Assembly: GCA_963815195.1 (NCBI GenBank)
Contig: CAWFGE010000014.1
Location: forward strand, 64,001-128,000
Source: an uncultured Planctomycetaceae bacterium
GTDB taxonomy: Bacteria > Planctomycetota > Planctomycetia > Planctomycetales > Planctomycetaceae
Reading direction: 5' to 3'
Length of the DNA stretch: 64,000 bases
Shown: piece after piece, positions 1 through 64,000 of the stretch
Position numbering within the stretch: position 1 is the stretch's first letter
How the letters are laid out: the number at the start of each line of letters is the position of its first letter
The notes under the pieces: generated by a model
The model's input: only the letters and a program-made list of their open reading frames with translations
Databases searched by the model: none
Told to the model about the DNA's origin: nothing
Program-made: the position numbers and the translations under genes

Positions 1-491
1 TCATCCACGTCGGCAGCCGGCGCGTGTGGGTGAGTTCGCCGACCGCCCATCCCGATGGCCGCTGGGTCGCCCAGCAGGCCCGGAATGTCTGCATGGAATT
101 CGCCGAGGAAGAGCACAAACCGACGGATATTATTCACGATGCGGACACGAAGTTCACGAAGCAGTTCGATGAAATCTTTGAGGACGAAGGCATAAGAGTC
201 AAGAAACTTGTGCCCGCGTCGCTGAACATGAATGCCTTCATCGAACGCTGGGTGCAGAGCATAAAACAAGAATGTCTCGACCATTTCGTCGTGCTCGGCG
301 AGAAGCACTTGCAGCACATCGTGAGCGAGTACGTCTCCTATTACAACAACCTCCGCCCACACGAAAATCGGGATCACCTGCCGCCGGCGTTGAAGGAATC
401 GCCTCCGGAAGTTGAGACGATTTGCTTGGAAAACGTGGTCTGCCGGGAACGGTTGGGCGGACTGCTGAAGCATTATGAATGGGCGGCATGA
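1..491 (+). CDS. Integrase core-domain (rve/DDE) transposase, C-terminal part (5' end outside window)
   Basis: IIHDADTKFT...NAFIERWVQSIKQECLDHF...YYNNLRPH...RERLGGLLKHY is typical of IS3/IS481-like integrase core proteins. Confidence 0.85.
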   Translation, partial: IHVGSRRVWVSSPTAHPDGRWVAQQARNVCMEFAEEEHKPTDIIHDADTKFTKQFDEIFEDEGIRVKKLVPASLNMNAFIERWVQSIKQECLDHFVVLGEKHLQHIVSEYVSYYNNLRPHENRDHLPPALKESPPEVETICLENVVCRERLGGLLKHYEWAA

Positions 492-1023
492 TCCAGGATT
501 TGAGTCAACGTCCGTGAAGACTGGGGCCGACCGCTCGCGCGGCTGGCTGCAAAAGGCACCACACCGCTGTCGAATTACTGTTCCCCTTAAGATCATACCT
601 CCGCCGCGATGGCAGATGAGAAAGTCCGTCGTCCGTGGCCAGCGACTTTTGTTTTTTTACGGGGAGGAGTCGGACGCTATGAAATTACCTTTGGGAAAGC
701 CATTTTTCGCAAACCACTACACGCAAAAGGTTTATGATAGAAATCTATGATGGCAAATGCTGCCCACTGAAGGTTTTTTTGGGAAAATGGGATTTTTACA
801 GTTTTTTCGTGCCCGGTTAGTCGCTGCTTTAACGACTGGTGAAACAGGGAAACTTTGTGCATTGACCGCCGTGTCACCTGGCGAATGTTCACTGAGCTTG
901 AAGAGGCCGAATTGCCCCAAGTTCACGGACTCTTTGTTCGTCTCGCGAAGGCTACAAAACCTTAGATCCAGCAATTCCTGTTAGTTTTTCACCATCCTTG
1001 ATGCGGATTAGGAGTTCGTCCCC

Positions 1024-4000
1024 ATGAAGTTAACGCATTGGCTGAGTACACTTTATCTGCAGCGAGGCATTTCCTGGAAAGCTCGATCGGCCCGTCGGCG
1101 CATGCGTTCAACACGTCCTTTTCCTATTTCTGCTGAAATTGAGCGTCTTGAGGATCGGACTCTCCTCTCAGCAATCCAGGCATTCGAACCCGTCGTCGTC
1201 ACCGGCGTTGACGCGGGCACGACCAATGACGATCAAGTCAAGGTTTTCGATGCCGCGACGTTCTCCCAACGGATGAGTTTCAATGCGTATCCTGGCTTCA
1301 ACGGCGGCGTGCGAGTCGCGACCGGTGATGTCACGGGCGATAATATCCCGGATATCATCACCGCGGCCGGCACCACGGGCGGGCCGCACGTCAAGATCTA
1401 CGACGGCAGCAGCCCCGATCCTTCAAACCCCGTCCTCATCCGCCAGTTTTATGCTTATGACCCGGGATTTACAGGCGGAGTATTCGTGGCGGCCGGGGAT
1501 GTCGATGATGATGGCCGCGCCGACGTGATCACGGGTGCCGATGCCGGCGGCGGGCCGGATGTCCGAGTCTTTCTCGGTGCCGATATTCTTACCGGAGCTG
1601 ATTGGGCGGTTCCATTCAAACATGATCTGTTTGCGTTTGGCAGCAACTATTCGGGCGGGGTCCGCGTCGCCGCCGGCTATTTTAACGACGACGACAACGT
1701 CGATATCGTCGTCGGGCAGGGAACGGGAGATTCCAACGGGGCCGAGGTGAAGGTCCTCGATGGCACGAAATTAGACGATCCTTTGCAAGGTGTTTTATTT
1801 GACCGTTGGGTTTATCAGGGCGTGTCCGGCGGAGTCTATCTCGCCGCGGGCGATGTGACGCACGACGGAAAAGACGATGTCATCACGGGACCAGGCACGG
1901 GCGGCGGCCCGGATATCCGCGTTTACGACGGAAGGGACTTTTCCCAGGCTTATCAATTCTGGGCCTATAATACAAATTTCACCGGAGGAGTTCGCGTCGG
2001 GGCCGTCGATGCGAATGCTGATGGCCGTGCCGATGTCGTCACCGCGGCCGGTCCCACCGGCGGGCCGCATGTCAAGGTGTTCAATGTCAATCCCCTCCAG
2101 GAGCTCCACTCCCAATTCGTGTATCAGGATGGCTTCGCCGGAGGAGTCTATGCCAACGGGAATCATTCGGACACGCCCCAAACCGCCACGGCGGTTGAAG
2201 GACAACCATTCGACGTGGATTTGACGCTCCTCGGCTACAGCAGCGTCAGCATCGCCAATATCACCCAATGGACCGTCGACTGGGGTGACGGCAGCGCTCC
2301 TCAAACCGTGAACGACAGTACCTCACCAATCTCCCACGTTTATGCCGACGATGGGACCTATGATGCGTTCCAAGCCGTGGCTTATGATGCCAGCGGCTCC
2401 CTGGCGTCCAACCTCGTGAAAGTCGTGGTCAATGATCCGGGACCCACGCTGACGCTTTCCGGGGATCCCGTCGATGAAGGCCCTTCCACTCCTTTCACGT
2501 TGCACCTCAGCGCGATCGAGCATACGGCCGATACGGTAACTCAATGGACGATCGATTGGGGCGACAACACCACGCCGGAGATTATCAACGGCAATCCCAG
2601 CAGCGTCATGCACGCGTACGCGGACGATGACAACTACACCATCCAGGCCACGGTGACGCAGGACGACGGCAATACGTTTCAGGCGGACGACTTCCTGGCG
2701 ACCATACAGGATGTCCCGCCCAGTTTGTCGCTTTCCGGGGATCCCGTCGATGAAGGCCCTTCCACTCCCTTCGCATTGCACCTCAGCGCGACCGACCCCG
2801 GAGCCGATACGGTAACTCAATGGACGATCGATTGGGGCGACAACACCACGCCGGAGATTATCAACGGCAATCCCAGCAGCGTCATGCACGCGTACGCGGA
2901 CGATGACAACTACACCATCCAGGCCACGGTGACGCAGGACGACGGCCGGGAATTTCAGGCGGCCGACTTCATCGCGAACATCCTCGATGTTGCTCCAACC
3001 ATCAGCCTCATCGGACCGGACACCGTTCTTGAAGGCAATGACTACATCCTCAACTTGGGGCCGGTGATCGATCCGGGCACCGATACCGTGAGCCAAGGGG
3101 AGATCGATTGGGCCGATGGGACCATCGATCCCTTCACCGGATCACCTCCCACTTCCGCAAGCCATCAGTATGCCGCCAAGGGCGATTATACGGTTCACGT
3201 CAATCTGACGAACGAAGACGGCACCTTTTCCGATGTGGGAACAAAGGACATCACGGTCACCCCCGTGAGCCTGAGTCTCTCGGGTCCCAGTACGGAAGTG
3301 TACGAGGGTGACTCGTACCAATTGGACCTTTCAGCCACTGGCGGCGGAGTGGGTTCCATCGACCATTGGACGATCAACTGGGGCGACGGCGTCGTCCAAT
3401 CCTTCGCCGGCAACCCCACGAGCGAGTCCCACATTTACGCGGACAATGGCAGCTACACCATCAGTGCGTTTGTGACCCTCGATGACGGCGAAAGTTTCAA
3501 TGCATCCGACTTGGCCGCCGAGATTTTGAACGTCCCGCCCACCGTCAACTTGAGCGGCCTGGGCAGCATCGATGAAGGCACCACCTATTCCTTAACGGTG
3601 GAAGCCGTCGACGATCGCGGCGCCGACACAGTGAACCAATGGCGCATCGATTGGGGCGATGGGACCTTCAATACGTACATCACTCCCCCCGGCACCAAAA
3701 CCCATTTCTATGCTGATAATGGGACCTACCCCATTAGCGTTCAACTGACGGATGAGGACGGCACCTGGGCGAATGCGGGAACCAAGTCGCTGACCGTCAA
3801 CGTCGTCCCGCCCACCGTCGCGTTTGCGGACTATAATTTAGACTACGCCTATCAAGGCAACGATTACGCACTGGCGTTCTCCGTCACTGATCAGGGCGAT
3901 GACACGATCAGCCACATCACCATCAACTGGGGCGACAACACCAGCGACACCTATACGGGCGTTATTGAATCCGCCGGGCACATCTACAACGATTTGACCA

Positions 4001-7000
4001 GCCACACGATATGGATTACGCTAGAAGATGAAGACGGCATCTTCCAAAACGTCGCGCAGAACACGGTGAGCGTGCACGATCAAACTCGCTTGTTGGTAGC
4101 ACCCGTGTTCGGTTCCTCGACGTATAGTTGGACTCCCTATGAAAACGTCGCCGTGAACACGGTTGTCGGACAGGTTCACGCCACGGACGACTTTTGGCAG
4201 ACCGTGAGCTATTCCCTGGGCGAGGACTCGTTCGGCACGCCGTTTGATGTGAACGAGACGACCGGAGAGATTACCGTGAGCTATGAATTGGACTACGAAT
4301 GGGAAAGCTCTTACACGCTGAGCATCATAGCGACCGACTCGGATTGGAACGAGAGCACCGCCGAGGTGTACGTTAACGTGCAGGACATCGCCGAGGCACC
4401 CGCATTCAACCAGTCCTCCTTCGCCTTCTCGGTGCCGGAAGACGCCCAGTCGGGCGCGCTGCTCACCACGGTCAGCGCGGCTGACCCCCAACCCGGCGAC
4501 ACCGTCACCTATTCTCTCAGCCCCGATGAAGGTTACGAGCAGTTCGGCAATTCCTTCGCAATCAATTCCGCCACCGGTCAAATCACCGTCCAAGGCCCGC
4601 TGGATTATGAGATGGCGGGAGGCTATGTCAGCCTCACGGTCTATGCCTTCGATAATGAGGCGAACATCGGGGAGACCCAGGTTCAAGTCAATATCGACGA
4701 TGTCGACAACGATCCGGAGTTCATCGACGACGGTTATGGCCACTATGACGGGTTTGGTTCTTATACGTTCGACCCCCTCCCCGAAAACGCCCTGGCCGGC
4801 ACCTCCGTCGGACAGGTTCAAGCCTGGGATCCCCTCGACGAGACCCTGACCTATTCCCTCGACGACGGCTACGGCGGCGCAGGCGTTTTCCATTAACTCC
4901 ACCACCGGGGAAATGACCGCTAACGTCTCGTTCGATTATGAATCGACCACAGATTTCACCCTGACCGCCTATGCCACCAACACCAGCGGCGTCGTATCCG
5001 CCGTGCTGGTTTACGTCGCGATCGGCAACATCGATGAAACTCCCGATCCAAACAACCCGCCTACAGTTTCCAGCCTGGCATTCAACGTGACCGAGCGACA
5101 CGACGGCTACGCCATCGGCGAACTGACGGGCACGCTCACGGACGACTATGTTGCCGAGGGCTACTACGACGTTCAAATTGATGTGGACAGCGATGGGACG
5201 ATCGACTTCGAATACCAAAGTCCGGAAGATGTGACTGCCCTCTCCGCTTATCTCTCGCTCAGTTATGGAATGCACGAGATTCTGGTGTCAGTTGATGAAT
5301 ACGAACTTGAAACCGCGAGTACGTTATACGGGACGTTGCATCTTCTAAACGTCGACGTCGTCGCGCCGGACAATTTCGCTCCCCAAATCAAAAACCTCGC
5401 ATATACTCCGTATGTTGATGAACGCGGCGTCGACCCCCATCACTTTCTCACCGGAGACATCGTTGATGATACGCGAGGGAATAGTTCCTATACGATCGAA
5501 TTCGATTTGGACAACGACGAGGTCGTCGATGATTCCATATCAGCTGAAAACGACTCGACAGGTTTCACTTATGATTACAGCCCAAGTGAAGGACTTCAGA
5601 CCGCGTCCGTGAGGGTTGTTGAGTATGACAATAACACCGACCAGGAGCTCGTGGGAGCGTGGGCCACGCCCATAACTTTTACAGTCGCGCCCCCTGTGAA
5701 CAACCCGCCAGGTATTCATTCAGCGTACTTCTACCCCAACACGGAACCGGAGTCGGGTTACACGGACGTAACAATCGCGGGCCAATTCAACGATGATTTC
5801 TCCGACGGCGCTTATGTGCTGGAAGTGGACACGAACGGCGACGGCTACGCGGACGACGTGGACATCGATGGCGACGGGTCCCCGGACAATGAGCCGATCT
5901 ACCTATACGTAAATCCTTTTTCCGTGACGATCCGGCTCCAACCGGGGGAAACAGTCTGGAGCGTTCGCGTTGTCGAAAGCGGGTCCGGCAAATTCAGCCC
6001 TTGGATTGGCGATAAATTTGAAAACCATGCCCCGGTCTTTGAGCAGCCCACAAAAGAGATCAAAATCTCAGAGCATTCGTTATTCGTGATTGGTTCGGAT
6101 CCAAACGCGACGAATAATGGTTACGAGGTAATCAAAGTAAAAGCCAACGATCAAGATGACCGAGATCGCGTCGCCTACTTCCTGAGCCAGCCAGAATTGA
6201 AGATTGGTAAAGTAACAATCCCCTTGCCAGCGTTAGAAATTGATCCGAACGGATCAATCACAATTAAGAATAGGTTTACCCTACAACGCTTCTTGAAAAG
6301 AGATGCTAAATTCGAATTCACCGTCGTGGCAATCGACCGTGAAGGGGAGGCCGCCTATTTGCAGTTGACGATCTATGATGATCCAGAGTACTACAAAACT
6401 AATGCGATCCTCTTACTTACTGGATGGGAAGGAGCGGCGACAAACTACGTCAATGCAGTTTACAAGAACAGCTTGGCCGCGGCTGAAAAGCTAAAAGACT
6501 TCATTGATAGTGAATATAATGATATGGGACTCAAAGTTACGGAACTCACGAACATAAGCTGGGCTGCGGCAGCTTTTGCGTCCACACCAATTTCGGGAAT
6601 CGCCTCCTTGGCTGCCGTTACAATAGGACAGATCATTTCTAAGGTGATTGCTATCAATCATGCAGGTGATGTTGCGATTTGGAAACAGATCAAGCAGGAA
6701 TTGCTTGCTGTTAATCTAGATGATATTGAGAAGATTGAGCAGACAGCGGGAAAAAATGAAAAACAGGGAGAACGAAAGAAGATCAGTGAATTGGTGGCCG
6801 GGATGGCGAAAGATCCCCTTGACCAACAAGTCATTAAATGGAGAGATTATATTAACGATTTGACAAGTCGATTGCCCAGCACATTTTCCGGAGGTGAAAA
6901 ACTGGAGGCTCCGTCGGTGAATGACATCTATGGAGAATTGCTGATGCGATTCGTGCACGGGCAGGGTTGGCGTGTTGCTGGAGCGCTTGGAAATCTACAG

Positions 7001-7159
7001 CACAATCGGCCATTTTGGGTGAGTTGGGGGCCGAATTATTTGTTCGCGCTTGATGCAAAAGATGTTGCAGGTGAACTTAACAGTATTGGCTACGTGCCGG
7101 CAGGCGCTTACGGCGTCATAGTTGGTCCAACCGGTATATATGTGACTCCTAGAAACTAA
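1024..7159 (+). CDS. Large secreted surface/adhesin protein (LEPR-XLL signal, FG-GAP repeats, PKD repeats, cadherin-like domains, divergent C-terminus); frameshift near 4890
   Basis: RLEDRTLLS motif; repeated GGVRVATGDVTGD..PDIITAAG (FG-GAP); repeated WTIDWGD..HAYADD (PKD); ATD/FDVNETTGEI/LDYE (cadherin). ORFs 1024-4896 and 4913-7159 join as GVF(S)INSTTGEMTANVSFDYE if one base is added at gttttcc. Confidence 0.85.
2455..2990 (+). repeat. Near-identical 276-bp tandem duplication of one PKD module
   Basis: ctttccggggatcccgtcgatgaaggcccttccactcc at 2455 and 2731; the following ~230 nt are almost identical. Confidence 0.9.
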
Positions 7160-7169
7160 TATCTATTCT

Positions 7170-9248
7170 TTGAGAGGCATTCTCGTGAGAATCTCTAACA
7201 CAATCGCGATCGTGCTCTATTTGGTTTCATCGTCCGGGTGTGCGCGTGCTGATGAAAAGCAGCCCAAGGAAATCGATCCATTCACGCCATTTGCGGCAGC
7301 CAATTTTGGGCGCTTTGAGACTCTGAAATCATTAATAAAAGACAAGCCAGAGCTCTTGAGAGCGACCGAGCGCCGCTCAGGAGGAACTTTGCTGCACTAC
7401 GCGGCTCGAGGAAATCAACCCGAGATCATCCGTTATCTGGTCAAGCGGGGCGCCGACGTGAATGCGCGCGACGACATAAATGAGACGCCGCTGCATTCTG
7501 CCGCAAAATTTGGCGGCACGTTTGAGGCGGCCGAGGTTCTGATCGAACTGGGCGCGGACTTGAATTCTCGACCCGAGTTTCCGTCAATTCCGAGGACACG
7601 CCTAGACGGCACGAAAGTGTCCAAAGAGTATCGTAATTCCGTGTTGGAATACGCGGCCCGGTCAGGGGATTATCGCCTGGTGGAGTTGCTTCTCAAAAAG
7701 GGTGCCAAAGTGCAAGCGGAACCGCTGAACATCCTCGGCAATGCGTTGCACTTTGCCTGTATGGGGTATTTCGACTCCAAGTACAACGAAGATCCCAAAA
7801 CGGCCGGGAACCGCAAAGTGATCGCGATTCTATCCAAATACATAGACATCAACTGCGAAAATGAGGTAAAAATGAGGCCCCTGCATTATGCCGCAGCAAA
7901 CGGGGCCGTCGAGACGGTAAAGTATTTAGTTTCTAACTATGACAAAATCGATCTAAATGCCGTGGAGTTTAGTGGAGGCAACACCCCTCTCCATCTCGCG
8001 GTTGATCCTGAGCCCGATTTTTTGGGAGGCCCCGCGAAAAATCGGGCGATGGTCATCAAGATCCTGATCGAGGCGGGGGCCGATGTCGATCGCGTCAACT
8101 CCAAACGCCTCACCCCGCGGCAGTTGGCGGAGAAACTGGGCAACAAAACCATCCTCAAAGCCTTTGAAACGGCTTCGCCCCGTCGGGCGGACAACAAACC
8201 GCCGTCAGATTCGCCGAATTGGTCCGCGGAGCACCAGTGGACGCTGCGGCACGATGAGGGCGTGTATGCCCTCGCCTTTTCCCCAGACGGCAAGCAACTC
8301 TTAACGGCCGATGGCGGCGGTACGGTTCGGCTTTGGGATCCCTCGACAGGCCGTGAGCTTGAGAGATTCAAGGACGAGAAGGCCTGGCCTCTCGTCCGGG
8401 ACATCGCATGGTCGCCCGATGGCCGGTACGCTTTGCTCGCCGCGGGACAGTACAAGGGAAATGAGTCGCTGACGTTCTGGGATGTCAAGAAGTGGAAGGC
8501 AGTCCGACGGTTTGAAGGCCATTGGTACGCGGTGACTGGCGCTGCGTTCTCTCCAGACGGCCGCCGCGCCGTTTCTGGAACGATCGAGGGCGATATTTTT
8601 GCGTGGGACGTTCAAACGGGGAAGCAAATCAGCCATTACAAGCCGGAGCTTGGCCTGTGGAACGGCAAACCCGATGGTGACACACACAGCCTCAACGTCT
8701 CTCCCAATGGCAACATTTGTTTTTGGGCGGGCGGGAACGACAACTACCAACTGAGACTGTTCGACATCAGCACGGGACGCGAACTCAAGAGATTGGAGAC
8801 GAAGGAGCGGTATGGCAGCCCGGGCGTGGTCGATGCGGTTTTTACGCGAGACGGTTCCCGAGTCCTCGCCGCGAACTCGCAAGGTTTTCTGCGAATTTGG
8901 GACATTGAGCAGGGAACGTCATCGCCTGATCTGAATATCTCCCCCGAAGCTCCCGAAGTAATCGAAAGCGTGGCCTTCTCGCGGAACGACCGGCTTGCGC
9001 TGGTCGGCAGTGGGAGTGAACTGGCTCTCTGGCAAATCGAAGACGCAGGGAAGGGCACGCCAAGCGTCCGGCGGCTCCTGCGAATTCAACATCTTCATGC
9101 CGGGATCGAGATTAGCAGCGCCTTCGGGCGGGCGACGGCAGGAATCCAGCGAGTCGCTCTGTCGCCGGATAACCACTACGCTGCGGCAGCGGACCGTGGC
9201 ATGGTGCGCATTTGGAAGATTCGCAAGAAAGAATCCACGGGTGAGTAG
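7170..9248 (+). CDS. Ankyrin-repeat + WD40 beta-propeller protein with a probable lipoprotein signal
   Basis: TLLHYAA/TPLHSAA/TPLHLAV ankyrin repeats; ALAFSPDGK..TVRLWD and FEGH..VTGAAFSPDG WD40 repeats; N-terminal hydrophobic stretch ending SSSGC. Confidence 0.85.
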   Translation: MRGILVRISNTIAIVLYLVSSSGCARADEKQPKEIDPFTPFAAANFGRFETLKSLIKDKPELLRATERRSGGTLLHYAARGNQPEIIRYLVKRGADVNARDDINETPLHSAAKFGGTFEAAEVLIELGADLNSRPEFPSIPRTRLDGTKVSKEYRNSVLEYAARSGDYRLVELLLKKGAKVQAEPLNILGNALHFACMGYFDSKYNEDPKTAGNRKVIAILSKYIDINCENEVKMRPLHYAAANGAVETVKYLVSNYDKIDLNAVEFSGGNTPLHLAVDPEPDFLGGPAKNRAMVIKILIEAGADVDRVNSKRLTPRQLAEKLGNKTILKAFETASPRRADNKPPSDSPNWSAEHQWTLRHDEGVYALAFSPDGKQLLTADGGGTVRLWDPSTGRELERFKDEKAWPLVRDIAWSPDGRYALLAAGQYKGNESLTFWDVKKWKAVRRFEGHWYAVTGAAFSPDGRRAVSGTIEGDIFAWDVQTGKQISHYKPELGLWNGKPDGDTHSLNVSPNGNICFWAGGNDNYQLRLFDISTGRELKRLETKERYGSPGVVDAVFTRDGSRVLAANSQGFLRIWDIEQGTSSPDLNISPEAPEVIESVAFSRNDRLALVGSGSELALWQIEDAGKGTPSVRRLLRIQHLHAGIEISSAFGRATAGIQRVALSPDNHYAAAADRGMVRIWKIRKKESTGE

Positions 9249-9610
9249 AAAAGTCGCCTTTTGTTGGGAACTGGGCGGCGGGTTCGGGCACTTTTCGCCT
9301 TTGGAACCCTTGGTGGATTTCTTCCAGCGGGAAGGCTTTGAAATCTCCTTTATCGCGCGGGATGTCTGGTCCGCAGGGCGCTGGTTTGACCAAGACCGCT
9401 TCATGCTGTTTCAAGCTCCGTTGCGCCACGGGGCCGGGCTTCAATTCACCTCCACGCCGACCTTTGCGCATATCCTCCATAACGTCGGCTACGGCGATCC
9501 CGCCGGGCTGTCCGCCCTGGCTGGCAGTTGGAAGTCACTCTTCGAATTGATCCGCCCGGATTTAATTTTGGCCGATCACAGCCCCACGGCCGTTCTCGCT
9601 GTCCTTTCCC
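9241..9610 (+). pseudogene. N-terminal fragment of a GT-B (UDP-glycosyltransferase-like) protein, interrupted by a mobile element
   Basis: VAFCWELGGGFGH...LIRPDLILADHSPTAVLA; similarity stops abruptly at ~9610. Confidence 0.7.
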
Positions 9611-9812
9611 TGACTCTGGTCGCAGTTTTGGCCGGGAATTGCCGAATTGTCGCCGCATTCCTTGATGTTTGTTCCCGGGAGAATTTGGCAAAACCGTTGC
9701 TTCCGGTACGGACCGTGCCGGGATCTTTGTACCCCGCTCAAATGCATTTTTGTCATACCCCGCCCCGAACCGGCGGCCGCTAGAATCGTCGGCTTTCGGG
9801 GAGTGTGCTCAC

Positions 9813-10373
9813 GTGAGCGAGGGGCGATGGTTCTATCGGGACGAAGAGGGCTTTCTCGCGATTTACGAGAAGCTCAAGGCGACGGCGTGCCCACACTGCA
9901 AGGCGACCGGGCGGCTGGTTCTGCATGGCTTCCTGCGTGGTTATGACGAGACCAGCCCGCGGGAAAAGACGCTCCGCGCCCGGCGGATTTTCTGCAGCAA
10001 CCGCAATAATCGCCAAGGGTGCGGGCGGACGTTCAGCATCTGGCTCGCGGACAAAATCCGCCGACTGAGCCTCTCGGCCGGCGGTCTGTGGACGTTTCTT
10101 CAATCCGTTGTCGCCGACGGTATCAGCGCCGCCATCCGCCGCGTCGACTGCCACCTGAGCGACAGGCAGATGCAACGCATCTGGAAGCGATTCGACCTCG
10201 GCCAAAGCGAGATCCGCACGGCCCTGTGGCAACGGTGCGAGCCACCGGAACTGCCGGCCAATTCTGCTCAATCTCCGGCGGCGGAGGTCCTGGTTCATCT
10301 TCAAGCCGCCTTTCCCCATTCGGACTGTCCCGTCGCCGCCTTTCAGCACGCCCTGCGGACGTTCTTTATGTAA
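9813..10373 (+). CDS. Cys-rich (Zn-finger) transposon accessory protein; start uncertain
   Basis: CPHC..HG..RGY..RIFCSNR..GCGRTFS, upstream of the DDE transposase. Confidence 0.6.
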   Translation: MSEGRWFYRDEEGFLAIYEKLKATACPHCKATGRLVLHGFLRGYDETSPREKTLRARRIFCSNRNNRQGCGRTFSIWLADKIRRLSLSAGGLWTFLQSVVADGISAAIRRVDCHLSDRQMQRIWKRFDLGQSEIRTALWQRCEPPELPANSAQSPAAEVLVHLQAAFPHSDCPVAAFQHALRTFFM

Positions 10374-10669
10374 GGCGGCCCGCTCTTCCCGCCTGACCTC
10401 CGGGTGTCATTGTAGGTCGCTGCCAAGATTCTGCCGGAATGAGCGAATTGTGACACTTGTGATGCCGCCCGCCGCGCCAATCGGCGCGTGTCATGGTTTC
10501 CCAACGGCTGCCACACCGCGCCGATCGTGACCGAATTGTCATCGCGCGACCCTGATACCATCTGGCCAAAAATGGGCGACAACACAAGCTGTCGTTTCTC
10601 GACGCGGCCGCTTTTGGGACAACGTCTCTTTTGGTTTTGGTCAACCATTCCCAAAGCAAGGAGAACCCC

Positions 10670-11848
10670 ATGAAGCAGCCTTCGGTTTATTTGAAGATGC
10701 GCGTTCTGGGAGCCGTCGACACGGTCGAGGGCCGGACCCGGCACGAGCGGATCCACCAGGTCGCCGCCATGACCTTTCTCGATGAGGAAGGCAATCCCCG
10801 GCAGTTCACTTGGCGAACCATCCAGACCTGGCACTACCGCTACAAAAACCACGGCATCACCGGCATGACCCACAGATCGCGGAATGACAAGGGAAAGACC
10901 CGCAAGATCACTCCCGAGGAACTGCTCGAAGCCCTCAACGCCGCCAAGCCGCACTTCCACAATAAACGTTATAACAAGTCGGCGTTGTACCGCTTTTGCA
11001 TCGAAAAGGGACTGCTTCGCCGCGACCAGATCGCCCAGACCACTTTCTATCGATTCATTCGCGAGTACGACCTGCTCGCCCCCGAAGACAAGGACAACAA
11101 CAAAAAACGGCTCGCCTTCAGCATGAAATACGCCAACCAACTCTGGCAAGCCGACACGATGTTCGGCCCCTATCTGGACACCGGTGTATCCGGAGCGGCC
11201 CGCAAGCAAGCCAAGCTGATCGCCTTCATCGATGATGCGAGTCGAGTGATATGTCACGGTGAATTCTTCTTCGAGGAGAACGTCGATTCGTTGGTGCAAA
11301 CCCTTCGCGCCGCCTTCTATAAACGCGGCATTCCCGAGCAACTCTTAGTCGACAACGGCTCGATCTACAGCGGCCAGGAGATCACGCTGATCTGCGCCCG
11401 ATTGGGTTGTCTCCTGCGGCATACGGCGGTCCGAGACGCCGCCGCGAAGGGGAAGATCGAACGCTTCTTCCGCCGCGTCCGCGATCAGTTCCTCATCCGC
11501 CAACTCGACCTCTCCTCGCTGGCCGCCCTCAATCGGCAGTTCACCGCTTGGGTCGAAAGCGACTACAACGCGGTGGAACATGACGCGATCGGCATGAAGC
11601 CGATCGACCGCTTCGGCATGGATTCTAGTCACGTTCGCTTCCTGTCACCGTCCGAACACAACGACGAACTCTTCTATGCCGAGGCGACCCGCAAGGTCAA
11701 AAAGGACAACACGTTCAGCTTCCGCAACCGCCGCTACGAAACGCCCGTCGATCTGCGCGACAAGCCAATTGAGATCCGCTACGACCGGCACCATCATGAC
11801 ACCGCGGCCATTGTCATCTACCCTCCCCGGAAGGAACCCTCTTCATAA
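10670..11848 (+). CDS. DDE-type integrase/transposase (Mu C-terminal type), C-terminally truncated
   Basis: LWQADTM, FIDDASR, LLVDNGSIY, KGKIERFFRRVR, YNAVEH motifs. Confidence 0.85.
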   Translation: MKQPSVYLKMRVLGAVDTVEGRTRHERIHQVAAMTFLDEEGNPRQFTWRTIQTWHYRYKNHGITGMTHRSRNDKGKTRKITPEELLEALNAAKPHFHNKRYNKSALYRFCIEKGLLRRDQIAQTTFYRFIREYDLLAPEDKDNNKKRLAFSMKYANQLWQADTMFGPYLDTGVSGAARKQAKLIAFIDDASRVICHGEFFFEENVDSLVQTLRAAFYKRGIPEQLLVDNGSIYSGQEITLICARLGCLLRHTAVRDAAAKGKIERFFRRVRDQFLIRQLDLSSLAALNRQFTAWVESDYNAVEHDAIGMKPIDRFGMDSSHVRFLSPSEHNDELFYAEATRKVKKDNTFSFRNRRYETPVDLRDKPIEIRYDRHHHDTAAIVIYPPRKEPSS

Positions 11849-12102
11849 CCATTCTCACTTTATCAATCCACGCAACCTCTTGCAAGAGCCTGCTTTAACG
11901 ATTTGAAGTAGCTTTCGGTCCCCCCCCCCTCAGCGGAAGCAACTTTTTACGGAATCTTCTCCTTCGGGTTTACAGGGATTGGGAATTGCGTGCAATTTAA
12001 ATTGGAGTCAAAGCTGTCGCCATTCGGGACGGCTAACGGGTAAGAGGCAAATCCGAACGAACCAACTCAACTGCCGGCGGGGTGCGCCTGGTTCAGCGCG
12101 GT

Positions 12103-13050
12103 CTACTGCCAGAGCAATTGCAGACCCTTGAGAATGACGTAATCCAGCACGAGCCACTTATTGGGTCCCGGAGCAGTATCAGGCGTAAACTCCCCACTCA
12201 TGTACTTGGCAGGCCGCTGGGCCATGATGATGTCGTTATCCCGCTCCCTTATGATGTACGCTGAAGCATAAACATCTATGTCACTCACGCTGAATGACCG
12301 GCCGGCCGTGATGCGAAATGCCGGCCCCCATCCTTTGTCCGCATGAAGCCGATAATTCTTCCGCCACGCATCAACATCTTCGTCGTCCTTCCCCCACTTG
12401 ACGCACGCCTCGCTCACAACCCCCAATGCATTGAAAACCGAATAGGCGTCCCGTGTGGCGAGATCCTGCCACGGAAGTTGAGCCAGCAAGTTGTTCGCAG
12501 CCAGAGCGGTCGAGAACTCAAATCTGCAGCGGTCCCGGCGGAATCCCCGTAGGTAATCAATGCCATACATCCTGCATGCGATATCAATAGCGTACCTCTG
12601 GTTGTCTCGGAGCTGTCCTTGCTGCGTGTCCGAGAGTGCGCCGTGGCGACGGTCGAGTTCGATCAGTTTCTGCAGAATGGCTTGCGCAACGTTCTTCGCG
12701 TCACCGCTCCCAAAGGCGCTGACGCTGGCCGAGAAGTATAGGAGCGGCGCAAGCTGATCTCCGGAAAACTTTTGACTGGGGTTCTTCGGCAAAGTCCACT
12801 CGTCAACTCCAGCACAGTTGTCCCGAAAGTAAACCAGAAACCGCTGAATTTGGCTTTCCGCGAGTCCGTGTTGCTCGCAGATGTGCTGAAATGTGGCCGG
12901 GTCCTTCGCCTTGATTATCAGCAGCGATGAGAAAAACCACGACGACCGCCAGACACCGTCGCCAAACGGGTCGGTCCAGCCGGGTCCCTCAGGCCGCTTG
13001 ACAACTCCTGATTCCTGATCGATGTACTGACCATACTGCTGTTTGGACAT
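12103..13050 (-). CDS. Hypothetical protein (cassette-like ORFan)
   Basis: 315-aa ORF with natural composition, preceded by a purine-rich RBS-like sequence. Confidence 0.7.
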   Translation of the reverse strand: MSKQQYGQYIDQESGVVKRPEGPGWTDPFGDGVWRSSWFFSSLLIIKAKDPATFQHICEQHGLAESQIQRFLVYFRDNCAGVDEWTLPKNPSQKFSGDQLAPLLYFSASVSAFGSGDAKNVAQAILQKLIELDRRHGALSDTQQGQLRDNQRYAIDIACRMYGIDYLRGFRRDRCRFEFSTALAANNLLAQLPWQDLATRDAYSVFNALGVVSEACVKWGKDDEDVDAWRKNYRLHADKGWGPAFRITAGRSFSVSDIDVYASAYIIRERDNDIIMAQRPAKYMSGEFTPDTAPGPNKWLVLDYVILKGLQLLWQ

Positions 13051-13382
13051 ATCGCTTTTCCTACGCGAGATTAACGAACCAAAGCGTCAGCTTGGCGTGC
13101 GACGCCCCCAAACCGATATTGTAGCCACAAGCAAACCTACAGCGCCGCGAGGATGGAGGAGATCATTCCGTCTTTGCCTTCCGTGACGAGATCGCATCCG
13201 ATTCTCTATCGCTGTAAACCCAAAGGACAAAACTCCGTAAAGGGTTGGTCCCGCTCAGAGGGGACGGACTGATTGGCAGGTCGGTTGCGTAACAACCCAG
13301 ATCCAGCTCGCCGCTCGGATGGCATCCTCGTCGGCAGATGGGCTTGCGCTACCGGCCGTTGCCCCTCAACCGCCCCCTCCCT

Positions 13383-13474
13383 CGCCGAATGTCCAGCGTA
13401 GCCGGGCGGGCGGAAGCGACGTTGATCTCACAAACGCGCGTTGTCGCCCGCTCCGGGTCAGGCAATTGTTCGCC
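13383..13474 (-). other. attC-like imperfect palindrome
   Basis: Minus strand, just after a stop codon: GGCGAAC...ccggagcgggcg...cgcccgcccgg...ATTCGGC. Confidence 0.45.
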
Positions 13475-13481
13475 AGCTTTG

Positions 13482-14069
13482 CTATTGGGTTGGCGGAAGC
13501 TTCTTGAACGGAGCGTCGAGCCGCACCTTTGAACGGCCAGTGCCAGAGTTTGGGCCGCTCGGGCCGCGAGCGTGAACCCAGAATTTGACAGTTGTCGGAA
13601 CATAGACACGTGTTCCTGGGTAAATCTCGACACGATTGTGCCATTCGACGTAGTAGCGGTTGTCCGTTCCCCTATCGATCAACCAATGTGCCGATGCATC
13701 GGCTTCGACAAAGTAGTAGCCTGTGGGCACGTTGACGACTTGTGGATCAGAATCGCAGTCGCGTCGGATTCCACTTGATGGTGTTGGATCGGTTTCACAA
13801 TCAGCGGTAAGATGGACCGCTTCATCAGTATTGAACGATGCGAGAAAGTCGTCCGACAGCCGCATGTAAGACATGTCCGTTTCAATCGGGACAAGCTTCG
13901 GTTCAGCGCCACGCTGGAATTCCACCTTAAAGTGGTGTTCTTTGCCGGTGTGGTGCGCCGGCGCATCTTCCTTTTTGTCAGTGTCTTGAGTCATTGCATC
14001 GTGGGCAATAAAAAAAAACAACGCAGCAGTCACGAGGACCGTGCAGGAAACGAGGTGTTTCTGAGACAT
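13482..14069 (-). CDS. Secreted hypothetical protein
   Basis: Signal-peptide-like N-terminus (LVSCTVLVTAALFFFIAHDA); ggag RBS upstream. Confidence 0.7.
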   Translation of the reverse strand: MSQKHLVSCTVLVTAALFFFIAHDAMTQDTDKKEDAPAHHTGKEHHFKVEFQRGAEPKLVPIETDMSYMRLSDDFLASFNTDEAVHLTADCETDPTPSSGIRRDCDSDPQVVNVPTGYYFVEADASAHWLIDRGTDNRYYVEWHNRVEIYPGTRVYVPTTVKFWVHARGPSGPNSGTGRSKVRLDAPFKKLPPTQ

Positions 14070-14275
14070 TGTAGGCTCCTTTGGCAAAAGTACGAACGGT
14101 CAAACGGTCAAACTCACGATCACTCAACTCAAAGATCCGGCGTGTATCACCGCAGAGATCGCCTACAACGGGAGTTTACATCGATTCTTAATATAACAGA
14201 AACCCATAGCCGACGGGCAGTCCAGCCCCTACCGAACGGCCGGCATCGCCGGGTTGGCTACCGGACGATGCGAAT

Positions 14276-15010
14276 CTAGAAAGAATCCAGAATTTTCCCC
14301 GCTGTGGCGGCATCAATAAGCAGTGGGAACATCTCGCGACCAGCCCGAATTTGGACATAGTCGATCTTTAAATCTATGCTGCCATCTGAATTCTTCAGTG
14401 CATCATATCCGATACGAACCAATTCGCCCGCGACGGTGACCCAGACGCCGGCGACGCCACAACCACATGCCGACAGCGCTCCTCCAATTGCTCTTGTCGC
14501 CTCCGAGACACCTTGTGTAATTCGCTCCGCGACGCTTCGTCCCAAGTGAACTTCGGCGTCTTTCCGGTAGCATTCACCAGTAATATCATTTCTCGCTCTA
14601 TCAAGATGGACTTTTGTTGAAGTCGAGGCGTCTTCCCAATATTTGTCATTACATGAAGCTTTGACGCCACCTATGCAGCTACAATCACTCTTAAGAGGTT
14701 CGGCAAGGGTCTCGATTAGTAACCGCTGGAGCCATTGGCCTTCGGTCGTTTCAGCCGGTTTGAGAACAAGCGTCGCATACCACATAAATAACACTCGACC
14801 ACCGCCACTGCATCGGTGAATCTGTCCTTGCCGAATGTCTAGTATCTCATCTCTGGGGATCGCGAGGTGCGGGCATTTGTACGAATTAGGACCAAACAAA
14901 ATCACTGATCCGTCACCCGGGTCGCGCGCGATATATCCCGTAATGGTAGTCTCCGCTAGCCTGGCTGCCGCGAGAAACGCGTCTACGGAGTTTGGACTAG
15001 AATCACTCAT
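14276..15010 (-). CDS. Hypothetical protein (Cys-containing)
   Basis: 244-aa ORF, same orientation as its two neighbours. Confidence 0.65.
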   Translation of the reverse strand: MSDSSPNSVDAFLAAARLAETTITGYIARDPGDGSVILFGPNSYKCPHLAIPRDEILDIRQGQIHRCSGGGRVLFMWYATLVLKPAETTEGQWLQRLLIETLAEPLKSDCSCIGGVKASCNDKYWEDASTSTKVHLDRARNDITGECYRKDAEVHLGRSVAERITQGVSEATRAIGGALSACGCGVAGVWVTVAGELVRIGYDALKNSDGSIDLKIDYVQIRAGREMFPLLIDAATAGKILDSF

Positions 15011-15481
15011 ACATCATCTACCTTTGTGAGAAAAGACGGAGCCGATAGTGCGAAATTGCCGAACAAAAAAAGCATTACAGGACCAAGGTTCTCTCCGGAA
15101 AGGATTTCCGTCGATCCCCCGTGGTGCGTTAGTGGCTGGATTTGATGCATGGAAAGTTGACGTCAATCCAGATCATACCTCGCCACCCGCACCCGTTTCA
15201 CCACGTACGCCGTCACACGCTATCCCTGGCTGCAATCCCGAAGCCACCATTCAAAGCTCACCGACCGTCACCATTATGGTTACCTTTAAGTGTGGTACAG
15301 AAGGTGTTACAACATTGGGTGCGTGCAGTCGCATGTCGGTAGGGTTTGGGTGCCGGCAAACTTGGACCGCCATCCTCAGTTGACGATTATCATGTCGCCA
15401 AATCGAAAACGTCAAATAAATTCTTCCGGATTCTCAAAAAAACTTGAAAAATAAACACTTACCCTCGTGGCCTAGGTGGAT

Positions 15482-16270
15482 CTATCTACGATCGTTGTTG
15501 GTCAGTACCGGCCTTGCGACGCGCACCCGTTCCACGACGTCTGCCGTCACACCATCACAAACCAACCGCACTCCAGCAGGCAATCCGGACGCCACCATCC
15601 AAAGCCCTCCCGCATCCTGGCCCGAATACTGCCATTCTTCACCCGTAAATGCAGAAGCGGCGTCGTACAGTCGATCTAACTCCGCATCGGGCAATTCCGT
15701 CCCCAACCGCACCGCAATCTCCCGCGCCCGATCTCGCGAAAGTTTTCCGTCCGCATCCCGCCAGAGCCCAACTGCATCAGCCAACCGTTCATACTCGATC
15801 CATAACTTTGGCCCTTGCCAATTCGCATACAACCGCCCCGCCTGTCGAATCTGCGAATCGTATTGTCCCGCCGCCGAGTCCCGCGGCACGCCGCGTTTAC
15901 GCTTTGATTCCAGCACGGATTCACGGTCGCGAATTACCCAAAGCAAAAGCGGGTTGTATGGAGCCAAAAACGGCTGCCAACGGCCCAAGGTGCGAACAAA
16001 GCGCGGATCTTTGATCGCCCACGGCTGCGGCAGGCCGGCCAAGTATTCGGCCGCCCCACTGAAATTCCCGGATTCGTTGATGTCCCGAAGCTTTACCGAT
16101 TCTCCGAAGATTTCATCGGCGTCCGCTGCCTGCCAACCCAAGGCATGCAGCATTTTCGTGACGATCGTGGTGCCGGAATTGCCGACGCCAAGGACGACGA
16201 TATTGGGACGACGATCGACCAGGATCCGCGGATCGGTGCTGGGCAGGATGTTCAATTCCCGAACGCCCAT
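15482..16270 (-). pseudogene. Partial diverged copy of the sulfotransferase-like C-terminal half of the gene at 41766-43361
   Basis: RPNIVVLGVGNSGTTIVTKMLHALGWQ...WAIKDPR...WIEYERL shared with the 41766-42560 region. Confidence 0.75.
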
Positions 16271-16951
16271 AGACTCCAAGCTCCCCGTACAAAACACGTT
16301 ACTAACCATTCTGCGCGACCCGATTTTGCAAAGCATGAAACAGCTTGAGCTTACGGAGTTCGCGTCCTCTACGGTTGCCTCGGAGGTAGGCAACAACTTT
16401 CGAACTTTTGGCATCTTGGTTTACAGCGGGCGCGAATCGAGGCGCGATTCGCGCGCCTTCGTGAGCGTGTGGATTGGACCGACTTCCGCGGCGGGGCGAG
16501 CATGCGCGTAACTGCGTGTTGACGAAGTCGCGGGGTTCGCGGAAGACTTCGGCCTATGGGTTTTCGATCGCGGGCGGAGTCGTGGGGAAGGTCATCGCGC
16601 CGGTGGAGTGATCTTCGCGGCAGGGCAAGGCGCGGAACCTGAGCGCAATCGGCGGAGCGCCGAAAACTTGCGGATCGAGTTGGATTGTTCGGATTCGCAT
16701 GACGGAGGTCGATTTCGCTCAATCAGGATGTATCGGTCACAACCGCCGGAATCCGGCCAAAGTCGCAGCGGACACCGCGCCTATCAGAACGCAAAGAATT
16801 AAGGGCAAGAGCAAACAATGCCGGCTCTTGTTGGAATCTTAGAAGCCGATTTGGGCTGAAACCTTGACGCGAGAATTTCTGTAAATCTGCTTGCACGTGG
16901 ACACTTTACCCCGTACTGTGTACCCACATTACTGATATTCCTTTGCTTCCT

Positions 16952-16978
16952 TGTCACTCTTGGCATTCCCCCGGCGTA
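16952..16978 (+). promoter_or_regulatory. Putative ECF-sigma promoter of the cas10 operon
   Basis: TGTCACTC-N15-CGTA, ~45 nt upstream of cas10. Confidence 0.7.
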
Positions 16979-17020
16979 TTGCTTCTACAGACTTCTTGGT
17001 TCGATTGAAGCGTAAAGTGA

Positions 17021-18652
17021 TTGGTGATGATGCGATTCTTGGTTGCGTTCGACGTCCCCAGCATTAAGCAGTATGTGTTCGGCACCGACCCTCTGCGGGA
17101 AATTCGCGGGGCGAGCAGCCGGCTGGTCACGCTCAATTGCTATCGAATGAAGTCGGTGCTCATTGAAGAACTCGGGGACGATCAGGTCGATCAGGTTTAT
17201 GCCAACGGGGGGACGGCGCAGTTTATCATCACCGCCAATACTGAAAGCGACGTCGAAGAAGCCTGCCAGAGGCTTGCTGGGGTGTTCCGTGAGGAAACGG
17301 GCGGGGAAGTCGGACTGGTTTGGGGAATCGAAGAGTACCGGGAAAGCGAAGGCGACTATAAACGTGCTGTCCAGCAGGCCCATCGGCGGCTTCGGCAGTG
17401 CCGGGATTCCGCGCGGGACGAGCCAGTTTCCCTTTTGATGCCTTTGGTGGCCGAGTGCAAATCCTCGTCTCACTTGCCGGCTAGCCAGAAGAGTTTGCGG
17501 GATGGACGGTGGCAGTTGATCTCCCGCGCGGTGGAACAAAAAGAGAATGTGCCCCGCGAATCCCTCTGGGAGGCGTGGATGCAATTCGTGAACACCCACT
17601 TCGCTCAAGAAGGTTGGGAAAACGAGAGCCAATGGAAGAATCTCCACTGCGGTGAGTTCTCGGAGTTGGTCGGCCAGGAGAATTCCGACTTGGGGCTGGT
17701 TTATGCCGATGGCAATGCGATGGGCAAGGTCGTGCGAAAGCTCAATACCCCCGAACGCAGCCTGGCATTCAGCGAGATGATCGACCAGAGCGTGCAGCGG
17801 GCGTGTCACCGGGCATTGGCTCAGGTTTGTGGGAAAGACATTGCGCAGCTTCGCCGATCGAACTTTGCCAACGGCAAACTGCGAGCGGAAATTCTCTTGT
17901 TGGGCGGCGACGATCTGTTGGTCGCCTTGCCGGCGGAGCGTGCATTGGCGTTTGCCAAACTTGTGATGGAGGAATTTCAAGCCGAGACCGAAAGCCACCT
18001 CAACACCCTCGATCCGGATTTGCAGAAGTATTTCCGTGCCGATCGACCGTTTTCTCTCTCGTGCGGGGTGGCGATTGGCCGCGTGACCTTTCCCTTTGCG
18101 TTGTTGCTAGAACTGGCCGAGGACTTGCTCAAAGAGGCTAAGCGGTGCGGGACTGCGCAGCAACAGAGCGACCGCACGAGCGTGGCGAGCTTTCTGGACT
18201 TCCATCAGGTCCTGGGCTCGGGCAGCTTGGAACTGGCCACGCTTCGGGACGAGGATTTCCGAATCTCAACCAATAGACCCCGCACCCTGCGACCGTTCCA
18301 GATTACGAAAGGACCGCAAGAATCCCCGGCGGGAGCGGTGGAGTTCAAGCGATTGACGGACGCCGTGGGAATCCTCAAACGGTGTGAGCCGGGCATTCCG
18401 CGGACCAAACTGCACGCCTTGCGGGAGGCGGCGCTGACCGCTTCGGAAGCGAAAGCGGAACAGCGGAGCCGCGAACTGTTTGCCCGTTTGACGGAAAGGC
18501 AACGGCAGGCGCTCTGGAAGGCGATGGCCTGTTTGGATGAAAACGGACGCGTGGAAAATTTCCCCTGGATTTCCTGGCGTGGCAAAACCCCCACGCCCTT
18601 GCCCGACCTCGTGGAAGCATTCGATTTATGGCAATCCTACGACTCGATTTGA
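17021..18652 (+). CDS. cas10: Type III (III-D-like) Cas10, no HD nuclease, intact Palm/GGDD cyclase
   Basis: FDVPSIKQYVF...REIRGAS, VYANGG, YADGNAMG, LLGGDDLL, SLSCGVAI; only 543 aa, no N-terminal HD domain. Confidence 0.93.
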   Translation: MVMMRFLVAFDVPSIKQYVFGTDPLREIRGASSRLVTLNCYRMKSVLIEELGDDQVDQVYANGGTAQFIITANTESDVEEACQRLAGVFREETGGEVGLVWGIEEYRESEGDYKRAVQQAHRRLRQCRDSARDEPVSLLMPLVAECKSSSHLPASQKSLRDGRWQLISRAVEQKENVPRESLWEAWMQFVNTHFAQEGWENESQWKNLHCGEFSELVGQENSDLGLVYADGNAMGKVVRKLNTPERSLAFSEMIDQSVQRACHRALAQVCGKDIAQLRRSNFANGKLRAEILLLGGDDLLVALPAERALAFAKLVMEEFQAETESHLNTLDPDLQKYFRADRPFSLSCGVAIGRVTFPFALLLELAEDLLKEAKRCGTAQQQSDRTSVASFLDFHQVLGSGSLELATLRDEDFRISTNRPRTLRPFQITKGPQESPAGAVEFKRLTDAVGILKRCEPGIPRTKLHALREAALTASEAKAEQRSRELFARLTERQRQALWKAMACLDENGRVENFPWISWRGKTPTPLPDLVEAFDLWQSYDSI

Positions 18653-19395
18653 CGTTTCAGTTGCAATTTGTGACCGACTGGCACGTGGGCAGCGGAGCGG
18701 GTTCCGCTTTGGTGAACCGCCTGCAGGCCCGGCGGCGGATGCGGTCTTGGGGAGAGGTTCCGTTTGTGCCCGGGGCTCAACTCAAAGGCGTACTCAGGCA
18801 ACAGTGCGAACGGTTGGCCCTGGCCCTGAACTTGTCGGATGTGCTCGACCCGCATGACCAGGAGGCCGCATTGGCCGCGCACTTTGTTCCGCTTCCGCAA
18901 TCGCAGATTTTCGTGGATCGCTTGTTTGGGTCCCGTTATCAAGGCGGGTGTTTGTTCCTGAGCGATGCCCTGCCGGTGGACGATCACAGCGACGGGGCGG
19001 TTTCGCCAGGGACAACCGTGCGGCAGCGGACGGCGCTCGATCGGTTGACGGGCACGGTCAAGCATCAGCATCTGTTCGCCACGGAGATCGTCTCCGTATC
19101 TAAGGGGGCTTATGCCGCCCGGTTGCGGGCACGGCATCCCTCCGAGGCCCTGACCCACAATGGGGGAGGTTTGCCGTACGAATACGCTTTGTTGGTGACG
19201 GCGCTGTTGGGCATCGAATCGCTCGGCGGCGACAAAAGTGCCGGCCGCGGTCAGTGCGTGATCACCGTGGATGAGTCGACTTTGAAATGGAATCGCACGC
19301 CGCAATCCCTGGATGCCATGTTGGCCCCCTTCCGAGAGGATGGGTGGCAAGAGTACTACCAACTGATGATCGACGAAAAGACTGGCTCGGAATAA
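18628..19395 (+). CDS. csm3: Cas7-group RAMP (Csm3-like)
   Basis: WHVGSG, PFVPGAQLKGVLRQQCE, RLFGS, RTALDRLTGT, LGGDKSAGRG. Confidence 0.85.
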   Translation: MAILRLDLTFQLQFVTDWHVGSGAGSALVNRLQARRRMRSWGEVPFVPGAQLKGVLRQQCERLALALNLSDVLDPHDQEAALAAHFVPLPQSQIFVDRLFGSRYQGGCLFLSDALPVDDHSDGAVSPGTTVRQRTALDRLTGTVKHQHLFATEIVSVSKGAYAARLRARHPSEALTHNGGGLPYEYALLVTALLGIESLGGDKSAGRGQCVITVDESTLKWNRTPQSLDAMLAPFREDGWQEYYQLMIDEKTGSE

Positions 19396-19518
19396 CCAAT
19401 CGCAAAACGGCAACCGCACGCCTTCTTTACCCTTATTGAGGCGTGCCCTGGCGGAATCAAATCGAAATCTGAACTTGGAAAGCCCTGTTGGTGAACCGAT
19501 ATCTCGATCAAAGCCTAT

Positions 19519-20958
19519 TTGGAATCGCCCTTGGCGATCAAACAGTCGCGGCAGTCGCAACGGTCGACGGGCGTGAAATCCATCAGCGGCACCATGCTGC
19601 GGGGGGCACTGGCCCGGTTGTACCTGGATCGCCACGGCTCTGCGGATGAGGGCTTCCGCGAACTGTTCCTGGAAGACAGCGGCTCACGGTTCGGACCGCT
19701 CGATCCCGCTCCGAGGACGCTGCCCCTCACGGCGGCGGCCTGCAAACGGACTCCGGGGTTTTCCAAGGCTGGTCAGCACGGGATGGCCGATCAATTGTGG
19801 TTACGGATCGGCCTTGCCCTCGCCGAACAGGATGGGCGAACCGTACCCATTGACGAATTGGAACAGCCCTTTCTGGATTGCGGCGTCTGTGGGGCCGCGA
19901 TGCGAGACGAACGGGGGTTTTACGAGTGGCACGATCAAACGTATCACGCCAGCCGGACGGATCGGCGGCGGGTGGAGACGCACGTCGGCATCGACCGCCA
20001 CACCATGACGGCGGCTCGGTCCATTTTGTATTCCAATGAAATTCTCGAACCGAACACACCCGTTTTGATCAACTGGATCGTTGCAAGAACAGAGAACGCT
20101 GAGCGGTTACGACAGTTCTTGAAGGGTGAAGATCTCTTTGATTGGTTAGCCAACGACAAATTCAATGCTGCTCGGTTACAACAGTTCTTGAATGGTGAAG
20201 ATCTCATTGATTGGCTCAGAAGCAAGGAAACGAATCCCCGGCAGTTGAAAGGCTTCTTAAAAGGGGAAGACTTGGTTGTGTGGCTCCGCACGCCTCCCCA
20301 GAAGATTAGAGCGTTGATCGAACTGATGGATGTGGAGGATCTCACCGGCTGGATCGAAACCACGGACGACAACGCCCGGCGATTCCAAGAGTTGCTGGAG
20401 GAAGAGGAAAACTGCATTGATGTCGGTCATGCCCGCACGCGGGGTTATGGTCGGGTCCGGTTGGAGTGGGGTGAACCGTTCGCCGCGGCAGGCGAGTCCC
20501 CAACCCGGTGGAACCAGTGGAGCGAGGACCTGAAAGTGTTCCTGAAAAGCGAGCCGTTTCGACTGGAGGGTCCGCAAGTGGAAGGATTTTACTTTTCGTT
20601 GGGATTGCCCTCGGGCGCGATTGTGGTGGATGAGTTGCTGCGCTATTCCCTCGATCCTCGCCAAGCATTGTCTGGGAACCGCCCGGAGATCGAATGCCTT
20701 CTCACGGTCGCCCGGCATGAGCGGGTGCGGGGCTGGAACGCCGCCCACGGATTGCCTCGCCAGGATGAATGGGCCATCGCCCGCGGCAGCGTCTTTGTCT
20801 ATCGCTTCACGGGGGAGGACAAGACGGGTTTGTTCGATTGGTTAAACACCTTGGAACGGGAAGGGCTGGGACTCCGGCAGGGCGAGGGATTTGGCCAAGT
20901 CGAAGTTTCGGCACAATTTCATCGCGATCTTTCCCGGCAGGAAGGAACATCGGCATGA
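19519..20958 (+). CDS. csx10: Csx10-like RAMP (Cas5 group) with an internal repeat insertion; true start probably ~19491 (frameshift)
   Basis: ISGTMLRGALA, THVGIDRHTMTA, VGHARTRGYG, GWN..HGLPR..IARGSVF, GLGLRQGEGFG. Confidence 0.85.
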   Translation: MESPLAIKQSRQSQRSTGVKSISGTMLRGALARLYLDRHGSADEGFRELFLEDSGSRFGPLDPAPRTLPLTAAACKRTPGFSKAGQHGMADQLWLRIGLALAEQDGRTVPIDELEQPFLDCGVCGAAMRDERGFYEWHDQTYHASRTDRRRVETHVGIDRHTMTAARSILYSNEILEPNTPVLINWIVARTENAERLRQFLKGEDLFDWLANDKFNAARLQQFLNGEDLIDWLRSKETNPRQLKGFLKGEDLVVWLRTPPQKIRALIELMDVEDLTGWIETTDDNARRFQELLEEEENCIDVGHARTRGYGRVRLEWGEPFAAAGESPTRWNQWSEDLKVFLKSEPFRLEGPQVEGFYFSLGLPSGAIVVDELLRYSLDPRQALSGNRPEIECLLTVARHERVRGWNAAHGLPRQDEWAIARGSVFVYRFTGEDKTGLFDWLNTLEREGLGLRQGEGFGQVEVSAQFHRDLSRQEGTSA

Positions 20959-21386
20959 GTCAGTCTATCAGCATCGAACAACAACGGAAACTGGATCGGG
21001 AACTGGAACAGCCCGACCGCCGAGCCGCCTACGAACAACTGGGCGAGGCGCTCTACCGGGCGTTCGGCGGAACAGAGAACGTCAGCACGCAGGTGCGGAA
21101 CCTGCAACAGACTGCCGCCACCGCCCGGCGGTTTGCGGACATCGAAGCCTTCGTGAAAAACCAGATGGGCCGCAACACCAAGGATGCCAAAGCCTGGCGC
21201 GAACCCGGCGTGGGCCAGACCGTACTGGATCAACTGGCCGAACTGCGGGAGATCGCCCGGCAGCATGCCGAGACGGACGAAGACGCCCAAGCCAATCGGT
21301 TTTGGTTGGCCCGGAATTGGGTCCGGGTGGTCGTGGGAGCCTATCTCTACGAGAAAGCCGTGGCGGGAATGCCCTCGGCCCATTAA
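20955..21386 (+). CDS. Small alpha-helical subunit (Cas11/Csm2-like)
   Basis: 143 aa, helical, TQVRNLQQ..FVKNQMGR..AW..AYLYE; ATGA overlap with csx10. Confidence 0.7.
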   Translation: MSQSISIEQQRKLDRELEQPDRRAAYEQLGEALYRAFGGTENVSTQVRNLQQTAATARRFADIEAFVKNQMGRNTKDAKAWREPGVGQTVLDQLAELREIARQHAETDEDAQANRFWLARNWVRVVVGAYLYEKAVAGMPSAH

Positions 21387-21414
21387 ATGCCCTCGGCCCA
21401 TTAGGAGACTTTCC

Positions 21415-22107
21415 ATGCTTCAAGCGGAATGGAATCAGATGGCGGATGATGTGCTGGCCCCGGAGGCGAGGCGATTCTTGAACGAGTGGATCGCTACCGC
21501 CGAGAGCTTGCGCGACCAGGCTCTGCAAAAAGAAGAGGCGGAAATACAGTCGAGAGAGTCCGATCCCGAAAAGGTTGCCAAGCAGTTGGCGAAGCTCGAA
21601 ACGCGCTTGGCGAAGGTAGTGCCTTTTCCGATGGAGCGGAGTCAGATCGTGGGGCTCCGGCAGGTGGCGGTCAATCCGCCATCGCACTGGAACGATCACC
21701 AACCCTCGCTGGTGGCCTCGTTCGCCAATCATCAAAAAGAGAAATTCACACGCAGTTTAAGGAAAGAACAAGACGAGTATGAAAAACGGCGTCCAGGCAA
21801 ATCGTTCAAAGAGGTGATCTTGAAGTCTCAGGATTATTACAGGCAACAATTCTGGGAACGGGTGCGAAAGCTGACCGATCTACAAGACAACCCGCCCGGC
21901 GAATTGATTCAACTGGCTGTCGTCAGGAACTATCTCCCCGCCGAGTACCGGGATGAGGCCATGAAAGAGTTGAGCCGCAAGCAACAACGACTCCGTAAAG
22001 CGGAGCGGGACCGCTGGTTTGGTGAGCAATGGATCCCGCACACGATCCCGATGTTCTTCGAGTACTTTGCGGTCGAGTATTTGTTTGAAGCCGCGAAAGG
22101 GAAGTGA
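21415..22107 (+). CDS. Second, longer Cas11-like helical protein
   Basis: SQIVGLRQVA..FANHQKEK..FW..EYLFE parallels the preceding small subunit; aggag RBS. Confidence 0.55.
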   Translation: MLQAEWNQMADDVLAPEARRFLNEWIATAESLRDQALQKEEAEIQSRESDPEKVAKQLAKLETRLAKVVPFPMERSQIVGLRQVAVNPPSHWNDHQPSLVASFANHQKEKFTRSLRKEQDEYEKRRPGKSFKEVILKSQDYYRQQFWERVRKLTDLQDNPPGELIQLAVVRNYLPAEYRDEAMKELSRKQQRLRKAERDRWFGEQWIPHTIPMFFEYFAVEYLFEAAKGK

Positions 22108-22223
22108 CAAACGCAAAAAACGAACACGCACCCCACGATGCCCCGGGAAAAGGATGAAAAAGCCGCTTCTTTACCGTTTTGAAGTGGCTCGGGGCATTCA
22201 CGAGAATGGATCAAGGACAAGCA

Positions 22224-23093
22224 ATGACAAACAACACGACCGAGCGGGGGTTTTTCTCCCTGAAGCGAAAAATCCAGATCGAGGGCGAGATCACCTTCAC
22301 CACGCCTTGGCGGATTGGATCGGGTCGCGAGGGCGACATCAGCGATCTGGGAGTCCTGCTCTCTCCCACGGGCGAGCCGGTACTGCCGGGCAGCAGCCTC
22401 AAGGGTGTTTTGCGAAGCACCTGTGAACGATTGGCGTACGTCCTCGGGTTGGAGGCCTGCCAGTTGGACAGCCATTCCGCAGGGCTGTCCTATGTTTGCT
22501 CCAGCGATGTGAAAGCGTTTACCAATTGGAAAAAGGAACATCAAAAGGAATGGGAAAACCTTTCTGGTTTGCCGGCCGCCGAGCGGCTGGATTGGATCGC
22601 CCAGCACACCTGCGATGTCTGCCGGTTGTTCGGGTCGCCTTTGATGAAAAGCGTTTTGAAAATCTCCGACGGCCGACTCTCGGAATGGGCCGGCGTGGTG
22701 GAAGTTCGCGATTCGGTCGTATTGGACCGCGACAGCAAAACCTCGCGGAACAAGTTCGACTTCGATGTGGTCCCGCCGGCCAAGTTCGCCATCCGCTTGG
22801 ATTTGGACAACCCAACCGATGCCGATCTGGCCCTCTTGGGAGCGGGGCTGTTCGAGTGGACGGCGGGCGTGTCCATTGGCGGTTTCACCAGCCGGGGGTT
22901 GGGGCAGGCCGAACTCACCATTACCGGCCTGCGGTCGGCGAACCTTTCCGATCCCAAAGAGCAAACCCAATACCTACTCGGCAAAACCGCCGAGGAAAAG
23001 CTGACTCTCCAGAAGGATTGGGAAGGGGACTTTCAAGAGTTCATCGAAAAGCAGTTGAAGAAAATCAAAGATCAACAAGAAACGCAAGGTTAA
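22224..23093 (+). CDS. Cas7-group RAMP (Csm3/Csx7-like)
   Basis: WRIGSG..SD, PVLPGSSLKGVLRSTCE, CDVCRLFGS, IGGFTSRGLG. Confidence 0.88.
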   Translation: MTNNTTERGFFSLKRKIQIEGEITFTTPWRIGSGREGDISDLGVLLSPTGEPVLPGSSLKGVLRSTCERLAYVLGLEACQLDSHSAGLSYVCSSDVKAFTNWKKEHQKEWENLSGLPAAERLDWIAQHTCDVCRLFGSPLMKSVLKISDGRLSEWAGVVEVRDSVVLDRDSKTSRNKFDFDVVPPAKFAIRLDLDNPTDADLALLGAGLFEWTAGVSIGGFTSRGLGQAELTITGLRSANLSDPKEQTQYLLGKTAEEKLTLQKDWEGDFQEFIEKQLKKIKDQQETQG

Positions 23094-23204
23094 GAACGCT
23101 CGGCACAACGCACCCCAAAAAGAGGAAATAAGCCCTTTTTACGGTTTTTGCGGTGCGAGGCCGAACGCCTCGGATGAATAAACCCCAATCAAAAAGGTTC
23201 CTGC

Positions 23205-24161
23205 ATGCTCCGCAAATGGTTTTGTCAGGCTGAGATCACGATTGAGATTCACCCGGTCGATCCGGTTTTGGTGAAAAGCGGGTACGCCACGTTTTCGGGG
23301 CCGGACATGGTTCCCGTGCAAACTCTGCGGGATGGCGAAGAGACGTTCTATCTGCCAGGCACGTCGCTCAAGGGGGTGCTCCGCAGCCATCTGGAGCGGA
23401 TCTGCCGTTCGCTGAAGGAAGGCGTGACGTGTTTGCCGTATTATTTCGATGCGAAGAAAGACGCCCAGAACGTGCCCGTGGCCAGCGAGCAGGGGGCGAT
23501 CAGTTGCGGCAAGCGGTTGGAAGGCGACCGCACCACCGCCGAGATATACCGCCTCAGCTGCCCCGCGTGCCGGGTGTTCGGCTCCCTCAAGTTCAAGGGA
23601 CGAGCCGGGCTTTCGGATGCCTACGCGCTGCCCGACCATAAGCCCGTTCGGGAGGACCGCAACAACGTCTGCATCGACCGCTTTACCGGCGGTGTGGCTC
23701 AGGGACCGTTCGATATGACGGTGCTCGTCGGTGGGGTCTATCGAACCACGCTGCAAATCACCAACTTTGAACTCTGGCAACTGGCGGGGATTCACTTCCT
23801 CTTGGCCGATTTGGAAGATGGCCTGCTCAGCGTGGGCAGCGGGCAAAGCCGCGGCCTGGGCCGGGTGGAAGGGAAAGCCACCAGCTATCGACTGACCTAC
23901 CTGCAAAAGCCGCCGCGGTTGTGCGGGCTATTCCAGTTTGCGACGGCGGAGGAACGCCAAGCCTACGGCCTGTCCGCCGAACCCGGAAATCTGCCCGAGT
24001 TGCCCTCTCCCAAAAGTTCGCGAGGGCTGCGAACAGTCTACGATGTCACCGGCGAGTGGCAAAACTGGACGGAAACCCTGGCGGGCAGTTTCCCCGCGTT
24101 TCTGGATTGGTTCGCCGAGAACGTCGGTCCCCTCGCCAGTCAAATGGAGGTCCCCGCGTGA
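23205..24161 (+). CDS. Cas7-group RAMP (Csm3-like)
   Basis: YLPGTSLKGVLRSHLE, CPACRVFGS, IDRFTGG, VGSGQSRGLG. Confidence 0.88.
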   Translation: MLRKWFCQAEITIEIHPVDPVLVKSGYATFSGPDMVPVQTLRDGEETFYLPGTSLKGVLRSHLERICRSLKEGVTCLPYYFDAKKDAQNVPVASEQGAISCGKRLEGDRTTAEIYRLSCPACRVFGSLKFKGRAGLSDAYALPDHKPVREDRNNVCIDRFTGGVAQGPFDMTVLVGGVYRTTLQITNFELWQLAGIHFLLADLEDGLLSVGSGQSRGLGRVEGKATSYRLTYLQKPPRLCGLFQFATAEERQAYGLSAEPGNLPELPSPKSSRGLRTVYDVTGEWQNWTETLAGSFPAFLDWFAENVGPLASQMEVPA

Positions 24162-24748
24162 ACCCGCAGACTGCCATCTTGAAATCCGCCGACCTGAACG
24201 CGGCCGAGAAGGTGTCCGCACTGATTGCGGGTCTTCCCCGGCCGGACCGCCAGCCGCGTTGGGTGTGGCTGGCGGCCCCCGATGGGTGGACGTTGGATTT
24301 TCTCCCCAGCCCGGAAGGCTCGGTCCGCTGGTATGCCGCCCATGCTCGTCCGAAAGATGTTCCCTTGGCCGAGGTGCTGCCTCGCGCGGAGGAAGGGCGG
24401 GTGTTTGATCCCTCGGGCGAATTGCGGTTTCGGCGGTTGCCGCACCCCGGAGGGGCTTCGATTTGGCGGGCGGTCTTTTTGGGGGATGAGGAGTGGTTCC
24501 CCGATTGGGGCCACCCACAAAGCGAACTCGGTGGACTCCGTCGCACCCGCACGGCGTACTACCTCTGGGGTGAGCAAACCCCGCAGACGCCGCGCGAGTG
24601 GGTGGAGTTACAAATCCCGCACCGCTTCGACTACCCCATGTTGGATCCGAATGCCTCGCGGGTGACGCTGGAAGTGGAACTCTGGTGCGACCCCAGCGGG
24701 CGAGTCCACTTCCAACGCTTCTGCGGTCTGCGAGGAGAGGGCCGATGA
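24158..24748 (+). CDS. csx19: Csx19-like type III-D subunit
   Basis: EGRVFDPSGELRFRR, YYLWG, C-terminal FQRFCGL; lies directly before the insert-containing Cas7. Confidence 0.7.
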   Translation: MNPQTAILKSADLNAAEKVSALIAGLPRPDRQPRWVWLAAPDGWTLDFLPSPEGSVRWYAAHARPKDVPLAEVLPRAEEGRVFDPSGELRFRRLPHPGGASIWRAVFLGDEEWFPDWGHPQSELGGLRRTRTAYYLWGEQTPQTPREWVELQIPHRFDYPMLDPNASRVTLEVELWCDPSGRVHFQRFCGLRGEGR

Positions 24749-24864
24749 GAAAACGCAAAACGGTAAACGCCCCGCACCACACACCTAAAAAAGGGTAAAG
24801 AAAGGCTTCTTTACCCTTTTTTAGGTGCTTCCCCGAACGCATTGAGAAATCGAAAGGCCGACCG

Positions 24865-26016
24865 ATGCCCCAAGGACAAAGCTACTGGAACCCTTACCGT
24901 TGGGTGCCGATGCCCGACGGCCCGCCGCACCGGCAGACGCCGGCCTATTACCATCGTTTGGAAAACCTGCGGGGCCGCCTCACCTGCGACGTGGAAGCGC
25001 TGACACCGCTTCTGATCGGCGACGGGGGACCGTCGGACAACATCCAATTTGTGAAGACTCCCGGCGGCACGGCGTACGTTCCGGGGACTTCGCTCAAGGG
25101 GATGCTCCGGCAGGTGTTGGAGGTGGTCAGCGGATCGGCGGTGCCGTTCGGTCAGCGGAACAATGCCGATACGAACCATCAAGCCGATCAGGCCAGCGCC
25201 GGTGCCGGATCGAATTGGCAGTTGGACGCCGCCGCCCGGTTGTTCGGCTACATGGACAACAGTCGGTCTTACACAGGAGAGGTCCGGATGGGCGACGCCC
25301 CACTGAAGTCCTCACCCACCCCAGCTTCGGAATGGCCGGCCTACACAGTGGAAACTGGCACGCCCAAACCGACTCACACGGTTTTCTACAAAGGACACGC
25401 CCACGGCCTTGCCAAGTGGAAGTTCTATCACCACGCCACGGGCGCGGAGGGACTCCGGGAAAATTCCACCGTCCCTGAGAACAGCCTTCGGAAGGTCAGG
25501 CCGGCACCGTCGGACAGTCTGTTCGGGCCGTTTACGCTGGCGTTTCAGAACCTGACGGAAGCCGAACTCAACCTGTTGGCCTATGTTCTCGTTCTGGAAG
25601 AGAACGTGACCGTCACCCTCGGCCCCGAGGCGATGGGAACGGAGGAGGGCTGCACCTTGAGCGGACCGCTCCGGCACAAGCTCGGAGCCTGCAAACCGCA
25701 GGGCGGCGGCAGCATTCGGATCGTGCCTCTCCAGATGCAACTCGAAGCCAATCCGCTGGCCCGTTACCAAACCGGGAACCGCCAAGTCCACTCGCTCGAA
25801 GGCGAACCGCTTCAGCAGGAACTCCGCCGGCGGGCCAACCAGGTGGCGAAGCAGATTCCGCAAGCGACCCGCGAAGCTTTTCACGCGATGCTGGTTTACG
25901 ATCCCAACGATCCCCGCGCGAAGCATCTGCAGTATCCCGATTGGGACTTCTTTCAAAATGAGAAACAAAAGTCCAAGCTAGAGACTCCGCTCACGAAACT
26001 CAAACCGACCCTTTAA
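24865..26016 (+). CDS. Terminal Cas7-group RAMP of III-D type (NPY motif)
   Basis: WNPYRWVP, LTPLLIG, VPGTSLKGMLR, RLFG, KFYHH, HKLGACKPQGGGS. Confidence 0.85.
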   Translation: MPQGQSYWNPYRWVPMPDGPPHRQTPAYYHRLENLRGRLTCDVEALTPLLIGDGGPSDNIQFVKTPGGTAYVPGTSLKGMLRQVLEVVSGSAVPFGQRNNADTNHQADQASAGAGSNWQLDAAARLFGYMDNSRSYTGEVRMGDAPLKSSPTPASEWPAYTVETGTPKPTHTVFYKGHAHGLAKWKFYHHATGAEGLRENSTVPENSLRKVRPAPSDSLFGPFTLAFQNLTEAELNLLAYVLVLEENVTVTLGPEAMGTEEGCTLSGPLRHKLGACKPQGGGSIRIVPLQMQLEANPLARYQTGNRQVHSLEGEPLQQELRRRANQVAKQIPQATREAFHAMLVYDPNDPRAKHLQYPDWDFFQNEKQKSKLETPLTKLKPTL

Positions 26017-26036
26017 TCCCAGCGAGACGGCCAAGC

Positions 26037-27170
26037 ATGACCACGGCGGCGACCACATTGATTTCCACGGTGGGAACGAGTTTGATCTATCCGAATTTGG
26101 TCAACCTCTCTCCCGACGATCCCGACCCGGCGCGGGCTGCGATTGCAACGGCGTTTGCCCGGCGGGATGCCGCCGCGGTGGCCGAGGGATTGACTCAGTA
26201 TCCGCCTACAGAACGCTTGTTAGGGGCGGAGATCAACTCCATTGCCAGCCTGTGGGAGAAGGGCTACCTGGCCGAATCCCCCAATCTGTTGTTCTGCCAC
26301 AGCCACACCGAAGACGGGCGGTTCCTGGGGGAGGTGTTGACGGCCTACTACCACCGGCGGTCGCTGCCGGTGGTCGAGGCCTGCGAGATCGAAGGCCTGC
26401 AAGATCACGACCCCCGCCAGTTCCGCACGCTGGGTCTGCGGAACCTCACCAAGCAGATTTCGCAGTCGGTGCGGAATTACGGGGCCGATTACACGGCCAT
26501 CAATGCCACCGGCGGTTACAAGGCCCAGATCGCGATTGCCGTGTTGATGGGCCAGGCTCTGGGCGTGCCGGTGTATTACAAGCACGAGCGGTTTTCCGAG
26601 ATCATCGCGTTTCCGCCCTTGCCGGTGGCCTTGGACTTCGGCGTGTGGATGGAGTGCAGCGGGCTGCTCTACGCCCTCGATCAGACGGGCGGCTGCCTGC
26701 CCCGGCGAGAGTTCGAGGAGGAATACAGCGAAACCCTGGCCAGCCTGGTCAACGAAGTCGAGATCGACGGCGAGTGGCACTGGGAACTCTCGCCCACCGG
26801 GCAGATTTTCCACGAGACCTTCCGGGGGCGGTTTCAGGCCCTGGCCCCGAAACTCCTCCCGCCTCCGGCCAAGGAGAAAAAGCCGCCCCGCCTGGAAGAC
26901 AGTGGGCACTTGAAAAGCCACTCGGAGATCCGCGCCTTTCTGGAAAAGGTGACCGCCGAGGTTCCGCAGGTCATCCGCTGCCAAACGCACTACTACAACC
27001 CCGACCTACCCGGCGAGACCCGCTTCCGCTTGAGCACGCACGGCGTCGAAGGCGTCTACAGCAACGGCAGTTACACGGTAAAGTTTTATGTGGAGTCCAC
27101 CGCCACCACTCCCAGCGAACAAACAGCCGTCATCGCCGCGTTAAACCAATGGCTGGCGGAGAGACACTGA
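26037..27170 (+). CDS. APE2256-family CARF protein (probable ring nuclease) with C-terminal extension
   Basis: ISTVGTSL, GAEINS, HSHTEDG, INATGGYK, VYYKHERF. Confidence 0.8.
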   Translation: MTTAATTLISTVGTSLIYPNLVNLSPDDPDPARAAIATAFARRDAAAVAEGLTQYPPTERLLGAEINSIASLWEKGYLAESPNLLFCHSHTEDGRFLGEVLTAYYHRRSLPVVEACEIEGLQDHDPRQFRTLGLRNLTKQISQSVRNYGADYTAINATGGYKAQIAIAVLMGQALGVPVYYKHERFSEIIAFPPLPVALDFGVWMECSGLLYALDQTGGCLPRREFEEEYSETLASLVNEVEIDGEWHWELSPTGQIFHETFRGRFQALAPKLLPPPAKEKKPPRLEDSGHLKSHSEIRAFLEKVTAEVPQVIRCQTHYYNPDLPGETRFRLSTHGVEGVYSNGSYTVKFYVESTATTPSEQTAVIAALNQWLAERH

Positions 27171-27221
27171 GTGTCGACGAGGAAACGCCAAGGCCACGGC
27201 GTTTGATAGTAAGACCTTCGG

Positions 27222-28153
27222 CTAATCCGGCCATTCTCTCATGAGGCGGCCCAGGCCGAAGACGGTGGATTTGCCCAGGTGCAGCCACTCGGCGGCGGCG
27301 AAGAGGGGGGCCAACGGACCGGGGCCTTGGGGGAGCGGCAGATCGCCGGTGATCGTGGGCAGTTCCAATCGCCGCTTTTGACTGCCGGAGTAGCGGGCAA
27401 ACGACTGGGGTTGTCCTCGGAACGCTCCGGCGGGATGGCGGCGCGCGATTTCTAGCCACGCGGCTTGATCGGCTTTCAAACGGCTGGCGGCTTCCGGAGG
27501 CAGAAAGGCTTCCGCTCGGCGGAGGGTGGCCATCGTTAAATCGACGAAGTTCGGTTCACGGACAAACTGCCGTTGGTAGAACATCCGCAGGCCCCATACA
27601 CGCAGATTGCATGGCCGACGCGGATCAAGATCACCCAAAGGCCACAACCCGAACCCCGGATGTAACCGCCCTGGCGAGAGCGTCGTGCCCTCCCATGCCA
27701 ACGGGCGAACTTCATCCAGAAAGAACGGTGTGCGATCACGACCCAATCCTTGGCAGCCGGTGTGCTCCCAGGCCCGCCACAGCCGATCCTGCTCCTTCGG
27801 AGAGACCTCGCCCATCAAGAGAAACTGCCATCGCGTAATAGGCTCGGACCGCGAGACGACCCCAGCATTAGCGGGCCGCACAATGTACCGCGGCCTCCGG
27901 TCGGGGCCATCTCCGAAGATCGTTTGATAATCCGCAGGAGAGATGCCCGCAGCCGGCTGCCCCACACGCCCCGGAGCTGCACGACCGTCGCCCGATGCCC
28001 CCGCGTGTCCAACCGCATCTCCCACGCCCGCACCCGCACCTGGGCCAACTCGGCCATGAGACGTTTTGTGAGAATCTCGACCGCGGGGACTCGTGCCGCC
28101 CCGTTCGTCTCCGCCGCTTGCCCCCGCCGTCCGTTCGCCAACTCTAATGCCAT
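27222..28153 (-). CDS. cas6: Cas6 crRNA-processing endoribonuclease (frameshift near 27945)
   Basis: LRGVWG near the N-terminus, GLGRDR, RYSGSQKR, C-terminal G-loop HLGKSTVFGLG. Confidence 0.85.
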
Positions 28154-28186
28154 GATTGCTCCGTTTGTCAGAACCTCCCCAGAATA

Positions 28187-28213
28187 TACGCCTTTCCTTT
28201 CCAAAAAGGGACA
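28187..28213 (-). promoter_or_regulatory. Putative ECF-sigma promoter of cas6
   Basis: Minus strand TGTCCCTT-N15-CGTA (plus strand tacg-N15-aagggaca). Confidence 0.65.
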
Positions 28214-28559
28214 CCCGGCACAGGAAATTTTAATGAAGACCTGCGGCCGAAAATCGATTCGCTGAGTCTTTCGTCTCCGACATTGGTTTTTTTGTTCCGA
28301 GGGGGCGATCCGCTGCGTATTTCTCTCAGTGGCGGAAGAGCACGACCTTGCGAACTGAGAGCGAACCGAATTTCCGAATCCGAAAAAGGGAGGACAATAA
28401 CATGGACTTGGCTGTGATGATTTGGTGGCTAGGCGGAGAACTTTGGGTGTCGGCCCGCACCCCGGAAAGGAAATTCTTGCCTGGCGGTGGTATTACTGGT
28501 AGGATCGGCCGCAATGAGAATCCGGTGACGCAACACCAGCGATTGCGAGGAGCGACCCG

Positions 28560-29304
28560 ATGGCGGGCCACAAGGCAGACCAAGAGCCAAACCATGGAGC
28601 AGATCACGAGCGGGAGCAGATCCGTCAATGGATCGAGGCGATCCTCGACGGCTCAGGCTCGGAGCACGACGACGCCATGCACCGCCTCTCGGAAGTGATT
28701 AGCCACGTTCGCGGCGCTTGCGGGTGCTCGGTCGCGGCAACCAAATCCTGCGAGATCTCATCGAGGAAGCGCCGTCGGTCATCTTCCAGAAGCTCCGTCA
28801 GTTCGACACCGAGCAGGAGTTCGAGCCGTGGTGTTGGATTGTATTGAAGAACGCCTTTCTGGATCGCTGCCGGAGAAAAAAGACCGACCCGCTCGCCGCG
28901 AGCGGATCGACAAATGCCGAGGACTCGGACCCCATCCAGCGCCTCTCCGACGATGAGGCGGCCGACTTTCGGCGACGACTGGAATCCAGCCTCGACCATA
29001 ACGAACCGTTCTCCGCAACCGATCAGAACGAGATCCTTACCTGGCGTCTCGACGACCGCATCGTATTGCTAACTCTGGGGCTTTTGTGGCAGAAGGTTCC
29101 TCCGGAACTGTGGTCGGACTGGCTCAGCGAGCGGAATGTCCCAGCACTTTTCCGCCTAAGGGTTGGGAGACTGAAACCCTTAAGCAACATTGCGAGATTT
29201 TGGGGGACGCGCTCGGTCAGAACTCTGAGGCGATCAAGCGGCGGTGGTATCGTTATCGGCAATTGCTGTCGAACTTGGAGTACGTGCGGGGGATCCAGCC
29301 ATGA
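28560..29304 (+). CDS. CRISPR-associated ECF-type sigma factor (two apparent frameshifts)
   Basis: Region 2-like DLIEEAPSVIFQKLRQFD..FEPWCWIVLKNAFLDRCRRKK; region 4-like HTH ILGDALGQNSEAIKRRWYRYRQLL; assembled from ORFs 28560, 28718 and 29086. Confidence 0.8.
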
Positions 29305-30017
29305 CCCAATCCTCTCAACCACAAGGGACGATCTGGCAGGGACTTCGCGACCCGCGTTCCGACTGTGGGAAGGCCGGTGCGGTCACGATGCCGCGATCTA
29401 GTTGGCAGCACACAGCCGAGCGGCATATTTGCCGATCGGTCGAGCCATGGGACGAAGTATTTCCCGCAGAGATTGTGACGGCCCTGCAACGATTCGGACG
29501 AAACCAGGAAACACTGAGTTGCGAGCAGTGGGAGATCGCTTCGAACCTGCTCGGTGAGCAGGTTCGGCAGTCCCTGGATCGGCCTTTGGTGATTCTGTAT
29601 CTGCAACGCCAGTTCTACCAGGACGAACCCTATGCCGAGCGTTGGCTGCTTCTGTTACCTTGCGGCGGGCTGATGGCGATCCGTAGCGTCCAGCATGGCG
29701 GCAGCGTCCTGACGTGCTTTTTCATGGAGCAGTCTGGTCGCGGCCATCAGCTTGACAACCGCTGGAAGTATGCGTTGTTCTTCCTAAGAAACAAATACTC
29801 CGAACAGGATCCTAAGACAGGGCGACGGCATCCGCCCCACCCTGCCTATGCCGTTCCGATCCCTCGCCGGTTGGCCGACGAGGACCGCGCCGAGATTTGT
29901 TTTGTCACGGAACACGAGTGGCACCTGCCGGGTCCGGCTCGGCTCGAAACGAATATGCTGCGCCCGTGGCCGACCCACGAGAAGGACACGACCCGTTCGG
30001 GCGCCGGCCGTGGATGA
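29301..30017 (+). CDS. Uncharacterised protein translationally coupled to the sigma gene (positional analogue of Csx31)
   Basis: ATGA overlap with sigma; 238 aa; WQHTAERH and VLTCFF motifs. Family not confirmed. Confidence 0.55.
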   Translation: MTQSSQPQGTIWQGLRDPRSDCGKAGAVTMPRSSWQHTAERHICRSVEPWDEVFPAEIVTALQRFGRNQETLSCEQWEIASNLLGEQVRQSLDRPLVILYLQRQFYQDEPYAERWLLLLPCGGLMAIRSVQHGGSVLTCFFMEQSGRGHQLDNRWKYALFFLRNKYSEQDPKTGRRHPPHPAYAVPIPRRLADEDRAEICFVTEHEWHLPGPARLETNMLRPWPTHEKDTTRSGAGRG

Positions 30018-30048
30018 AGCCTAAAGACACCGAGTGAGAACCTCAGCG

Positions 30049-31100
30049 ATGACTGACCGAAGATCGAATCTGCCAGACGATGAAGCCGCATTCCGGCGCG
30101 ATGAAGTGGAGCAAGCCTACGCGCTCCCGGGGCTAGACGTCTTCGATCACGGGGGGCCAGTCGATGACGCCGTGCGCAAGAGCGGCGCTTCAATTGGCCC
30201 AAGCGATCGGGTACTGCCGGCTGTTCGGAGTCGAGATTGGCGAACTCGATGGCGTGCTCCCGGCGGACGTGGCCATCGCAGCGTGCCGGGAACTCGCCGA
30301 TCGGGTAGCCGCCTGGACAGAGCAACTCCAGGAACTGCCAGAACGGTATTTCGGAGCAATCGACGGATTCGAGGCCGAAGCGGCCTCCGACGACGTGTTG
30401 ATCGCCTGCATGGACTCGTGGGCGACCACCGCGGCGATCGAGGAAGCCTACACGCGCTGTGGGCCGGAGGACGACGTCGATACATTCTCCGCCGAATTGG
30501 ACCGGCTTGGGGACGCCCTGGACGAGTTTGACCGAAAGGCCCGCGAGCACGCCGACTTGTTGTCCACGCTCGCGAAGACCAACCTCTTGTCGAACTGGCG
30601 GTCGTATCTCGTCGAGCCGTGGAGTGAATTGCTGCCCTGGTGGCTGGATGGAACGCTTGAACGAACGGCTGAGGCCGTCGACCAGCTGGTGGCGGCCACC
30701 GTACCCGGTGAGTCCGACCGCCGTGCGGAGAAGGCCCGAGACCGATCCCAGATCACCGGCCCGAGCCCGCCTTGCGCCCGCGATGGCCGCTGCCGGTCCT
30801 TTGGAAGCCGGCAAAACCTATTCCTGGGATTCTCCAGATGGACGGTACCAGGCATTGCTCACGCTGACCACGACTTGGCAGGAGACGGTTCGGCTCGGGT
30901 TTGTGCACCGCGAGAGCGGAGCACCGACCGCCGAACTCAAGGGCCGCAAGGCCCGACTCGGCGATTTGCCGCCGGTGCCCATCGACGACAAGGGCCTCGC
31001 AGAGTTCGCCACCGCGTCGGTTCTTGGGCAGCCGTCGCGACTGCATCTCGATGAGGACGATCGAAACTGGACGCCCGTTGGACCGGAAGACAGTCTGTAA
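30049..31100 (+). CDS. Putative anti-sigma / protease substrate (analogue of Csx30/CalpT); two apparent frameshifts
   Basis: Acidic helical N-domain ending LLPWWLDG, a low-complexity linker with AMAAAG, then a beta-rich C-domain; assembled from ORFs 30034, 30164 and 30459. Confidence 0.55.
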
Positions 31101-31151
31101 TCCGCTGGTGGAAAGCTGGCTCCATCGGATCCGGCAAGTTCTGACCTTAGC

Positions 31152-32561
31152 TTGTTTGGATGCGCCATGGCCGTCACTTGGCTGAACCGATCATCTGCGG
31201 ACTTGACCCCGGCTGCCGCCTGCCAGCTTGTCGAGTGGCTCGGTCCCTTCGCGACTTGGTGTCTTCAGGCGGACACTTTAAACAAAGCCGCGGCCTCCTA
31301 CCGCCATCGCGGTGTGGCGGTCCTGGCCGAAGCGCTTGAGAAGCCGTGTGGACTGCCCCAGGAGCCGGGAACGTGCGGCGTTCTGTTCGTCCGCAAACGA
31401 AACGACTACCCCGGCCTGCGGGATGCCTTCGCCTGGCCGCTCCGATGGGTCGCCGAGGCGGAGCATGAACGAGTTCTCCCGGTAAAGTTACTGGCCGAGG
31501 CCGAGCGGGTTCGCGAGACGCTGATCCAGCAACTGGGTGATCTGTTGCCGACAGAGCGCTGGGGACTGCGGCCGGGGCTTGGCGGACCAGCCGACTGGCC
31601 TGACCTCCGGCACATGGACGTTTCCTGTGACTCGGCCTGGGTCCCGCTGGCGGGCGGTCTCCTCGCCGCGTCTCTGGAGGGACAGGTCGACCGCACAGTC
31701 TGGGCCACAGGAGCCTGGCAGGGCGGCATCGCAGCGGTCGGCTTTCTGCCGGACAAGCTCCGGGAAGCCGTCCGCCTGGCCGTACAGCGCGTGTTTGTGC
31801 CGACACAAAATCTCGACGAAGCCCATCAACTGGTCGAATCACACAACCTCGACCTGTCGATCGGGGAGTTGCGGCACGACAAACCTCAAGCGGCCGAAGC
31901 GCTCGGGCAATTCCTGGAGGAGTTTTCTGTCCTGCCGCCCCGCATCCCCGACGATGCGGAGAATTTCGAGCGACGTTGCCGCGCGTATCTCCGTCATCCA
32001 CGCGCGGAGAGAGCCCGCGACTATTATCTTTCGGACCTGCTGCCGGACCTCGCCGACCAAAAGATTCGCGGTCCTCTTGCGACAGTCTGGCCGGATTGGC
32101 ATCCCGATCTGCTGGTGGCTGTGGTCAGCGGCGGGTGGGAGCTGATCCCGCTTCTCTCCGAGGCTCTCCGGCCGCAGCGATGTCTGCTGGTCTACACCGA
32201 GGGGGAGAAAGAAATGCTGAAGGCCACCGACCGGGTGGAAGCAGAGCTCAAATTGCAAGACATCCCGGTCGACCGCATCTCGTTCGACGACGCCGACACG
32301 CTGGTCGCCGAGTTGCCGGAAGCATTGCCGGTCACGCTCGAATCGTCCGATCCCGAGGGCGTGTTGCTGGATCTCACGCTCGGAACGAAACTGATGACTC
32401 TGGCCGTCGACCATGCCGTCCAGCCAGGCCATCGCCTGATCTACATTCAGAGCCGGCCAGGGGCGGGCCGGCGAAGCGATCCCGCTTCCCTCTGCCCGTG
32501 GACGACGCAAGTCCGCCCGGATGGCACCCGCCCCCCCCTGACGCTGGCACGGCCCTCGTGA
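31152..32561 (+). CDS. Lon-family (S16) serine protease fused to a C-terminal CARF domain
   Basis: VSCDSAWVPLAGGLLAA..VWATGAW..VGFLPDKLREA..VFVPTQN matches the Lon Ser-Lys dyad pattern (41 aa apart). CARF: LVAVVSGGWELI..LRPQRCLLVYT..LLDLTLGTKLMTLA..LIYI. Confidence 0.8.
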   Translation: MFGCAMAVTWLNRSSADLTPAAACQLVEWLGPFATWCLQADTLNKAAASYRHRGVAVLAEALEKPCGLPQEPGTCGVLFVRKRNDYPGLRDAFAWPLRWVAEAEHERVLPVKLLAEAERVRETLIQQLGDLLPTERWGLRPGLGGPADWPDLRHMDVSCDSAWVPLAGGLLAASLEGQVDRTVWATGAWQGGIAAVGFLPDKLREAVRLAVQRVFVPTQNLDEAHQLVESHNLDLSIGELRHDKPQAAEALGQFLEEFSVLPPRIPDDAENFERRCRAYLRHPRAERARDYYLSDLLPDLADQKIRGPLATVWPDWHPDLLVAVVSGGWELIPLLSEALRPQRCLLVYTEGEKEMLKATDRVEAELKLQDIPVDRISFDDADTLVAELPEALPVTLESSDPEGVLLDLTLGTKLMTLAVDHAVQPGHRLIYIQSRPGAGRRSDPASLCPWTTQVRPDGTRPPLTLARPS

Positions 32562-32679
32562 CAAATCGTCGCGGATGACGGTCGAACGCCATCGTAGAAC
32601 CGGTTTGCATTGCTTCCTGCAGGCGACGACCCTCTGGCGCCCCACTTTTCACGAAAATCCCGGCTTGGCTTTCCGTTCG

Positions 32680-32706
32680 TGTCCCTTTCTGCGGCTGGGG
32701 TGCGTA
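32680..32706 (+). promoter_or_regulatory. Putative ECF-sigma promoter of cas2-cas1-RT
   Basis: TGTCCCTT-N15-CGTA. Confidence 0.65.
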
Positions 32707-32814
32707 TTCCCGGAGGACGCGGTGATCGAGCATGTCTATTCCACCAAAACGCCCGTCAGACGAGGCATTCCTTCCACCAGCAGCCCCGCCGTCTTGACAG
32801 AGGAGACGTTCTTC

Positions 32815-33090
32815 ATGCACTGGATTATCGCCTACGACATCCATGCCGACCGTCGCCGCGCCCGCGTCGCCCGCCGACTGGAACGCGCCGGACTTCGGGT
32901 ACAGCAGTCGGTGTTCCTGGTCGAAGAATCCAGTCCGCAAATCCACGACCTGTTGCACGAGCTGTCTCGCCTGATCGCGAAGTCAACGGACCGGGTAGCG
33001 GCATGGCCGTTGCAGGCAAACTGGATTGCCGCGTTTGAGGAGGTCGGTCTGTCGTCCGGCCCCGTCCACGAGCCCACCGTCATCTGGTGA
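32815..33090 (+). CDS. cas2: CRISPR-associated Cas2
   Basis: WIIAYDI..RRARVARRLERAGLRVQQSVF; gaggag RBS. Confidence 0.93.
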   Translation: MHWIIAYDIHADRRRARVARRLERAGLRVQQSVFLVEESSPQIHDLLHELSRLIAKSTDRVAAWPLQANWIAAFEEVGLSSGPVHEPTVIW

Positions 33091-33163
33091 AAACATGCCG
33101 CAACGAAACCACGACCCTTCCAAAACCCCAACTTCACGCCGCCGGGCGGCCGGTTCCAAGACG

Positions 33164-34120
33164 ATGGCCGAGACCGTGCATTTAGTGGGTCCTGGCGTGC
33201 TCCGGGTCCGTAACCGGATGCCGTGCTGGGAACCGATCGACGGCGAAGCGTTGCTGTTGCATCCGGAGCGGCTCCAGACCCTCCTGCTCCACGGTTCGGT
33301 GGATCTGACCGGGGCGGCCTTACGGGCGCTGTGGGGGCACGGGGTCCAGGTCAGTTTTCTGAGCGTCGAAAGCCACCGCTTATTGGGACGCATCAACCCA
33401 CCAGCGGCGCGGGCCGGGGCGCTGGCGTTTTGGCAACACCAGGCTGCCTGTGATGCCGCGTTTGCGTTGGAGCAGGCGAGGCGCCTCGTGCGGGAGAAGC
33501 TCGAAAGCATCGAGCGGGTCGCCGCCCATCTCCGACGTCACGGCCACGCCGAGGCCTCCGATCTCCGCCATTTAATCGGCGCGGATCTGCGGCAGGTCGA
33601 CCGGGCCACCTCGCTGGAAAGCCTCCGCGGTATCGAAGGCGCCTCGTCCGCCCGCTGGCACCGTCTGCTCCGCACGTCGTTTCCGAGGCACCTGCCCTAC
33701 CCGGGGCGGAAGGCCCATCCGCCGACCGATCCGGTCAATGCCCTGCTCTCGCTCGGTTACACCTTTCTGTTGGGCCGGACCCAGACCTTGATCGACGCGA
33801 TTGGTCTCGACCCCTTGGTCGGCGTCTATCACCAACTGCGTTCCGGACGGCCCGCCCTGGCCTGCGATCTGATCGAGCCGTTCCGCGTGCCGGTCGTGGA
33901 CCAGATGGTGCTCGCCCAGATCCGGCAGCGATTCTTCCTCAAACATCATTTCCACGAAACGTTGCAGGGCGTCCGGCTCCAGCAGTCGGACTTTCGGCGA
34001 TTCCTCGAGGCCTTCGAGCAGCGACTGACTGAAACCCAAGACGGGCAGACCTTGCGCGACCACATCGAAAGTCGGGTGGAGCAATTCGCCCGCGAGGTAC
34101 GAAGCCACGCGAAGCAGTGA
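33164..34120 (+). CDS. cas1: CRISPR-associated endonuclease Cas1
   Basis: LRGIEGASS, PPTDPVNALLSLGY, GLDPLVGVYH, ALACDLIEPFR. Confidence 0.93.
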   Translation: MAETVHLVGPGVLRVRNRMPCWEPIDGEALLLHPERLQTLLLHGSVDLTGAALRALWGHGVQVSFLSVESHRLLGRINPPAARAGALAFWQHQAACDAAFALEQARRLVREKLESIERVAAHLRRHGHAEASDLRHLIGADLRQVDRATSLESLRGIEGASSARWHRLLRTSFPRHLPYPGRKAHPPTDPVNALLSLGYTFLLGRTQTLIDAIGLDPLVGVYHQLRSGRPALACDLIEPFRVPVVDQMVLAQIRQRFFLKHHFHETLQGVRLQQSDFRRFLEAFEQRLTETQDGQTLRDHIESRVEQFAREVRSHAKQ

Positions 34121-35427
34121 GACGACTGAAAAAGCGAACCAGCGACACCGCTGGATGCAGGTCATTCCGCAGACCGGTCGGAAGGGACAGTCATGGCAGC
34201 CATCGAGCGAAGAGTGTGGGCTATGCGGCGATCTGCGACGTCGAGATCCTCCGGGAGGCTTGGCATGCGACGCGACGGGGCGGGTCGGCTCCCGGTGTTG
34301 ACGGGCAAACCCTTGCCGAGTTCGAGGCTGACGTCGAGCAACGGTTACGGAAGCTGGCAAATGATCTCCGCAACCGGCGCTATTGCCCCTCACCCTTTCG
34401 CCGATCGTTTTTGAGAAAAACCGGCGGCGGCCATCGCCCACTCGCAATTCCTACCATTCGGGACCGCATCGTTCAGCAGGCCATCCGTCAAGTGCTTGAA
34501 CGCGTTCTCGAACCAAACTTTGCGGCCTCCAGCTTTGCTTACCGTCCCAACCTGGGCGTCGAGCAGGCAATGGATCGGTTGCTTAAGCAGTTGCACCGCG
34601 GGCACACCTGGGTGCTGGAGTCGGACGTGGAGAACTTCTTCGATTCGATTCATCTTCAGACCCTTTGGGACCGTCTGGGGAACGTCGTTGCCGATCGTGA
34701 GTTGCTCGACTTGGTGCGCACCTCACTCACTGCCGGTGTGGCGGGAACACGGACCGTCCGAAAATCCTTCCAGCCTCGCTGTGGCCTGCCCCAAGGCAGC
34801 CCCCTTTCGCCATTGCTGTCCAATTTCTACCTGACACCCTTCGACCGGGTGTTGGAGAAACAAGGCTACGCGCTGACGCGCTACGCGGACGACCTGGTCG
34901 TGAGCTGCCCCGATCGTCGGCAGGCAGCGCGAGCCCGAGAGGACGTGACCGCCGCGCTCCGATCGTTGCGGCTCCGAGTCAGCGTGCCGAAGACCCGAAT
35001 CATCAATGCCCGGTGGGAGTCGTTCGAGTTCCTGGGGTTCCTGCGACACCCGCGCTACCTCTGGCCCTCGCCCGCCAAGGTCACTCAGTTCGAGACCTGG
35101 ATCAAGCAGGTCACCGAACCGCCGGCACGCACTTCGGTCGACAGTCTAATCAAGGAGTTGAATCCACCTCTACGGAGTTTCGGTTATTATTATCGCCGCT
35201 GCGATGTAGGCCGCTTGTTCCGACGGTTCGACCGAATCGTTTGCCGCCGCCTTACGCAGCTTGCGCGGTCGATCGAAAACAGGACGCCGCGAACAGGGTC
35301 CGGTTGGGCCGGGCGCGGGCTCGTATCCTTGACGTCAATAAGGGATGGACGTGATCCGCATCCCCCGGACGGAAGAGACGGTTATGGCGGCCCGATTGTC
35401 CCTTGCGGGAACCGCACTTCCCCCTGA
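34117..35427 (+). CDS. Stand-alone CRISPR-associated reverse transcriptase (group II intron-like)
   Basis: APGVDG, RPLAIPTIRDRIVQQA, SFAYRP, SDVENFFDSI, GLPQGSPLSPLLSNFYL, RYADD, FLGF; start overlaps the cas1 stop; leader follows. Confidence 0.9.
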   Translation: MRRLKKRTSDTAGCRSFRRPVGRDSHGSHRAKSVGYAAICDVEILREAWHATRRGGSAPGVDGQTLAEFEADVEQRLRKLANDLRNRRYCPSPFRRSFLRKTGGGHRPLAIPTIRDRIVQQAIRQVLERVLEPNFAASSFAYRPNLGVEQAMDRLLKQLHRGHTWVLESDVENFFDSIHLQTLWDRLGNVVADRELLDLVRTSLTAGVAGTRTVRKSFQPRCGLPQGSPLSPLLSNFYLTPFDRVLEKQGYALTRYADDLVVSCPDRRQAARAREDVTAALRSLRLRVSVPKTRIINARWESFEFLGFLRHPRYLWPSPAKVTQFETWIKQVTEPPARTSVDSLIKELNPPLRSFGYYYRRCDVGRLFRRFDRIVCRRLTQLARSIENRTPRTGSGWAGRGLVSLTSIRDGRDPHPPDGRDGYGGPIVPCGNRTSP

Positions 35428-35715
35428 CCGTGAGAAATCGACGCGAAAGAATCCGGAAAATGCTTGCAATCCGTCGGAGGATCCGGACAATCACTTACGC
35501 CCGCTCAAAACAGGTCCACCTCACACTTTCTCATAAAATTGGGAGGAGGGTGGACCTTGCTGTTTCGTTGACGCAAATCCAAAGGCATTTGCAGATTACA
35601 CCCAACCAACCTTACCAATTGGAGGTTACATTTAACGAATGGAAACGAGTGTGAGACGCCAGGGTGGCCAAAACGCGTCCTAACCCCACACCCAGAAACA
35701 GCATAGGCGAGAGCG
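35428..35715 (+). promoter_or_regulatory. CRISPR leader
   Basis: Lower-GC non-coding stretch between RT and the first repeat; contains an aggtccacc...ggtggacct inverted repeat. Confidence 0.75.
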
Positions 35716-38700
35716 GTCTCAACGAACGCCCCCACTTCGAGGGGATTGAAACGGGAGCAGTCGGTGCAGCGGGAGCAGTCGGAGCAGTGTCTCAACGAAC
35801 GCCCCCACTTCGAGGGGATTGAAACAGCGAGTCCGTCTTGGACCCGCCGCCCGCCCCCCCTGTCTCAACGAACGCCCCCACTTCGAGGGGATTGAAACGT
35901 AAACGCCTGAGCGAACACGAGACCGATGTTTTCGTCTCAACGAACGCCCCCACTTCGAGGGGATTGAAACGCTACGATGAGCCACTCACCGCGAGGCTGG
36001 TCAGGTCTCAACGAACGCCCCCACTTCGAGGGGATTGAAACTCGGGCTGGTGGAAGACGTCGAAGAGGAGCTTCCTGCGTCTCAACGAACGCCCCCACTT
36101 CGAGGGGATTGAAACTCCTCGCGCGATCGGCTGCAGTAAACGGTCTGGAAGTCGTCTCAACGAACGCCCCCACTTCGAGGGGATTGAAACCCGCGTTCGC
36201 GTCCGTCACGATAAAGTCAGTCGCGTCTCAACGAACGCCCCCACTTCGAGGGGATTGAAACAATGGCCCCGCAGACGCACGGCGTTGGACATTTAGCGTC
36301 TCAACGAACGCCCCCACTTCGAGGGGATTGAAACGGGGGGGGACTGCGTGCATTCGCGTGTCCGCCGAATGTCTCAACGAACGCCCCCACTTCGAGGGGA
36401 TTGAAACGCTGATGTCCTTCGCAAAGTCTCCCAGGAGGCCCCGTCTCAACGAACGCCCCCACTTCGAGGGGATTGAAACCCGGCTCAATTTCGCTTCAAT
36501 GCCTTCATTTGATAGAGTCTCAACGAACGCCCCCACTTCGAGGGGATTGAAACGTGGCATGTTTGAGCCAAGAGCCTCTCGCTCTATCGTCTCAACGAAC
36601 GCCCCCACTTCGAGGGGATTGAAACAACCCTCGCAATTGCCCAAGTATCCCAGACATCACCGTCTCAACGAACGCCCCCACTTCGAGGGGATTGAAACCG
36701 TGCCAGCATCGTCCCAGTTGACCCGCATGTCGCGTCTCAACGAACGCCCCCACTTCGAGGGGATTGAAACCGGTGGTGCTGTCGGGGGTCGGCATGATGT
36801 TGGCCATGTCTCAACGAACGCCCCCACTTCGAGGGGATTGAAACAATTGCGGCAACAGCCTTTTGGTGGTCCCGTGCGGATTGTCTCAACGAACGTCCCC
36901 ACTTCGAGGGGATTGAAACCAGACCCAGGGTCCGACGCCAATAATTTACGCGTCTCAACGAACGCCCCCACTTCGAGGGGATTGAAACCTTGAGCAACTG
37001 GATGAGTTCATCCGTGGAAAGAACGTCTCAACGAACGCCCCCACTTCGAGGGGATTGAAACTAGAGCATTGCAAGCCTGACCCAGTGTGATGGTTTTGTC
37101 TCAACGAACGCCCCCACTTCGAGGGGATTGAAACTCCATTCAGGAATGTGCTGACAAGTCGGCATTTTCTGGTCTCAACGAACGCCCCCACTTCGAGGGG
37201 ATTGAAACTAGAGTTCAAGCTCTTCGCTAACCCGTGAGCCCCAGTCGTCTCAACGAACGCCCCCACTTCGAGGGGATTGAAACAAGCTGGTGCAGCACCT
37301 GCCGCAGAGGCTCGATTATGGTCTCAACGAACGCCCCCACTTCGAGGGGATTGAAACGTCGAGGCGATCAGTGCGGGTCATCTTGCACACGAACCGTCTC
37401 AACGAACGCCCCCACTTCGAGGGGATTGAAACCATACACGGCAATGAACGTAAACAGCAGAATGCCGAGTCTCAACGAACGCCCCCACTTCGAGGGGATT
37501 GAAACCGAACAGTTATGCACCCGCTTACGCGAGTTATAACAAGTCTCAACGAACGCCCCCACTTCGAGGGGATTGAAACGAGAAATCCATGCGGTCACCG
37601 GCATCAGCATCGTCGCGTCTCAACGAACGCCCCCACTTCGAGGGGATTGAAACTATCAATTCGTGCATTTGTCATGGCAATTCTCCCCTCGCGTCTCAAC
37701 GAACGCCCCCACTTCGAGGGGATTGAAACGGAGAGCGTGATTGTGACGACTGCCCCGGAATAGTTCACGTCTCAACGAACGCCCCCGCTTCGAGGGGATT
37801 GAAACAAGAGAAGATTCTTCCCACAACTGTCGACATAGGTCGGCGTCTCAACGAACGCCCCCACTTCGAGGGGATTGAAACGACGGTCAGCCATTGGTCC
37901 GGGTCGCCGGGGTCGCGTCTCAACGAACGCCCCCACTTCGAGGGGATTGAAACACGATCGAAGAGTCTGACGTGCTGACGAACGTGGAATCGGGTCTCAA
38001 CGAACGCCCCCACTTCGAGGGGATTGAAACTCTAACTTATCCTCTATAGTAACTTGTGTATAAGGTCTCAACGAACGCCCCCACTTCGAGGGGATTGAAA
38101 CGGCGGGTTTTTTTTACGCCCACACGCCCCACAACGCGTCTCAACGAACGCCCCCACTTCGAGGGGATTGAAACATTCAGTGGGGCGGTCCGTGGACATC
38201 CCCAGGCGTCCCGTCTCAACGAACGCCCCCACTTCGAGGGGATTGAAACTTGATTGACTGCGGAGACGACGCCGGGGTCGTTGCGTCTCAACGAACGCCC
38301 CCACTTCGAGGGGATTGAAACAATACTGGCTCTGGGAATGTCACAAGAGGAATCAACGTCTCAACGAACGCCCCCACTTCGAGGGGATTGAAACCTGGGG
38401 GGGACTGTGTAGTGCATTCGCGTGTCCGCCGAAGTCTCAACGAACGCCCCCACTTCGAGGGGATTGAAACCTTTCGCAACCTTCCTTAGAAGGGAGACCG
38501 CCCCAGTCCGTCTCAACGAACGCCCCCACTTCGAGGGGATTGAAACAAGTCCCGCATCGGAGGGTTCCGGCGGGGTTCTCTCGTCTCAACGAACGCCCCC
38601 ACTTCGAGGGGATTGAAACACGACAGGCGGGCAGTCCCAGAGATGGGCCACGTCCAGTCTCAACGAACGCCCCCACTTCGAGGGGATTGAAACATTTGTC

Positions 38701-39361
38701 TCCAAAGTTTCGCATTGGCATTTTTGTCTCGTCTCAACGAACGCCCCCACTTCGAGGGGATTGAAACGCGTCGCCAGACGCCGCGCACCGAACAGGGGCA
38801 CAAAATCGTCTCAACGAACGCCCCCACTTCGAGGGGATTGAAATGTTGTTGCTGTCGATTATCCAGCCGGACTTTTCTCGTCTCAACGAACGCCCCCACT
38901 TCGAGGGGATTGAAACGTCCCGGGGCGACCCCGTAGAGCGTGGAACGACTCGTCTCAACGAACGCCCCCACTTCGAGGGGATTGAAACAATTGCGGCAAC
39001 AGCCTTTTGGTGAGCCTGTGCAAATGTCTCAACGAACGCCCCCACTTCGAGGGGATTGAAACTTCAGGTCGGCGTGGCTCGGTGGGGAGGCTGTGTAGTG
39101 GTCTCAACGAACGCCCCCACTTCGAGGGGATTGAAACAGTCTTCGAGTCCGTCTCGTTGAGGGGGTCCTCTAGTCTCAACGAACGCCCCCACTTCGAGGG
39201 GATTGAAACGTCTTCGTTATCTGCAAATGCTGATAAGAAGGCCAAAGTCTCAACGAACGCCCCCACTTCGAGGGGATTGAAACGTGATATTCAGTTGATC
39301 GGCAAGGTTCGGCCCGTCAATCTCGTCTCAACGAACGCCTCCACTTCGAGGGGATTGACGG
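35716..39361 (+). CRISPR. CRISPR array, 50 repeats / 49 spacers (manual count), repeat GTCTCAACGAACGCCCCCACTTCGAGGGGATTGAAAC (37 nt)
   Basis: Regular 37-nt repeats with ~32-41-nt spacers; 3' ATTGAAAC handle; CCCC/GGGG stem; degenerate last repeat at 39325. Confidence 0.99.
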
Positions 39362-39472
39362 CAGGTCGCCCAGTCAGCGGCTGACCTCATGTCGCTAATC
39401 CGCGTCCATCCTGCCAACTTCTGTCTCTCCGGACTACAGGGCATCGCGACTAGGAAAATTCTTCCGCGCTCC

Positions 39473-39499
39473 TGTCACTCAATCGTCGGCCGTTGCGTA
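39473..39499 (+). promoter_or_regulatory. Putative ECF-sigma promoter of the LemA-like gene
   Basis: TGTCACTC-N15-CGTA. Confidence 0.7.
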
Positions 39500-39546
39500 G
39501 AGCCTATAGAGTTTTCCCGTGCAATCGCATGAGCCGGAGGTGTGAG

Positions 39547-40090
39547 ATGGCGTCCAATGACCTGGTGAACCTGCTCTGGGCTAGTTTCTTGCCGTTGAGC
39601 GTGCTCCTTTTCGTGGCCGCCCTCGTCGGTTTCTATGCGTGGCAGCTCCACACGGAGCTTAACGCCCGCCTGGAACGCCTCAAGGCCCTAGCGGCAGATG
39701 TGCGGTGTGCACGCGAGCGTCGGCGCCGTGGACCGCTCGGGCCAAAAGCACGCGAGCCAGCGAGGGGGTCGCGGGCTCAAAATCAATGCCGACATGTGGC
39801 CGGACCCGCGGGGGGCGGCAACCCACGAACGGGCCTTCGATGCCGCTCTTGAGGCGCAGGCCGGCGAACAGGCCGTTCGGGAGCGGCTGCATCGTGAGGC
39901 GGCCGAGTACAACGCGCGTCTTCGGTCGTTTCCCGCGCTGCTGTTCGTCAGGTGGCTGGACTTTCGGCCTTGGCAATTCCGTCAGCCCCACGCAAACCAC
40001 CGCAGACCTCGCGGGCATGGCAGTCGGACTGGAGCCGGCCGGGCACGGAGGAGGTCGCCGAGCAAACCCCGCCGCCGGGGATTTTCGTAA
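39547..40090 (+). CDS. LemA-like membrane-anchored protein (frameshift ~39730)
   Basis: N-terminal TM helix, RERRR, WPDPRG, EYNARLRSFPALLFVRWLDF resemble the LemA pattern. Confidence 0.65.
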
Positions 40091-40150
40091 TCGCGACGCG
40101 AGGGCTCAGAGAAGTCGAATCAGAATTGCTTGCCATATTTTTCGCGTTCA

Positions 40151-40177
40151 TGTCACTCGACCACGCTAGGTCCCGTA
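40151..40177 (+). promoter_or_regulatory. Putative ECF-sigma promoter
   Basis: TGTCACTC-N15-CGTA, ~50 nt upstream of ATG 40229. Confidence 0.7.
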
Positions 40178-40228
40178 ACTACTACCAGACACTTGACAAG
40201 ACGGTCCCGACACCTGAAGGAAGAAACC

Positions 40229-40837
40229 ATGCCTGCTGCCAAACACGGCACCCACAAGACTTCGCTGCCCCGGACCCTTGGCTGCCCGGAGTGCGGCGGT
40301 CGCATGAACCATAGCGGTCGTGGCCGAGCCCCGGGTTCTGCCTTTTACTTCTGCGCCGCGTGCCCGGCGTCGAAGCAAGGCAAGGAACTGTGGCTCGGAC
40401 GGGTGATCCGCACCGGCGCAAAGGGGTTCGGTTTCCTCAGCCTCGATGGCCTGCCGGCCGTGGACGCGGTCCACTTCCGCCACTTGGATGTGGTGTCGCC
40501 CACCGGATCCGCCGACCCGCTCCAACGCGACGACCGGGTGCTGGTCCTGCTCGCCACGGACCCACAGCGTGCCCGCCGCGTATGGAAACTCCGCCGGCCA
40601 GAGAGCAACGGCCGGGCGAACACCAACGGCCAGGGTGACCGCCATCGCGGAATCATCACACGAGTGGTCGACCCCGCCTATGGGTTTCTCACTGAGATCG
40701 GTAGCGGCGAGGATTACTTCGTCCACTGTAGCCAACTCGCGGAAGGGATCCGCTGGGAAGCAGGCGAGAAGGTGACATTCCGACCGGTCCGCACGGTCAA
40801 GGGGACGCAGGCCCACGAGGTTCGCCGTGAGACCTAA
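40229..40837 (+). CDS. Zn-ribbon + two cold-shock (OB-fold) domains
   Basis: CPECGGRM..FYFCAACP; KGFGFL..VHF; YGFL..DYFVHCSQL..GEKVTF..KGTQAHEV. Confidence 0.75.
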   Translation: MPAAKHGTHKTSLPRTLGCPECGGRMNHSGRGRAPGSAFYFCAACPASKQGKELWLGRVIRTGAKGFGFLSLDGLPAVDAVHFRHLDVVSPTGSADPLQRDDRVLVLLATDPQRARRVWKLRRPESNGRANTNGQGDRHRGIITRVVDPAYGFLTEIGSGEDYFVHCSQLAEGIRWEAGEKVTFRPVRTVKGTQAHEVRRET

Positions 40838-40878
40838 GGGGGACAGGGCGGGTATCTCCCCTCCAAGATGTCCCGACG

Positions 40879-40905
40879 TCTCACCCTGTGGTGAGCCTGT
40901 TCGTA
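40879..40905 (+). promoter_or_regulatory. Variant ECF-sigma promoter
   Basis: TCTCACCC-N15-CGTA, 36 nt upstream of ATG 40942. Confidence 0.5.
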
Positions 40906-40941
40906 TCAAACTATCACTGCTGTCGCAAAGGGAGTCTGACC

Positions 40942-41607
40942 ATGGCCGACCGTGGCCTTCTCGACATCCGCAAGACCGTCTCCGCATTCGACTTCATTCT
41001 CCGTTCCTACGGTCAGCCAATCCCGTGGGGTACCCGCCGCGGGGACTATGAGCACGACCTGCTTGTCATGCGGCGGCATGGTGACTTGGAGCATGCAGCC
41101 GTGGAGATTCTCGGTCAAGACCGCACGGTGGCGTACCGTTACCGTGTCCGCTTCGGCGAATCGGCGGCCGTGGGTTTTGACGCAGCCCGGGGAATCGAGC
41201 TGCCAATCCTGCCGAAGCAAAGCGTGAGTGAGTCGCGGGTGCTGATTGGGCCGACGGTCCGCCTCGATGAATACCGCCTCCTGCTGCGGAACCGCTGGGC
41301 TCGCGCCGACCGGCTGACTTTCCGAAACGGGGGCCGGTTCGTCAGCGAGCATACCGCCCGGATCAACGGCGGCCGGGTAGCGGGCGAGGTCTTCGTCGCC
41401 GACGACTCGCGGAAGAGCGGGACGCTGTTGAATGTGGCACAGACGGGCTGCTACGGTTTCGTACGTCATCCCCAGTTCCCCAGCGACATCTACGTCCACC
41501 AGTCGAAGTGCCCGCCTGGGATGCGGCTCGCACCGGGCCTTCGGATCTCGTTCGTGGTCGTGCAGACGCCACGCGGTCTCCAGGCGTATGACATCCGTCG
41601 AGCCTGA
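40942..41607 (+). CDS. Protein with a C-terminal cold-shock domain; N-terminal domain possibly bacterial HORMA-like
   Basis: YGFV..DIYVHQS..GLRISF..RGLQAYDI (CSD); ggag RBS. HORMA call is by eye only. Confidence 0.65.
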   Translation: MADRGLLDIRKTVSAFDFILRSYGQPIPWGTRRGDYEHDLLVMRRHGDLEHAAVEILGQDRTVAYRYRVRFGESAAVGFDAARGIELPILPKQSVSESRVLIGPTVRLDEYRLLLRNRWARADRLTFRNGGRFVSEHTARINGGRVAGEVFVADDSRKSGTLLNVAQTGCYGFVRHPQFPSDIYVHQSKCPPGMRLAPGLRISFVVVQTPRGLQAYDIRRA

Positions 41608-41765
41608 CGCATCGGCCTGGGAAGTTGGGTAACGTTCCGCGCCACTTCGCTGCCTGCGTCATGCACCTCGACGACGCTATAGGGCGAATTATCGACAACT
41701 GTCCGAACACCAAGTTGGATTGACCGGTAGAATCTAGGGCAATACTTTCTTTTCAACGGTCGCGA

Positions 41766-43420
41766 TTACTTGCGTGAGCGACCTGGGAGGAATTGTTCTC
41801 TCAACGAATCACTCCTCGCCACCCGCACCCGCTCAACCACATCTGCCCGCACTCCCTCACAAACCAACCGCACCCCGAGGGATAAGCCCGAAGCCACCAT
41901 CCAAAGCCCACCCGCATCCGAGCCCGCGTAACGCCACTCGTCTCCCACAAATTCACAGGCAGCATCGTACAAATCATTCAATTCCTCCTCAGTCAACTCC
42001 GTCCCCAATTGCAAGGCGATCTCCCGCGCCCGATCCCTCGACAGCTTGCCATTCCCCGACTGCCACAACCCCACAGCATCCGCCAACCGTTCGTATTCAA
42101 TCCAACATTTCGGCCCGGTCCACGCCGCGTACAAGCGCCCCGCCTGCCGGATCTGCGAATCAAACTGCTTGCCGGCCGATTCTCGCGGCACGCCGCGTTT
42201 GCGTTTGGATTCCAGCACAGATTCGCGGTCACGAATCACCCAAAGTAAAAGCGGTTTGTAGGGGGCCAAAAACGGCTGCCAACGGCCCAGCATGCGAACC
42301 AGCCGGGGATCTTTGATGGCCCACGGTTGGGGCAAACCCGCCAAGTACTCTGCCACTCCGCTGAAGTCGCCCGATTCATTGATGTCGCGAAGCCTGACCG
42401 ATTCCCCAAAGGTTTCATCGGCATCCGCCGCCTGCCAGCCCAGGGCATGCAGCATTTTGGTGACGATCGTCGTGCCGGAATTCCCAACGCCCAAGACCAC
42501 GATATTGGGCCGCCCATCCATCGCCATTCGCGGATCGCCGCCGGGCAGGATGTTCAATTCCTTCAGACCGGACAGGTCCAGCATTGTGTTTAAGAATTCG
42601 TGATTCCGATGCCGGTGTTCCTTATATTCGGGCGATTGAACCCGCAGGTGTTTGCAGCGGACCTGTTCGCAGACCGCAACCTGCCACTGCCCCGCCTGTT
42701 TCACCCGCCAGAAGAAGTCGGCATGTTCACGCAGTTTCAGCGGTTCGGTCCAACGATGGTCGGACAGCATTTCGCGGCGGAACAAAGCGAAGTTGTTGGC
42801 GGTGTCGGACAGATAATACTGCGTCTGGCCCGCGAATTGAATATCGCGGCGAACGGGTTTGCCGTTCAAGACGCCGTTTTCCAGGACCAACCGCTGTGCC
42901 CAAGTGGAAACCTGCGGGCCGTGTTTGGTGTGTTCGACCAAAGCCCCGCCGACCACGCCGATGCGTTCGTCGGCATCCAGCACGTCCAGGAACCGGCTGC
43001 AATCCGTCTCCGCCGTGAATTCGTAATCGTCGTCCAGCAGCCAAAGATATGGGGTTTGCAGCGTATCCACGATCCGGTTCCGCGTGGCCGACAAGCCGAT
43101 GTTGAACGGCAACCGCAGATACGTCAGATGATCGTCGCTGACGTTCGCCGGCTGATCGCCATTGTCGCCGATGATGATTCGGGTGGTGGGATAGAATCGG
43201 CGGATGGATTTCACCAGTCGTTCCACGCAGCCTGGCCGACGGAAGGCGGAAATCCCGATCGTCACGTCGCGGGCAATGCGTTCTGTTTCCAGCGTTGCCA
43301 CGTTCGGTTTCGATTTTGTTTGCATCGCGGGTGATTTGTCCCAGCGACCAATCGGACACATCGCCCCCGGCGTGCGGGCCAGGATGCTGACGATCTGGTT
43401 CGCGAGGCGGCAACGGTTGC
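41766..43420 (-). CDS. GT2 glycosyltransferase + sulfotransferase-like P-loop domain; 5' end appears truncated
   Basis: VTIGISAFRRP..IIIGDNG..NIGLSATRN..LLDDD..EHADFF; VLGVGNSGTT..IKDPR. The frame stays open upstream through a Cys motif (RCRL..CPIGRW) to ~43420. Confidence 0.8.
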
Positions 43421-43905
43421 CCCAAGCCGTGATCGTGGCCGGGATTCAGTCGATCTACAAACGGGCAAGTGAACTCGGCGCCTTCGATCTGGTGATCGTA
43501 GATGAAGCGCATATGATCCCCCCGGAAGGCGAGGGCATGTATTCCCAGTTCCTGGCCGAAGCCAAGTTCGTGAATCCCCACCTGCGGGTGATCGGCCTGA
43601 CGGCCACACCCTACCGTTTGAAGTCCGGGCTGATTTACTCGCCGGATCATTTTCTGAGCACCGTCTGTTACGAGGTGGGGGTGCGGGAGCTGATCGTCGG
43701 CGGTTACCTCTGCCCACTCATTACAAAGAGCGGTTCGGCCAAGGCGGATACGCAGAATCTTCACATTCGCGGCGGTGAGTTCATCGCGGGCGAAGTCGAA
43801 GACCTGATGGACAACCAAAACCTTGTCGAGGCCGCCTGCGACGAGATCGTGGAACTGACTCGCGAGCGGAATTCCGTGCTGATCTTCGCCAGCGGCATCC
43901 GCCAC
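43421..43905 (+). pseudogene. Internal fragment of a phage-type SF2 DEAH helicase (RadD/YejH-like)
   Basis: AGIQS, VIVDEAH, IGLTATPYR, GYLCPL, VLIFASGIRH; cut by IS21 at 43906. Confidence 0.85.
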
Positions 43906-43966
43906 TGTTCGGCGGCGATTGGTTTTCCTCTTTAACGACAATTAGGATTTCTGCTGAGTCGGTTGA

Positions 43967-44836
43967 TTAAAGCTCCGAAGGGGCCTGTGAGCGTTTGCCA
44001 GATTTGGCGTCTTTTGCTGTTTCCACGCGATAGCTCGGGACGTTCAGTTCCAGGATCACGCTGTGATGCACCAGGCGGTCGATGGCCGCAGCGGTGGTCA
44101 TGGCGTCTTTGAAGATTTGGTCCCATTTGCTGAAAGCCAGGTTGCTGGTCAAAAGCACGCTGCCGCGTTCGTAGCGCTCGGCGAGCAATGTGAACAGCAC
44201 TTCCATTTCCTCGCGGCTTTGTTGCACATAGCCCAAGTCGTCGATGATCAAGCCCTCGAAATTCCCCAATTGTTTGATCAACTTCGGCAACCTGAGATCG
44301 CGTTTGGCAATCAGCAGTTGTTGCACCAACAGGCTGCAGGTCGTGAATAACAAGCTGCGGCCTTTCTGAATGAGTTGTTCCGAGAGACCGCACAAAGCGT
44401 GACTTTTTCCAGAGCCCGGCCTCCCAAAAATCAGCAAGTTTTCCTTGCGATCCAAGAAGGTTCCGTCGCGAAGCGTCTCCATTTGCCGCGTCACGGTGAG
44501 CGGGAGACGGTTCCACTCGAACGAGGCCCACGTTTTGCCCATCGGCAATTTCGAGCGGGTCATCAAGCGTTTGATCCGGCTTTCCCGCCGCGCTTCGCAC
44601 TCGAGCGTTGTCAGTTCCGAAAGGTACTCCAAGTGGGTTTGGTTCTCGCGGGCCGCTTGATCCGCCAGCGGGCTGAAATGATCCCGAAAGCTCGGCAGGC
44701 GCAGTTCCCGGAACTGTTCCGTCAGCGGCTTGGTCAGGTCGGGTTTCGCCGGCAGAGGCTCGCTCGCCGACGATTGGGGTGGGGTTCTCTTGCGAGAGGT
44801 TTTCGCCGAAGCTTTGGGTTTCTTGTTCATCGTCAT
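43967..44836 (-). CDS. istB: IS21 helper ATPase IstB
   Basis: LRLP, GRPGSGKSH, IIDDLGY, LLTSNL, AAIDRLVHH. Confidence 0.93.
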   Translation of the reverse strand: MTMNKKPKASAKTSRKRTPPQSSASEPLPAKPDLTKPLTEQFRELRLPSFRDHFSPLADQAARENQTHLEYLSELTTLECEARRESRIKRLMTRSKLPMGKTWASFEWNRLPLTVTRQMETLRDGTFLDRKENLLIFGRPGSGKSHALCGLSEQLIQKGRSLLFTTCSLLVQQLLIAKRDLRLPKLIKQLGNFEGLIIDDLGYVQQSREEMEVLFTLLAERYERGSVLLTSNLAFSKWDQIFKDAMTTAAAIDRLVHHSVILELNVPSYRVETAKDAKSGKRSQAPSEL

Positions 44837-46290
44837 CAATCGGACTCTCCATGTCAGGGTGATCAAGCAAACAATCGAACTCCGAAAGCGATGGCGGTTC
44901 CACATCCACATGGGTGGCCAAGGGAATCTCCGCCGCCTTCCACACCAACGAGCGAATCTCATCGAAGTCGATCGACGCGCCCGATTGGATTTTCACACGC
45001 AGCGCCTCCTGCACCGCGTCTTGACTTTCGTGGGCCGCCAACTCCAACAGTTTCAGATAGGTTTTGTCGGCCACTTTTTGCGAATGCGTTTCTAACAACC
45101 GATCGTAGGCCATGCGAAAATAGCTCGTCGGAAACAGTTCCTCGCGATACTTGTAGTTCTCGAACGCGCCCGGTTTTCGGACCAGCGAATCAATCACATG
45201 CCGATAGTTGATCGAGGCTCCGCCGCTGCCGATCAATCGCGGCATCCGCTGGATGAAAACACCCTGGTGCGTGACCTCGATGAACTCCGCGGAAATCTTC
45301 ACGTCCACCATCCGACCGATCAATCGACTGGGCACCGAATACCGATTGGTCCGCACCCGAATCGTGCTGCTCTTGGCCACACGAATGCCGGAAAGGCGTT
45401 CATCCGTGTCGAGCCGATGATCTGGCAAGCGGGCCAAGAACTCTTGTTCCAAGGCAAAGCGTTCTCGACGATGTTGATTCGTCTTCACGATCAGGTCTTC
45501 CAAGAAGGTGACATAGTCTTCGCGACTCGAAAAATCTCGACTCCCCCGCAGAAGCAGGGCTTGATCCACCCGGCTTTTGAGATGGCCGTTGGAGGATTCC
45601 ACATCGCCGTTTTCGTTCGCACATCGTGCGTTGGTTTTCTCCGGTTTGACTCCGTAATGATCCATCAACGCCTGGTAGCGCTTGGTGTGGGTTTTGCGAT
45701 CCGAATGATTGTTGACCGCCGCCGTCAAACTGTCGGTGCGATGCCGCTTCGGCACACCGCCGAACTCCCAAAAGGCTTTCTGAATCCCCGCGGACAAGGC
45801 ACTCGAACGATTCGGAAAAGCACAACGAAACCGACTCCACATTCGAGTACGTCAACACGCAATGAAACAGCGTATGATCGAACCGCTGCCCGGCGATCGT
45901 GACCCGCAGATCATTCATCACCGTAAAATCGCTGGCGGCCAATCGCCCAGGATGATGCACCTGCTCGAACATCACCGGCTTTCCAGGTCCCTTAAGACTT
46001 CGCCATTTTGCCACCCGCCGCTCGAAGGTCCGCCGCGTGGAATGGGGATACTGTCCCGGATACTTTTCCTGGAGCCACTCGAAAAGCGTCTTGGCTTTGA
46101 GACGCGGTTCGGCCTCCAAGCGGACTTGGACTTCGTCCCACACGCTCTCAAAGGGATCGACCCGCGTCCGGTAATCCCGGGCCGTTTTCCGCTCCGAGGG
46201 CAACCGCCCGTTATCGCGGTAATCCCGCGCCGTTTTTTCATCCATGCCACTCATCCTTGCCGAGGCGGCGAGAGAGAACCCCTTGTTCAT
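44830..46290 (-). CDS. istA: IS21 transposase IstA (frameshift ~45800; 3' end uncertain)
   Basis: RTRVDPF, HHPGRLAASDF, GGVPKRHRTDSL, NENGDVES, NRYSVPS. Confidence 0.88.
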
Positions 46291-46429
46291 GCGGGCCCGC
46301 TATCTGCTCGCGCGTGATGCCTACTACGGCCCGATTCTCCACCAATTTTTTTACGGACCCGTTGAGGACAACAGCTAATCCGGCTCGCTGCGCCTTAGCC
46401 GTCAATTTCACTTTTTGCGGAGATTTCAT

Positions 46430-46789
46430 TTGAACGCACCGCTCGTTTATGTCGCCGGCCCCTACACGAAGCCGGACCCGGTCGAGAACACCCACCGAAT
46501 CATTGAGATTGCCGACCGGCTGTGGGATCTCGGCGTCGTACCGGTCGTGCCGCACCTGACCCTGTTCTGGCATTTCTTGAAGCCTCGCTCCTATCAGGAA
46601 TGGCTGGACTACGACCTGCACATCATGGCTCGCTGTGATGCCGTGCTCCGCGTGCCCGGTGAATCCCACGGCGCCGACGGCGAAGTGGCCGAGGCCCTCG
46701 CCCGTGGTCAGCCCGTGTTGCGCCCCCAATCCGCAGACATCGCAGATTGCGTGACGGCGGTCAATGAATGGCTCGCAGCCCCGTCGTGA
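46430..46789 (+). CDS. DUF4406/DUF1937-like (nucleoside 2-deoxyribosyltransferase-like) phage protein
   Basis: VYVAGPY..VPH..WLDYDL..RCDAVLR..SHGADGE. Confidence 0.7.
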   Translation: MNAPLVYVAGPYTKPDPVENTHRIIEIADRLWDLGVVPVVPHLTLFWHFLKPRSYQEWLDYDLHIMARCDAVLRVPGESHGADGEVAEALARGQPVLRPQSADIADCVTAVNEWLAAPS

Positions 46790-47030
46790 GCGATCCGCTT
46801 CGGAATAGCCTGATTCCTTTTCTTTCCCATCGGAGACCTCTGCATGAACGAAGCCCAAGAGACCATGACCTGCGATTCCTGTGAGACCGAAGTCGACAGC
46901 TCCAACACGTGCCCGGACTGCAGACGCTGCCATGTCTGTTGCCGGTGCGGCGCCGGCGAAGGCTGATTCCTCCCATCAGACTCGTGCGTGAAATTGTCAT
47001 TGCTTCCACTCTCAAAGGAATAGAGCCTTG

Positions 47031-47426
47031 ATGACCGAAGAAGACGTTCGCCGGCTGCAATCCGAGAATGAGAACCCGAAAGATCGCATCGGGGCGACGA
47101 AACCGCCACTGCACCTGATCCCCTCCGCGGCCGAGATCCTGGAAAGCCTCGCCATGGCGCACGGGGCCAGGAAATACGGGCCGTTCAATTGGCGGTGGTC
47201 GAAGATCAAAGCTTCGATCTACATCGCCGCCGCGAAGCGACACCTGGCGCAATGGTTCGATGGTCAGGACGTTGATCCCGAAAGCGGCATCTCGCACCTG
47301 GCTCACGCGCGAGCCTGCCTCGGAATCCTGCTCGATGCGATCTCGCTGGACCAGATGATCGACGACCGCCCGGCAACGGGCGCTGCGCCCGAGTTGATTG
47401 AGAAATTCACGTCCCAGTCAAAGTAA
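47031..47426 (+). CDS. DUF5664-like dATP/dGTP diphosphohydrolase domain protein
   Basis: NPKD..KPPLHLIP..GARKYGPFNWR..AAKRHL..DPESGISHLAHA. Confidence 0.8.
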   Translation: MTEEDVRRLQSENENPKDRIGATKPPLHLIPSAAEILESLAMAHGARKYGPFNWRWSKIKASIYIAAAKRHLAQWFDGQDVDPESGISHLAHARACLGILLDAISLDQMIDDRPATGAAPELIEKFTSQSK

Positions 47427-47434
47427 CAAACAGG

Positions 47435-49452
47435 ATGTCTATGTCGTCCGGCAGTATGCTTGAAGCCGCTCTCCGCTACGCCGAACTCGGTTATCCCGTC
47501 TTCCCTTGCGCACCAGGCACGAAGCGTCCGCTCACCGCGAACGGATTCCTGGACGCCGTGACTGATGCCGGACAGATCGAGCAATGGTGGACCGAGCGGC
47601 CGAACGCCAACATCGCCATCGCGACCATCGGATTGCTCGTCGTCGACATCGACTCCGCCGATAACACCTGGCTGGCCGATGAACCCGACAAGCAGATCGA
47701 ACTCGCCTCGGGAGCACTCTCGCTCACCGCGGGAGGTGGGCGGCATTACCTCTTCCGCCAACCCGAAGGTCGGCATTGGCACAACACCACGGGCAGACTC
47801 GCCGAGCGAGTCGATACGCGAGCCGACGGGGGATATATTGTCGTCCCGCCTTCCGTCCTCGAAGGCCGCAAAGCGTATCGCTGGTCACCCGACCTCGAAC
47901 TGGATGTCTCACCGGAGTTATTGCCAGAACCTCCCCAATGGCTCTCGCTGGAACTCGATCAACTCGCCGGAGGCTCGCAATCGGACCACGTCGCGGGCGA
48001 GGTCTTAGCAAACAGCATTCCCTCCGGCCAGAGAAATACGACGCTCGCCCGTCTCGCAGGAACCATGCGCCGGGCCGGGATGTCTCGCGCCGAAATCCTT
48101 GCGGCGATCCTGCAGACAAACAGCGATCGTTGTGATCCGCCCCTCGACGAGCGGGAAGTCGAGCGAATTGCGACGAGCGTGGCCCGCTACGAACCAGATC
48201 AGGTTTCGGTCGCACTCGTTGAGAACCATTGGGAGCAAGACAATCCCAAGCCGGCTTCCGCTCGTGCGGGGCCGCTTCGTTATGCGGCGATCACATCCCG
48301 CGAGCTGGCGGAGACAGAGTTCGAGTTGAATTATCTCATCGAGGGATTGCTCGTCCAGTCGCAACCGGGCGTGATTGCAGGTCCCAAAAAAACGCTCAAA
48401 ACCAATATCAGCATCGATTTGGCTCTGTCGCTCTCACAAGGCGGCTTATTCCTGGGGCGGTTTAATGTTCCCGAACCCGTCCGAGTCGGTGTCATGTCCG
48501 GAGAATCGGGAGCGGCCACGATTCAGGAGACGGCGCGGCGGATCGCAACCACCAAAGGCTGGCATCTCGCGGATTTTGAGAATGTCGTCTGGTCGTTTGA
48601 TGTTCCCCAGCTTGGGGAAACCGCACATACCCACGCCCTGCGGGAGTTTATTACGTGCCATGAACTCGACGTTTTAATCCTCGATCCCACCTACCTCATG
48701 ATGATGAACGTGGGATCGGACGCTGGGAATCTCTTCGTTGTCGGGGCGTTGCTCAAGTCCTTGGGAGAACTGGCCCAAGAGACGGGGTGCACGCCCCTGT
48801 TATGCCATCACTTAAAGAAGGGCGTTTATGAGCCGTATGAACCGGCGGAACTTGAAAATATTGCCTGGTCTGGTTTCCAGGAATTCGTGCGTCAATGGAT
48901 TCTCCTGAACCGGCGGGTCAAGTACGACCCCGATTTTGCGGGACATCACGAGCTTTGGATGTCGGTCGGCGGGAGTGCCGGACATAGCGGCTTGTGGGGA
49001 CTCGATATCGACGAAGGCTCGCGGCAAGATCCCCGCGGCCGACATTGGGACGTGCACGTCTTGCCGGCCAACGAAGCCTATGCCGAACGGCGCGTTCCGT
49101 GGAAGAAGTCGTCGAGGAGCGAAAACAACGTCAACAGGTCGCCCGGGAAGAAAAACAACGCGAGGCCGTCGTTGCCGCCTTGCGGATATTTCCGGACGGG
49201 GAAACACCTCGGGTGATTCGGGAATTGGCGGGCATGAGCGGAGCGGTGGTGACACGCCATCTCGCAGCACTGATTCAAGCCGGCGAAGTGGAGGAATGCG
49301 TCGTGAAGAAAAACACGCGTGAAGAGCGCGCCGTCAAGCTGGTGGGTGGTGGGACTGGTGGGACTGTCCCACCAGTCCCAGCAGGTGGTGCTGGTGGTGG
49401 GACAGCCCCTTATATAAGGGCTGTCCCACCCACCACCACCAGCAGCTCGTAA
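47435..49452 (+). CDS. Bifunctional primase-polymerase + PriCT + AAA_25 helicase (frameshift ~49095)
   Basis: GYPVFPC, NIAIAT..VVDID, GGRHYLF, DTRADGGYIVVPPS, GQRNTTL, AGPKKTLKT, LILDP, CHH. Confidence 0.88.
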
Positions 49453-49487
49453 TCCCGGCATGGTGGGACAGCGAGTTGTCCCACCAG
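49340..49487. repeat. Cluster of three GGTGGGAC/GTCCCACC palindromes (putative origin)
   Basis: tgggactggtgggac-t-gtcccaccagtccca; ggtgggacagccc-cttatataa-gggctgtcccacc; tggtgggaca-gcgagt-tgtcccacca. Confidence 0.75.
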
Positions 49488-49842
49488 AAACACCCCCGAG
49501 AGGTTTCTGTCAAGAATTCCCAAACCAAGGAGACCTGCCCATGACGCCCGCCTGTGACCAATGCCGATTCTTTCACCGCCTGCCCAACGACCCGGACATC
49601 CCCAACGGGCCGAAGTCGATCAAAGGCGAATGCCGCAGGCATCCGCCGGTGGCCCGCCCACTGATCGGGGACCGCGACGATCACCAGTTGGCTGCGTTTC
49701 CGCACGTGGTGGTCTTCGATTGGTGCGGGGAATTTGAGCAGATTCAAGTACAAATGTAATTTGTAACGTACAAACGTAATTTAACTACGTCGATAGCCCA
49801 TGCCATAAGTCAAAGCTGATTAGGTACTTCGGGGCAATAGAT

Positions 49843-50358
49843 TTGACCGAAATCCCAGCGGGAACCACCGCATTATTAACGAGAGTTTGTTGTCTGCGGC
49901 GTGGGACGGAACTTTTCTTGACCCAAATCGACCGCGATGGAAAACACATCTTGCTGGCCGTCCTGGCGGAACTGGAAGTTTTCAGCACGCTGGATGAAAC
50001 GCTGTTTGAGAAAGGGAATCCCTATGTTTGGAACGTCCGGCACGTTGGTGTTCTTTACCGCCCTGCGGTCTGGTTTGGCGGTCCCCTGTCCGCCAGTCGC
50101 CGCAAATCACTTACGCGGGCCACCAGGAAATTGACCCGCGACGGCTTGGTCGATCGCGTGACAGAAAAACGCCGGGACCGCGTGACGCACCTGAAGCTCA
50201 CACCGAACGGATTTTCCCAAGCCCTGCAATTGGCCGACCAAAAGGTCGAATGGCAACAGTTGGTGGATTCCTTGGCCTGGATCGAGTGGGCCGACGACCT
50301 TTGGAACACACTGGATCAATATCCGCCTGCCCTTGAAATCATGGCAGCAACCCTTTGA
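49843..50358 (+). CDS. Hypothetical protein, possible winged HTH; start uncertain
   Basis: SLTRATRKLTRDGLVDR..LKLTPNG. Confidence 0.5.
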   Translation: MTEIPAGTTALLTRVCCLRRGTELFLTQIDRDGKHILLAVLAELEVFSTLDETLFEKGNPYVWNVRHVGVLYRPAVWFGGPLSASRRKSLTRATRKLTRDGLVDRVTEKRRDRVTHLKLTPNGFSQALQLADQKVEWQQLVDSLAWIEWADDLWNTLDQYPPALEIMAATL

Positions 50359-50389
50359 CTGATTTGAAATTCTCTTTGGAGCCGCCCGC

Positions 50390-52528
50390 ATGAAAATCGA
50401 AAATTGGCCGCTGGACCGATTGAAGCCCTATGAGAACAACCCCCGCCAAAACCAGGACGCCGTTCCCGCCGTGGTTGCGTCCATCCGCGAGTTCGGATTC
50501 AAGGTTCCGATCATCACTGACCGAGACGGCGTCATCGTCGCCGGGCACACCCGCTATCTGGCCGCCAAGGAACTGGGCATGGAAACGGTGCCCGTGATCG
50601 TGGCCGACGACCTGACGCCCGCGCAGATTCAGGCGTTCCGGATTGCCGACAACAAGACGGCAGAGATCGCGGATTGGGATTACGACTTGCTGCCGATCGA
50701 ATTGGCGGCCCTGCAAGATCAGCATTTCGACTTGGATCTGATCGGGTTTTCCAGCGACGAACTGGCCGACCTGTTGGATCCCGGCGTGCAAGACGGGCTG
50801 ACCGATCCTGATGAAGTTCCTGAACCGCCCGATGAGGCGATCACTCAACCCGGCGATTTGTGGATCCTGGGGAATCATCGTTTGCTATGCGGCGACAGCG
50901 CGAACGCGGATGACGTAAACCGTTTGCTGGACGCCAATAGTATTCATTTGGTCAATACCGACCCTCCTTACAATGTGAAGGTTGAGCCGCGCAGTAACAA
51001 CGCCATCGCCGCGGGTCTGAGTTCTTTTACTGGCGTCAAGCATCATCAAAAGCTGGACGTCGAACGCCATCCGGAGAAAGCCCAGGCCACCCACGCGAAA
51101 CTTCGGGCGAAGGACAGGCCGTTAGAAAACGACTTCGTATCGGATGAGGAATTTGATCGGCTGCTGGATGCCTGGTTTGGGAACATGGCCCGCGTGCTTG
51201 TTCCCGGGCGGAGCTTTTACATTTGGGGCGGGTATGCCAACTGCGCGAACTATCCGCCCGTCCTGAAAAAGCACAAGTTGTACTTCAGCCAGAGCTTGAT
51301 CTGGGACAAACAGCACCCGGTCTTGACGCGAAAAGATTTTATGGGTGCGCATGAATGGTGTCAGCCGCCGGACACCAGCGTTTTGACCAGCGCAGGAAGC
51401 AGCCGGATTTCGGACTTGCGCAACGGGGACCAGGTGGTTGCGTTTTCCACGAACTGGCCCGTCGTCATTGGGTATCGGAACGGTCCCGAGGTAACGGTCG
51501 GCCAACGGCACTACGGCGGCCCTTTGTACGGCGTCACGGTGGGCAAGAAGACGACGTGGGCCACCGATGGCCATCACTTCAGCGTCAAGCTGACCGCCAA
51601 TGTGCGCAATATTTGGTGCGTATATCTGATGCGGAAAGGCGATTGGTGGCGCGTCGGCAAGACCAAGCTGCTGACGACCTGGGGTCTGGGAGTCAAGCAA
51701 CGTCTCCAGATGGAAGAGGGGGAAGAAGCTTGGATTCTGAGCGTCCACCCGGACAACCAGGAAGCCGCCACGGTCGAGCAAATCGTGTCGGCGCGTTATG
51801 GAATCCCGACGACGTTCTGGGTCGAGGCCAACACGTCGAAGAGAACGACGGCCCAGATTGCATCGATCTACGAATCGATCGATCCTTTGGCGATTCACCG
51901 GGGGGCGCTGTGGGCGTTGTCCGATCACAACCGCCGACTGAAGTATCCGCTGATTCGCGCCGGTCGAACCCGCGATAAGTTTGGCCGTCGTGTTTCCTTC
52001 CGATGTCACGTCTGCAACCTGTTGCCCGAGGCAATGGAGATTCCGGTCCCCGTAGAACGGATGAAACACCGATGGCAGCCGATTACGCACGTCGACGTGC
52101 AGCACTACAGCGGCCCGGTCTATTCGCTGGATGTCCCGAAGTATCACCACTACATCGCTGACGGGATCGTCACGCACAACTGTTTTTACGGCTGGAAGGA
52201 AGGCGCGGGCCATCAGTTCTTCGGTCCCAACAACGCGACCGACCTGTGGCATGTGAAGAAGGTCAATCCGCAGAGCATGTGCCATTTGACGGAGAAGCCG
52301 GTTCAGCTTGCGGTGCTTGCGATGCAGTATTCGTCCCGCCCCGGTGAGAACGTGCTGGACCTTTTCGGCGGATCGGGATCGACGCTGATTGGTGCCGAAC
52401 AGACGGGCCGCAAGGCATTCCTGATGGAACTGGACCCGCTGTATGCGGACGTCATCGTTCAAAGATACGAACAATTCACCGGGCAGAAGGCGATTCGCCA
52501 ATCGGTCGAAACGGAGGTGGTCCATTGA
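50390..52528 (+). CDS. ParB-like N-terminus + N4/N6 DNA methyltransferase containing an intein
   Basis: LKPYENNPR, IVAGHTR, IADNK; HRLLCGDS, TDPPYNV, HLTEKPV, LDLFGGSGS. Confidence 0.92.
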   Translation: MKIENWPLDRLKPYENNPRQNQDAVPAVVASIREFGFKVPIITDRDGVIVAGHTRYLAAKELGMETVPVIVADDLTPAQIQAFRIADNKTAEIADWDYDLLPIELAALQDQHFDLDLIGFSSDELADLLDPGVQDGLTDPDEVPEPPDEAITQPGDLWILGNHRLLCGDSANADDVNRLLDANSIHLVNTDPPYNVKVEPRSNNAIAAGLSSFTGVKHHQKLDVERHPEKAQATHAKLRAKDRPLENDFVSDEEFDRLLDAWFGNMARVLVPGRSFYIWGGYANCANYPPVLKKHKLYFSQSLIWDKQHPVLTRKDFMGAHEWCQPPDTSVLTSAGSSRISDLRNGDQVVAFSTNWPVVIGYRNGPEVTVGQRHYGGPLYGVTVGKKTTWATDGHHFSVKLTANVRNIWCVYLMRKGDWWRVGKTKLLTTWGLGVKQRLQMEEGEEAWILSVHPDNQEAATVEQIVSARYGIPTTFWVEANTSKRTTAQIASIYESIDPLAIHRGALWALSDHNRRLKYPLIRAGRTRDKFGRRVSFRCHVCNLLPEAMEIPVPVERMKHRWQPITHVDVQHYSGPVYSLDVPKYHHYIADGIVTHNCFYGWKEGAGHQFFGPNNATDLWHVKKVNPQSMCHLTEKPVQLAVLAMQYSSRPGENVLDLFGGSGSTLIGAEQTGRKAFLMELDPLYADVIVQRYEQFTGQKAIRQSVETEVVH
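51359..52180 (+). mobile_element. Intein (274 aa) with a GIY-YIG-like insert
   Basis: HEW/CQPPDTSVLT...ISDLRNGDQV...ATDGHHF...VYSLDV..HHYIADGIVTHN/CFYGW. Confidence 0.9.
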
Positions 52529-52911
52529 TTTACATCGCTTCCCCATACACCGATCCCGACCCGGCCATTCGCCAAGCCCGCTACCGTGCGGCGTGCCTGG
52601 CCACGGCCGAACTGATGCGGCACGGCCTGAATGTGTTTTCGCCGATCGTGCACAGCCACCCGCTGGCGGAATTGGGACTGCCGTCCGATTGGGGGTTTTG
52701 GCAGCGGATCGACCGGGACATGCTGGTCCGCTGCGACGAACTGGTGGTGTTGATGCTGGACGGCTGGCGGCAGAGCCGCGGGGTGACCGCGGAAATCGAA
52801 CTGGCCCACGGCTACGACATTGCGGTCCGCTACGTGTTGTTGGAACGGGTGTCGGATTTCGCCGCCAGACGCGTGACGTTGGCCCGTGGGCGAAAGGCGG
52901 TGCGGGTTTGA
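52525..52911 (+). CDS. DUF1937-family protein
   Basis: IYIASPY..FSPIVHSH..CDELVVLMLDGWRQSRGVTAEI. Confidence 0.85.
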   Translation: MIYIASPYTDPDPAIRQARYRAACLATAELMRHGLNVFSPIVHSHPLAELGLPSDWGFWQRIDRDMLVRCDELVVLMLDGWRQSRGVTAEIELAHGYDIAVRYVLLERVSDFAARRVTLARGRKAVRV

Positions 52912-52992
52912 AGAAACCTCCCAAGCCACAAGAAAACGCCCGCGTGTGGCGAACACGGGGCGTTACAAGGTGCCTACCCGGCGACATGCTGT

Positions 52993-53853
52993 TTACGCCT
53001 GCTGGTCGTATTTGGAGGCCAAGGCGAGCAGCTTCTTTTTGATGGCGTTCCAGTCGGGGGCCTGGCCATCGGCTCGCAGTTCGCCGTAGCGTTTGTCGCG
53101 GTTGGCCCCCTTGTACCAGCCCTTGGTCCATCCCAAGCGGTAGAACAACCGGTTGAGTTCGGTTTCGCCGACCCCGGCGCCCGGGCGGTCCCAGCAACTC
53201 CGCGTTCCGGGACGTTTCGCGTAATCCCAGGACGAGCGGCGGCGGGCCGAGACGGCCAATTCGACCAAGCCCAGGCAAAGCATGATGTAGCCGGCGATCT
53301 TGGTGGGATTGAGGCTGGCGGCGAAGCAGCGGAATTCGATCCGGTTTCTTCCCCGGGCCAGGTGGGTGAGGTTCAACAAATGGTAGCGGTCGCGTTCGCA
53401 GCGGGCTTTGGCGTCGTCGTGGTTGCCGTAGGTTTTGATGTTCTTGCTGTAGATGTTGCGTTCGCGGCGTTTCGTGCCGGTGCTGGCATAGATCCCTTTT
53501 TCGTGGTTGGCGACGAGGGAGATCAGGCGGGCCAAAGCCGCCGCATCGCCGTCAAAGGTGATCGTGATGTGGATCCCGCAGGAATGATTCACCCGCCCGC
53601 CGTGCTCTCGGATTTTTTCGACCGCCTGCAGGACGTCTTGGAGTCCCTCGTAGCCTGTGAGCTTCGGGCTGACGAATTCGCATCCCTTCCGGCCAGGCAC
53701 CAGCGGGCGGATGCTGGAATCGCGTTCGGCCTTCCAACCGTCCGGCAGCCAGGGAACTTGAATTCCGTGGTGGTACGGTCCGATGGGCGTCGTGTCCGAG
53801 TTCGGAAGCGTCGTTTCAAATTCGACCCCGAAGCAGATCTCGCTGGCATTCAT
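52993..53853 (-). CDS. Putative amidoligase (Amidoligase_2)
   Basis: FGVEFE, WKAERDSSI, EFVSP, SCGIHI, RYHLLN, RIEFR. Confidence 0.85.
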   Translation of the reverse strand: MNASEICFGVEFETTLPNSDTTPIGPYHHGIQVPWLPDGWKAERDSSIRPLVPGRKGCEFVSPKLTGYEGLQDVLQAVEKIREHGGRVNHSCGIHITITFDGDAAALARLISLVANHEKGIYASTGTKRRERNIYSKNIKTYGNHDDAKARCERDRYHLLNLTHLARGRNRIEFRCFAASLNPTKIAGYIMLCLGLVELAVSARRRSSWDYAKRPGTRSCWDRPGAGVGETELNRLFYRLGWTKGWYKGANRDKRYGELRADGQAPDWNAIKKKLLALASKYDQQA

Positions 53854-54084
53854 GTCTCTGTCCTTTTTGGCGGAAGGTTGTTTTCGACAAGGACATGTGA
53901 GCCATGTTTTCGCGGACACATCCAGCAGCGTTTGCCGAGATTCCGAAATGTTTCTGAGATTTTTTTCGGGGCCCGACGTTGGCCCGTGTTGGCCGCAAGC
54001 CGCGCATTGGCGTTTGTCCCGCGGCAACGCAAAACGCCCCACGTGGGCCAACGTGAGGCGTCGTGCGGGGGCGTTTTCGGATTG

Positions 54085-54354
54085 TTAGTCGGCGACGTCC
54101 CAGGCCCGGCCGCTGCCGTATCCGAGTTGCCGGCCTTCGCAGATGTAGATGACATCGTCGGCTTCGTCGGCTTCGTCGGGATCGTCGGCTTCGTCCTCAT
54201 CCTCGGCGTCGTTGATCTCGCTTCCCGAGCAGACGCCGGCGATCTCGTTTTCGAACGGCCAGTTCTGTTGCGTCATCAATCGCACCTCGGCGTCGCCGCC
54301 AAGTTCGTCACGGTAGCCTTCCAGGCGTTCGATCAGTTGGTTCAAAGTCATCAT
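54085..54354 (-). CDS. Small acidic hypothetical protein
   Basis: aggag RBS; AEVRLMTQQNWPFE..EGRQLGYG. Confidence 0.7.
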   Translation of the reverse strand: MMTLNQLIERLEGYRDELGGDAEVRLMTQQNWPFENEIAGVCSGSEINDAEDEDEADDPDEADEADDVIYICEGRQLGYGSGRAWDVAD

Positions 54355-54584
54355 GAGTATCTCCTGGTTTGGGAAAAGAAATGTCGTTCAATAGGTCCAT
54401 GTGAGCCAGGATTTCGCGGAGACATCCAGCGCAGTCCGCCGAGAGTCTGAGAAATCATGAAAATATTCGAGGTGGCGAATGGGCCGTCGCGTTAGCCCAC
54501 GGGGCGGAGGAAGCGAACCAAGTATCGACCAACGAGAGAACGCCCCGACGTGGGGCGTTCTGGGCGGCGTCCGGGCGTCCGGGG

Positions 54585-54788
54585 CTATTTCGCCCGGCTC
54601 CGCAGACGCTGGGCGGATCGGATTTCGACCTTCCGACCCGTCGCCTCGTTGACGGCAAGCCAGGTCGTCCGTTCCCGCCGCCGGAGCGCGTCGTAACGGA
54701 CGCGTTCTTCGATGATGCGGACAACGGTCAGCTTGCCGGAGATCTTGGCGGTGTAGCGGCCGCCGATTTGGATTTCGTGGAGTTTCAT
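54585..54788 (-). CDS. Small basic hypothetical protein
   Basis: IQIGGRYTAKISG..NEATGRKVEIRSAQRLR. Confidence 0.65.
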   Translation of the reverse strand: MKLHEIQIGGRYTAKISGKLTVVRIIEERVRYDALRRRERTTWLAVNEATGRKVEIRSAQRLRSRAK

Positions 54789-55037
54789 GTGAGATGTCTT
54801 TCGCTAAATGGAGAAGAAAGCAGCCGCCCCAAGGGGCGGCCGAGGTCATTCGCCGCTCGGAGGCACGGGCGGGTCGAACGGCGGGTCCAATTCGTCGGCG
54901 ATGGCCAGCAGGATGTCGATCAGGTCCTGCGCATCCAGCGTGCGGGATCGGCGGCCCTGGTCCAGGGCCTGCTGCATGCGGACGGTGACGTTGCGGATGG
55001 CGTCGGCGATTTCGTGCATGGTTTTACGTCCTCCGAT

Positions 55038-55637
55038 TTACGAGTTGGCTGTGAACAATCCGCGGTCGGCCTTCTTGAATCGGGAGTCGTCGCCTTTGTC
55101 GCGGATCTCCCGCATGATGGCGGCGGAGATCGTGGCGTGCGGCGTCTTGCCGCCGGGCGAGGTCCAATAGCCTTTTGCCGCCATCTGTTCGATGATGTCT
55201 TTCGCCCGCAGCGGTTCCGTCGATTCGGACAAGACCTTCGCCGCCGCGTCGAGGGCGCTGAGCTTCTTGCCATCTTTGGCCTTCGATTTGGTCGTCGCGG
55301 CCTTGGCCTTCGATTTGCTGGCCGCCTTCTTGGCGGGTTTTTCTTCCGGCTGCGTTTCGGCAGCGGCGGCGGCTTCGGCTTCGCGTTGTTCGACCGCGAT
55401 CCATTCTTCCAAGTCTTTCTTCACCAGCCGGCGGACCAGTTCGTCCAGGTAGAAGCGGTCGGCTTTCTTGGCTTCCACCAGATCATTCTTCTTCGCGTTG
55501 TAGGTCACCGTCTTGCCTTCGAACGATTGGCCGAGTTCGCCTTCGTCTTTGAGGCGTCCGTTGGTGACCACCAGCAGCGCGTGATCCTTGGTTTCGTAGT
55601 AGTTGCCCTTCGCGACTTTTTCGATCTTCTTCGTCAT
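55038..55637 (-). CDS. HARE-HTH (HB1/ASXL/restriction endonuclease HTH) domain protein
   Basis: LSALDAAAKVL..YWTSPGGKTPHATISAAIMREI..SRFKK..RGLF. Confidence 0.8.
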   Translation of the reverse strand: MTKKIEKVAKGNYYETKDHALLVVTNGRLKDEGELGQSFEGKTVTYNAKKNDLVEAKKADRFYLDELVRRLVKKDLEEWIAVEQREAEAAAAAETQPEEKPAKKAASKSKAKAATTKSKAKDGKKLSALDAAAKVLSESTEPLRAKDIIEQMAAKGYWTSPGGKTPHATISAAIMREIRDKGDDSRFKKADRGLFTANS

Positions 55638-55691
55638 CGTGGTGTTCCTTTGCGAGAACCCAAAAAGAAATCAGCCGGCCACGTGGCCGGC

Positions 55692-55925
55692 TTAGGAGTT
55701 TTCGTTTTGCTGGTCCCGGTCGCGGGCCAGCATGTCTTCGTGCCATTTCCAGAATTCGATTTCGTCGTCCGTGGCCAAGGCGACGCTGCGAACGGTCGTC
55801 TTCTGCATCAGTTCGGGAAACAAGTCCCGCAGGGCGGTTTCGCCCAACCGGCGGGCTTCCGTTTCGTCCGCGGCTTCGACCAGCACGTAGCGGCTGAGCG
55901 TGGCCACCCGGAAGAATCGTTTCAT
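55692..55925 (-). CDS. Hypothetical protein
   Basis: aagga RBS; SRYVLVEAADE. Confidence 0.6.
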   Translation of the reverse strand: MKRFFRVATLSRYVLVEAADETEARRLGETALRDLFPELMQKTTVRSVALATDDEIEFWKWHEDMLARDRDQQNENS

Positions 55926-56030
55926 GGTTTGGTCCTTTCGATTCGAGATTGATCTTCGACAGGACCATGTGAGCCAGGTTTTCCGAGAAACATCCAGCGC
56001 AGTTCCGAAACATTTTTCAGGTTTTTTCAA

Positions 56031-56243
56031 ATGTCCCAATCCCCGAACGATGGCCCGGTTTTGAACCCGCTGGCGGTGCCGATCCCGGACGCCGCCCGGC
56101 TGCTATCCCGGTTGGGCGGCAAGCCGATCAGCGAGGCGACGATTCGCAGCGACATCGATTCCGGGGCGCCGGTCAATCCGGACGGGACGTTGAACCTGGT
56201 GGAATACGCGGCCTGGCTGGTGCGTGAAATGGGGGCGAACTAA
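56031..56243 (+). CDS. Small protein preceding the terminase
   Basis: DIDSGAPVNPDGTLNLVEYAAWL. Confidence 0.65.
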   Translation: MSQSPNDGPVLNPLAVPIPDAARLLSRLGGKPISEATIRSDIDSGAPVNPDGTLNLVEYAAWLVREMGAN

Positions 56244-58520
56244 TGGCCATTGATCCCCGCAAATTAAAACCCAGCGAATTGTGCCGGCTGTTGAATTCCA
56301 CGCCGTTGGGCGAGGTGATCAACGAACGGCAGCTGTATCGCCATCGCACGCGGGCCGGTTTCCGGATCGGCGACGGCCGGCGGATCGACCTGCTGCGGTA
56401 CGTCGCGTGGTTGATCCAGGTCCGGCACGAACCCAAGCCGGAACGCGACGCCGGCGGTTATGAGGCGATGAAGGAGCAGGCCCGTGCCCGCAACGCGGCG
56501 TTGTCGCAGTCGGGCCGGGACATCGGCGATCTGCCCCCGGTGGCCAACCCGGAACGCAAAGCGGCGGCCGCCGTCAGTTTCCGATTCTTCTGCGAATCGT
56601 ATTTCCCGCAGACGTTTCATCTGCCGTGGTCCGACGACCATTTGCGGGTGATCAACAAGATCGAGCAGGCCGTGCTGCACGGCGGGCTGTTTGCGATGGC
56701 GATGCCCCGCGGCATCGGGCAAGACGCACGCAAGCGGAGAGTGCCTGCATCTGGGCCGTCGTTATACGGCCATCGCGAGTTCGTGTGCCTGATCGGATCG
56801 GACGAAGGGCACGCGATGGACATGCTGGATTCGATCAAAATGGAATTGGACAGCAACGATTTGCTGCTGGCGGATTTCCCGGAGGTGTGCTATCCGATCC
56901 AGTGCTTGGAGGGCATCGCCAACCGCTGTGCCGGGCAGCTTTACCAGGGCGAGCGGACGCACATCAGCTGGACGGCCAAGGAGATCATCCTGCCCACGAT
57001 CCCCGATTCGCCAGCGCAGCGGCGCCATCATCAAGGTGGCCGGCATCACCGGCCGCATCCGCGGGCATGAAGATGCAAACGCGCCGACGGGCAGACCGTG
57101 CGTCCGTCGCTTGGTCGTGCTGGACGACCCGCAAACAGACGAGTCGCGCCCGCAGTCCTTATCGCAGTGCGCCAACCGCGAAAGCATCCTGGCCGGGGCC
57201 GTGTTGGGCCTGGCCGGTCCCGGCAAGAAGATTTCGGGCATCATGCCCTGCACGGTGATCCGCCCCGGCGACATGGCCGACAACATCCTGGATCGCGACA
57301 AGCATCCCGAATGGAATGGCGAACGAACGAAAATGGTGTATGCGTTCCCGACGAACGAAACGCTCTGGGCGCAGTACGCCGAGATTCGGGCCGAGGGATT
57401 GCGGGCCGGCGACGGCGGCCGAGCCGCGACGGAATTCTACCGGGAGAACGGCAGGCGATGGACGAGGGCGCGATCGTCGCCTGGGCCGCAGCGGTTCAAC
57501 CACGACGAGTTGTCCGCGATCCAGCACGCGATGAATCTGAAGCTGCAGGACGAGGCGGCGTTCTTCGCCGAATACCAGAACGAGCCGCTGCCGGAAGAAA
57601 CGATCGGCGACGATCTGCTGTCGGCCGATCAGATCGCCGGCAAGATCAACGGCATGCCAGCGGCGGGAAATCCCCATCGGCTGCAATCAACTGACGATGT
57701 TCATCGACGTGCAGCAGAACCTGTTGTTCTACGTGATCGCCGCCTGGGAAGAGGATTTCACCGGCTATGTCGTGGACTACGGCAGCTATCCCGATCAGCA
57801 GCGGGCGTATTTCACGCTTGCGGGACGCCCGCAGGACGTTATCGCACGCTGCCCCGAACACGGGCTTGGAAGGCGCCATTTATGCGGGCTTGGAAGCATT
57901 GACCGGCCAGCACCTGGGCCGCGAATGGAAGCGAGACGACGGAGCCGTGATGCGGATCGAACGCTGCCTGATCGATGCCAACTGGGGTTCGTCCACCGAT
58001 GTGGTGTATCAGTTCTGCCGGCAGAGTCCGCATGCCGCGGTGTTGCTGCCGTCCCACGGCCGGTTCGTCGGGGCGTCGAGCATGCCCTATTCGGAATACA
58101 AACGCAGGCCCGGCGACCGCGTGGGTTTGAACTGGCGGATTCCCAACGTCCGCGGCAAGCGGGCCGTCCGGCATGTGGTGTTCGATACCAACTACTGGAA
58201 AAGTTTCATCCAGGCCCGACTGGCCGTGGCGATGGGGGATCGCGGTTGCCTGTCGCTGTTCGGCAGCCAAGCCCGAAACGCATCGGTTGTTCGCCGAACA
58301 CCTCACGGCGGAATACCGGGTGAAGACCGAAGGCCGCGGCCGCACGGTGGATGAATGGAAGATTCGACCGGAACAGCCCGACAACCACTGGTTGGATTGC
58401 CTGGTGGGCTGCGCCGTCGCGGCATCGATTCAGGGCGTGATGTTGTTTGGGACGGATGCCAAACCGGTGGTGAAACGGACGCGGGTGAAATTGTCTGATC
58501 TGAAACGGGAGCGAAAATGA
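56243..58520 (+). CDS. Phage terminase large subunit (GpA-like), many frameshifts
   Basis: AMPRG.G, VVLDDPQT, FFAEYQNEP, MFIDVQ, LIDANWG, DNHWLDCLVG spread over several frames. Confidence 0.75.
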
Positions 58521-58819
58521 AACCTTTTGACGAGGATATGATGCAAGACAAACGGCAGATCCCACCCGACGAGATGTCCGAATCCCAACGCGACCGCGAA
58601 ATCGCCACGCTCTTCGCCAGAGGCATTCTGCGGCTGCAAAAACATCGTTCTCCTTCCCGACGCAGCGACTCTGAGGAACCGCCGAAATCCTCCTCCCGAT
58701 GGCCTTGAGCTTTCCCGCGAAACGAGGCTCAGTGTCCCCACGGGTTAACGATTTCGAGAGTCGCCGCCGGCCCTGCGTTGTGGCCGGCCGGCGCCTTGGA
58801 TTCTTTTCGAGGAGATGCG

Positions 58820-59311
58820 ATGACTTTGAACGTGGCAAAAGAGTTGGCCGCCTTGGAGCGGATGACTCCCAAGCAACTGCGTGCCAAGTATGAAGAGGTG
58901 TTTGAAGAAGAATGCCGCTCCCACCATAAGCAGTGGCTGATCAAGCGGATCATCTGGCGGATGCAGGCCAATGCCGAGGGGGATTTGTCCGAGCGCGCCC
59001 GCCGGCGGGCCGAGGAATTGGCCAACGATGCGGACCTGCGGCTGAAACCGCCCCGCGATTCCGAGCCGGAACCGCGCCGGAAGACGGCGACCGCTACGGT
59101 TCCCCGCAACGAAGACGATCGGGTGCCCATGCCCGGCGTGGTGCTGACCCGCGATTACAAAGGTGAGACGTTTGCGGTTACGGTCGAGAAGGACGGCTTC
59201 GTCTATGAAGGCGAAAAATACAAATCGCTGTCCGCCGTCGCCAAGGAGATCACCGGCACGCATTGGAACGGCTACCACTTCTTCGGTCTGAAGAAAGGGG
59301 GTGCGAAATGA
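58820..59311 (+). CDS. DUF2924 family protein
   Basis: PGVVLTRDYKG..YEGEKYKSLSAVAKEITGTHWNGYHFFGL. Confidence 0.9.
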   Translation: MTLNVAKELAALERMTPKQLRAKYEEVFEEECRSHHKQWLIKRIIWRMQANAEGDLSERARRRAEELANDADLRLKPPRDSEPEPRRKTATATVPRNEDDRVPMPGVVLTRDYKGETFAVTVEKDGFVYEGEKYKSLSAVAKEITGTHWNGYHFFGLKKGGAK

Positions 59312-60825
59312 ACCGCTGCGCCATCTACACCCGCAAATCGACCGAAGAAGGTTTGGAGCAGGAATTCAATTCGCTCGACGCCCAGCGCGAATCGGGCGAG
59401 GCGTTCATTGCCAGCCAGCAACATGAAGGCTGGGAGTGCCTTCCTGAACACTACGACGACGGCGGATTCACCGGCGGGAACACCGACCGGCCCGCATTAC
59501 AGCGTCTGTTGGCGGACATTGAAGCCGGGCTGATCGACACCGTGGTCGTCTATAAAGTCGATCGTTTGAGCCGTTCGCTGTTGGATTTCGCCCGCATCCT
59601 GCGGACGTTCGAGAAGCACAACGTGTCCTTCGTTTCCGTCACGCAGCAATTCAACACGGCGACGTCGATGGGGCGGTTGATGCTGAATATCCTTTTGTCG
59701 TTCGCTCAATTCGAGCGGGAGATGATCAGCGAACGGACCCGCGACAAAATGGCCGCCGTGCGCCGCAAAGGCAAATGGGCGGGTGGCATGCCGATCCTGG
59801 GCTACGACGTCGAGAAGTCCAAACTGCGAATCAATGCGGACGAGGCCGAGCAGGTGCGGGAGATTTTTCGGCTGTACCTGGAGCACAAGGCCTTGATGCC
59901 CGTCGTCAAGGAATTGAACCGGCGGGGTTGGCAGCGCAAACAATGGACGACTCGCAAAAACACGATCCGCGGCGGCGGGCCGTTCAAAAAAGCCACCGTT
60001 CATGCAGTGCTGACGAATGTCGCCTACATCGGCAAGGTGCGATACAAGGACGAAGTCCACGAAGGCGAGCACCAGGGCATCGTGGACGCCGAGGTGTTCG
60101 AGCAGGTCCACGCGGTCCTGAACCGCAACGCCCGCACCGGGGGGCGGACGATGCAGAACAAGTACGGGGCTTTGCTCCGGGGTCTGTTACGCTGTGCAAC
60201 CTGCGAGTGTGCGATGTCGCACCGCTACACCGCGAAAAAGAAGTCGCTGTATCGCTATTACGTCTGCCGGCAGGCGCAGCAGCAGGGCTGGGAAGCCTGC
60301 CCGACGCCCTCGGTCCCTGCGCCGGAGATCGAGCAGTTCGTGGTCGAGCAGATCAAAGGCATCGGCCGCGATCCGGTCCTGTTGCGCGAGACGTTGGCCC
60401 AGGCCCGCCGCGAGGCCGAAGAGACGATCAAACGGCTCGAAACCGAACGGGCGGGGCTGAAGCGACAGATTCGACGCGACGAAGCCGAGTCGGCCAAGCT
60501 GGGCACCGCTACGGACGCCCATGCCGTGGACCGCTTGGCGGATCTGCAGGATCGCCGTTTCGGCGCGGAACGCCGGCTGACCGAGATCCACGAAGAGCTT
60601 CTGGCGCTTCGCTGCCATTTGGTGGACGAGGCCGAGGTCGAGACGGCACTTCGCGCATTCGATCCGGTTTGGGAATGCCTTTCCCCGAAGGAGCAGAGCC
60701 GGGTTCTGGAACTTTTGATTGAACGCGTCGAGTTCGACGGCGAGAGCGGGCAGGTTTCCATCGTGTTCCATTCCACCGGATTCCACGGGCTAATCCAACG
60801 CTTGGCTGAGGAGGACGACGCATGA
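59308..60825 (+). CDS. Large serine recombinase (resolvase + recombinase + Zn ribbon)
   Basis: RCAIYTRKST, YDDGGFTGG, VYKVDRLSRS, FAQFERE, CATC..YYVC. Confidence 0.93.
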   Translation: MNRCAIYTRKSTEEGLEQEFNSLDAQRESGEAFIASQQHEGWECLPEHYDDGGFTGGNTDRPALQRLLADIEAGLIDTVVVYKVDRLSRSLLDFARILRTFEKHNVSFVSVTQQFNTATSMGRLMLNILLSFAQFEREMISERTRDKMAAVRRKGKWAGGMPILGYDVEKSKLRINADEAEQVREIFRLYLEHKALMPVVKELNRRGWQRKQWTTRKNTIRGGGPFKKATVHAVLTNVAYIGKVRYKDEVHEGEHQGIVDAEVFEQVHAVLNRNARTGGRTMQNKYGALLRGLLRCATCECAMSHRYTAKKKSLYRYYVCRQAQQQGWEACPTPSVPAPEIEQFVVEQIKGIGRDPVLLRETLAQARREAEETIKRLETERAGLKRQIRRDEAESAKLGTATDAHAVDRLADLQDRRFGAERRLTEIHEELLALRCHLVDEAEVETALRAFDPVWECLSPKEQSRVLELLIERVEFDGESGQVSIVFHSTGFHGLIQRLAEEDDA

Positions 60826-61229
60826 AACCGAAACTTGCTTTCACCCGGAAGTTCCACGTCGAACTCAGTCAGCGCGGCCGCAAGCACCTGCGGGAGCCCG
60901 AACCTAAACGCGACGTGGCCCCACGTGTGCCGCGTGTGGCCAAGCTCGTGGCCTTGGCGATAAGGTTCGAAGGTTTGATTGAGGGCGGCGTGGTGGCCGA
61001 CTACGCGGAACTGGCGCGCCTCGGGCACGTCACGCGGGCCAGGATCACGCAAGTCACCAATCTCCTCAGCCTCGCCCCGGACATCATCGAGGCGATTCTG
61101 TTTCTGCCGGCCGTGCAACGGGGAAAAGATCCGATCACCGAGCGGGATCTGCGGCCGATTGTGGCCGTGGCGGATTGGAAGAAGCAGCGGAGGTTGTGGA
61201 ATCTGTGCACGAGCCGAAAAATCGAATAA
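60822..61229 (+). CDS. Recombinase-associated HTH protein
   Basis: ELARLGHVTRARITQVTNLLSLAPDIIEAIL. Confidence 0.75.
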   Translation: MKPKLAFTRKFHVELSQRGRKHLREPEPKRDVAPRVPRVAKLVALAIRFEGLIEGGVVADYAELARLGHVTRARITQVTNLLSLAPDIIEAILFLPAVQRGKDPITERDLRPIVAVADWKKQRRLWNLCTSRKIE

Positions 61230-61356
61230 TTTCAGGCTCCTGGCAGCTTTCTTGGGGCCTTCTCCGCTGTTGCAGGAGAATTCTAGGGGACGATTTGCTT
61301 TAATTGTCTGAGACAATGGGCAATCCCTAAAACTCCTGACGATAGCTCTCGCACGC

Positions 61357-63425
61357 ATGACGACCGCCACCGAGTACGCGCTACGCGTCCTGAACTTGCT
61401 TCAAATCACATCTGGCACCTTCGAATCTCCAGAACTCGACGAAAAGCGCCAGAATAATGCGGCCAACACCATGATTGCGATTGTGTTAAGCCGGTTGTCT
61501 TCAAATCAGGCCGTGCCGAAACATCTGAAGCACACCCGATACCAGTGGGCCGATGGGGTCATTTCGATAAGAAACACCCGCATTGGAGACCACCATTGGT
61601 CGAACATCAGTAAGAAAACATTAGACGAGTTAAGGCAGTTGGCCGAGAAGGAACCCTTGCTCCAGTTGTTCACATTTTTCGATGTCGATAACAAACGGCT
61701 TCATGTTTGGAGCGTTCCCGAATCAGTCGCCCGTGAGTCGCTGCTGGAGTTGGAGCCCGGCAAAAGCGGTTTACGAAACATTGAAATCTATCCGGGCACG
61801 CACCGGTTCCATAAGGTTCCGGATTCGTACGACCTTTCGCCGTATTATTGTTCGACTCAGCTTACAGACCCAGAATCAAACTGCTTGGCCGAGGCCATTA
61901 AATTGGATCTCGTTGCAAAAGAACAACAGCCCACTTCGGTCGTCCTCTCGATCGACGAAGATGAAGGGACGGAAGCCGAAGCCACGGGGATTGCCTACAC
62001 GAGTTCCACCATCGATTTCCTTCTCGAACTTCCACAGCACGCCACTGATTCGAAGTGGCACAAAGAGAACAAGCGGCGCTATGAGAAGGTGCTCAGAGAG
62101 CCTACCCGCAATTTGGTCGAGGAACTGCGGGATCGTTACATACAAGCGCTAAGCCAAGAGGTCGCAGCAGCAGGAAACCATTTATCGATCTTAAAAAAGA
62201 ATGATTACGGCCAAGGCGGATACCATGACCATTTTTGGTTCGCATTTTACGATCCAGAGGCGGGGAGCAAGATCAAAAGTTGCCAGCTCTTTTTCCGCAT
62301 GTTCGGTGGCGAACAGGTTTGGCGATATGGGTTTTCTATGGGAAACCTCTGCGAGGCCTACATCGCTCGACTAAAGAATGCGATTCAAACGAATCGAGAA
62401 GCCGTTGTGAGGTATGTACGGTCCGCGCCCGAAAATACGATTTTTCGCGAGCATGGGGATAAGAACGACTGGGACTACTCCCGCGAGGAATTTGCAGAGG
62501 CCCTTTCACGGCCACTCACGGACGAGCCACATCCCCTGGATTCCTCGTCGACTTGGTTCAGCGTCATTTGCGAATTCCCACTGGACGAGCTTGTCGACCA
62601 TGCAGAGGAAATCGTCGACGAGGTTGGCCAGTTTTTTGACTGGGTCTGGCCGTTTTTTAAGTCCAGTATCGATGGTCAATGGCCGGTTTCCAAAGGATCG
62701 GAATCGACTGGAAGCGATGTCGAGGTCGACGAAGACTCACCCGAGACCCTTGAGGAGCTCCACGAGCTTTCCTCGTTGCCCATCGACTTTTTAGCAAACT
62801 TGGAAAACGCACTCCTCACGAAGCAGCAGGTTGTGTTAACGGGTCCACCCGGAACCAGCAAAACGTATATCGCCGACCTGTTTGGGCGGTATTTTTCACG
62901 TCAACGGACGGGTCAATCCCAAGGCAAATCCGGAACGTTGTATATGCATGCGAACTGGTCCTACGAAGATTTCTTCGAGGGGCTCAAACCGTCCTCGCAT
63001 AGTGGGTCCCTGGTGTTTGAGTCGAAGAAAGGATTTTTCCTGGAGTGGGTGGTGGGGCTCCGCGAATACGATCCGTCGGCCAGACATGTATTGATTCTCG
63101 ATGAGATCAATCGATGCGACACGGCAGCGGTTCTGGGTGAATTGCTTCAGCTGTTGGAATATCGCGGGCGGCAGGTGCCGCTTCTGTCGGGGTCCAAGTT
63201 TATTTTCCCGAGGAACCTCTACATCATCGGGACGATGAATAGCGCGGACCGATCAATTGGGCGCATGGATTTGGCGTTACGGCGGCGGTTCTTGTGGATA
63301 GAGCTTCTTCCCCGTCCCGATGTGCTTCAAAAATGGCTCGATCGACGGGGGAATAACCCCGTGGGATTCTCTGCGGACTCTCTGCGCCAATGCAACCTGA
63401 TTCTTGAAGAAATGGGCATACCCCC
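61357..63425 (+). CDS. McrB-like AAA+ GTPase (DUF2461-like middle domain), truncated by IS21
   Basis: GPPGTSKT, HANWSYEDFFEG, LILDEINR, IIGTMNSADRSI..DLALRRRF. Confidence 0.85.
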
Positions 63426-64000
63426 TGTTCGGCGACGATTGGTTTTCCACTTTAGCGGCGATTAGAATTTCTGCCGAGTCGGTGAATTAAGGCTCCGAAA
63501 GTGCCTGTGAGTCTTTGCCAGATTTGGCTTCTTTTGCCGTTTCCACGCGGTAGCTGGGGACGTTCAATTCCAGGATTACGCTGTGGTGGACTAGGCGGTC
63601 GATGGCCGCGGCGGTCGTCATCGCGTCCTTGAAGATTTGGTCCCACTTGCTGAAGGCCAGGTTGCTCGTCAAGAGCACGCTGCCGCGTTCGTAGCGTTCG
63701 GCCAACAGCGTAAACAGCACTTCCATCTCCTCGCGACTTTGCTGCACATAGCCCAAGTCGTCGATGATCAAGCCCTCGAAACTCTCCAGTTGTTTGATCA
63801 GTTTGGGCAACCGCAAATCGCGTTTGGCAATTAGCAGTTGTTGCACCAACAGGCTGCACGTCGTGAACAGCAAGCTGCGGCCTTTTTGAATGAGTTGCTC
63901 CGAGAGACCGCACAAAGCGTGACTTTTTCCAGAGCCCGGCCTCCCAAAAATCAGCAAGTTTTCGCGGCGATCCAAGAAGGTTCCGTCGCGGAGCGTTTCC
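63426..64000 (-). mobile_element. istB: Second, diverged IS21 copy (3' part of istB, continues beyond window)
   Basis: TGTTCGGCGACGATTGGTTTTCC end; IstB nearly identical in protein to 43967-44836. Confidence 0.92.

Follow-up and report, generated by a model that had tools for sequence, protein, structure and literature searches.

The closest described relatives of the circuit considered here couple a protease to a sigma factor. In CalpL-CalpT-CalpS, a pathway of type III-A/B systems, the cOA sensor CalpL (a SAVED domain fused to Lon, with its Ser-Lys dyad at S152/K193) acts on the adjacent anti-sigma CalpT, which is cut at LAA/A (the slash marks the cleavage point). CalpT combines a MazF-like N-terminal domain with an Ig-like C-terminal domain (DUF2080), and its N-terminal part binds CalpS, an ECF-like sigma factor (10.1101/2021.12.06.471393, 10.1101/2024.05.08.593097). 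The available text of both papers names no target promoter for CalpS. Type III-E CASP comprises Cas7-11-Csx29, Csx30 and CASP-sigma: Cas7-11 is coupled directly to the TPR-CHAT protein Csx29, and the protease-released sigma reads TCACAT-N14-CGAC at three reported sites, before cas1 and two unknown genes (PMC10028731).

Other precedents are less direct. In Myxococcus xanthus, several promoters within one island are read by the ECF sigma factor DdvS, through which it drives both its own gene and a type III interference operon; its anti-sigma, the membrane TPR-CHAT protein DdvA, answers to an outside signal (PMC11506125). CARF-Lon proteases have been described as predicted, with the speculation in a review that they kill by cleaving host proteins (PMC9704534). 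The ECF41 promoter is TGTCACA-n16-CGTC (PMC3426412). The original prediction, which proposed a sigma-dependent CRISPR regulon in the locus described below, had missed the precedents for this concept, CASP-sigma and DdvS.

A type III-D locus with a sigma-protease module

The window, the whole 64,000-nucleotide stretch of planctomycete DNA that was analysed, contains the following genes.

17027..26016, plus strand: type III-D interference operon (cas10, cas7, csx10, csm2, a csm2-like ORF, cas7, cas7, csx19, cas7)
26037..27170, plus strand: CARF7-DUF2103 / CARF-RelE-type effector (PADLOC, 2.4e-122)
27222..28153, minus strand: cas6 (ATG start at 28153; this assembly breaks its frame once, close to the 5' end)
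28560..29304, plus strand: ECF-like sigma factor (Sigma70_r2; tblastn with intact homologs; ECF structures)
29301..30017, plus strand: protein X (of no known family; conserved in some of the modules at this position between the sigma and anti-sigma genes)
30049..31100, plus strand: anti-sigma candidate (a helical and a beta C-terminal domain joined by an Ala-rich linker, with MAAAG at 30783)
31167..32561, plus strand: Lon-CARF protease (PADLOC CARF_m2--CARF_LON, E 3.8e-87; S156/K197 dyad; Csm6-like CARF)
32815..35427, plus strand: cas2, cas1 and reverse transcriptase (RT)
35716..39361, plus strand: CRISPR array (50 repeats with 49 spacers; its leader lies to the left)
39547..40090, plus strand: LemA-like membrane protein gene (weak Pfam match, E 0.046; frameshifted in this assembly)
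40229-40837, plus strand: cold-shock-domain gene 1, downstream of the site at 40151
40942-41607, plus strand: cold-shock-domain gene 2, downstream of the variant at 40879

Cas10 carries GGDD at residue 295 and no HD in its first 80 aa. The module itself runs in the order ECF sigma, X, anti-sigma candidate, Lon-CARF protease.

The circuit proposed for these genes works like CalpL-CalpT-CalpS and III-E CASP, but belongs to neither. Shared with the former are a cOA sensor fused to Lon (the two residues of the dyad lie 41 apart in both proteases); a neighbouring anti-sigma of two domains, with a linker site of LAA type and a small beta domain at its C-terminus; and an adjacent ECF-like sigma bound, here in a model, by the N-terminal part of the anti-sigma. 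However, the sensor here is a CARF domain where CalpL has SAVED, gene X is extra, and a putative promoter and regulon can be read from the locus. The N-terminal domain of CalpT is MazF-like, whereas that of an anti-sigma homolog (from locus L055) is modelled as all-helical. MazF proteins are beta-rich.

With III-E CASP (PMC10028731) the locus would share a protease-released sigma, and in both the motif sites lie within the CRISPR locus itself, that of cas1 among them. The putative regulon here also takes in cas10/cmr1 and cas6. The III-E promoter is related in shape, but its -10 element and spacing differ. Moreover, the effector here is a multi-subunit III-D/III-B complex with Cas10, Csx10, Csm2, Csx19 and separate Cas7s, in place of Cas7-11 and Csx29, and sensing would run through a second messenger. 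The best specific NCBIfam match of the sigma is the III-E family NF041236 (E 6.3e-08), at 32.8 bits against a cut-off of 100, which places it outside that family.

Like DdvS, the ECF sigma here would serve several promoters, among them those of an interference operon and of the sigma gene itself. Here, however, the trigger would be the messenger of the CRISPR system itself, and the anti-sigma candidate is a helical-plus-beta protein rather than a transmembrane TPR-CHAT protein. The protease is a member of CARF-Lon, to which the locus adds a candidate substrate, a sigma and a putative regulon. The ECF41 promoter has its overall length and the TGTCA core of its -35 element in common with the motif described below; here CGTA forms the -10 element, positions 6 and 7 being T/C and free, and the 246-aa sigma matches only Sigma70_r2, with no fused C-terminal extension detected and a separate anti-sigma candidate. 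No description of the module or the motif was found in the literature searched; an account of the neighbourhood or of a CalpS motif may exist elsewhere.

The putative promoter motif within and beyond the locus

Seven sites, and one housekeeping-like element, are relevant.

16891..16919, plus strand: TTGCAC-17-TACTGT, housekeeping-like, upstream of the cas10 ECF site
16952..16978, plus strand: TGTCAC-N17-CGTA, 48 nt upstream of the cas10 ATG (17027)
28187..28213, minus strand: TGTCCC-N17-CGTA, 33 nt upstream of cas6
28293..28319, plus strand: weak site TGTTCC-N17-CGTA, at the head of the sigma module and 240 nt upstream of the sigma ATG
32680..32706, plus strand: TGTCCC-N17-CGTA, 108 nt upstream of cas2
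39473..39499, plus strand: TGTCAC-N17-CGTA, 47 nt upstream of the LemA-like gene
40151..40177, plus strand: TGTCAC-N17-CGTA, 51 nt upstream of cold-shock-domain gene 1
40879..40905, plus strand: variant TCTCAC-N17-CGTA, 36 nt upstream of cold-shock-domain gene 2

The original prediction had placed five exact copies of TGTCMCTY-N15-CGTA, with an invariant 15-nt spacer and none in the CRISPR leader. All five are where it put them and are the only matches in the 8.87-Mb genome; the leader, left of the array, holds none. Other spacers from 10 to 21 yield 0-2 matches each genome-wide and none within the window, in which 0.12 exact sites would be expected (five or more were reached in 0 of 100 shuffles). 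Each of the five is sense-oriented, 33-108 nt from the downstream gene start, and the bipartite -35/-10 layout with fixed spacing before gene starts is that of an ECF-type promoter. The sites at cas6, cas2 and cold-shock-domain gene 1 overlap 5' extensions of the mechanically longest ORFs; Pfam starts and ribosome-binding sites place the true starts downstream (cas2 at 32815, cas6 ATG at 28153).

That the motif is a chance or post hoc pattern is effectively refuted. The strict pattern was originally fitted by eye to the same five sites, so the genome-wide and window counts are partly post hoc, and the homologous loci provide the independent tests. There the core TGTC(A/C)-N18-CGTA occurs 19 times, in 11 of 21 dereplicated loci, against 0-4 times at other spacers between 12 and 25. 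In a de novo ranking of 2.36 million 5+4-mer pairs, from 18 homologous loci without the window, the motif came first (13 occurrences against 0.54 expected), although the kinship of these loci makes the p-values too favourable. (The locus scans used a four-row alignment; the six-row alignment A1 yielded no usable pattern.) In contrast, 64 control type III stretches without the module (1.06 Mb) gave six matches in five stretches, against 3-14 at other spacers, which is background. The motif thus tracks the module, as expected of a promoter tied to the locus sigma, and has the conservation that the original prediction proposed to look for.

Sites in the homologs stand before sigma, cas10, cmr1, cas1, cas2, CARF7 and the anti-sigma. 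The cas10 position is matched in L055, L071 and L063, and L063 has sites upstream of both cas2 and cas1; some other matches fall within coding DNA (antisense in cas10 of L048; in csx10 of L055 and L071). No motif was found in Lon-CARF loci without a detected sigma (G210, G135, G282), nor a strict site in the sigma-bearing loci L044, L049, L050, L059 and L073. In G330 the module is present, but neither it nor the two cas10 regions of that genome carry a site; the genome holds eight matches against 11 in the control, hence no excess, and none of the eight is recognisably at cas genes. Among 40 relatives, 20 contain scattered matches to the strict pattern, similar to the reversed control.

The homologs keep only TGTC(A/C)(T/C) and CGTA. 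Positions 7 and 8 of the -35 element first proposed, at 0.07 and 0.14 bits, were over-specified. The variant at 40879 is degenerate: it has two mismatches, a class with eight matches against 10.7 by chance, and is statistically unsupported on its own. The weak site at 28293 (a small ORF at 28402 starts 82 nt downstream) is degenerate too, but it gains some support from the complete motif upstream of sigma in L053, L055 and L071 and from its score of 11.0 with a homolog-trained matrix (rank 133 genome-wide). In the genome-wide ranking by that matrix the cas10 site comes first, and 28213, 40151 and 40879 score below 3; trained on 18 sites, the matrix weights spacer and flank too heavily and, at full width, over-fits, so it was left aside as a regulon predictor. 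The element at 16891..16919 might possibly serve as a basal promoter, judging by its sequence. The consensus scan did not report it; sigma-70 and terminator scans gave results at chance level, and at that level the terminator scan listed no plus-strand site between cas2 and the array.

Protease, anti-sigma candidate and protein X

The Lon dyad, S156 and K197, is invariant in all 110 alignment rows; the family numbers 411 clusters at E<=1e-30. The fused CARF domain is closest to that of T. thermophilus Csm6. Where a module has enough DNA, the gene immediately upstream of the protease is in nearly every case the anti-sigma candidate (340-390 aa; a helical and a beta domain; no Pfam CHAT or TPR). 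At the level of sequence, (L/V/I)AA occurs in the linker of 21 of 22 rows against 12% of other windows, and a relaxed pattern is positive in 11 of 13 scored rows of a wider set. In the L055 model, residues 1-285 form helices only (DSSP), a beta C-terminal domain follows, and the linker lies between the domains in a low-confidence segment (279-292).

Neither profile nor Foldseek searches found a solved relative of the candidate, only generic helical bundles (Z<=8.1). For a possible Ig-like (DUF2080) fold of its beta C-terminal domain, the searches gave a single weak match, to CrdA (Z 6.4, rmsd 3.5, 83 residues aligned). No Csx30 homolog was listed by profile or fold searches, a result still compatible with kinship, and atlas searches with X and the C-terminal domain returned only sub-0.9 unnamed clusters.

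Modelling suggests that the candidate binds the sigma. The complex of the L055 homologs, rather than of the copies here, scored 0.82, against 0.00 for the best of three controls; of 157 solved complexes 116 reach the mark applied, as do 2 of 215 mismatches. Individual runs share at least 70% of contacts, with partner pLDDT of at least 78. On the candidate, the modelled interface is N-terminal to the linker; on the sigma it takes in residues 82-103 and 215-230.

The proposed circuit and its alternatives

The reading we favour, at a probability of roughly two in three, is that TGTC(A/C)(T/C)-N17-CGTA forms the -35/-10 promoter at which the locus-encoded sigma acts; this sigma would be held by the protein encoded just before the protease. 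By analogy with the known pathways, target RNA binding would lead Cas10 to produce cOA, probably cA4, which would act on the CARF domain to switch on Lon. Lon would then cleave the anti-sigma within its Ala-rich linker, leaving the sigma-bound N-terminal part with an LAA-type degron, and ClpXP-type proteases would remove this remnant. Free sigma would raise the whole system, cas10 and protease included: positive feedback on a basal level. The predicted regulon is small and confined to the locus: the interference operon, cas6, the sigma module, cas2-cas1-RT (whose transcript probably runs on into the array) and accessory genes. Motif, module-locus specificity, gene identities, intact dyad and conserved linker are computed; sigma-anti-sigma binding is modelled; ligand, cleavage, degradation, transcription and feedback are argued by analogy. 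The cOA-proteolysis-release chain of the original prediction thus has its anatomy in place (CARF-Lon, dyad, LAA-type linker, modelled binding), with its steps still conditional.

The sites could be promoters of this sigma even if release does not proceed through cOA-activated Lon-CARF, or if Lon-CARF has another substrate. Protein X or another stress might then free the sigma; instead of closing a loop, the regulon would act as a priming switch in the manner of DdvS. Several modules keep X in its place between the sigma and anti-sigma genes, some modules lie apart from cas genes (G330, L049, L050, L073), Lon-CARF is present where no sigma is detected (G210, G135, L069), and the suggested killing through host proteins (PMC9704534) would fit as well. 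Nevertheless, the nearly constant position of the candidate directly before Lon-CARF and its CalpT-like site make this account unlikely, and X was not detected in the motif-bearing modules L053, L057, L062 and L063. Capture of the locus by another host ECF sigma is quite improbable. The genome has 45 sigma region-2 matches, and the motif resembles the ECF41 consensus TGTCACA-n16-CGTC (PMC3426412); but the core at N18 shows no genome-wide excess (27 matches against 17-72 in comparison; promoter-like placement in 8 of the 27 against 3-8 at other spacers), and the motif tracks the module rather than type III loci generally. The other 44 sigma-region matches have no TGT-starting site upstream (one GGTCC variant lies 683 nt away). 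The original prediction had named recognition by another host ECF as grounds for refutation, and these counts speak against it. Two further cas1 loci exist in the genome, and no motif was found at either.

The circuit might instead be real in the family and dead in this strain, with sigma and anti-sigma as recent pseudogenes and the sites as relics. The sigma gene is spread over three frames by two frameshifts and the anti-sigma candidate also has two, four in 1.8 kb in all, whereas the assembly as a whole averages about 0.12 per kb; further frameshifts lie in cas6 and the LemA-like gene. (The original prediction had missed the frameshifts in sigma and anti-sigma.) Yet frameshifts also affect conserved genes in other parts of the assembly (16 of 123 and 4 of 52), and an independent short-read contig (depth 2.6) has one base fewer at 30184, where the anti-sigma frame shifts. 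In this error-rich assembly, that contradicts one frame break, the only one covered by an independent contig. (One DNA read run reached 14 of 30 bins, with the sigma gene and motif sites outside its coverage.) Aligned pieces of both genes contain no in-frame stops apart from the break points, and the sites are intact; decay in this strain seems a little less likely than release by another route.

Beyond the favoured reading lies a broader proposal, to which we give even odds: a third, independently assembled CRISPR protease-sigma pathway, which would combine CARF-Lon with a new family of helical anti-sigmas, a distant relative of CASP-sigma and protein X. Through cOA from Cas10/Cmr, transcription of the interference complex and Cas6 would be driven in a closed self-amplifying loop, together with that of the protease module and of RT-Cas1-Cas2 acquisition. 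The module would insert into III-D and III-B loci and into non-cas defence islands, with its promoter re-seeded before each operon, and such re-seeding would make type III immunity there inducible and gate RNA spacer acquisition by active infection.

The locus specifies a protease, a candidate substrate, a putative cut site, a sigma and a promoter consensus together, and intact homologs of the module exist (L055, L071, L053, L063). If the favoured reading is correct, type III CRISPR systems can amplify themselves transcriptionally, RT-linked spacer acquisition is tied to infection, and the Lon-CARF family would be a source of cOA-to-transcription switches.

Motif sites in the CRISPR locus

Judged from its sequence, the CRISPR locus is type III-D. 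Its genes, in window positions where given, are as follows.

Interference genes: cas10 with GGDD; three cas7 and one more; csx10; csm2; csx19
Upstream of the four-gene module: CARF7-DUF2103 effector, then divergent cas6
28402-28698: small ORF between a weak promoter and sigma; its ribosome site (GGGAGG) is strong and its start hydrophobic; family searches gave no match
28560: ECF-like sigma, first gene of the module
29301-30017: protein X, second gene; no family in Pfam, PADLOC, NCBIfam or Atlas
30049: anti-sigma candidate, third gene
31167: Lon-CARF fusion (PADLOC CARF_m2--CARF_LON, E 3.8e-87)
Downstream of the module: cas2-cas1-RT, then a 50-repeat array
After the array: weakly LemA-like gene and two cold-shock-domain genes

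A second small-subunit-like ORF, without family match, follows csm2 (21184-22107) and is kept in the homologous locus L055. Two stretches with 74% likeness, 26.3 kb from each other (15512-15811 and 41814-42113), lie one on each side of the locus; the surroundings appear to be a duplicated glycosyltransferase region, and a second pair (43902-44201 and 63422-63721) is listed with them. Array spacer 15 matches another place in its own genome exactly over 21 of 37 bases (G000:C17:219536-219556).

The original prediction made TGTC(A/C)CT(C/T)-N15-CGTA the promoter of the locus's own sigma. Its five exact sites are present (16952+, 28213-, 32680+, 39473+, and 40151+), against 0.12 expected from shuffles, each with a start codon 33-108 nt downstream. 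The array leader, as had been stated, has no site. A variant at 40879 is also there, but chance explains its mismatch level (8 found, 10.7 expected). Throughout the 8.87-Mb assembly the strict pattern occurs only five times, always in this locus; other spacers (10-21) give zero to two matches each genome-wide, all outside the window. The looser core TGTC(A/C)-N18-CGTA shows no genomic excess (27 matches, versus 17-72 at other spacers), with five of the 27 in the 25 kb of the CRISPR locus. Because the pattern was fitted to the window sites themselves, only other genomes could provide a real test. With a matrix trained on 18 homolog sites, the window's cas10 site takes first place in the genome and 39473 comes forty-first, but 28213, 40151, and 40879 each score below 3.

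Homologous loci and controls

Thirty loci around Lon-CARF homologs were collapsed to 21 (245 kb). TGTC(A/C)-N18-CGTA has 19 matches, in 11 of the 21, and other spacers (12-25) have zero to four each. When every 5-mer/4-mer pair with a spacer of 14-22 was ranked blind in 18 of these loci (three close kin and the window left out), TGTCA-N18-CGTA came out on top, with 13 seen versus 0.54 expected, in eight loci. Positions 7-8 of the proposed −35 element are not conserved in the homologs, so the consensus becomes TGTC(A/C)(T/C)-N17-CGTA.

Homolog sites, found in III-D as well as III-B loci, precede sigma (L053, L055, L071); cas10 (L055, L071, L063); cmr1 and CARF7 (L053); divergent cas2 and cas1 (L063); and the anti-sigma candidate (L057, L060, L062, L065). 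Three matches lie in coding DNA: antisense in cas10 (L048), and inside csx10 in the close kin L055 and L071. The csx10 sites (L055:14955, L071:15280) are full sites 153 nt before csm2, with no equivalent at that place in the window, and may be either an internal promoter or a coding coincidence. Locus L057 (1-16850) carries seven relaxed xGTCA-N18-CGTA sites, preceding CARF7, anti-sigma, an unknown 325-aa gene, a UPF1-like helicase, and a GIY-YIG gene; cas10 is absent from these 16.8 kb, and a 1136-aa frame begins with Lon-CARF.

A sample of 401 genomes from the phylum has 76 places with a Cas10 palm domain, and 62 of them served as controls, as 64 stretches (1.06 Mb). The place in the window, 11 others that mostly lie on short contigs, and two module loci, which were counted separately, were excluded; one module contig (L153) was also dropped. 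These type III stretches hold six matches, in five of the 64 (other spacers, 3-14). The comparison of 19 with 6 matches gives p 8e-10, an overstated value given the kinship of the loci and their differences in base composition. No motif was found at Lon-CARF loci without a detected sigma (G210, G135, G282) or, in the 20 kb covered, at the two other cas1 loci of the window's genome.

The motif resembles the ECF41 promoter (PMC3426412), and for that reason reading by another host ECF sigma was tested. Against it, the genome-wide excess is absent, and among 45 genomic sigma region-2 matches a near-match beginning with TGT lies within 800 nt of the locus sigma alone; a GGTCC variant stands 683 nt from one other. 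Because it is absent or infrequent in the controls, at sigma-less Lon-CARF loci, and at other cas1 and sigma genes, the motif goes with the module, not with type III systems or the host. It is a real promoter motif, conserved and specific to the module, and we put at roughly 0.9 the probability that it belongs to the locus sigma.

Modules without the motif, and broken frames

A strict site is missing from ten of the 21 homologous loci, five of which are short contigs (1.6-8.5 kb). The others, L044, L049, L050, L069, and L073, are long contigs whose flanks show no cas genes, and L049, L050, and L073 hold complete modules far from cas genes. Genome G330 has a complete module away from cas operons (C1:198897-203255), with the motif absent there and at both cas10 regions, and without genome-wide excess. 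The module thus is not always accompanied by this promoter. Sigma region 2 reads LDRW in G330, versus LRN in most. X keeps its place between the sigma and anti-sigma genes in G330, L049, L050, L055, and L071, and was not detected in several other homologous modules. Two tandem sigma/anti-sigma/Lon-CARF modules of different sub-branches lie between cas6 and the III-B cmr operon in L053 (3364-11374). In L017 (G135:C1:361800-365200), one 1127-aa open frame joins Lon-CARF and a Cas10 palm domain, a possible protease-cyclase fusion; no sigma was detected nearby.

In the window's assembly sigma and the candidate each occupy three frames, and cas6 and the LemA-like gene are likewise broken. Decay of the module genes may account for the four breaks in 1.8 kb of sigma and candidate, a density above the assembly average. 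However, this assembly contains many errors: in 148 kb, 16 of 123 genes carry 18 frameshifts in all, and in a second set of 63 kb, 4 of 52 genes carry five, two of which fall in a gene that we take to be recA. Moreover, an independent-run short-read contig (depth 2.6), covering one break, has one base fewer at 30184, the point of a frame change in the candidate. A contig also has one extra base after 29998, within X. Protein models of sigma and candidate were built on the intact L055 pair only.

Protease, anti-sigma candidate, and proposed feedback

The Lon-CARF family comprises 411 clusters at E<=1e-30; both domains were matched in only 6 of the 401 genomes. Residues S156 and K197 are invariant (110/110 rows), with the spacing of the CalpL dyad, S152/K193 (10.1101/2021.12.06.471393). 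The CARF domain is nearest to T. thermophilus Csm6, with its DxTxGxK motif; given the ligand of Csm6, this likeness suggests cA4.

In the model of the L055 candidate, a low-confidence linker (279-292) joins a helical domain to a beta domain. An (L/V/I)AA triplet occurs in this linker in 21 of 22 rows, versus 12% of other windows, and the window copy reads MAAAG there. The sigma-candidate complex model scores 0.82 (best control, 0.00), with at least 70% contact agreement between runs and partner pLDDT of at least 78; 116 of 157 solved pairs attain the score mark, as do 2 of 215 mismatched ones. The modelled interface covers residues 82-103 (the region 2 motif) and 215-230 (a putative region 4 helix) of sigma, and supports binding of sigma by the candidate. 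All confident contacts lie in candidate residues 122-250, N-terminal to the linker, as would fit an anti-sigma remainder that stays on sigma after the cut until degraded.

The nearest working model is CalpL-CalpT-CalpS, in which the cut of CalpT at LAA|A exposes a degron that sigma release requires (10.1101/2024.05.08.593097), but that system has SAVED and a MazF-like anti-sigma. CASP-sigma, whose family is the best specific NCBIfam match of the window sigma but far below cut-off, has three reporter-proven sites (TCACAT-N14-CGAC) within its own III-E locus, one at cas1 and the others at two unknown genes (PMC10028731). DdvS, released by a membrane anti-sigma, drives a III-B operon (PMC11506125). 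CARF-Lon is described as predicted and uncharacterised (PMC9704534), and the parts of PMC11229360, PMC12669027, and PMC7826278 that were covered hold nothing further on it. The openly available papers and preprint main texts searched yielded no published description of module or motif.

A feedback loop would require basal expression, of which a housekeeping-like TTGCAC-17-TACTGT just upstream of the cas10 site is a weak hint. On balance the full loop is a fairly probable account of this locus: cOA from Cas10 would act through Lon-CARF to cut the anti-sigma, and the freed sigma would raise expression of the CRISPR genes.

Follow-up and report, generated by a model that had tools for sequence, protein, structure and literature searches.

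A candidate sigma factor signalling cassette with a Lon-CARF protease inside a planctomycete type III-D CRISPR locus

The window, a 64,000-nucleotide stretch of DNA from an uncultured Planctomycetaceae bacterium, contains a type III-D CRISPR locus that encloses a cassette of four genes (28560–32561). These encode an ECF-like sigma factor (S), a 238-residue basic protein (U), an acidic two-domain protein (T) and a protease with Lon and CARF domains (Lon-CARF, L in gene orders). We judge it fairly likely that the cassette is the signalling arm of the CRISPR system, such that cyclic oligoadenylate would activate Lon-CARF, which would cut T and so free S. This reading is based on the folds and motifs of the proteins, a gene order conserved among related loci, a fusion of T to the protease and a predicted interface between S and T. 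As described in a first-pass annotation, the four genes are co-oriented and lie between cas6 and cas2; they are on the plus strand and cas6 is on the minus strand.

Organization of the type III-D locus

The locus contains an HD-less Cas10 with a GGDD motif, reverse transcriptase, Cas1 and Cas2, and a 49-repeat array, and was assigned to type III-D by the joint presence of Cas10, Csx10 (Cas5-IIId), Csx19 and several Cas7 RAMPs (NCBIfam, PADLOC). The cas10 gene (17027–18652, plus strand) matches Pfam Cas10-Cmr2_palm2 (E 2e-15) and PADLOC Cas10 (Cas10/Cas10d, E 2.3e-67), the latter from residue 1 of the protein and over positions 4–413 of the 414 in the profile. The ORF begins at palm 1, the GGDD cyclase motif is located at 17903 by frame translation, and no HD domain was detected by Pfam, PADLOC or frame translation, in line with the first-pass description of this protein. 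The cyclic oligoadenylate signal is presumed to come from the cas10 product. The gene is followed on the plus strand by the type III-D effector genes (18628–26016), comprising Csm3/Cas7 RAMPs, Csx10/Cas5-IIId, a Csm2-like protein, Csx19 and a large Cas7 (NCBIfam Csx10 E 1.4e-48 and Csx19 E 1.8e-9; PADLOC Cas5_IIId, Cas7_IIId, Csm3 and Csm2).

Just upstream of the cassette lies a gene (26037–27170, plus strand) for a CARF7 family protein with a DUF2103-type C-terminal part, supported by matches to Pfam Cas_APE2256 (E 5.8e-34), PADLOC CARF7--CARF_DUF2103 (E 2.4e-122) and CARF_RelE (E 2.6e-52), and the "APE2256 family" PDB entries 8phj and 8phb (E 1.2e-14). The initial view of Lon-CARF as the only clear cyclic oligoadenylate sensor or effector of the locus was thus wrong. 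The cas6 gene (27222–28214, minus strand) matches PADLOC Cas6 (E 2.3e-27) only over ORF residues 104–324, starting at profile position 58; frame translations suggest that the N-terminal portion is possibly encoded in a different frame, with a candidate further frameshift near 27900. Downstream of the cassette are the adaptation genes (32815–35427, plus strand; Pfam and PADLOC), namely cas2 (32815–33090 by PADLOC; Pfam Cas2 E 1.4e-15), cas1 (Cas1 E 1.1e-61) and a separate reverse transcriptase (RVT_1 E 1.4e-35 plus GIIM), followed by the CRISPR array (35716–39283, plus strand; TRF and pattern search). In the array, a 37-nt repeat ending ATTGAAAC occurs 49 times, with 48 spacers; the pattern search returned 49 matches, 46 of them exact and three with one mismatch, against 0 expected.

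The Lon-CARF protease

Lon-CARF (31167–32561, plus strand; alternative TTG start at 31152) contains 464 residues arranged as a helical N-terminus, a Lon domain (approximately residues 58–256; 31338–31934) and a CARF domain (approximately residues 310–450; 32094–32516) that carries a D-x-T-x-G-x-K motif. The structure model has a pLDDT of 91, and its residues 58–256 superpose on Lon proteolytic domains with VIA Z scores of 16–19 and an rmsd of 2.6–3.0 over about 170 residues, which bears out the Lon fold proposed at first pass. The catalytic pair read from the sequence at that stage was likewise recovered, with Ser156 at codon 31632 and Lys197 at codon 31755. Ser156, Lys197, Asp402 and Gly406 are invariant in the Lon-CARF alignment, the Ser-Lys pair being present in 13 of 13 aligned relatives and kept in five other loci that were checked, including the fused proteins of loci L034 and L035.

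The sensor was expected to be a CARF rather than a SAVED domain, and the searches agree. Against PDB sequences, the Lon-CARF family profile matches the CARF domains of Csm6 (E 1.2e-10), Can1 (8e-6), Cam1 and Can2 (2e-4) and Card1 (4e-3); Foldseek with the model also finds Csm6 (E 2.4e-7), and Pfam CARF_Card1 is matched at E 9.7e-4, under its cut-off. No SAVED or CalpL match was found in PADLOC or among PDB sequences at E ≤ 1. These results support a sensor made of a single CARF domain of about 150 residues.

The CARF-Lon fusion family is already catalogued, as a protein profile only, in PADLOC (PDLC01981, CARF_m2--CARF_LON), which matches residues 5–441 of the protein over profile positions 9–400 of 408 (E 3.7e-87). 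No characterized member was found in the literature searched, as the first-pass annotation had anticipated. The portions of that literature that were available likewise mention no sigma or anti-sigma partners of CARF-Lon, which the original family classification may list.

Sigma factor S and protein U

S (28560–29304, plus strand) is read through two frameshifts and ends with an ATGA at 29301–29304. The searches support its identification as an ECF-like sigma factor. The middle piece of the frameshifted window copy gives a weak match to Pfam Sigma70_r2 (22.5 bits, E 1e-4) and scores 26.3 bits with NCBIfam sigma70-ECF, under the cut-off of 42.9, while S orthologues reach 35.4 and 37 bits with Sigma70_r2 against a cut-off of 24. 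The S family profile matches PDB chains of ECF SigE (3e-5), SigR and SigH. Region 4 has no Pfam match, but a conserved C-terminal stretch touches T in the complex model described below; in the window, the C-terminal piece, in a third frame, matches the family consensus ...PFPPxG...LA..G.S....

U (29301–30017, plus strand) is translationally coupled to S, its ATG overlapping the sigma stop as ATGA, and the two genes overlap by ATGA or 4 nt in L038 and L014 as well. U is conserved in a subset of cassettes, with homologues in L011, L012, L014 and L038. No family was found for it in Pfam, NCBIfam or PADLOC, consistent with its initial description as an unknown, and its profile has no meaningful match in the PDB. 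Public reads have an extra G after position 29998, which would shift the U stop to 30035–30037.

Protein T defines a new family

T (30049–31100, plus strand) was traced by tblastn and HMM matches in three frames. It is acidic, with a pI of 4.2–5.3 for its pieces and 4.4–4.8 for the orthologues, and has two domains, as noted from the sequence at first pass. In the model of the L011 orthologue, a helical domain (residues 1–222) and a beta domain (residues 265–362) are joined by a linker of about 40 residues (224–265) that has a pLDDT below 50 and is predicted to be disordered. The T profile has no matches to PDB sequences at E ≤ 10 and none to Pfam or NCBIfam families, and Foldseek returned nothing at E ≤ 0.001. 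With both domains searched jointly, the best VIA match has a Z score of 8.2, to spectrin-repeat-like helical structures only. No likeness to a known anti-sigma factor was thus detected by PDB profile search, Foldseek or VIA. T represents a new family and is a probable anti-sigma factor and protease substrate.

The database protein P0029 (853 residues) is a T-Lon-CARF fusion. Its residues 5–213 share 40% identity with T of L011 (E 5e-28) and 41% with the T piece of the window (E 6e-33).

Related loci

The loci fetched are mostly from Planctomycetota. The relatives in L036–L040 match the CARF_m2--CARF_LON profile at E 1e-50 to 1e-116. A T family gene adjoins the protease gene in 13 of the 18 related loci, four of which (L037–L040) were not used in building the T model; T was weakly found in L033 and was not found in L013, L034, L035 and L036. 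S or its counterpart S' was found in 9 of the 18. The gene order S-U-T-L is shared by the window, L011, L014 and L038, and a second subtype with the order S'-U'-T-L occurs in L019, L037, L039 and L040. S' is homologous to S (hhalign probability 97.4%, E 1.5e-11), U' is unrelated to U, and L016 lacks U.

Fusions of the protease are seen in L034, to Csx16, and in L035, to Cas10, with neither T nor S nearby; thus, it can work in other set-ups. CRISPR genes are nearby in only 7 of the 18 loci; in the remaining 11, the flanking sequence that was fetched contains no cas gene. In one complete-looking genome (G049), the Cas10 profile gives only a weak match (E 1.3e-5).

Predicted complex of S, T and U

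The complex of L011 T, U and S was modelled as three chains, each with its own shallow alignment (9, 5 and 5 rows). The median ipSAE of three runs is 0.83, against 0.00 for the best of three controls; this mark is attained by 116 of 157 solved complexes and by 2 of 215 mismatched pairs, counts that are roughly valid here given that the set-up differs from that of the tool calibration. The runs share at least 68% of contacts, and the partner pLDDT is at least 77. In the model, S touches T residues 98–227 through its region-2 stretch (94–108 and 134–152) and its C-terminal stretch (246–290). The helical domain of T is predicted to sit on the sigma factor and to clamp both sigma regions in the manner of an anti-sigma factor. 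The pairing of sigma factor and third protein proposed in the first-pass annotation is thus supported by modelling, and the protease, anti-sigma and sigma logic of the circuit is backed by both the conserved gene order and this complex.

U also contacts S in the model, through residues 26–32, 95–105 and 119–128. Together with the overlap of the S and U genes in the window, L038 and L014, this contact would suit an arrangement in which U is the true anti-sigma factor, coupled to S, and T is a scaffold that brings U and S to the protease, or in which the protease cuts U or S. However, the sigma score falls to 0.00 in the control in which T is swapped and U retained, and U is absent from L016 and replaced by an unrelated protein in the second subtype, whereas T is constant. 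We regard this arrangement as highly improbable.

A role for T as the cleaved anti-sigma factor also has to be weighed against a more general function of the protease. A 2022 review, in the part available, mentions "bioinformatically predicted CARF-Lon fusions" and speculates that they kill the host by proteolysis (PMC9704534). Lon-CARF would accordingly be a toxic or broad-range protease, activated by cyclic oligoadenylate in abortive infection, with T as its inhibitor, chaperone or adaptor and the sigma factor controlling only expression of the operon. L034, L035 and L036, which have the protease but neither T nor S, are compatible with this, and the fusions to Cas10 or Csx16 suggest T-independent roles. 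The occurrence of T next to the protease gene in 13 of 18 loci, its fusion in P0029 and its predicted clamp on both sigma regions argue otherwise, as does the long disordered linker between folded domains, arranged as a cleavable tether would be. Of the CRISPR protease circuits, the two known to include a sigma factor, as far as the accounts consulted describe them, both act by cutting the sigma-binding protein. A toxic protease is on balance quite unlikely, and cleavage of T remains our preferred reading.

Frameshifts in the window copy

Indels in the cassette were anticipated, and two frame changes are required in S and two in T. Those in S lie at approximately 28699–28730 and 29133–29146, as located by tblastn of orthologues, which places the matches in two frames with the C-terminal piece in a third; those in T lie at 30184 and somewhere in 30690–30800. 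Public reads cover only one of the four sites, 30184, where they lack a base and restore the frame (depth 2.6, one 151-nt contig).

Genuine frameshifts at the remaining sites would mean that the module no longer works in this organism. The cassette would then be a decaying remnant in which the S and T (and perhaps cas6) frameshifts are genuine and only the protease and U are made, with defence resting on the CARF7 protein and on RNA cleavage by the effector complex. Four frame changes within about 2.2 kb, along with the indel difference of the reads in U, fit this picture, and long ORFs elsewhere are intact (1294, 721, 604 and 543 residues). Each of the 49 CRISPR repeats contains C5 and G4 runs and measures exactly 37 nt, so the assembly is not generally indel-ridden. 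Against decay, the reads restore the frame at the sole site that they cover, and the S and T pieces, once their frames are joined, contain no in-frame stop; old pseudogenes seldom look like this, whereas consensus errors in regions of strain variation typically do. Apparent damage in cas6 as well suggests locally poor sequence quality, not selection acting on S and T. The frameshifts are more likely to stem from local assembly or strain-consensus errors, and a decaying remnant is unlikely.

Comparison with known systems

The cassette resembles CalpL-CalpT-CalpS in having a Lon-type Ser-Lys protease fused to a cyclic oligoadenylate sensor together with a sigma factor of ECF-like type that is bound, in the predicted complex, by the putative substrate. 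In both cases the locus also encodes another cA4-type effector from the Cami1/CARF7 group, as the accessible part of the report on Ca. Cloacimonas describes for CalpL (10.1101/2024.05.08.593097). The two differ in the sensor, which is here one CARF domain nearest to that of Csm6 and in CalpL a SAVED domain, and in the order of domains, here a helical N-terminus, Lon and CARF. The CARF domain implies a dimer pocket, whereas CalpL is a monomer that stacks into filaments. Moreover, T has no detectable likeness in sequence or fold to anything solved, an extra conserved gene (U) is present, and the cassette family is often located away from cas genes.

The four-gene logic and order are shared with Craspase (type III-E Cas7-11/Csx29 TPR-CHAT) and its Csx30-Csx31-RpoE partners; in type III-E loci the order is sigma factor, small protein, larger sigma-binding protein and protease. 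In contrast, the protease here is a Lon enzyme, where Csx29 is a caspase-like CHAT protease docked on Cas7-11; the effector complex is of the multi-subunit III-D kind; and activation would proceed by a diffusible nucleotide through CARF, where Csx29 docks on the RNA-bound effector. The profiles of T and U match no solved chain. The earlier proposal of a Csx30/Csx31-like gene set holds for gene order only, as the searches detected no resemblance of T or U to CalpT, Csx30 or Csx31.

The closest solved CARF domain to the sensor is that of Thermus thermophilus Csm6, a CARF-HEPN ribonuclease, whose residues 26–187 align with profile positions 291–456 of Lon-CARF (E 1.2e-10) and which has the D-L-T-x-G-T-K motif in common with it. 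The domain contexts differ, Lon being N-terminal to CARF here and the HEPN RNase C-terminal in Csm6.

Proposed mechanism and implications

The signal is probably cA4. T. thermophilus Csm6 responds to cA4, and the upstream CARF7 protein falls in the same family group as Cami1, which is activated by cA4. Effectors within one locus nearly always use a common signal, according to the available text of PMC11229360.

In the proposed mechanism, recognition of target RNA would cause the HD-less Cas10, through its GGDD motif, to make cyclic oligoadenylate, most likely cA4, which would bind the CARF domain of the protease. Lon-CARF is probably a homodimer, because a single CARF domain must pair to form the ligand pocket. 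The activated Ser-Lys Lon domain would then cut T within its disordered linker. The N-terminal helical domain of T would hold S by regions 2 and 4 until this cut freed it, and the freed S would redirect RNA polymerase to a regulon, with U as a putative accessory.

More tentatively, CARF-Lon with T and S may constitute a distinct, widespread and portable defence-signalling module, numbering at least 492 sequence clusters (E ≤ 1e-30), in which a dimeric protease cuts an anti-sigma factor of new fold and frees an ECF-like sigma factor. Such a module could sit far from any CRISPR locus and respond in trans to signals from type III Cas10, and in some lineages its sensor-protease would have been welded to Cas10 or to a Csx16 ring-nuclease-like domain. 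In the planctomycete studied here, the cassette probably turns a CRISPR infection signal into a change in gene expression, as an uncharacterized variant of a known defence circuit.

Structure of the Lon-CARF protease

The protease gene of the cassette (31167–32561, + strand) is intact and encodes 464 residues. A structural model built on 13 relatives has a mean pLDDT of 91. Residues 58–256 superpose on Lon proteolytic domains (Z 16–19, rmsd 2.6–3.0 Å over ~170 residues), and a Foldseek search with the model returned a Lon match at an E-value of about 5e-8. The catalytic dyad, Ser156 (codon 31632) and Lys197 (codon 31755), is invariant in 13 of 13 aligned relatives and is also kept in five further loci checked, two fused forms among them. 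The protein is thus a Lon protease with a Ser-Lys dyad, as the first-pass annotation had proposed.

The C-terminal 150 residues form a single CARF domain. The family profile matches the CARF domain of Thermus thermophilus Csm6 (E 1.2e-10), with which it has a D-L-T-x-G-T-K motif in common, as well as Can1 (8e-6), Cam1 and Can2 (2e-4) and Card1 (4e-3), and Foldseek of the protease model finds Csm6 at an E-value of 2.4e-7. No match of the protease to CalpL or to a SAVED domain was found in PADLOC or among PDB sequences, which bears out the earlier proposal of a CARF instead of a SAVED sensor. The PADLOC profile CARF_m2--CARF_LON covers nearly the whole protein (E 3.7e-87); therefore, the fusion family is already catalogued.

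The type III-D locus and a second CARF protein

The type III-D CRISPR-Cas locus spans ~17.0–39.3 kb of the window on the + strand. The cas10 gene (17027–18652, + strand) begins at the first palm domain and carries its GGDD motif at 17903; an HD domain was detected neither in Cas10 nor upstream of it, so the Cas10 with GGDD and without HD described previously is confirmed. Csm3/Cas7 RAMPs, Csx10, a Csm2-like gene, Csx19 and a large Cas7 are located downstream of cas10, and cas6 (27222–28214) is on the minus strand. The cassette is followed by cas2, cas1 and a separate group-II-intron-type reverse transcriptase. The CRISPR array is built of a 37-nt repeat in 49 copies; 46 of these are exact, and the other three have one mismatch.

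Directly upstream of cas6 lies a gene (26037–27170) for a protein of the CARF7 family whose C-terminal part is of the DUF2103 type. It matches Pfam Cas_APE2256 (E 5.8e-34), the PADLOC profiles CARF7--CARF_DUF2103 (E 2.4e-122) and CARF_RelE (E 2.6e-52), and a solved chain of the "APE2256 family" (E 1.2e-14). Judged by these matches, it is a second cyclic oligoadenylate (cOA) sensor in the same locus as the Lon-CARF protease. The cassette itself is real; what has to be given up in the original description is the protease as sole cOA sensor, because this CARF7-family protein is also encoded. The CARF7 protein is related to CARF-RelE (Cami1-type) profiles.

The reverse transcriptase (34117–35427) is a gene of its own adjoining cas1; a related type III-D locus from another genome, L034, encodes a 962-residue RT-Cas1 fusion (13717–16605). 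The ~5 kb upstream of cas10 (11850–17020) are without a + strand ORF of the usual third-position GC bias. A 355-residue ORF in this region (15444–16511) has no family match, and a tandem-repeat search of 11800–17100 found no second array or tandem repeats.

The sigma factor S and protein U

The sigma factor gene, S (28560–29304, + strand), is read across three frames in the window. Its middle piece matches Sigma70_r2 and an ECF sigma model, intact S orthologues exceed the Pfam cut-off, and the family profile finds the ECF factors SigE, SigR and SigH among solved chains. Orthologues match two of the three frames by tblastn, and the C-terminal piece, in the third frame, agrees with the conserved end of the family. 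U (29301–30017, + strand) has an intact reading frame; its ATG start and the stop codon of S overlap in the sequence ATGA. The encoded protein is basic (pI 7.7), with no family in Pfam, NCBIfam or PADLOC and no PDB match of its profile.

A search for a shared promoter upstream of six S genes found no 7-mer common to at least four of them. GGAAC-type words, typical of ECF -35 boxes, are present by raw counts upstream of four of the six (in loci L012, L014, L016 and L038, twice each in L016 and L038); upstream of S in the window they are not clear.

Protein T and its predicted complex with S

T (30049–31100, + strand) is acidic and is also read across three frames. The orthologue from locus L011, 43% identical to the core piece of T in the window, was modelled as a helical domain (residues 1–222, pLDDT mostly 80–97), a linker (224–265, pLDDT below 50) and a beta-rich domain (265–362). 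By sequence, nothing similar to T was found among PDB sequences. The fold searches used the whole L011 model, and Foldseek gave no match at E ≤ 0.001 to solved structures. Spectrin, plakin and syntaxin-type helical bundles returned by VIA (Z ≤ 8.2) were at the noise level for helical models and were rejected.

Proteins T, U and S of L011 were co-folded. Over three runs the median ipSAE of the sigma chain was 0.83, and the best of three controls reached 0.00. Of 157 solved complexes, 116 attain the mark of the sigma chain, as do 2 of 215 mismatched pairs; these counts are only rough here because the co-fold had three chains and used custom shallow alignments. At least 68% of contacts agree between runs, and the partner pLDDT is at least 77. 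In the predicted complex, a region-2 stretch and a C-terminal stretch of S contact T residues 98–227; clamping of both sigma stretches is the manner of anti-sigma factors. Replacing T while keeping U abolished the S score, and the predicted interface stops where the disordered linker of T starts. The co-fold supports binding of S by T at the level of prediction.

Frame changes in the cassette

Reading S and T through requires four frame changes in a stretch of ~2.2 kb, which would fit a cassette in decay in this genome if the frameshifts were real. The indels are clustered in 27800–31100: S and T have two each, and in U the reads support one difference. Outside this cluster the window looks indel-free, with intact ORFs of 1294, 721, 604 and 543 residues; each of the 49 repeats is exactly 37 nt long, although the repeat contains C5 and G4 runs. 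The joined S and T frames contain no internal stops. Public DNA read sets, in which small fractions of the sampled words were present (0.11 and 0.07), gave short-read contigs of 151 nt (depth 2–3, 0–1 base substitutions each) that cover one of the four S/T sites. There, the base at 30184 is missing from the reads and the T frame is restored. The reads also differ by a T-to-C change at 30173 and by one more G after 29998; the added G would make U six codons longer. Decay of the cassette is therefore considered unlikely, and a local consensus, strain-mixture or assembly problem in a variable defence region is the likeliest cause of the cluster. One frame change may also be present in cas6; it stays unproven because the Cas6 of locus L018 supports the C-terminal part only (E 5e-9).

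Relatives and gene order

A word-based homologue search with the protease returned only four proteins. An exhaustive profile search brought up 1741 cluster representatives at E ≤ 0.001, and 492 of them pass E ≤ 1e-30; their length is mostly 440–500 residues. Of 401 genomes sampled from the phylum of the window, 12 have a match at E ≤ 1e-10, and roughly six of these matches are full length; among closer relatives, 8 of 61 have a match at E ≤ 0.001. Eighteen loci from other genomes were compared, the named ones being from Gemmatales, Gemmataceae, Pirellulales and Planctomycetota MAGs and one MAG binned as Alcaligenaceae; five related loci came from a search with a four-row protease alignment.

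In 13 of the 18 loci, a T-family gene adjoins the protease or lies near it, and L033 has an additional weak match; none was found in L013, L034, L035 or L036. Ten of these sequences went into building the T model, and L037 (E 2.8e-33), L038 (2.1e-54), L039 (9.7e-11) and L040 (9.1e-11) are independent matches. The order S-U-T-protease is repeated in L011, L014 and L038; in L012 the four genes are arranged in another order, and L016 is without U. A second subtype (L019, L037, L039 and L040) encodes a longer sigma-like protein homologous to S (hhalign probability 97.4%, E 1.5e-11), and the second gene of its cassettes is unrelated to U. In an 853-residue database protein, P0029, T is joined to the N-terminus of Lon-CARF; it is known from the protein alone and may be a gene-calling artefact. 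The likeness to Csx30/Csx31 suggested at first holds for the position of the genes only; the profiles of T and U found no likeness to any PDB chain.

Two further fusions were observed. In L035 (7828–11184, minus strand, genome G194), one ORF of 1117 residues combines a Lon-CARF part (PADLOC CARF_LON, residues 154–538, Ser and Lys kept) with Cas10 (residues 563–1016), so that the sensor-protease is joined to the signal-making cyclase; it sits in a type III-D locus also containing Csx16, with no T or S gene nearby. In L034 (9591–11663, genome G267), a 690-residue Lon-CARF has a C-terminal Csx16 domain (E 7.4e-31) and adjoins the type III-D locus with the RT-Cas1 fusion and a CARF-TM protein; T or S was not found there.

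Cas or CARF-effector genes occur in the fetched flanks of seven of the 18 loci: Cas6 in L018, Cmr4 and Cmr6 in L032, Csx1 in L033, Cas1 in L037, and type III-D genes in L034, L035 and L038. They are absent from the fetched flanks of the other 11, some of them short contigs. Five genomes without a flanking cas gene were searched, and four have a strong Cas10-profile match elsewhere; the fifth, G049 (99% complete), has only a weak one (E 1.3e-5). The description "CRISPR-linked" thus applies to the window and not to the family as a whole, since 11 of 18 flanks are without cas genes and the Cas10 match of G049 is weak. G049 contains a complete S-U-T-protease cassette (L014); this could be an orphan sensor module in a genome lacking a type III cyclase.

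Proposed signalling relay

To our knowledge, a CRISPR protease-to-sigma circuit has been worked out in just two cases, the SAVED-Lon protease CalpL and the CHAT protease Craspase. The cassette is best read as a CalpL-like relay made from different parts. Cas10 would produce cOA, which would be bound by a CARF dimer of the protease; the Lon domain would then cut the linker of T, and S would be released. The gene order of protease, T and S and the predicted S-T complex agree with the circuit logic of the initial interpretation; dimerisation, cleavage of T and its site, release of S and a regulon are what we infer beyond them.

TtCsm6 uses cA4. The likeliest ligand of the protease CARF is cA4, because the solved CARF domains closest to it come from families of cA4-activated effectors, the CARF7 protein of the same locus is a member of the Cami1 group, and effectors within one locus nearly always have a common signal (PMC11229360). 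The pairing of CARF7 and Lon-CARF resembles loci known to have CalpL beside Cami1.

CARF-Lon fusions have been predicted bioinformatically, with host killing as the guess in a 2022 review (PMC9704534). CalpL was "originally termed Lon-CARF", though with a SAVED4 domain, as the 2021 CalpL preprint states, and CARF-Lon is not among the entries in the available portion of a 2024 survey of type III effectors. No characterised CARF-Lon protease was found in the literature searched; any claim to novelty is limited, because the 2020 CARF classification paper or its supplements may already record these neighbours.

If the proposed relay is true, it would be a third sensor-protease combination, a CARF-Lon with an unrelated anti-sigma factor, and the circuit would have been assembled repeatedly from different sensors, proteases and tethers. 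T, without known relatives, would join the anti-sigma factors as a new family. The cassette would offer a defined system for asking how a dimeric CARF domain activates a Lon protease, and a nucleotide-triggered single-site protease would be a candidate part for RNA-sensing reporters. The cassettes located far from cas genes bear on the question whether cOA signalling is a cell-wide network.
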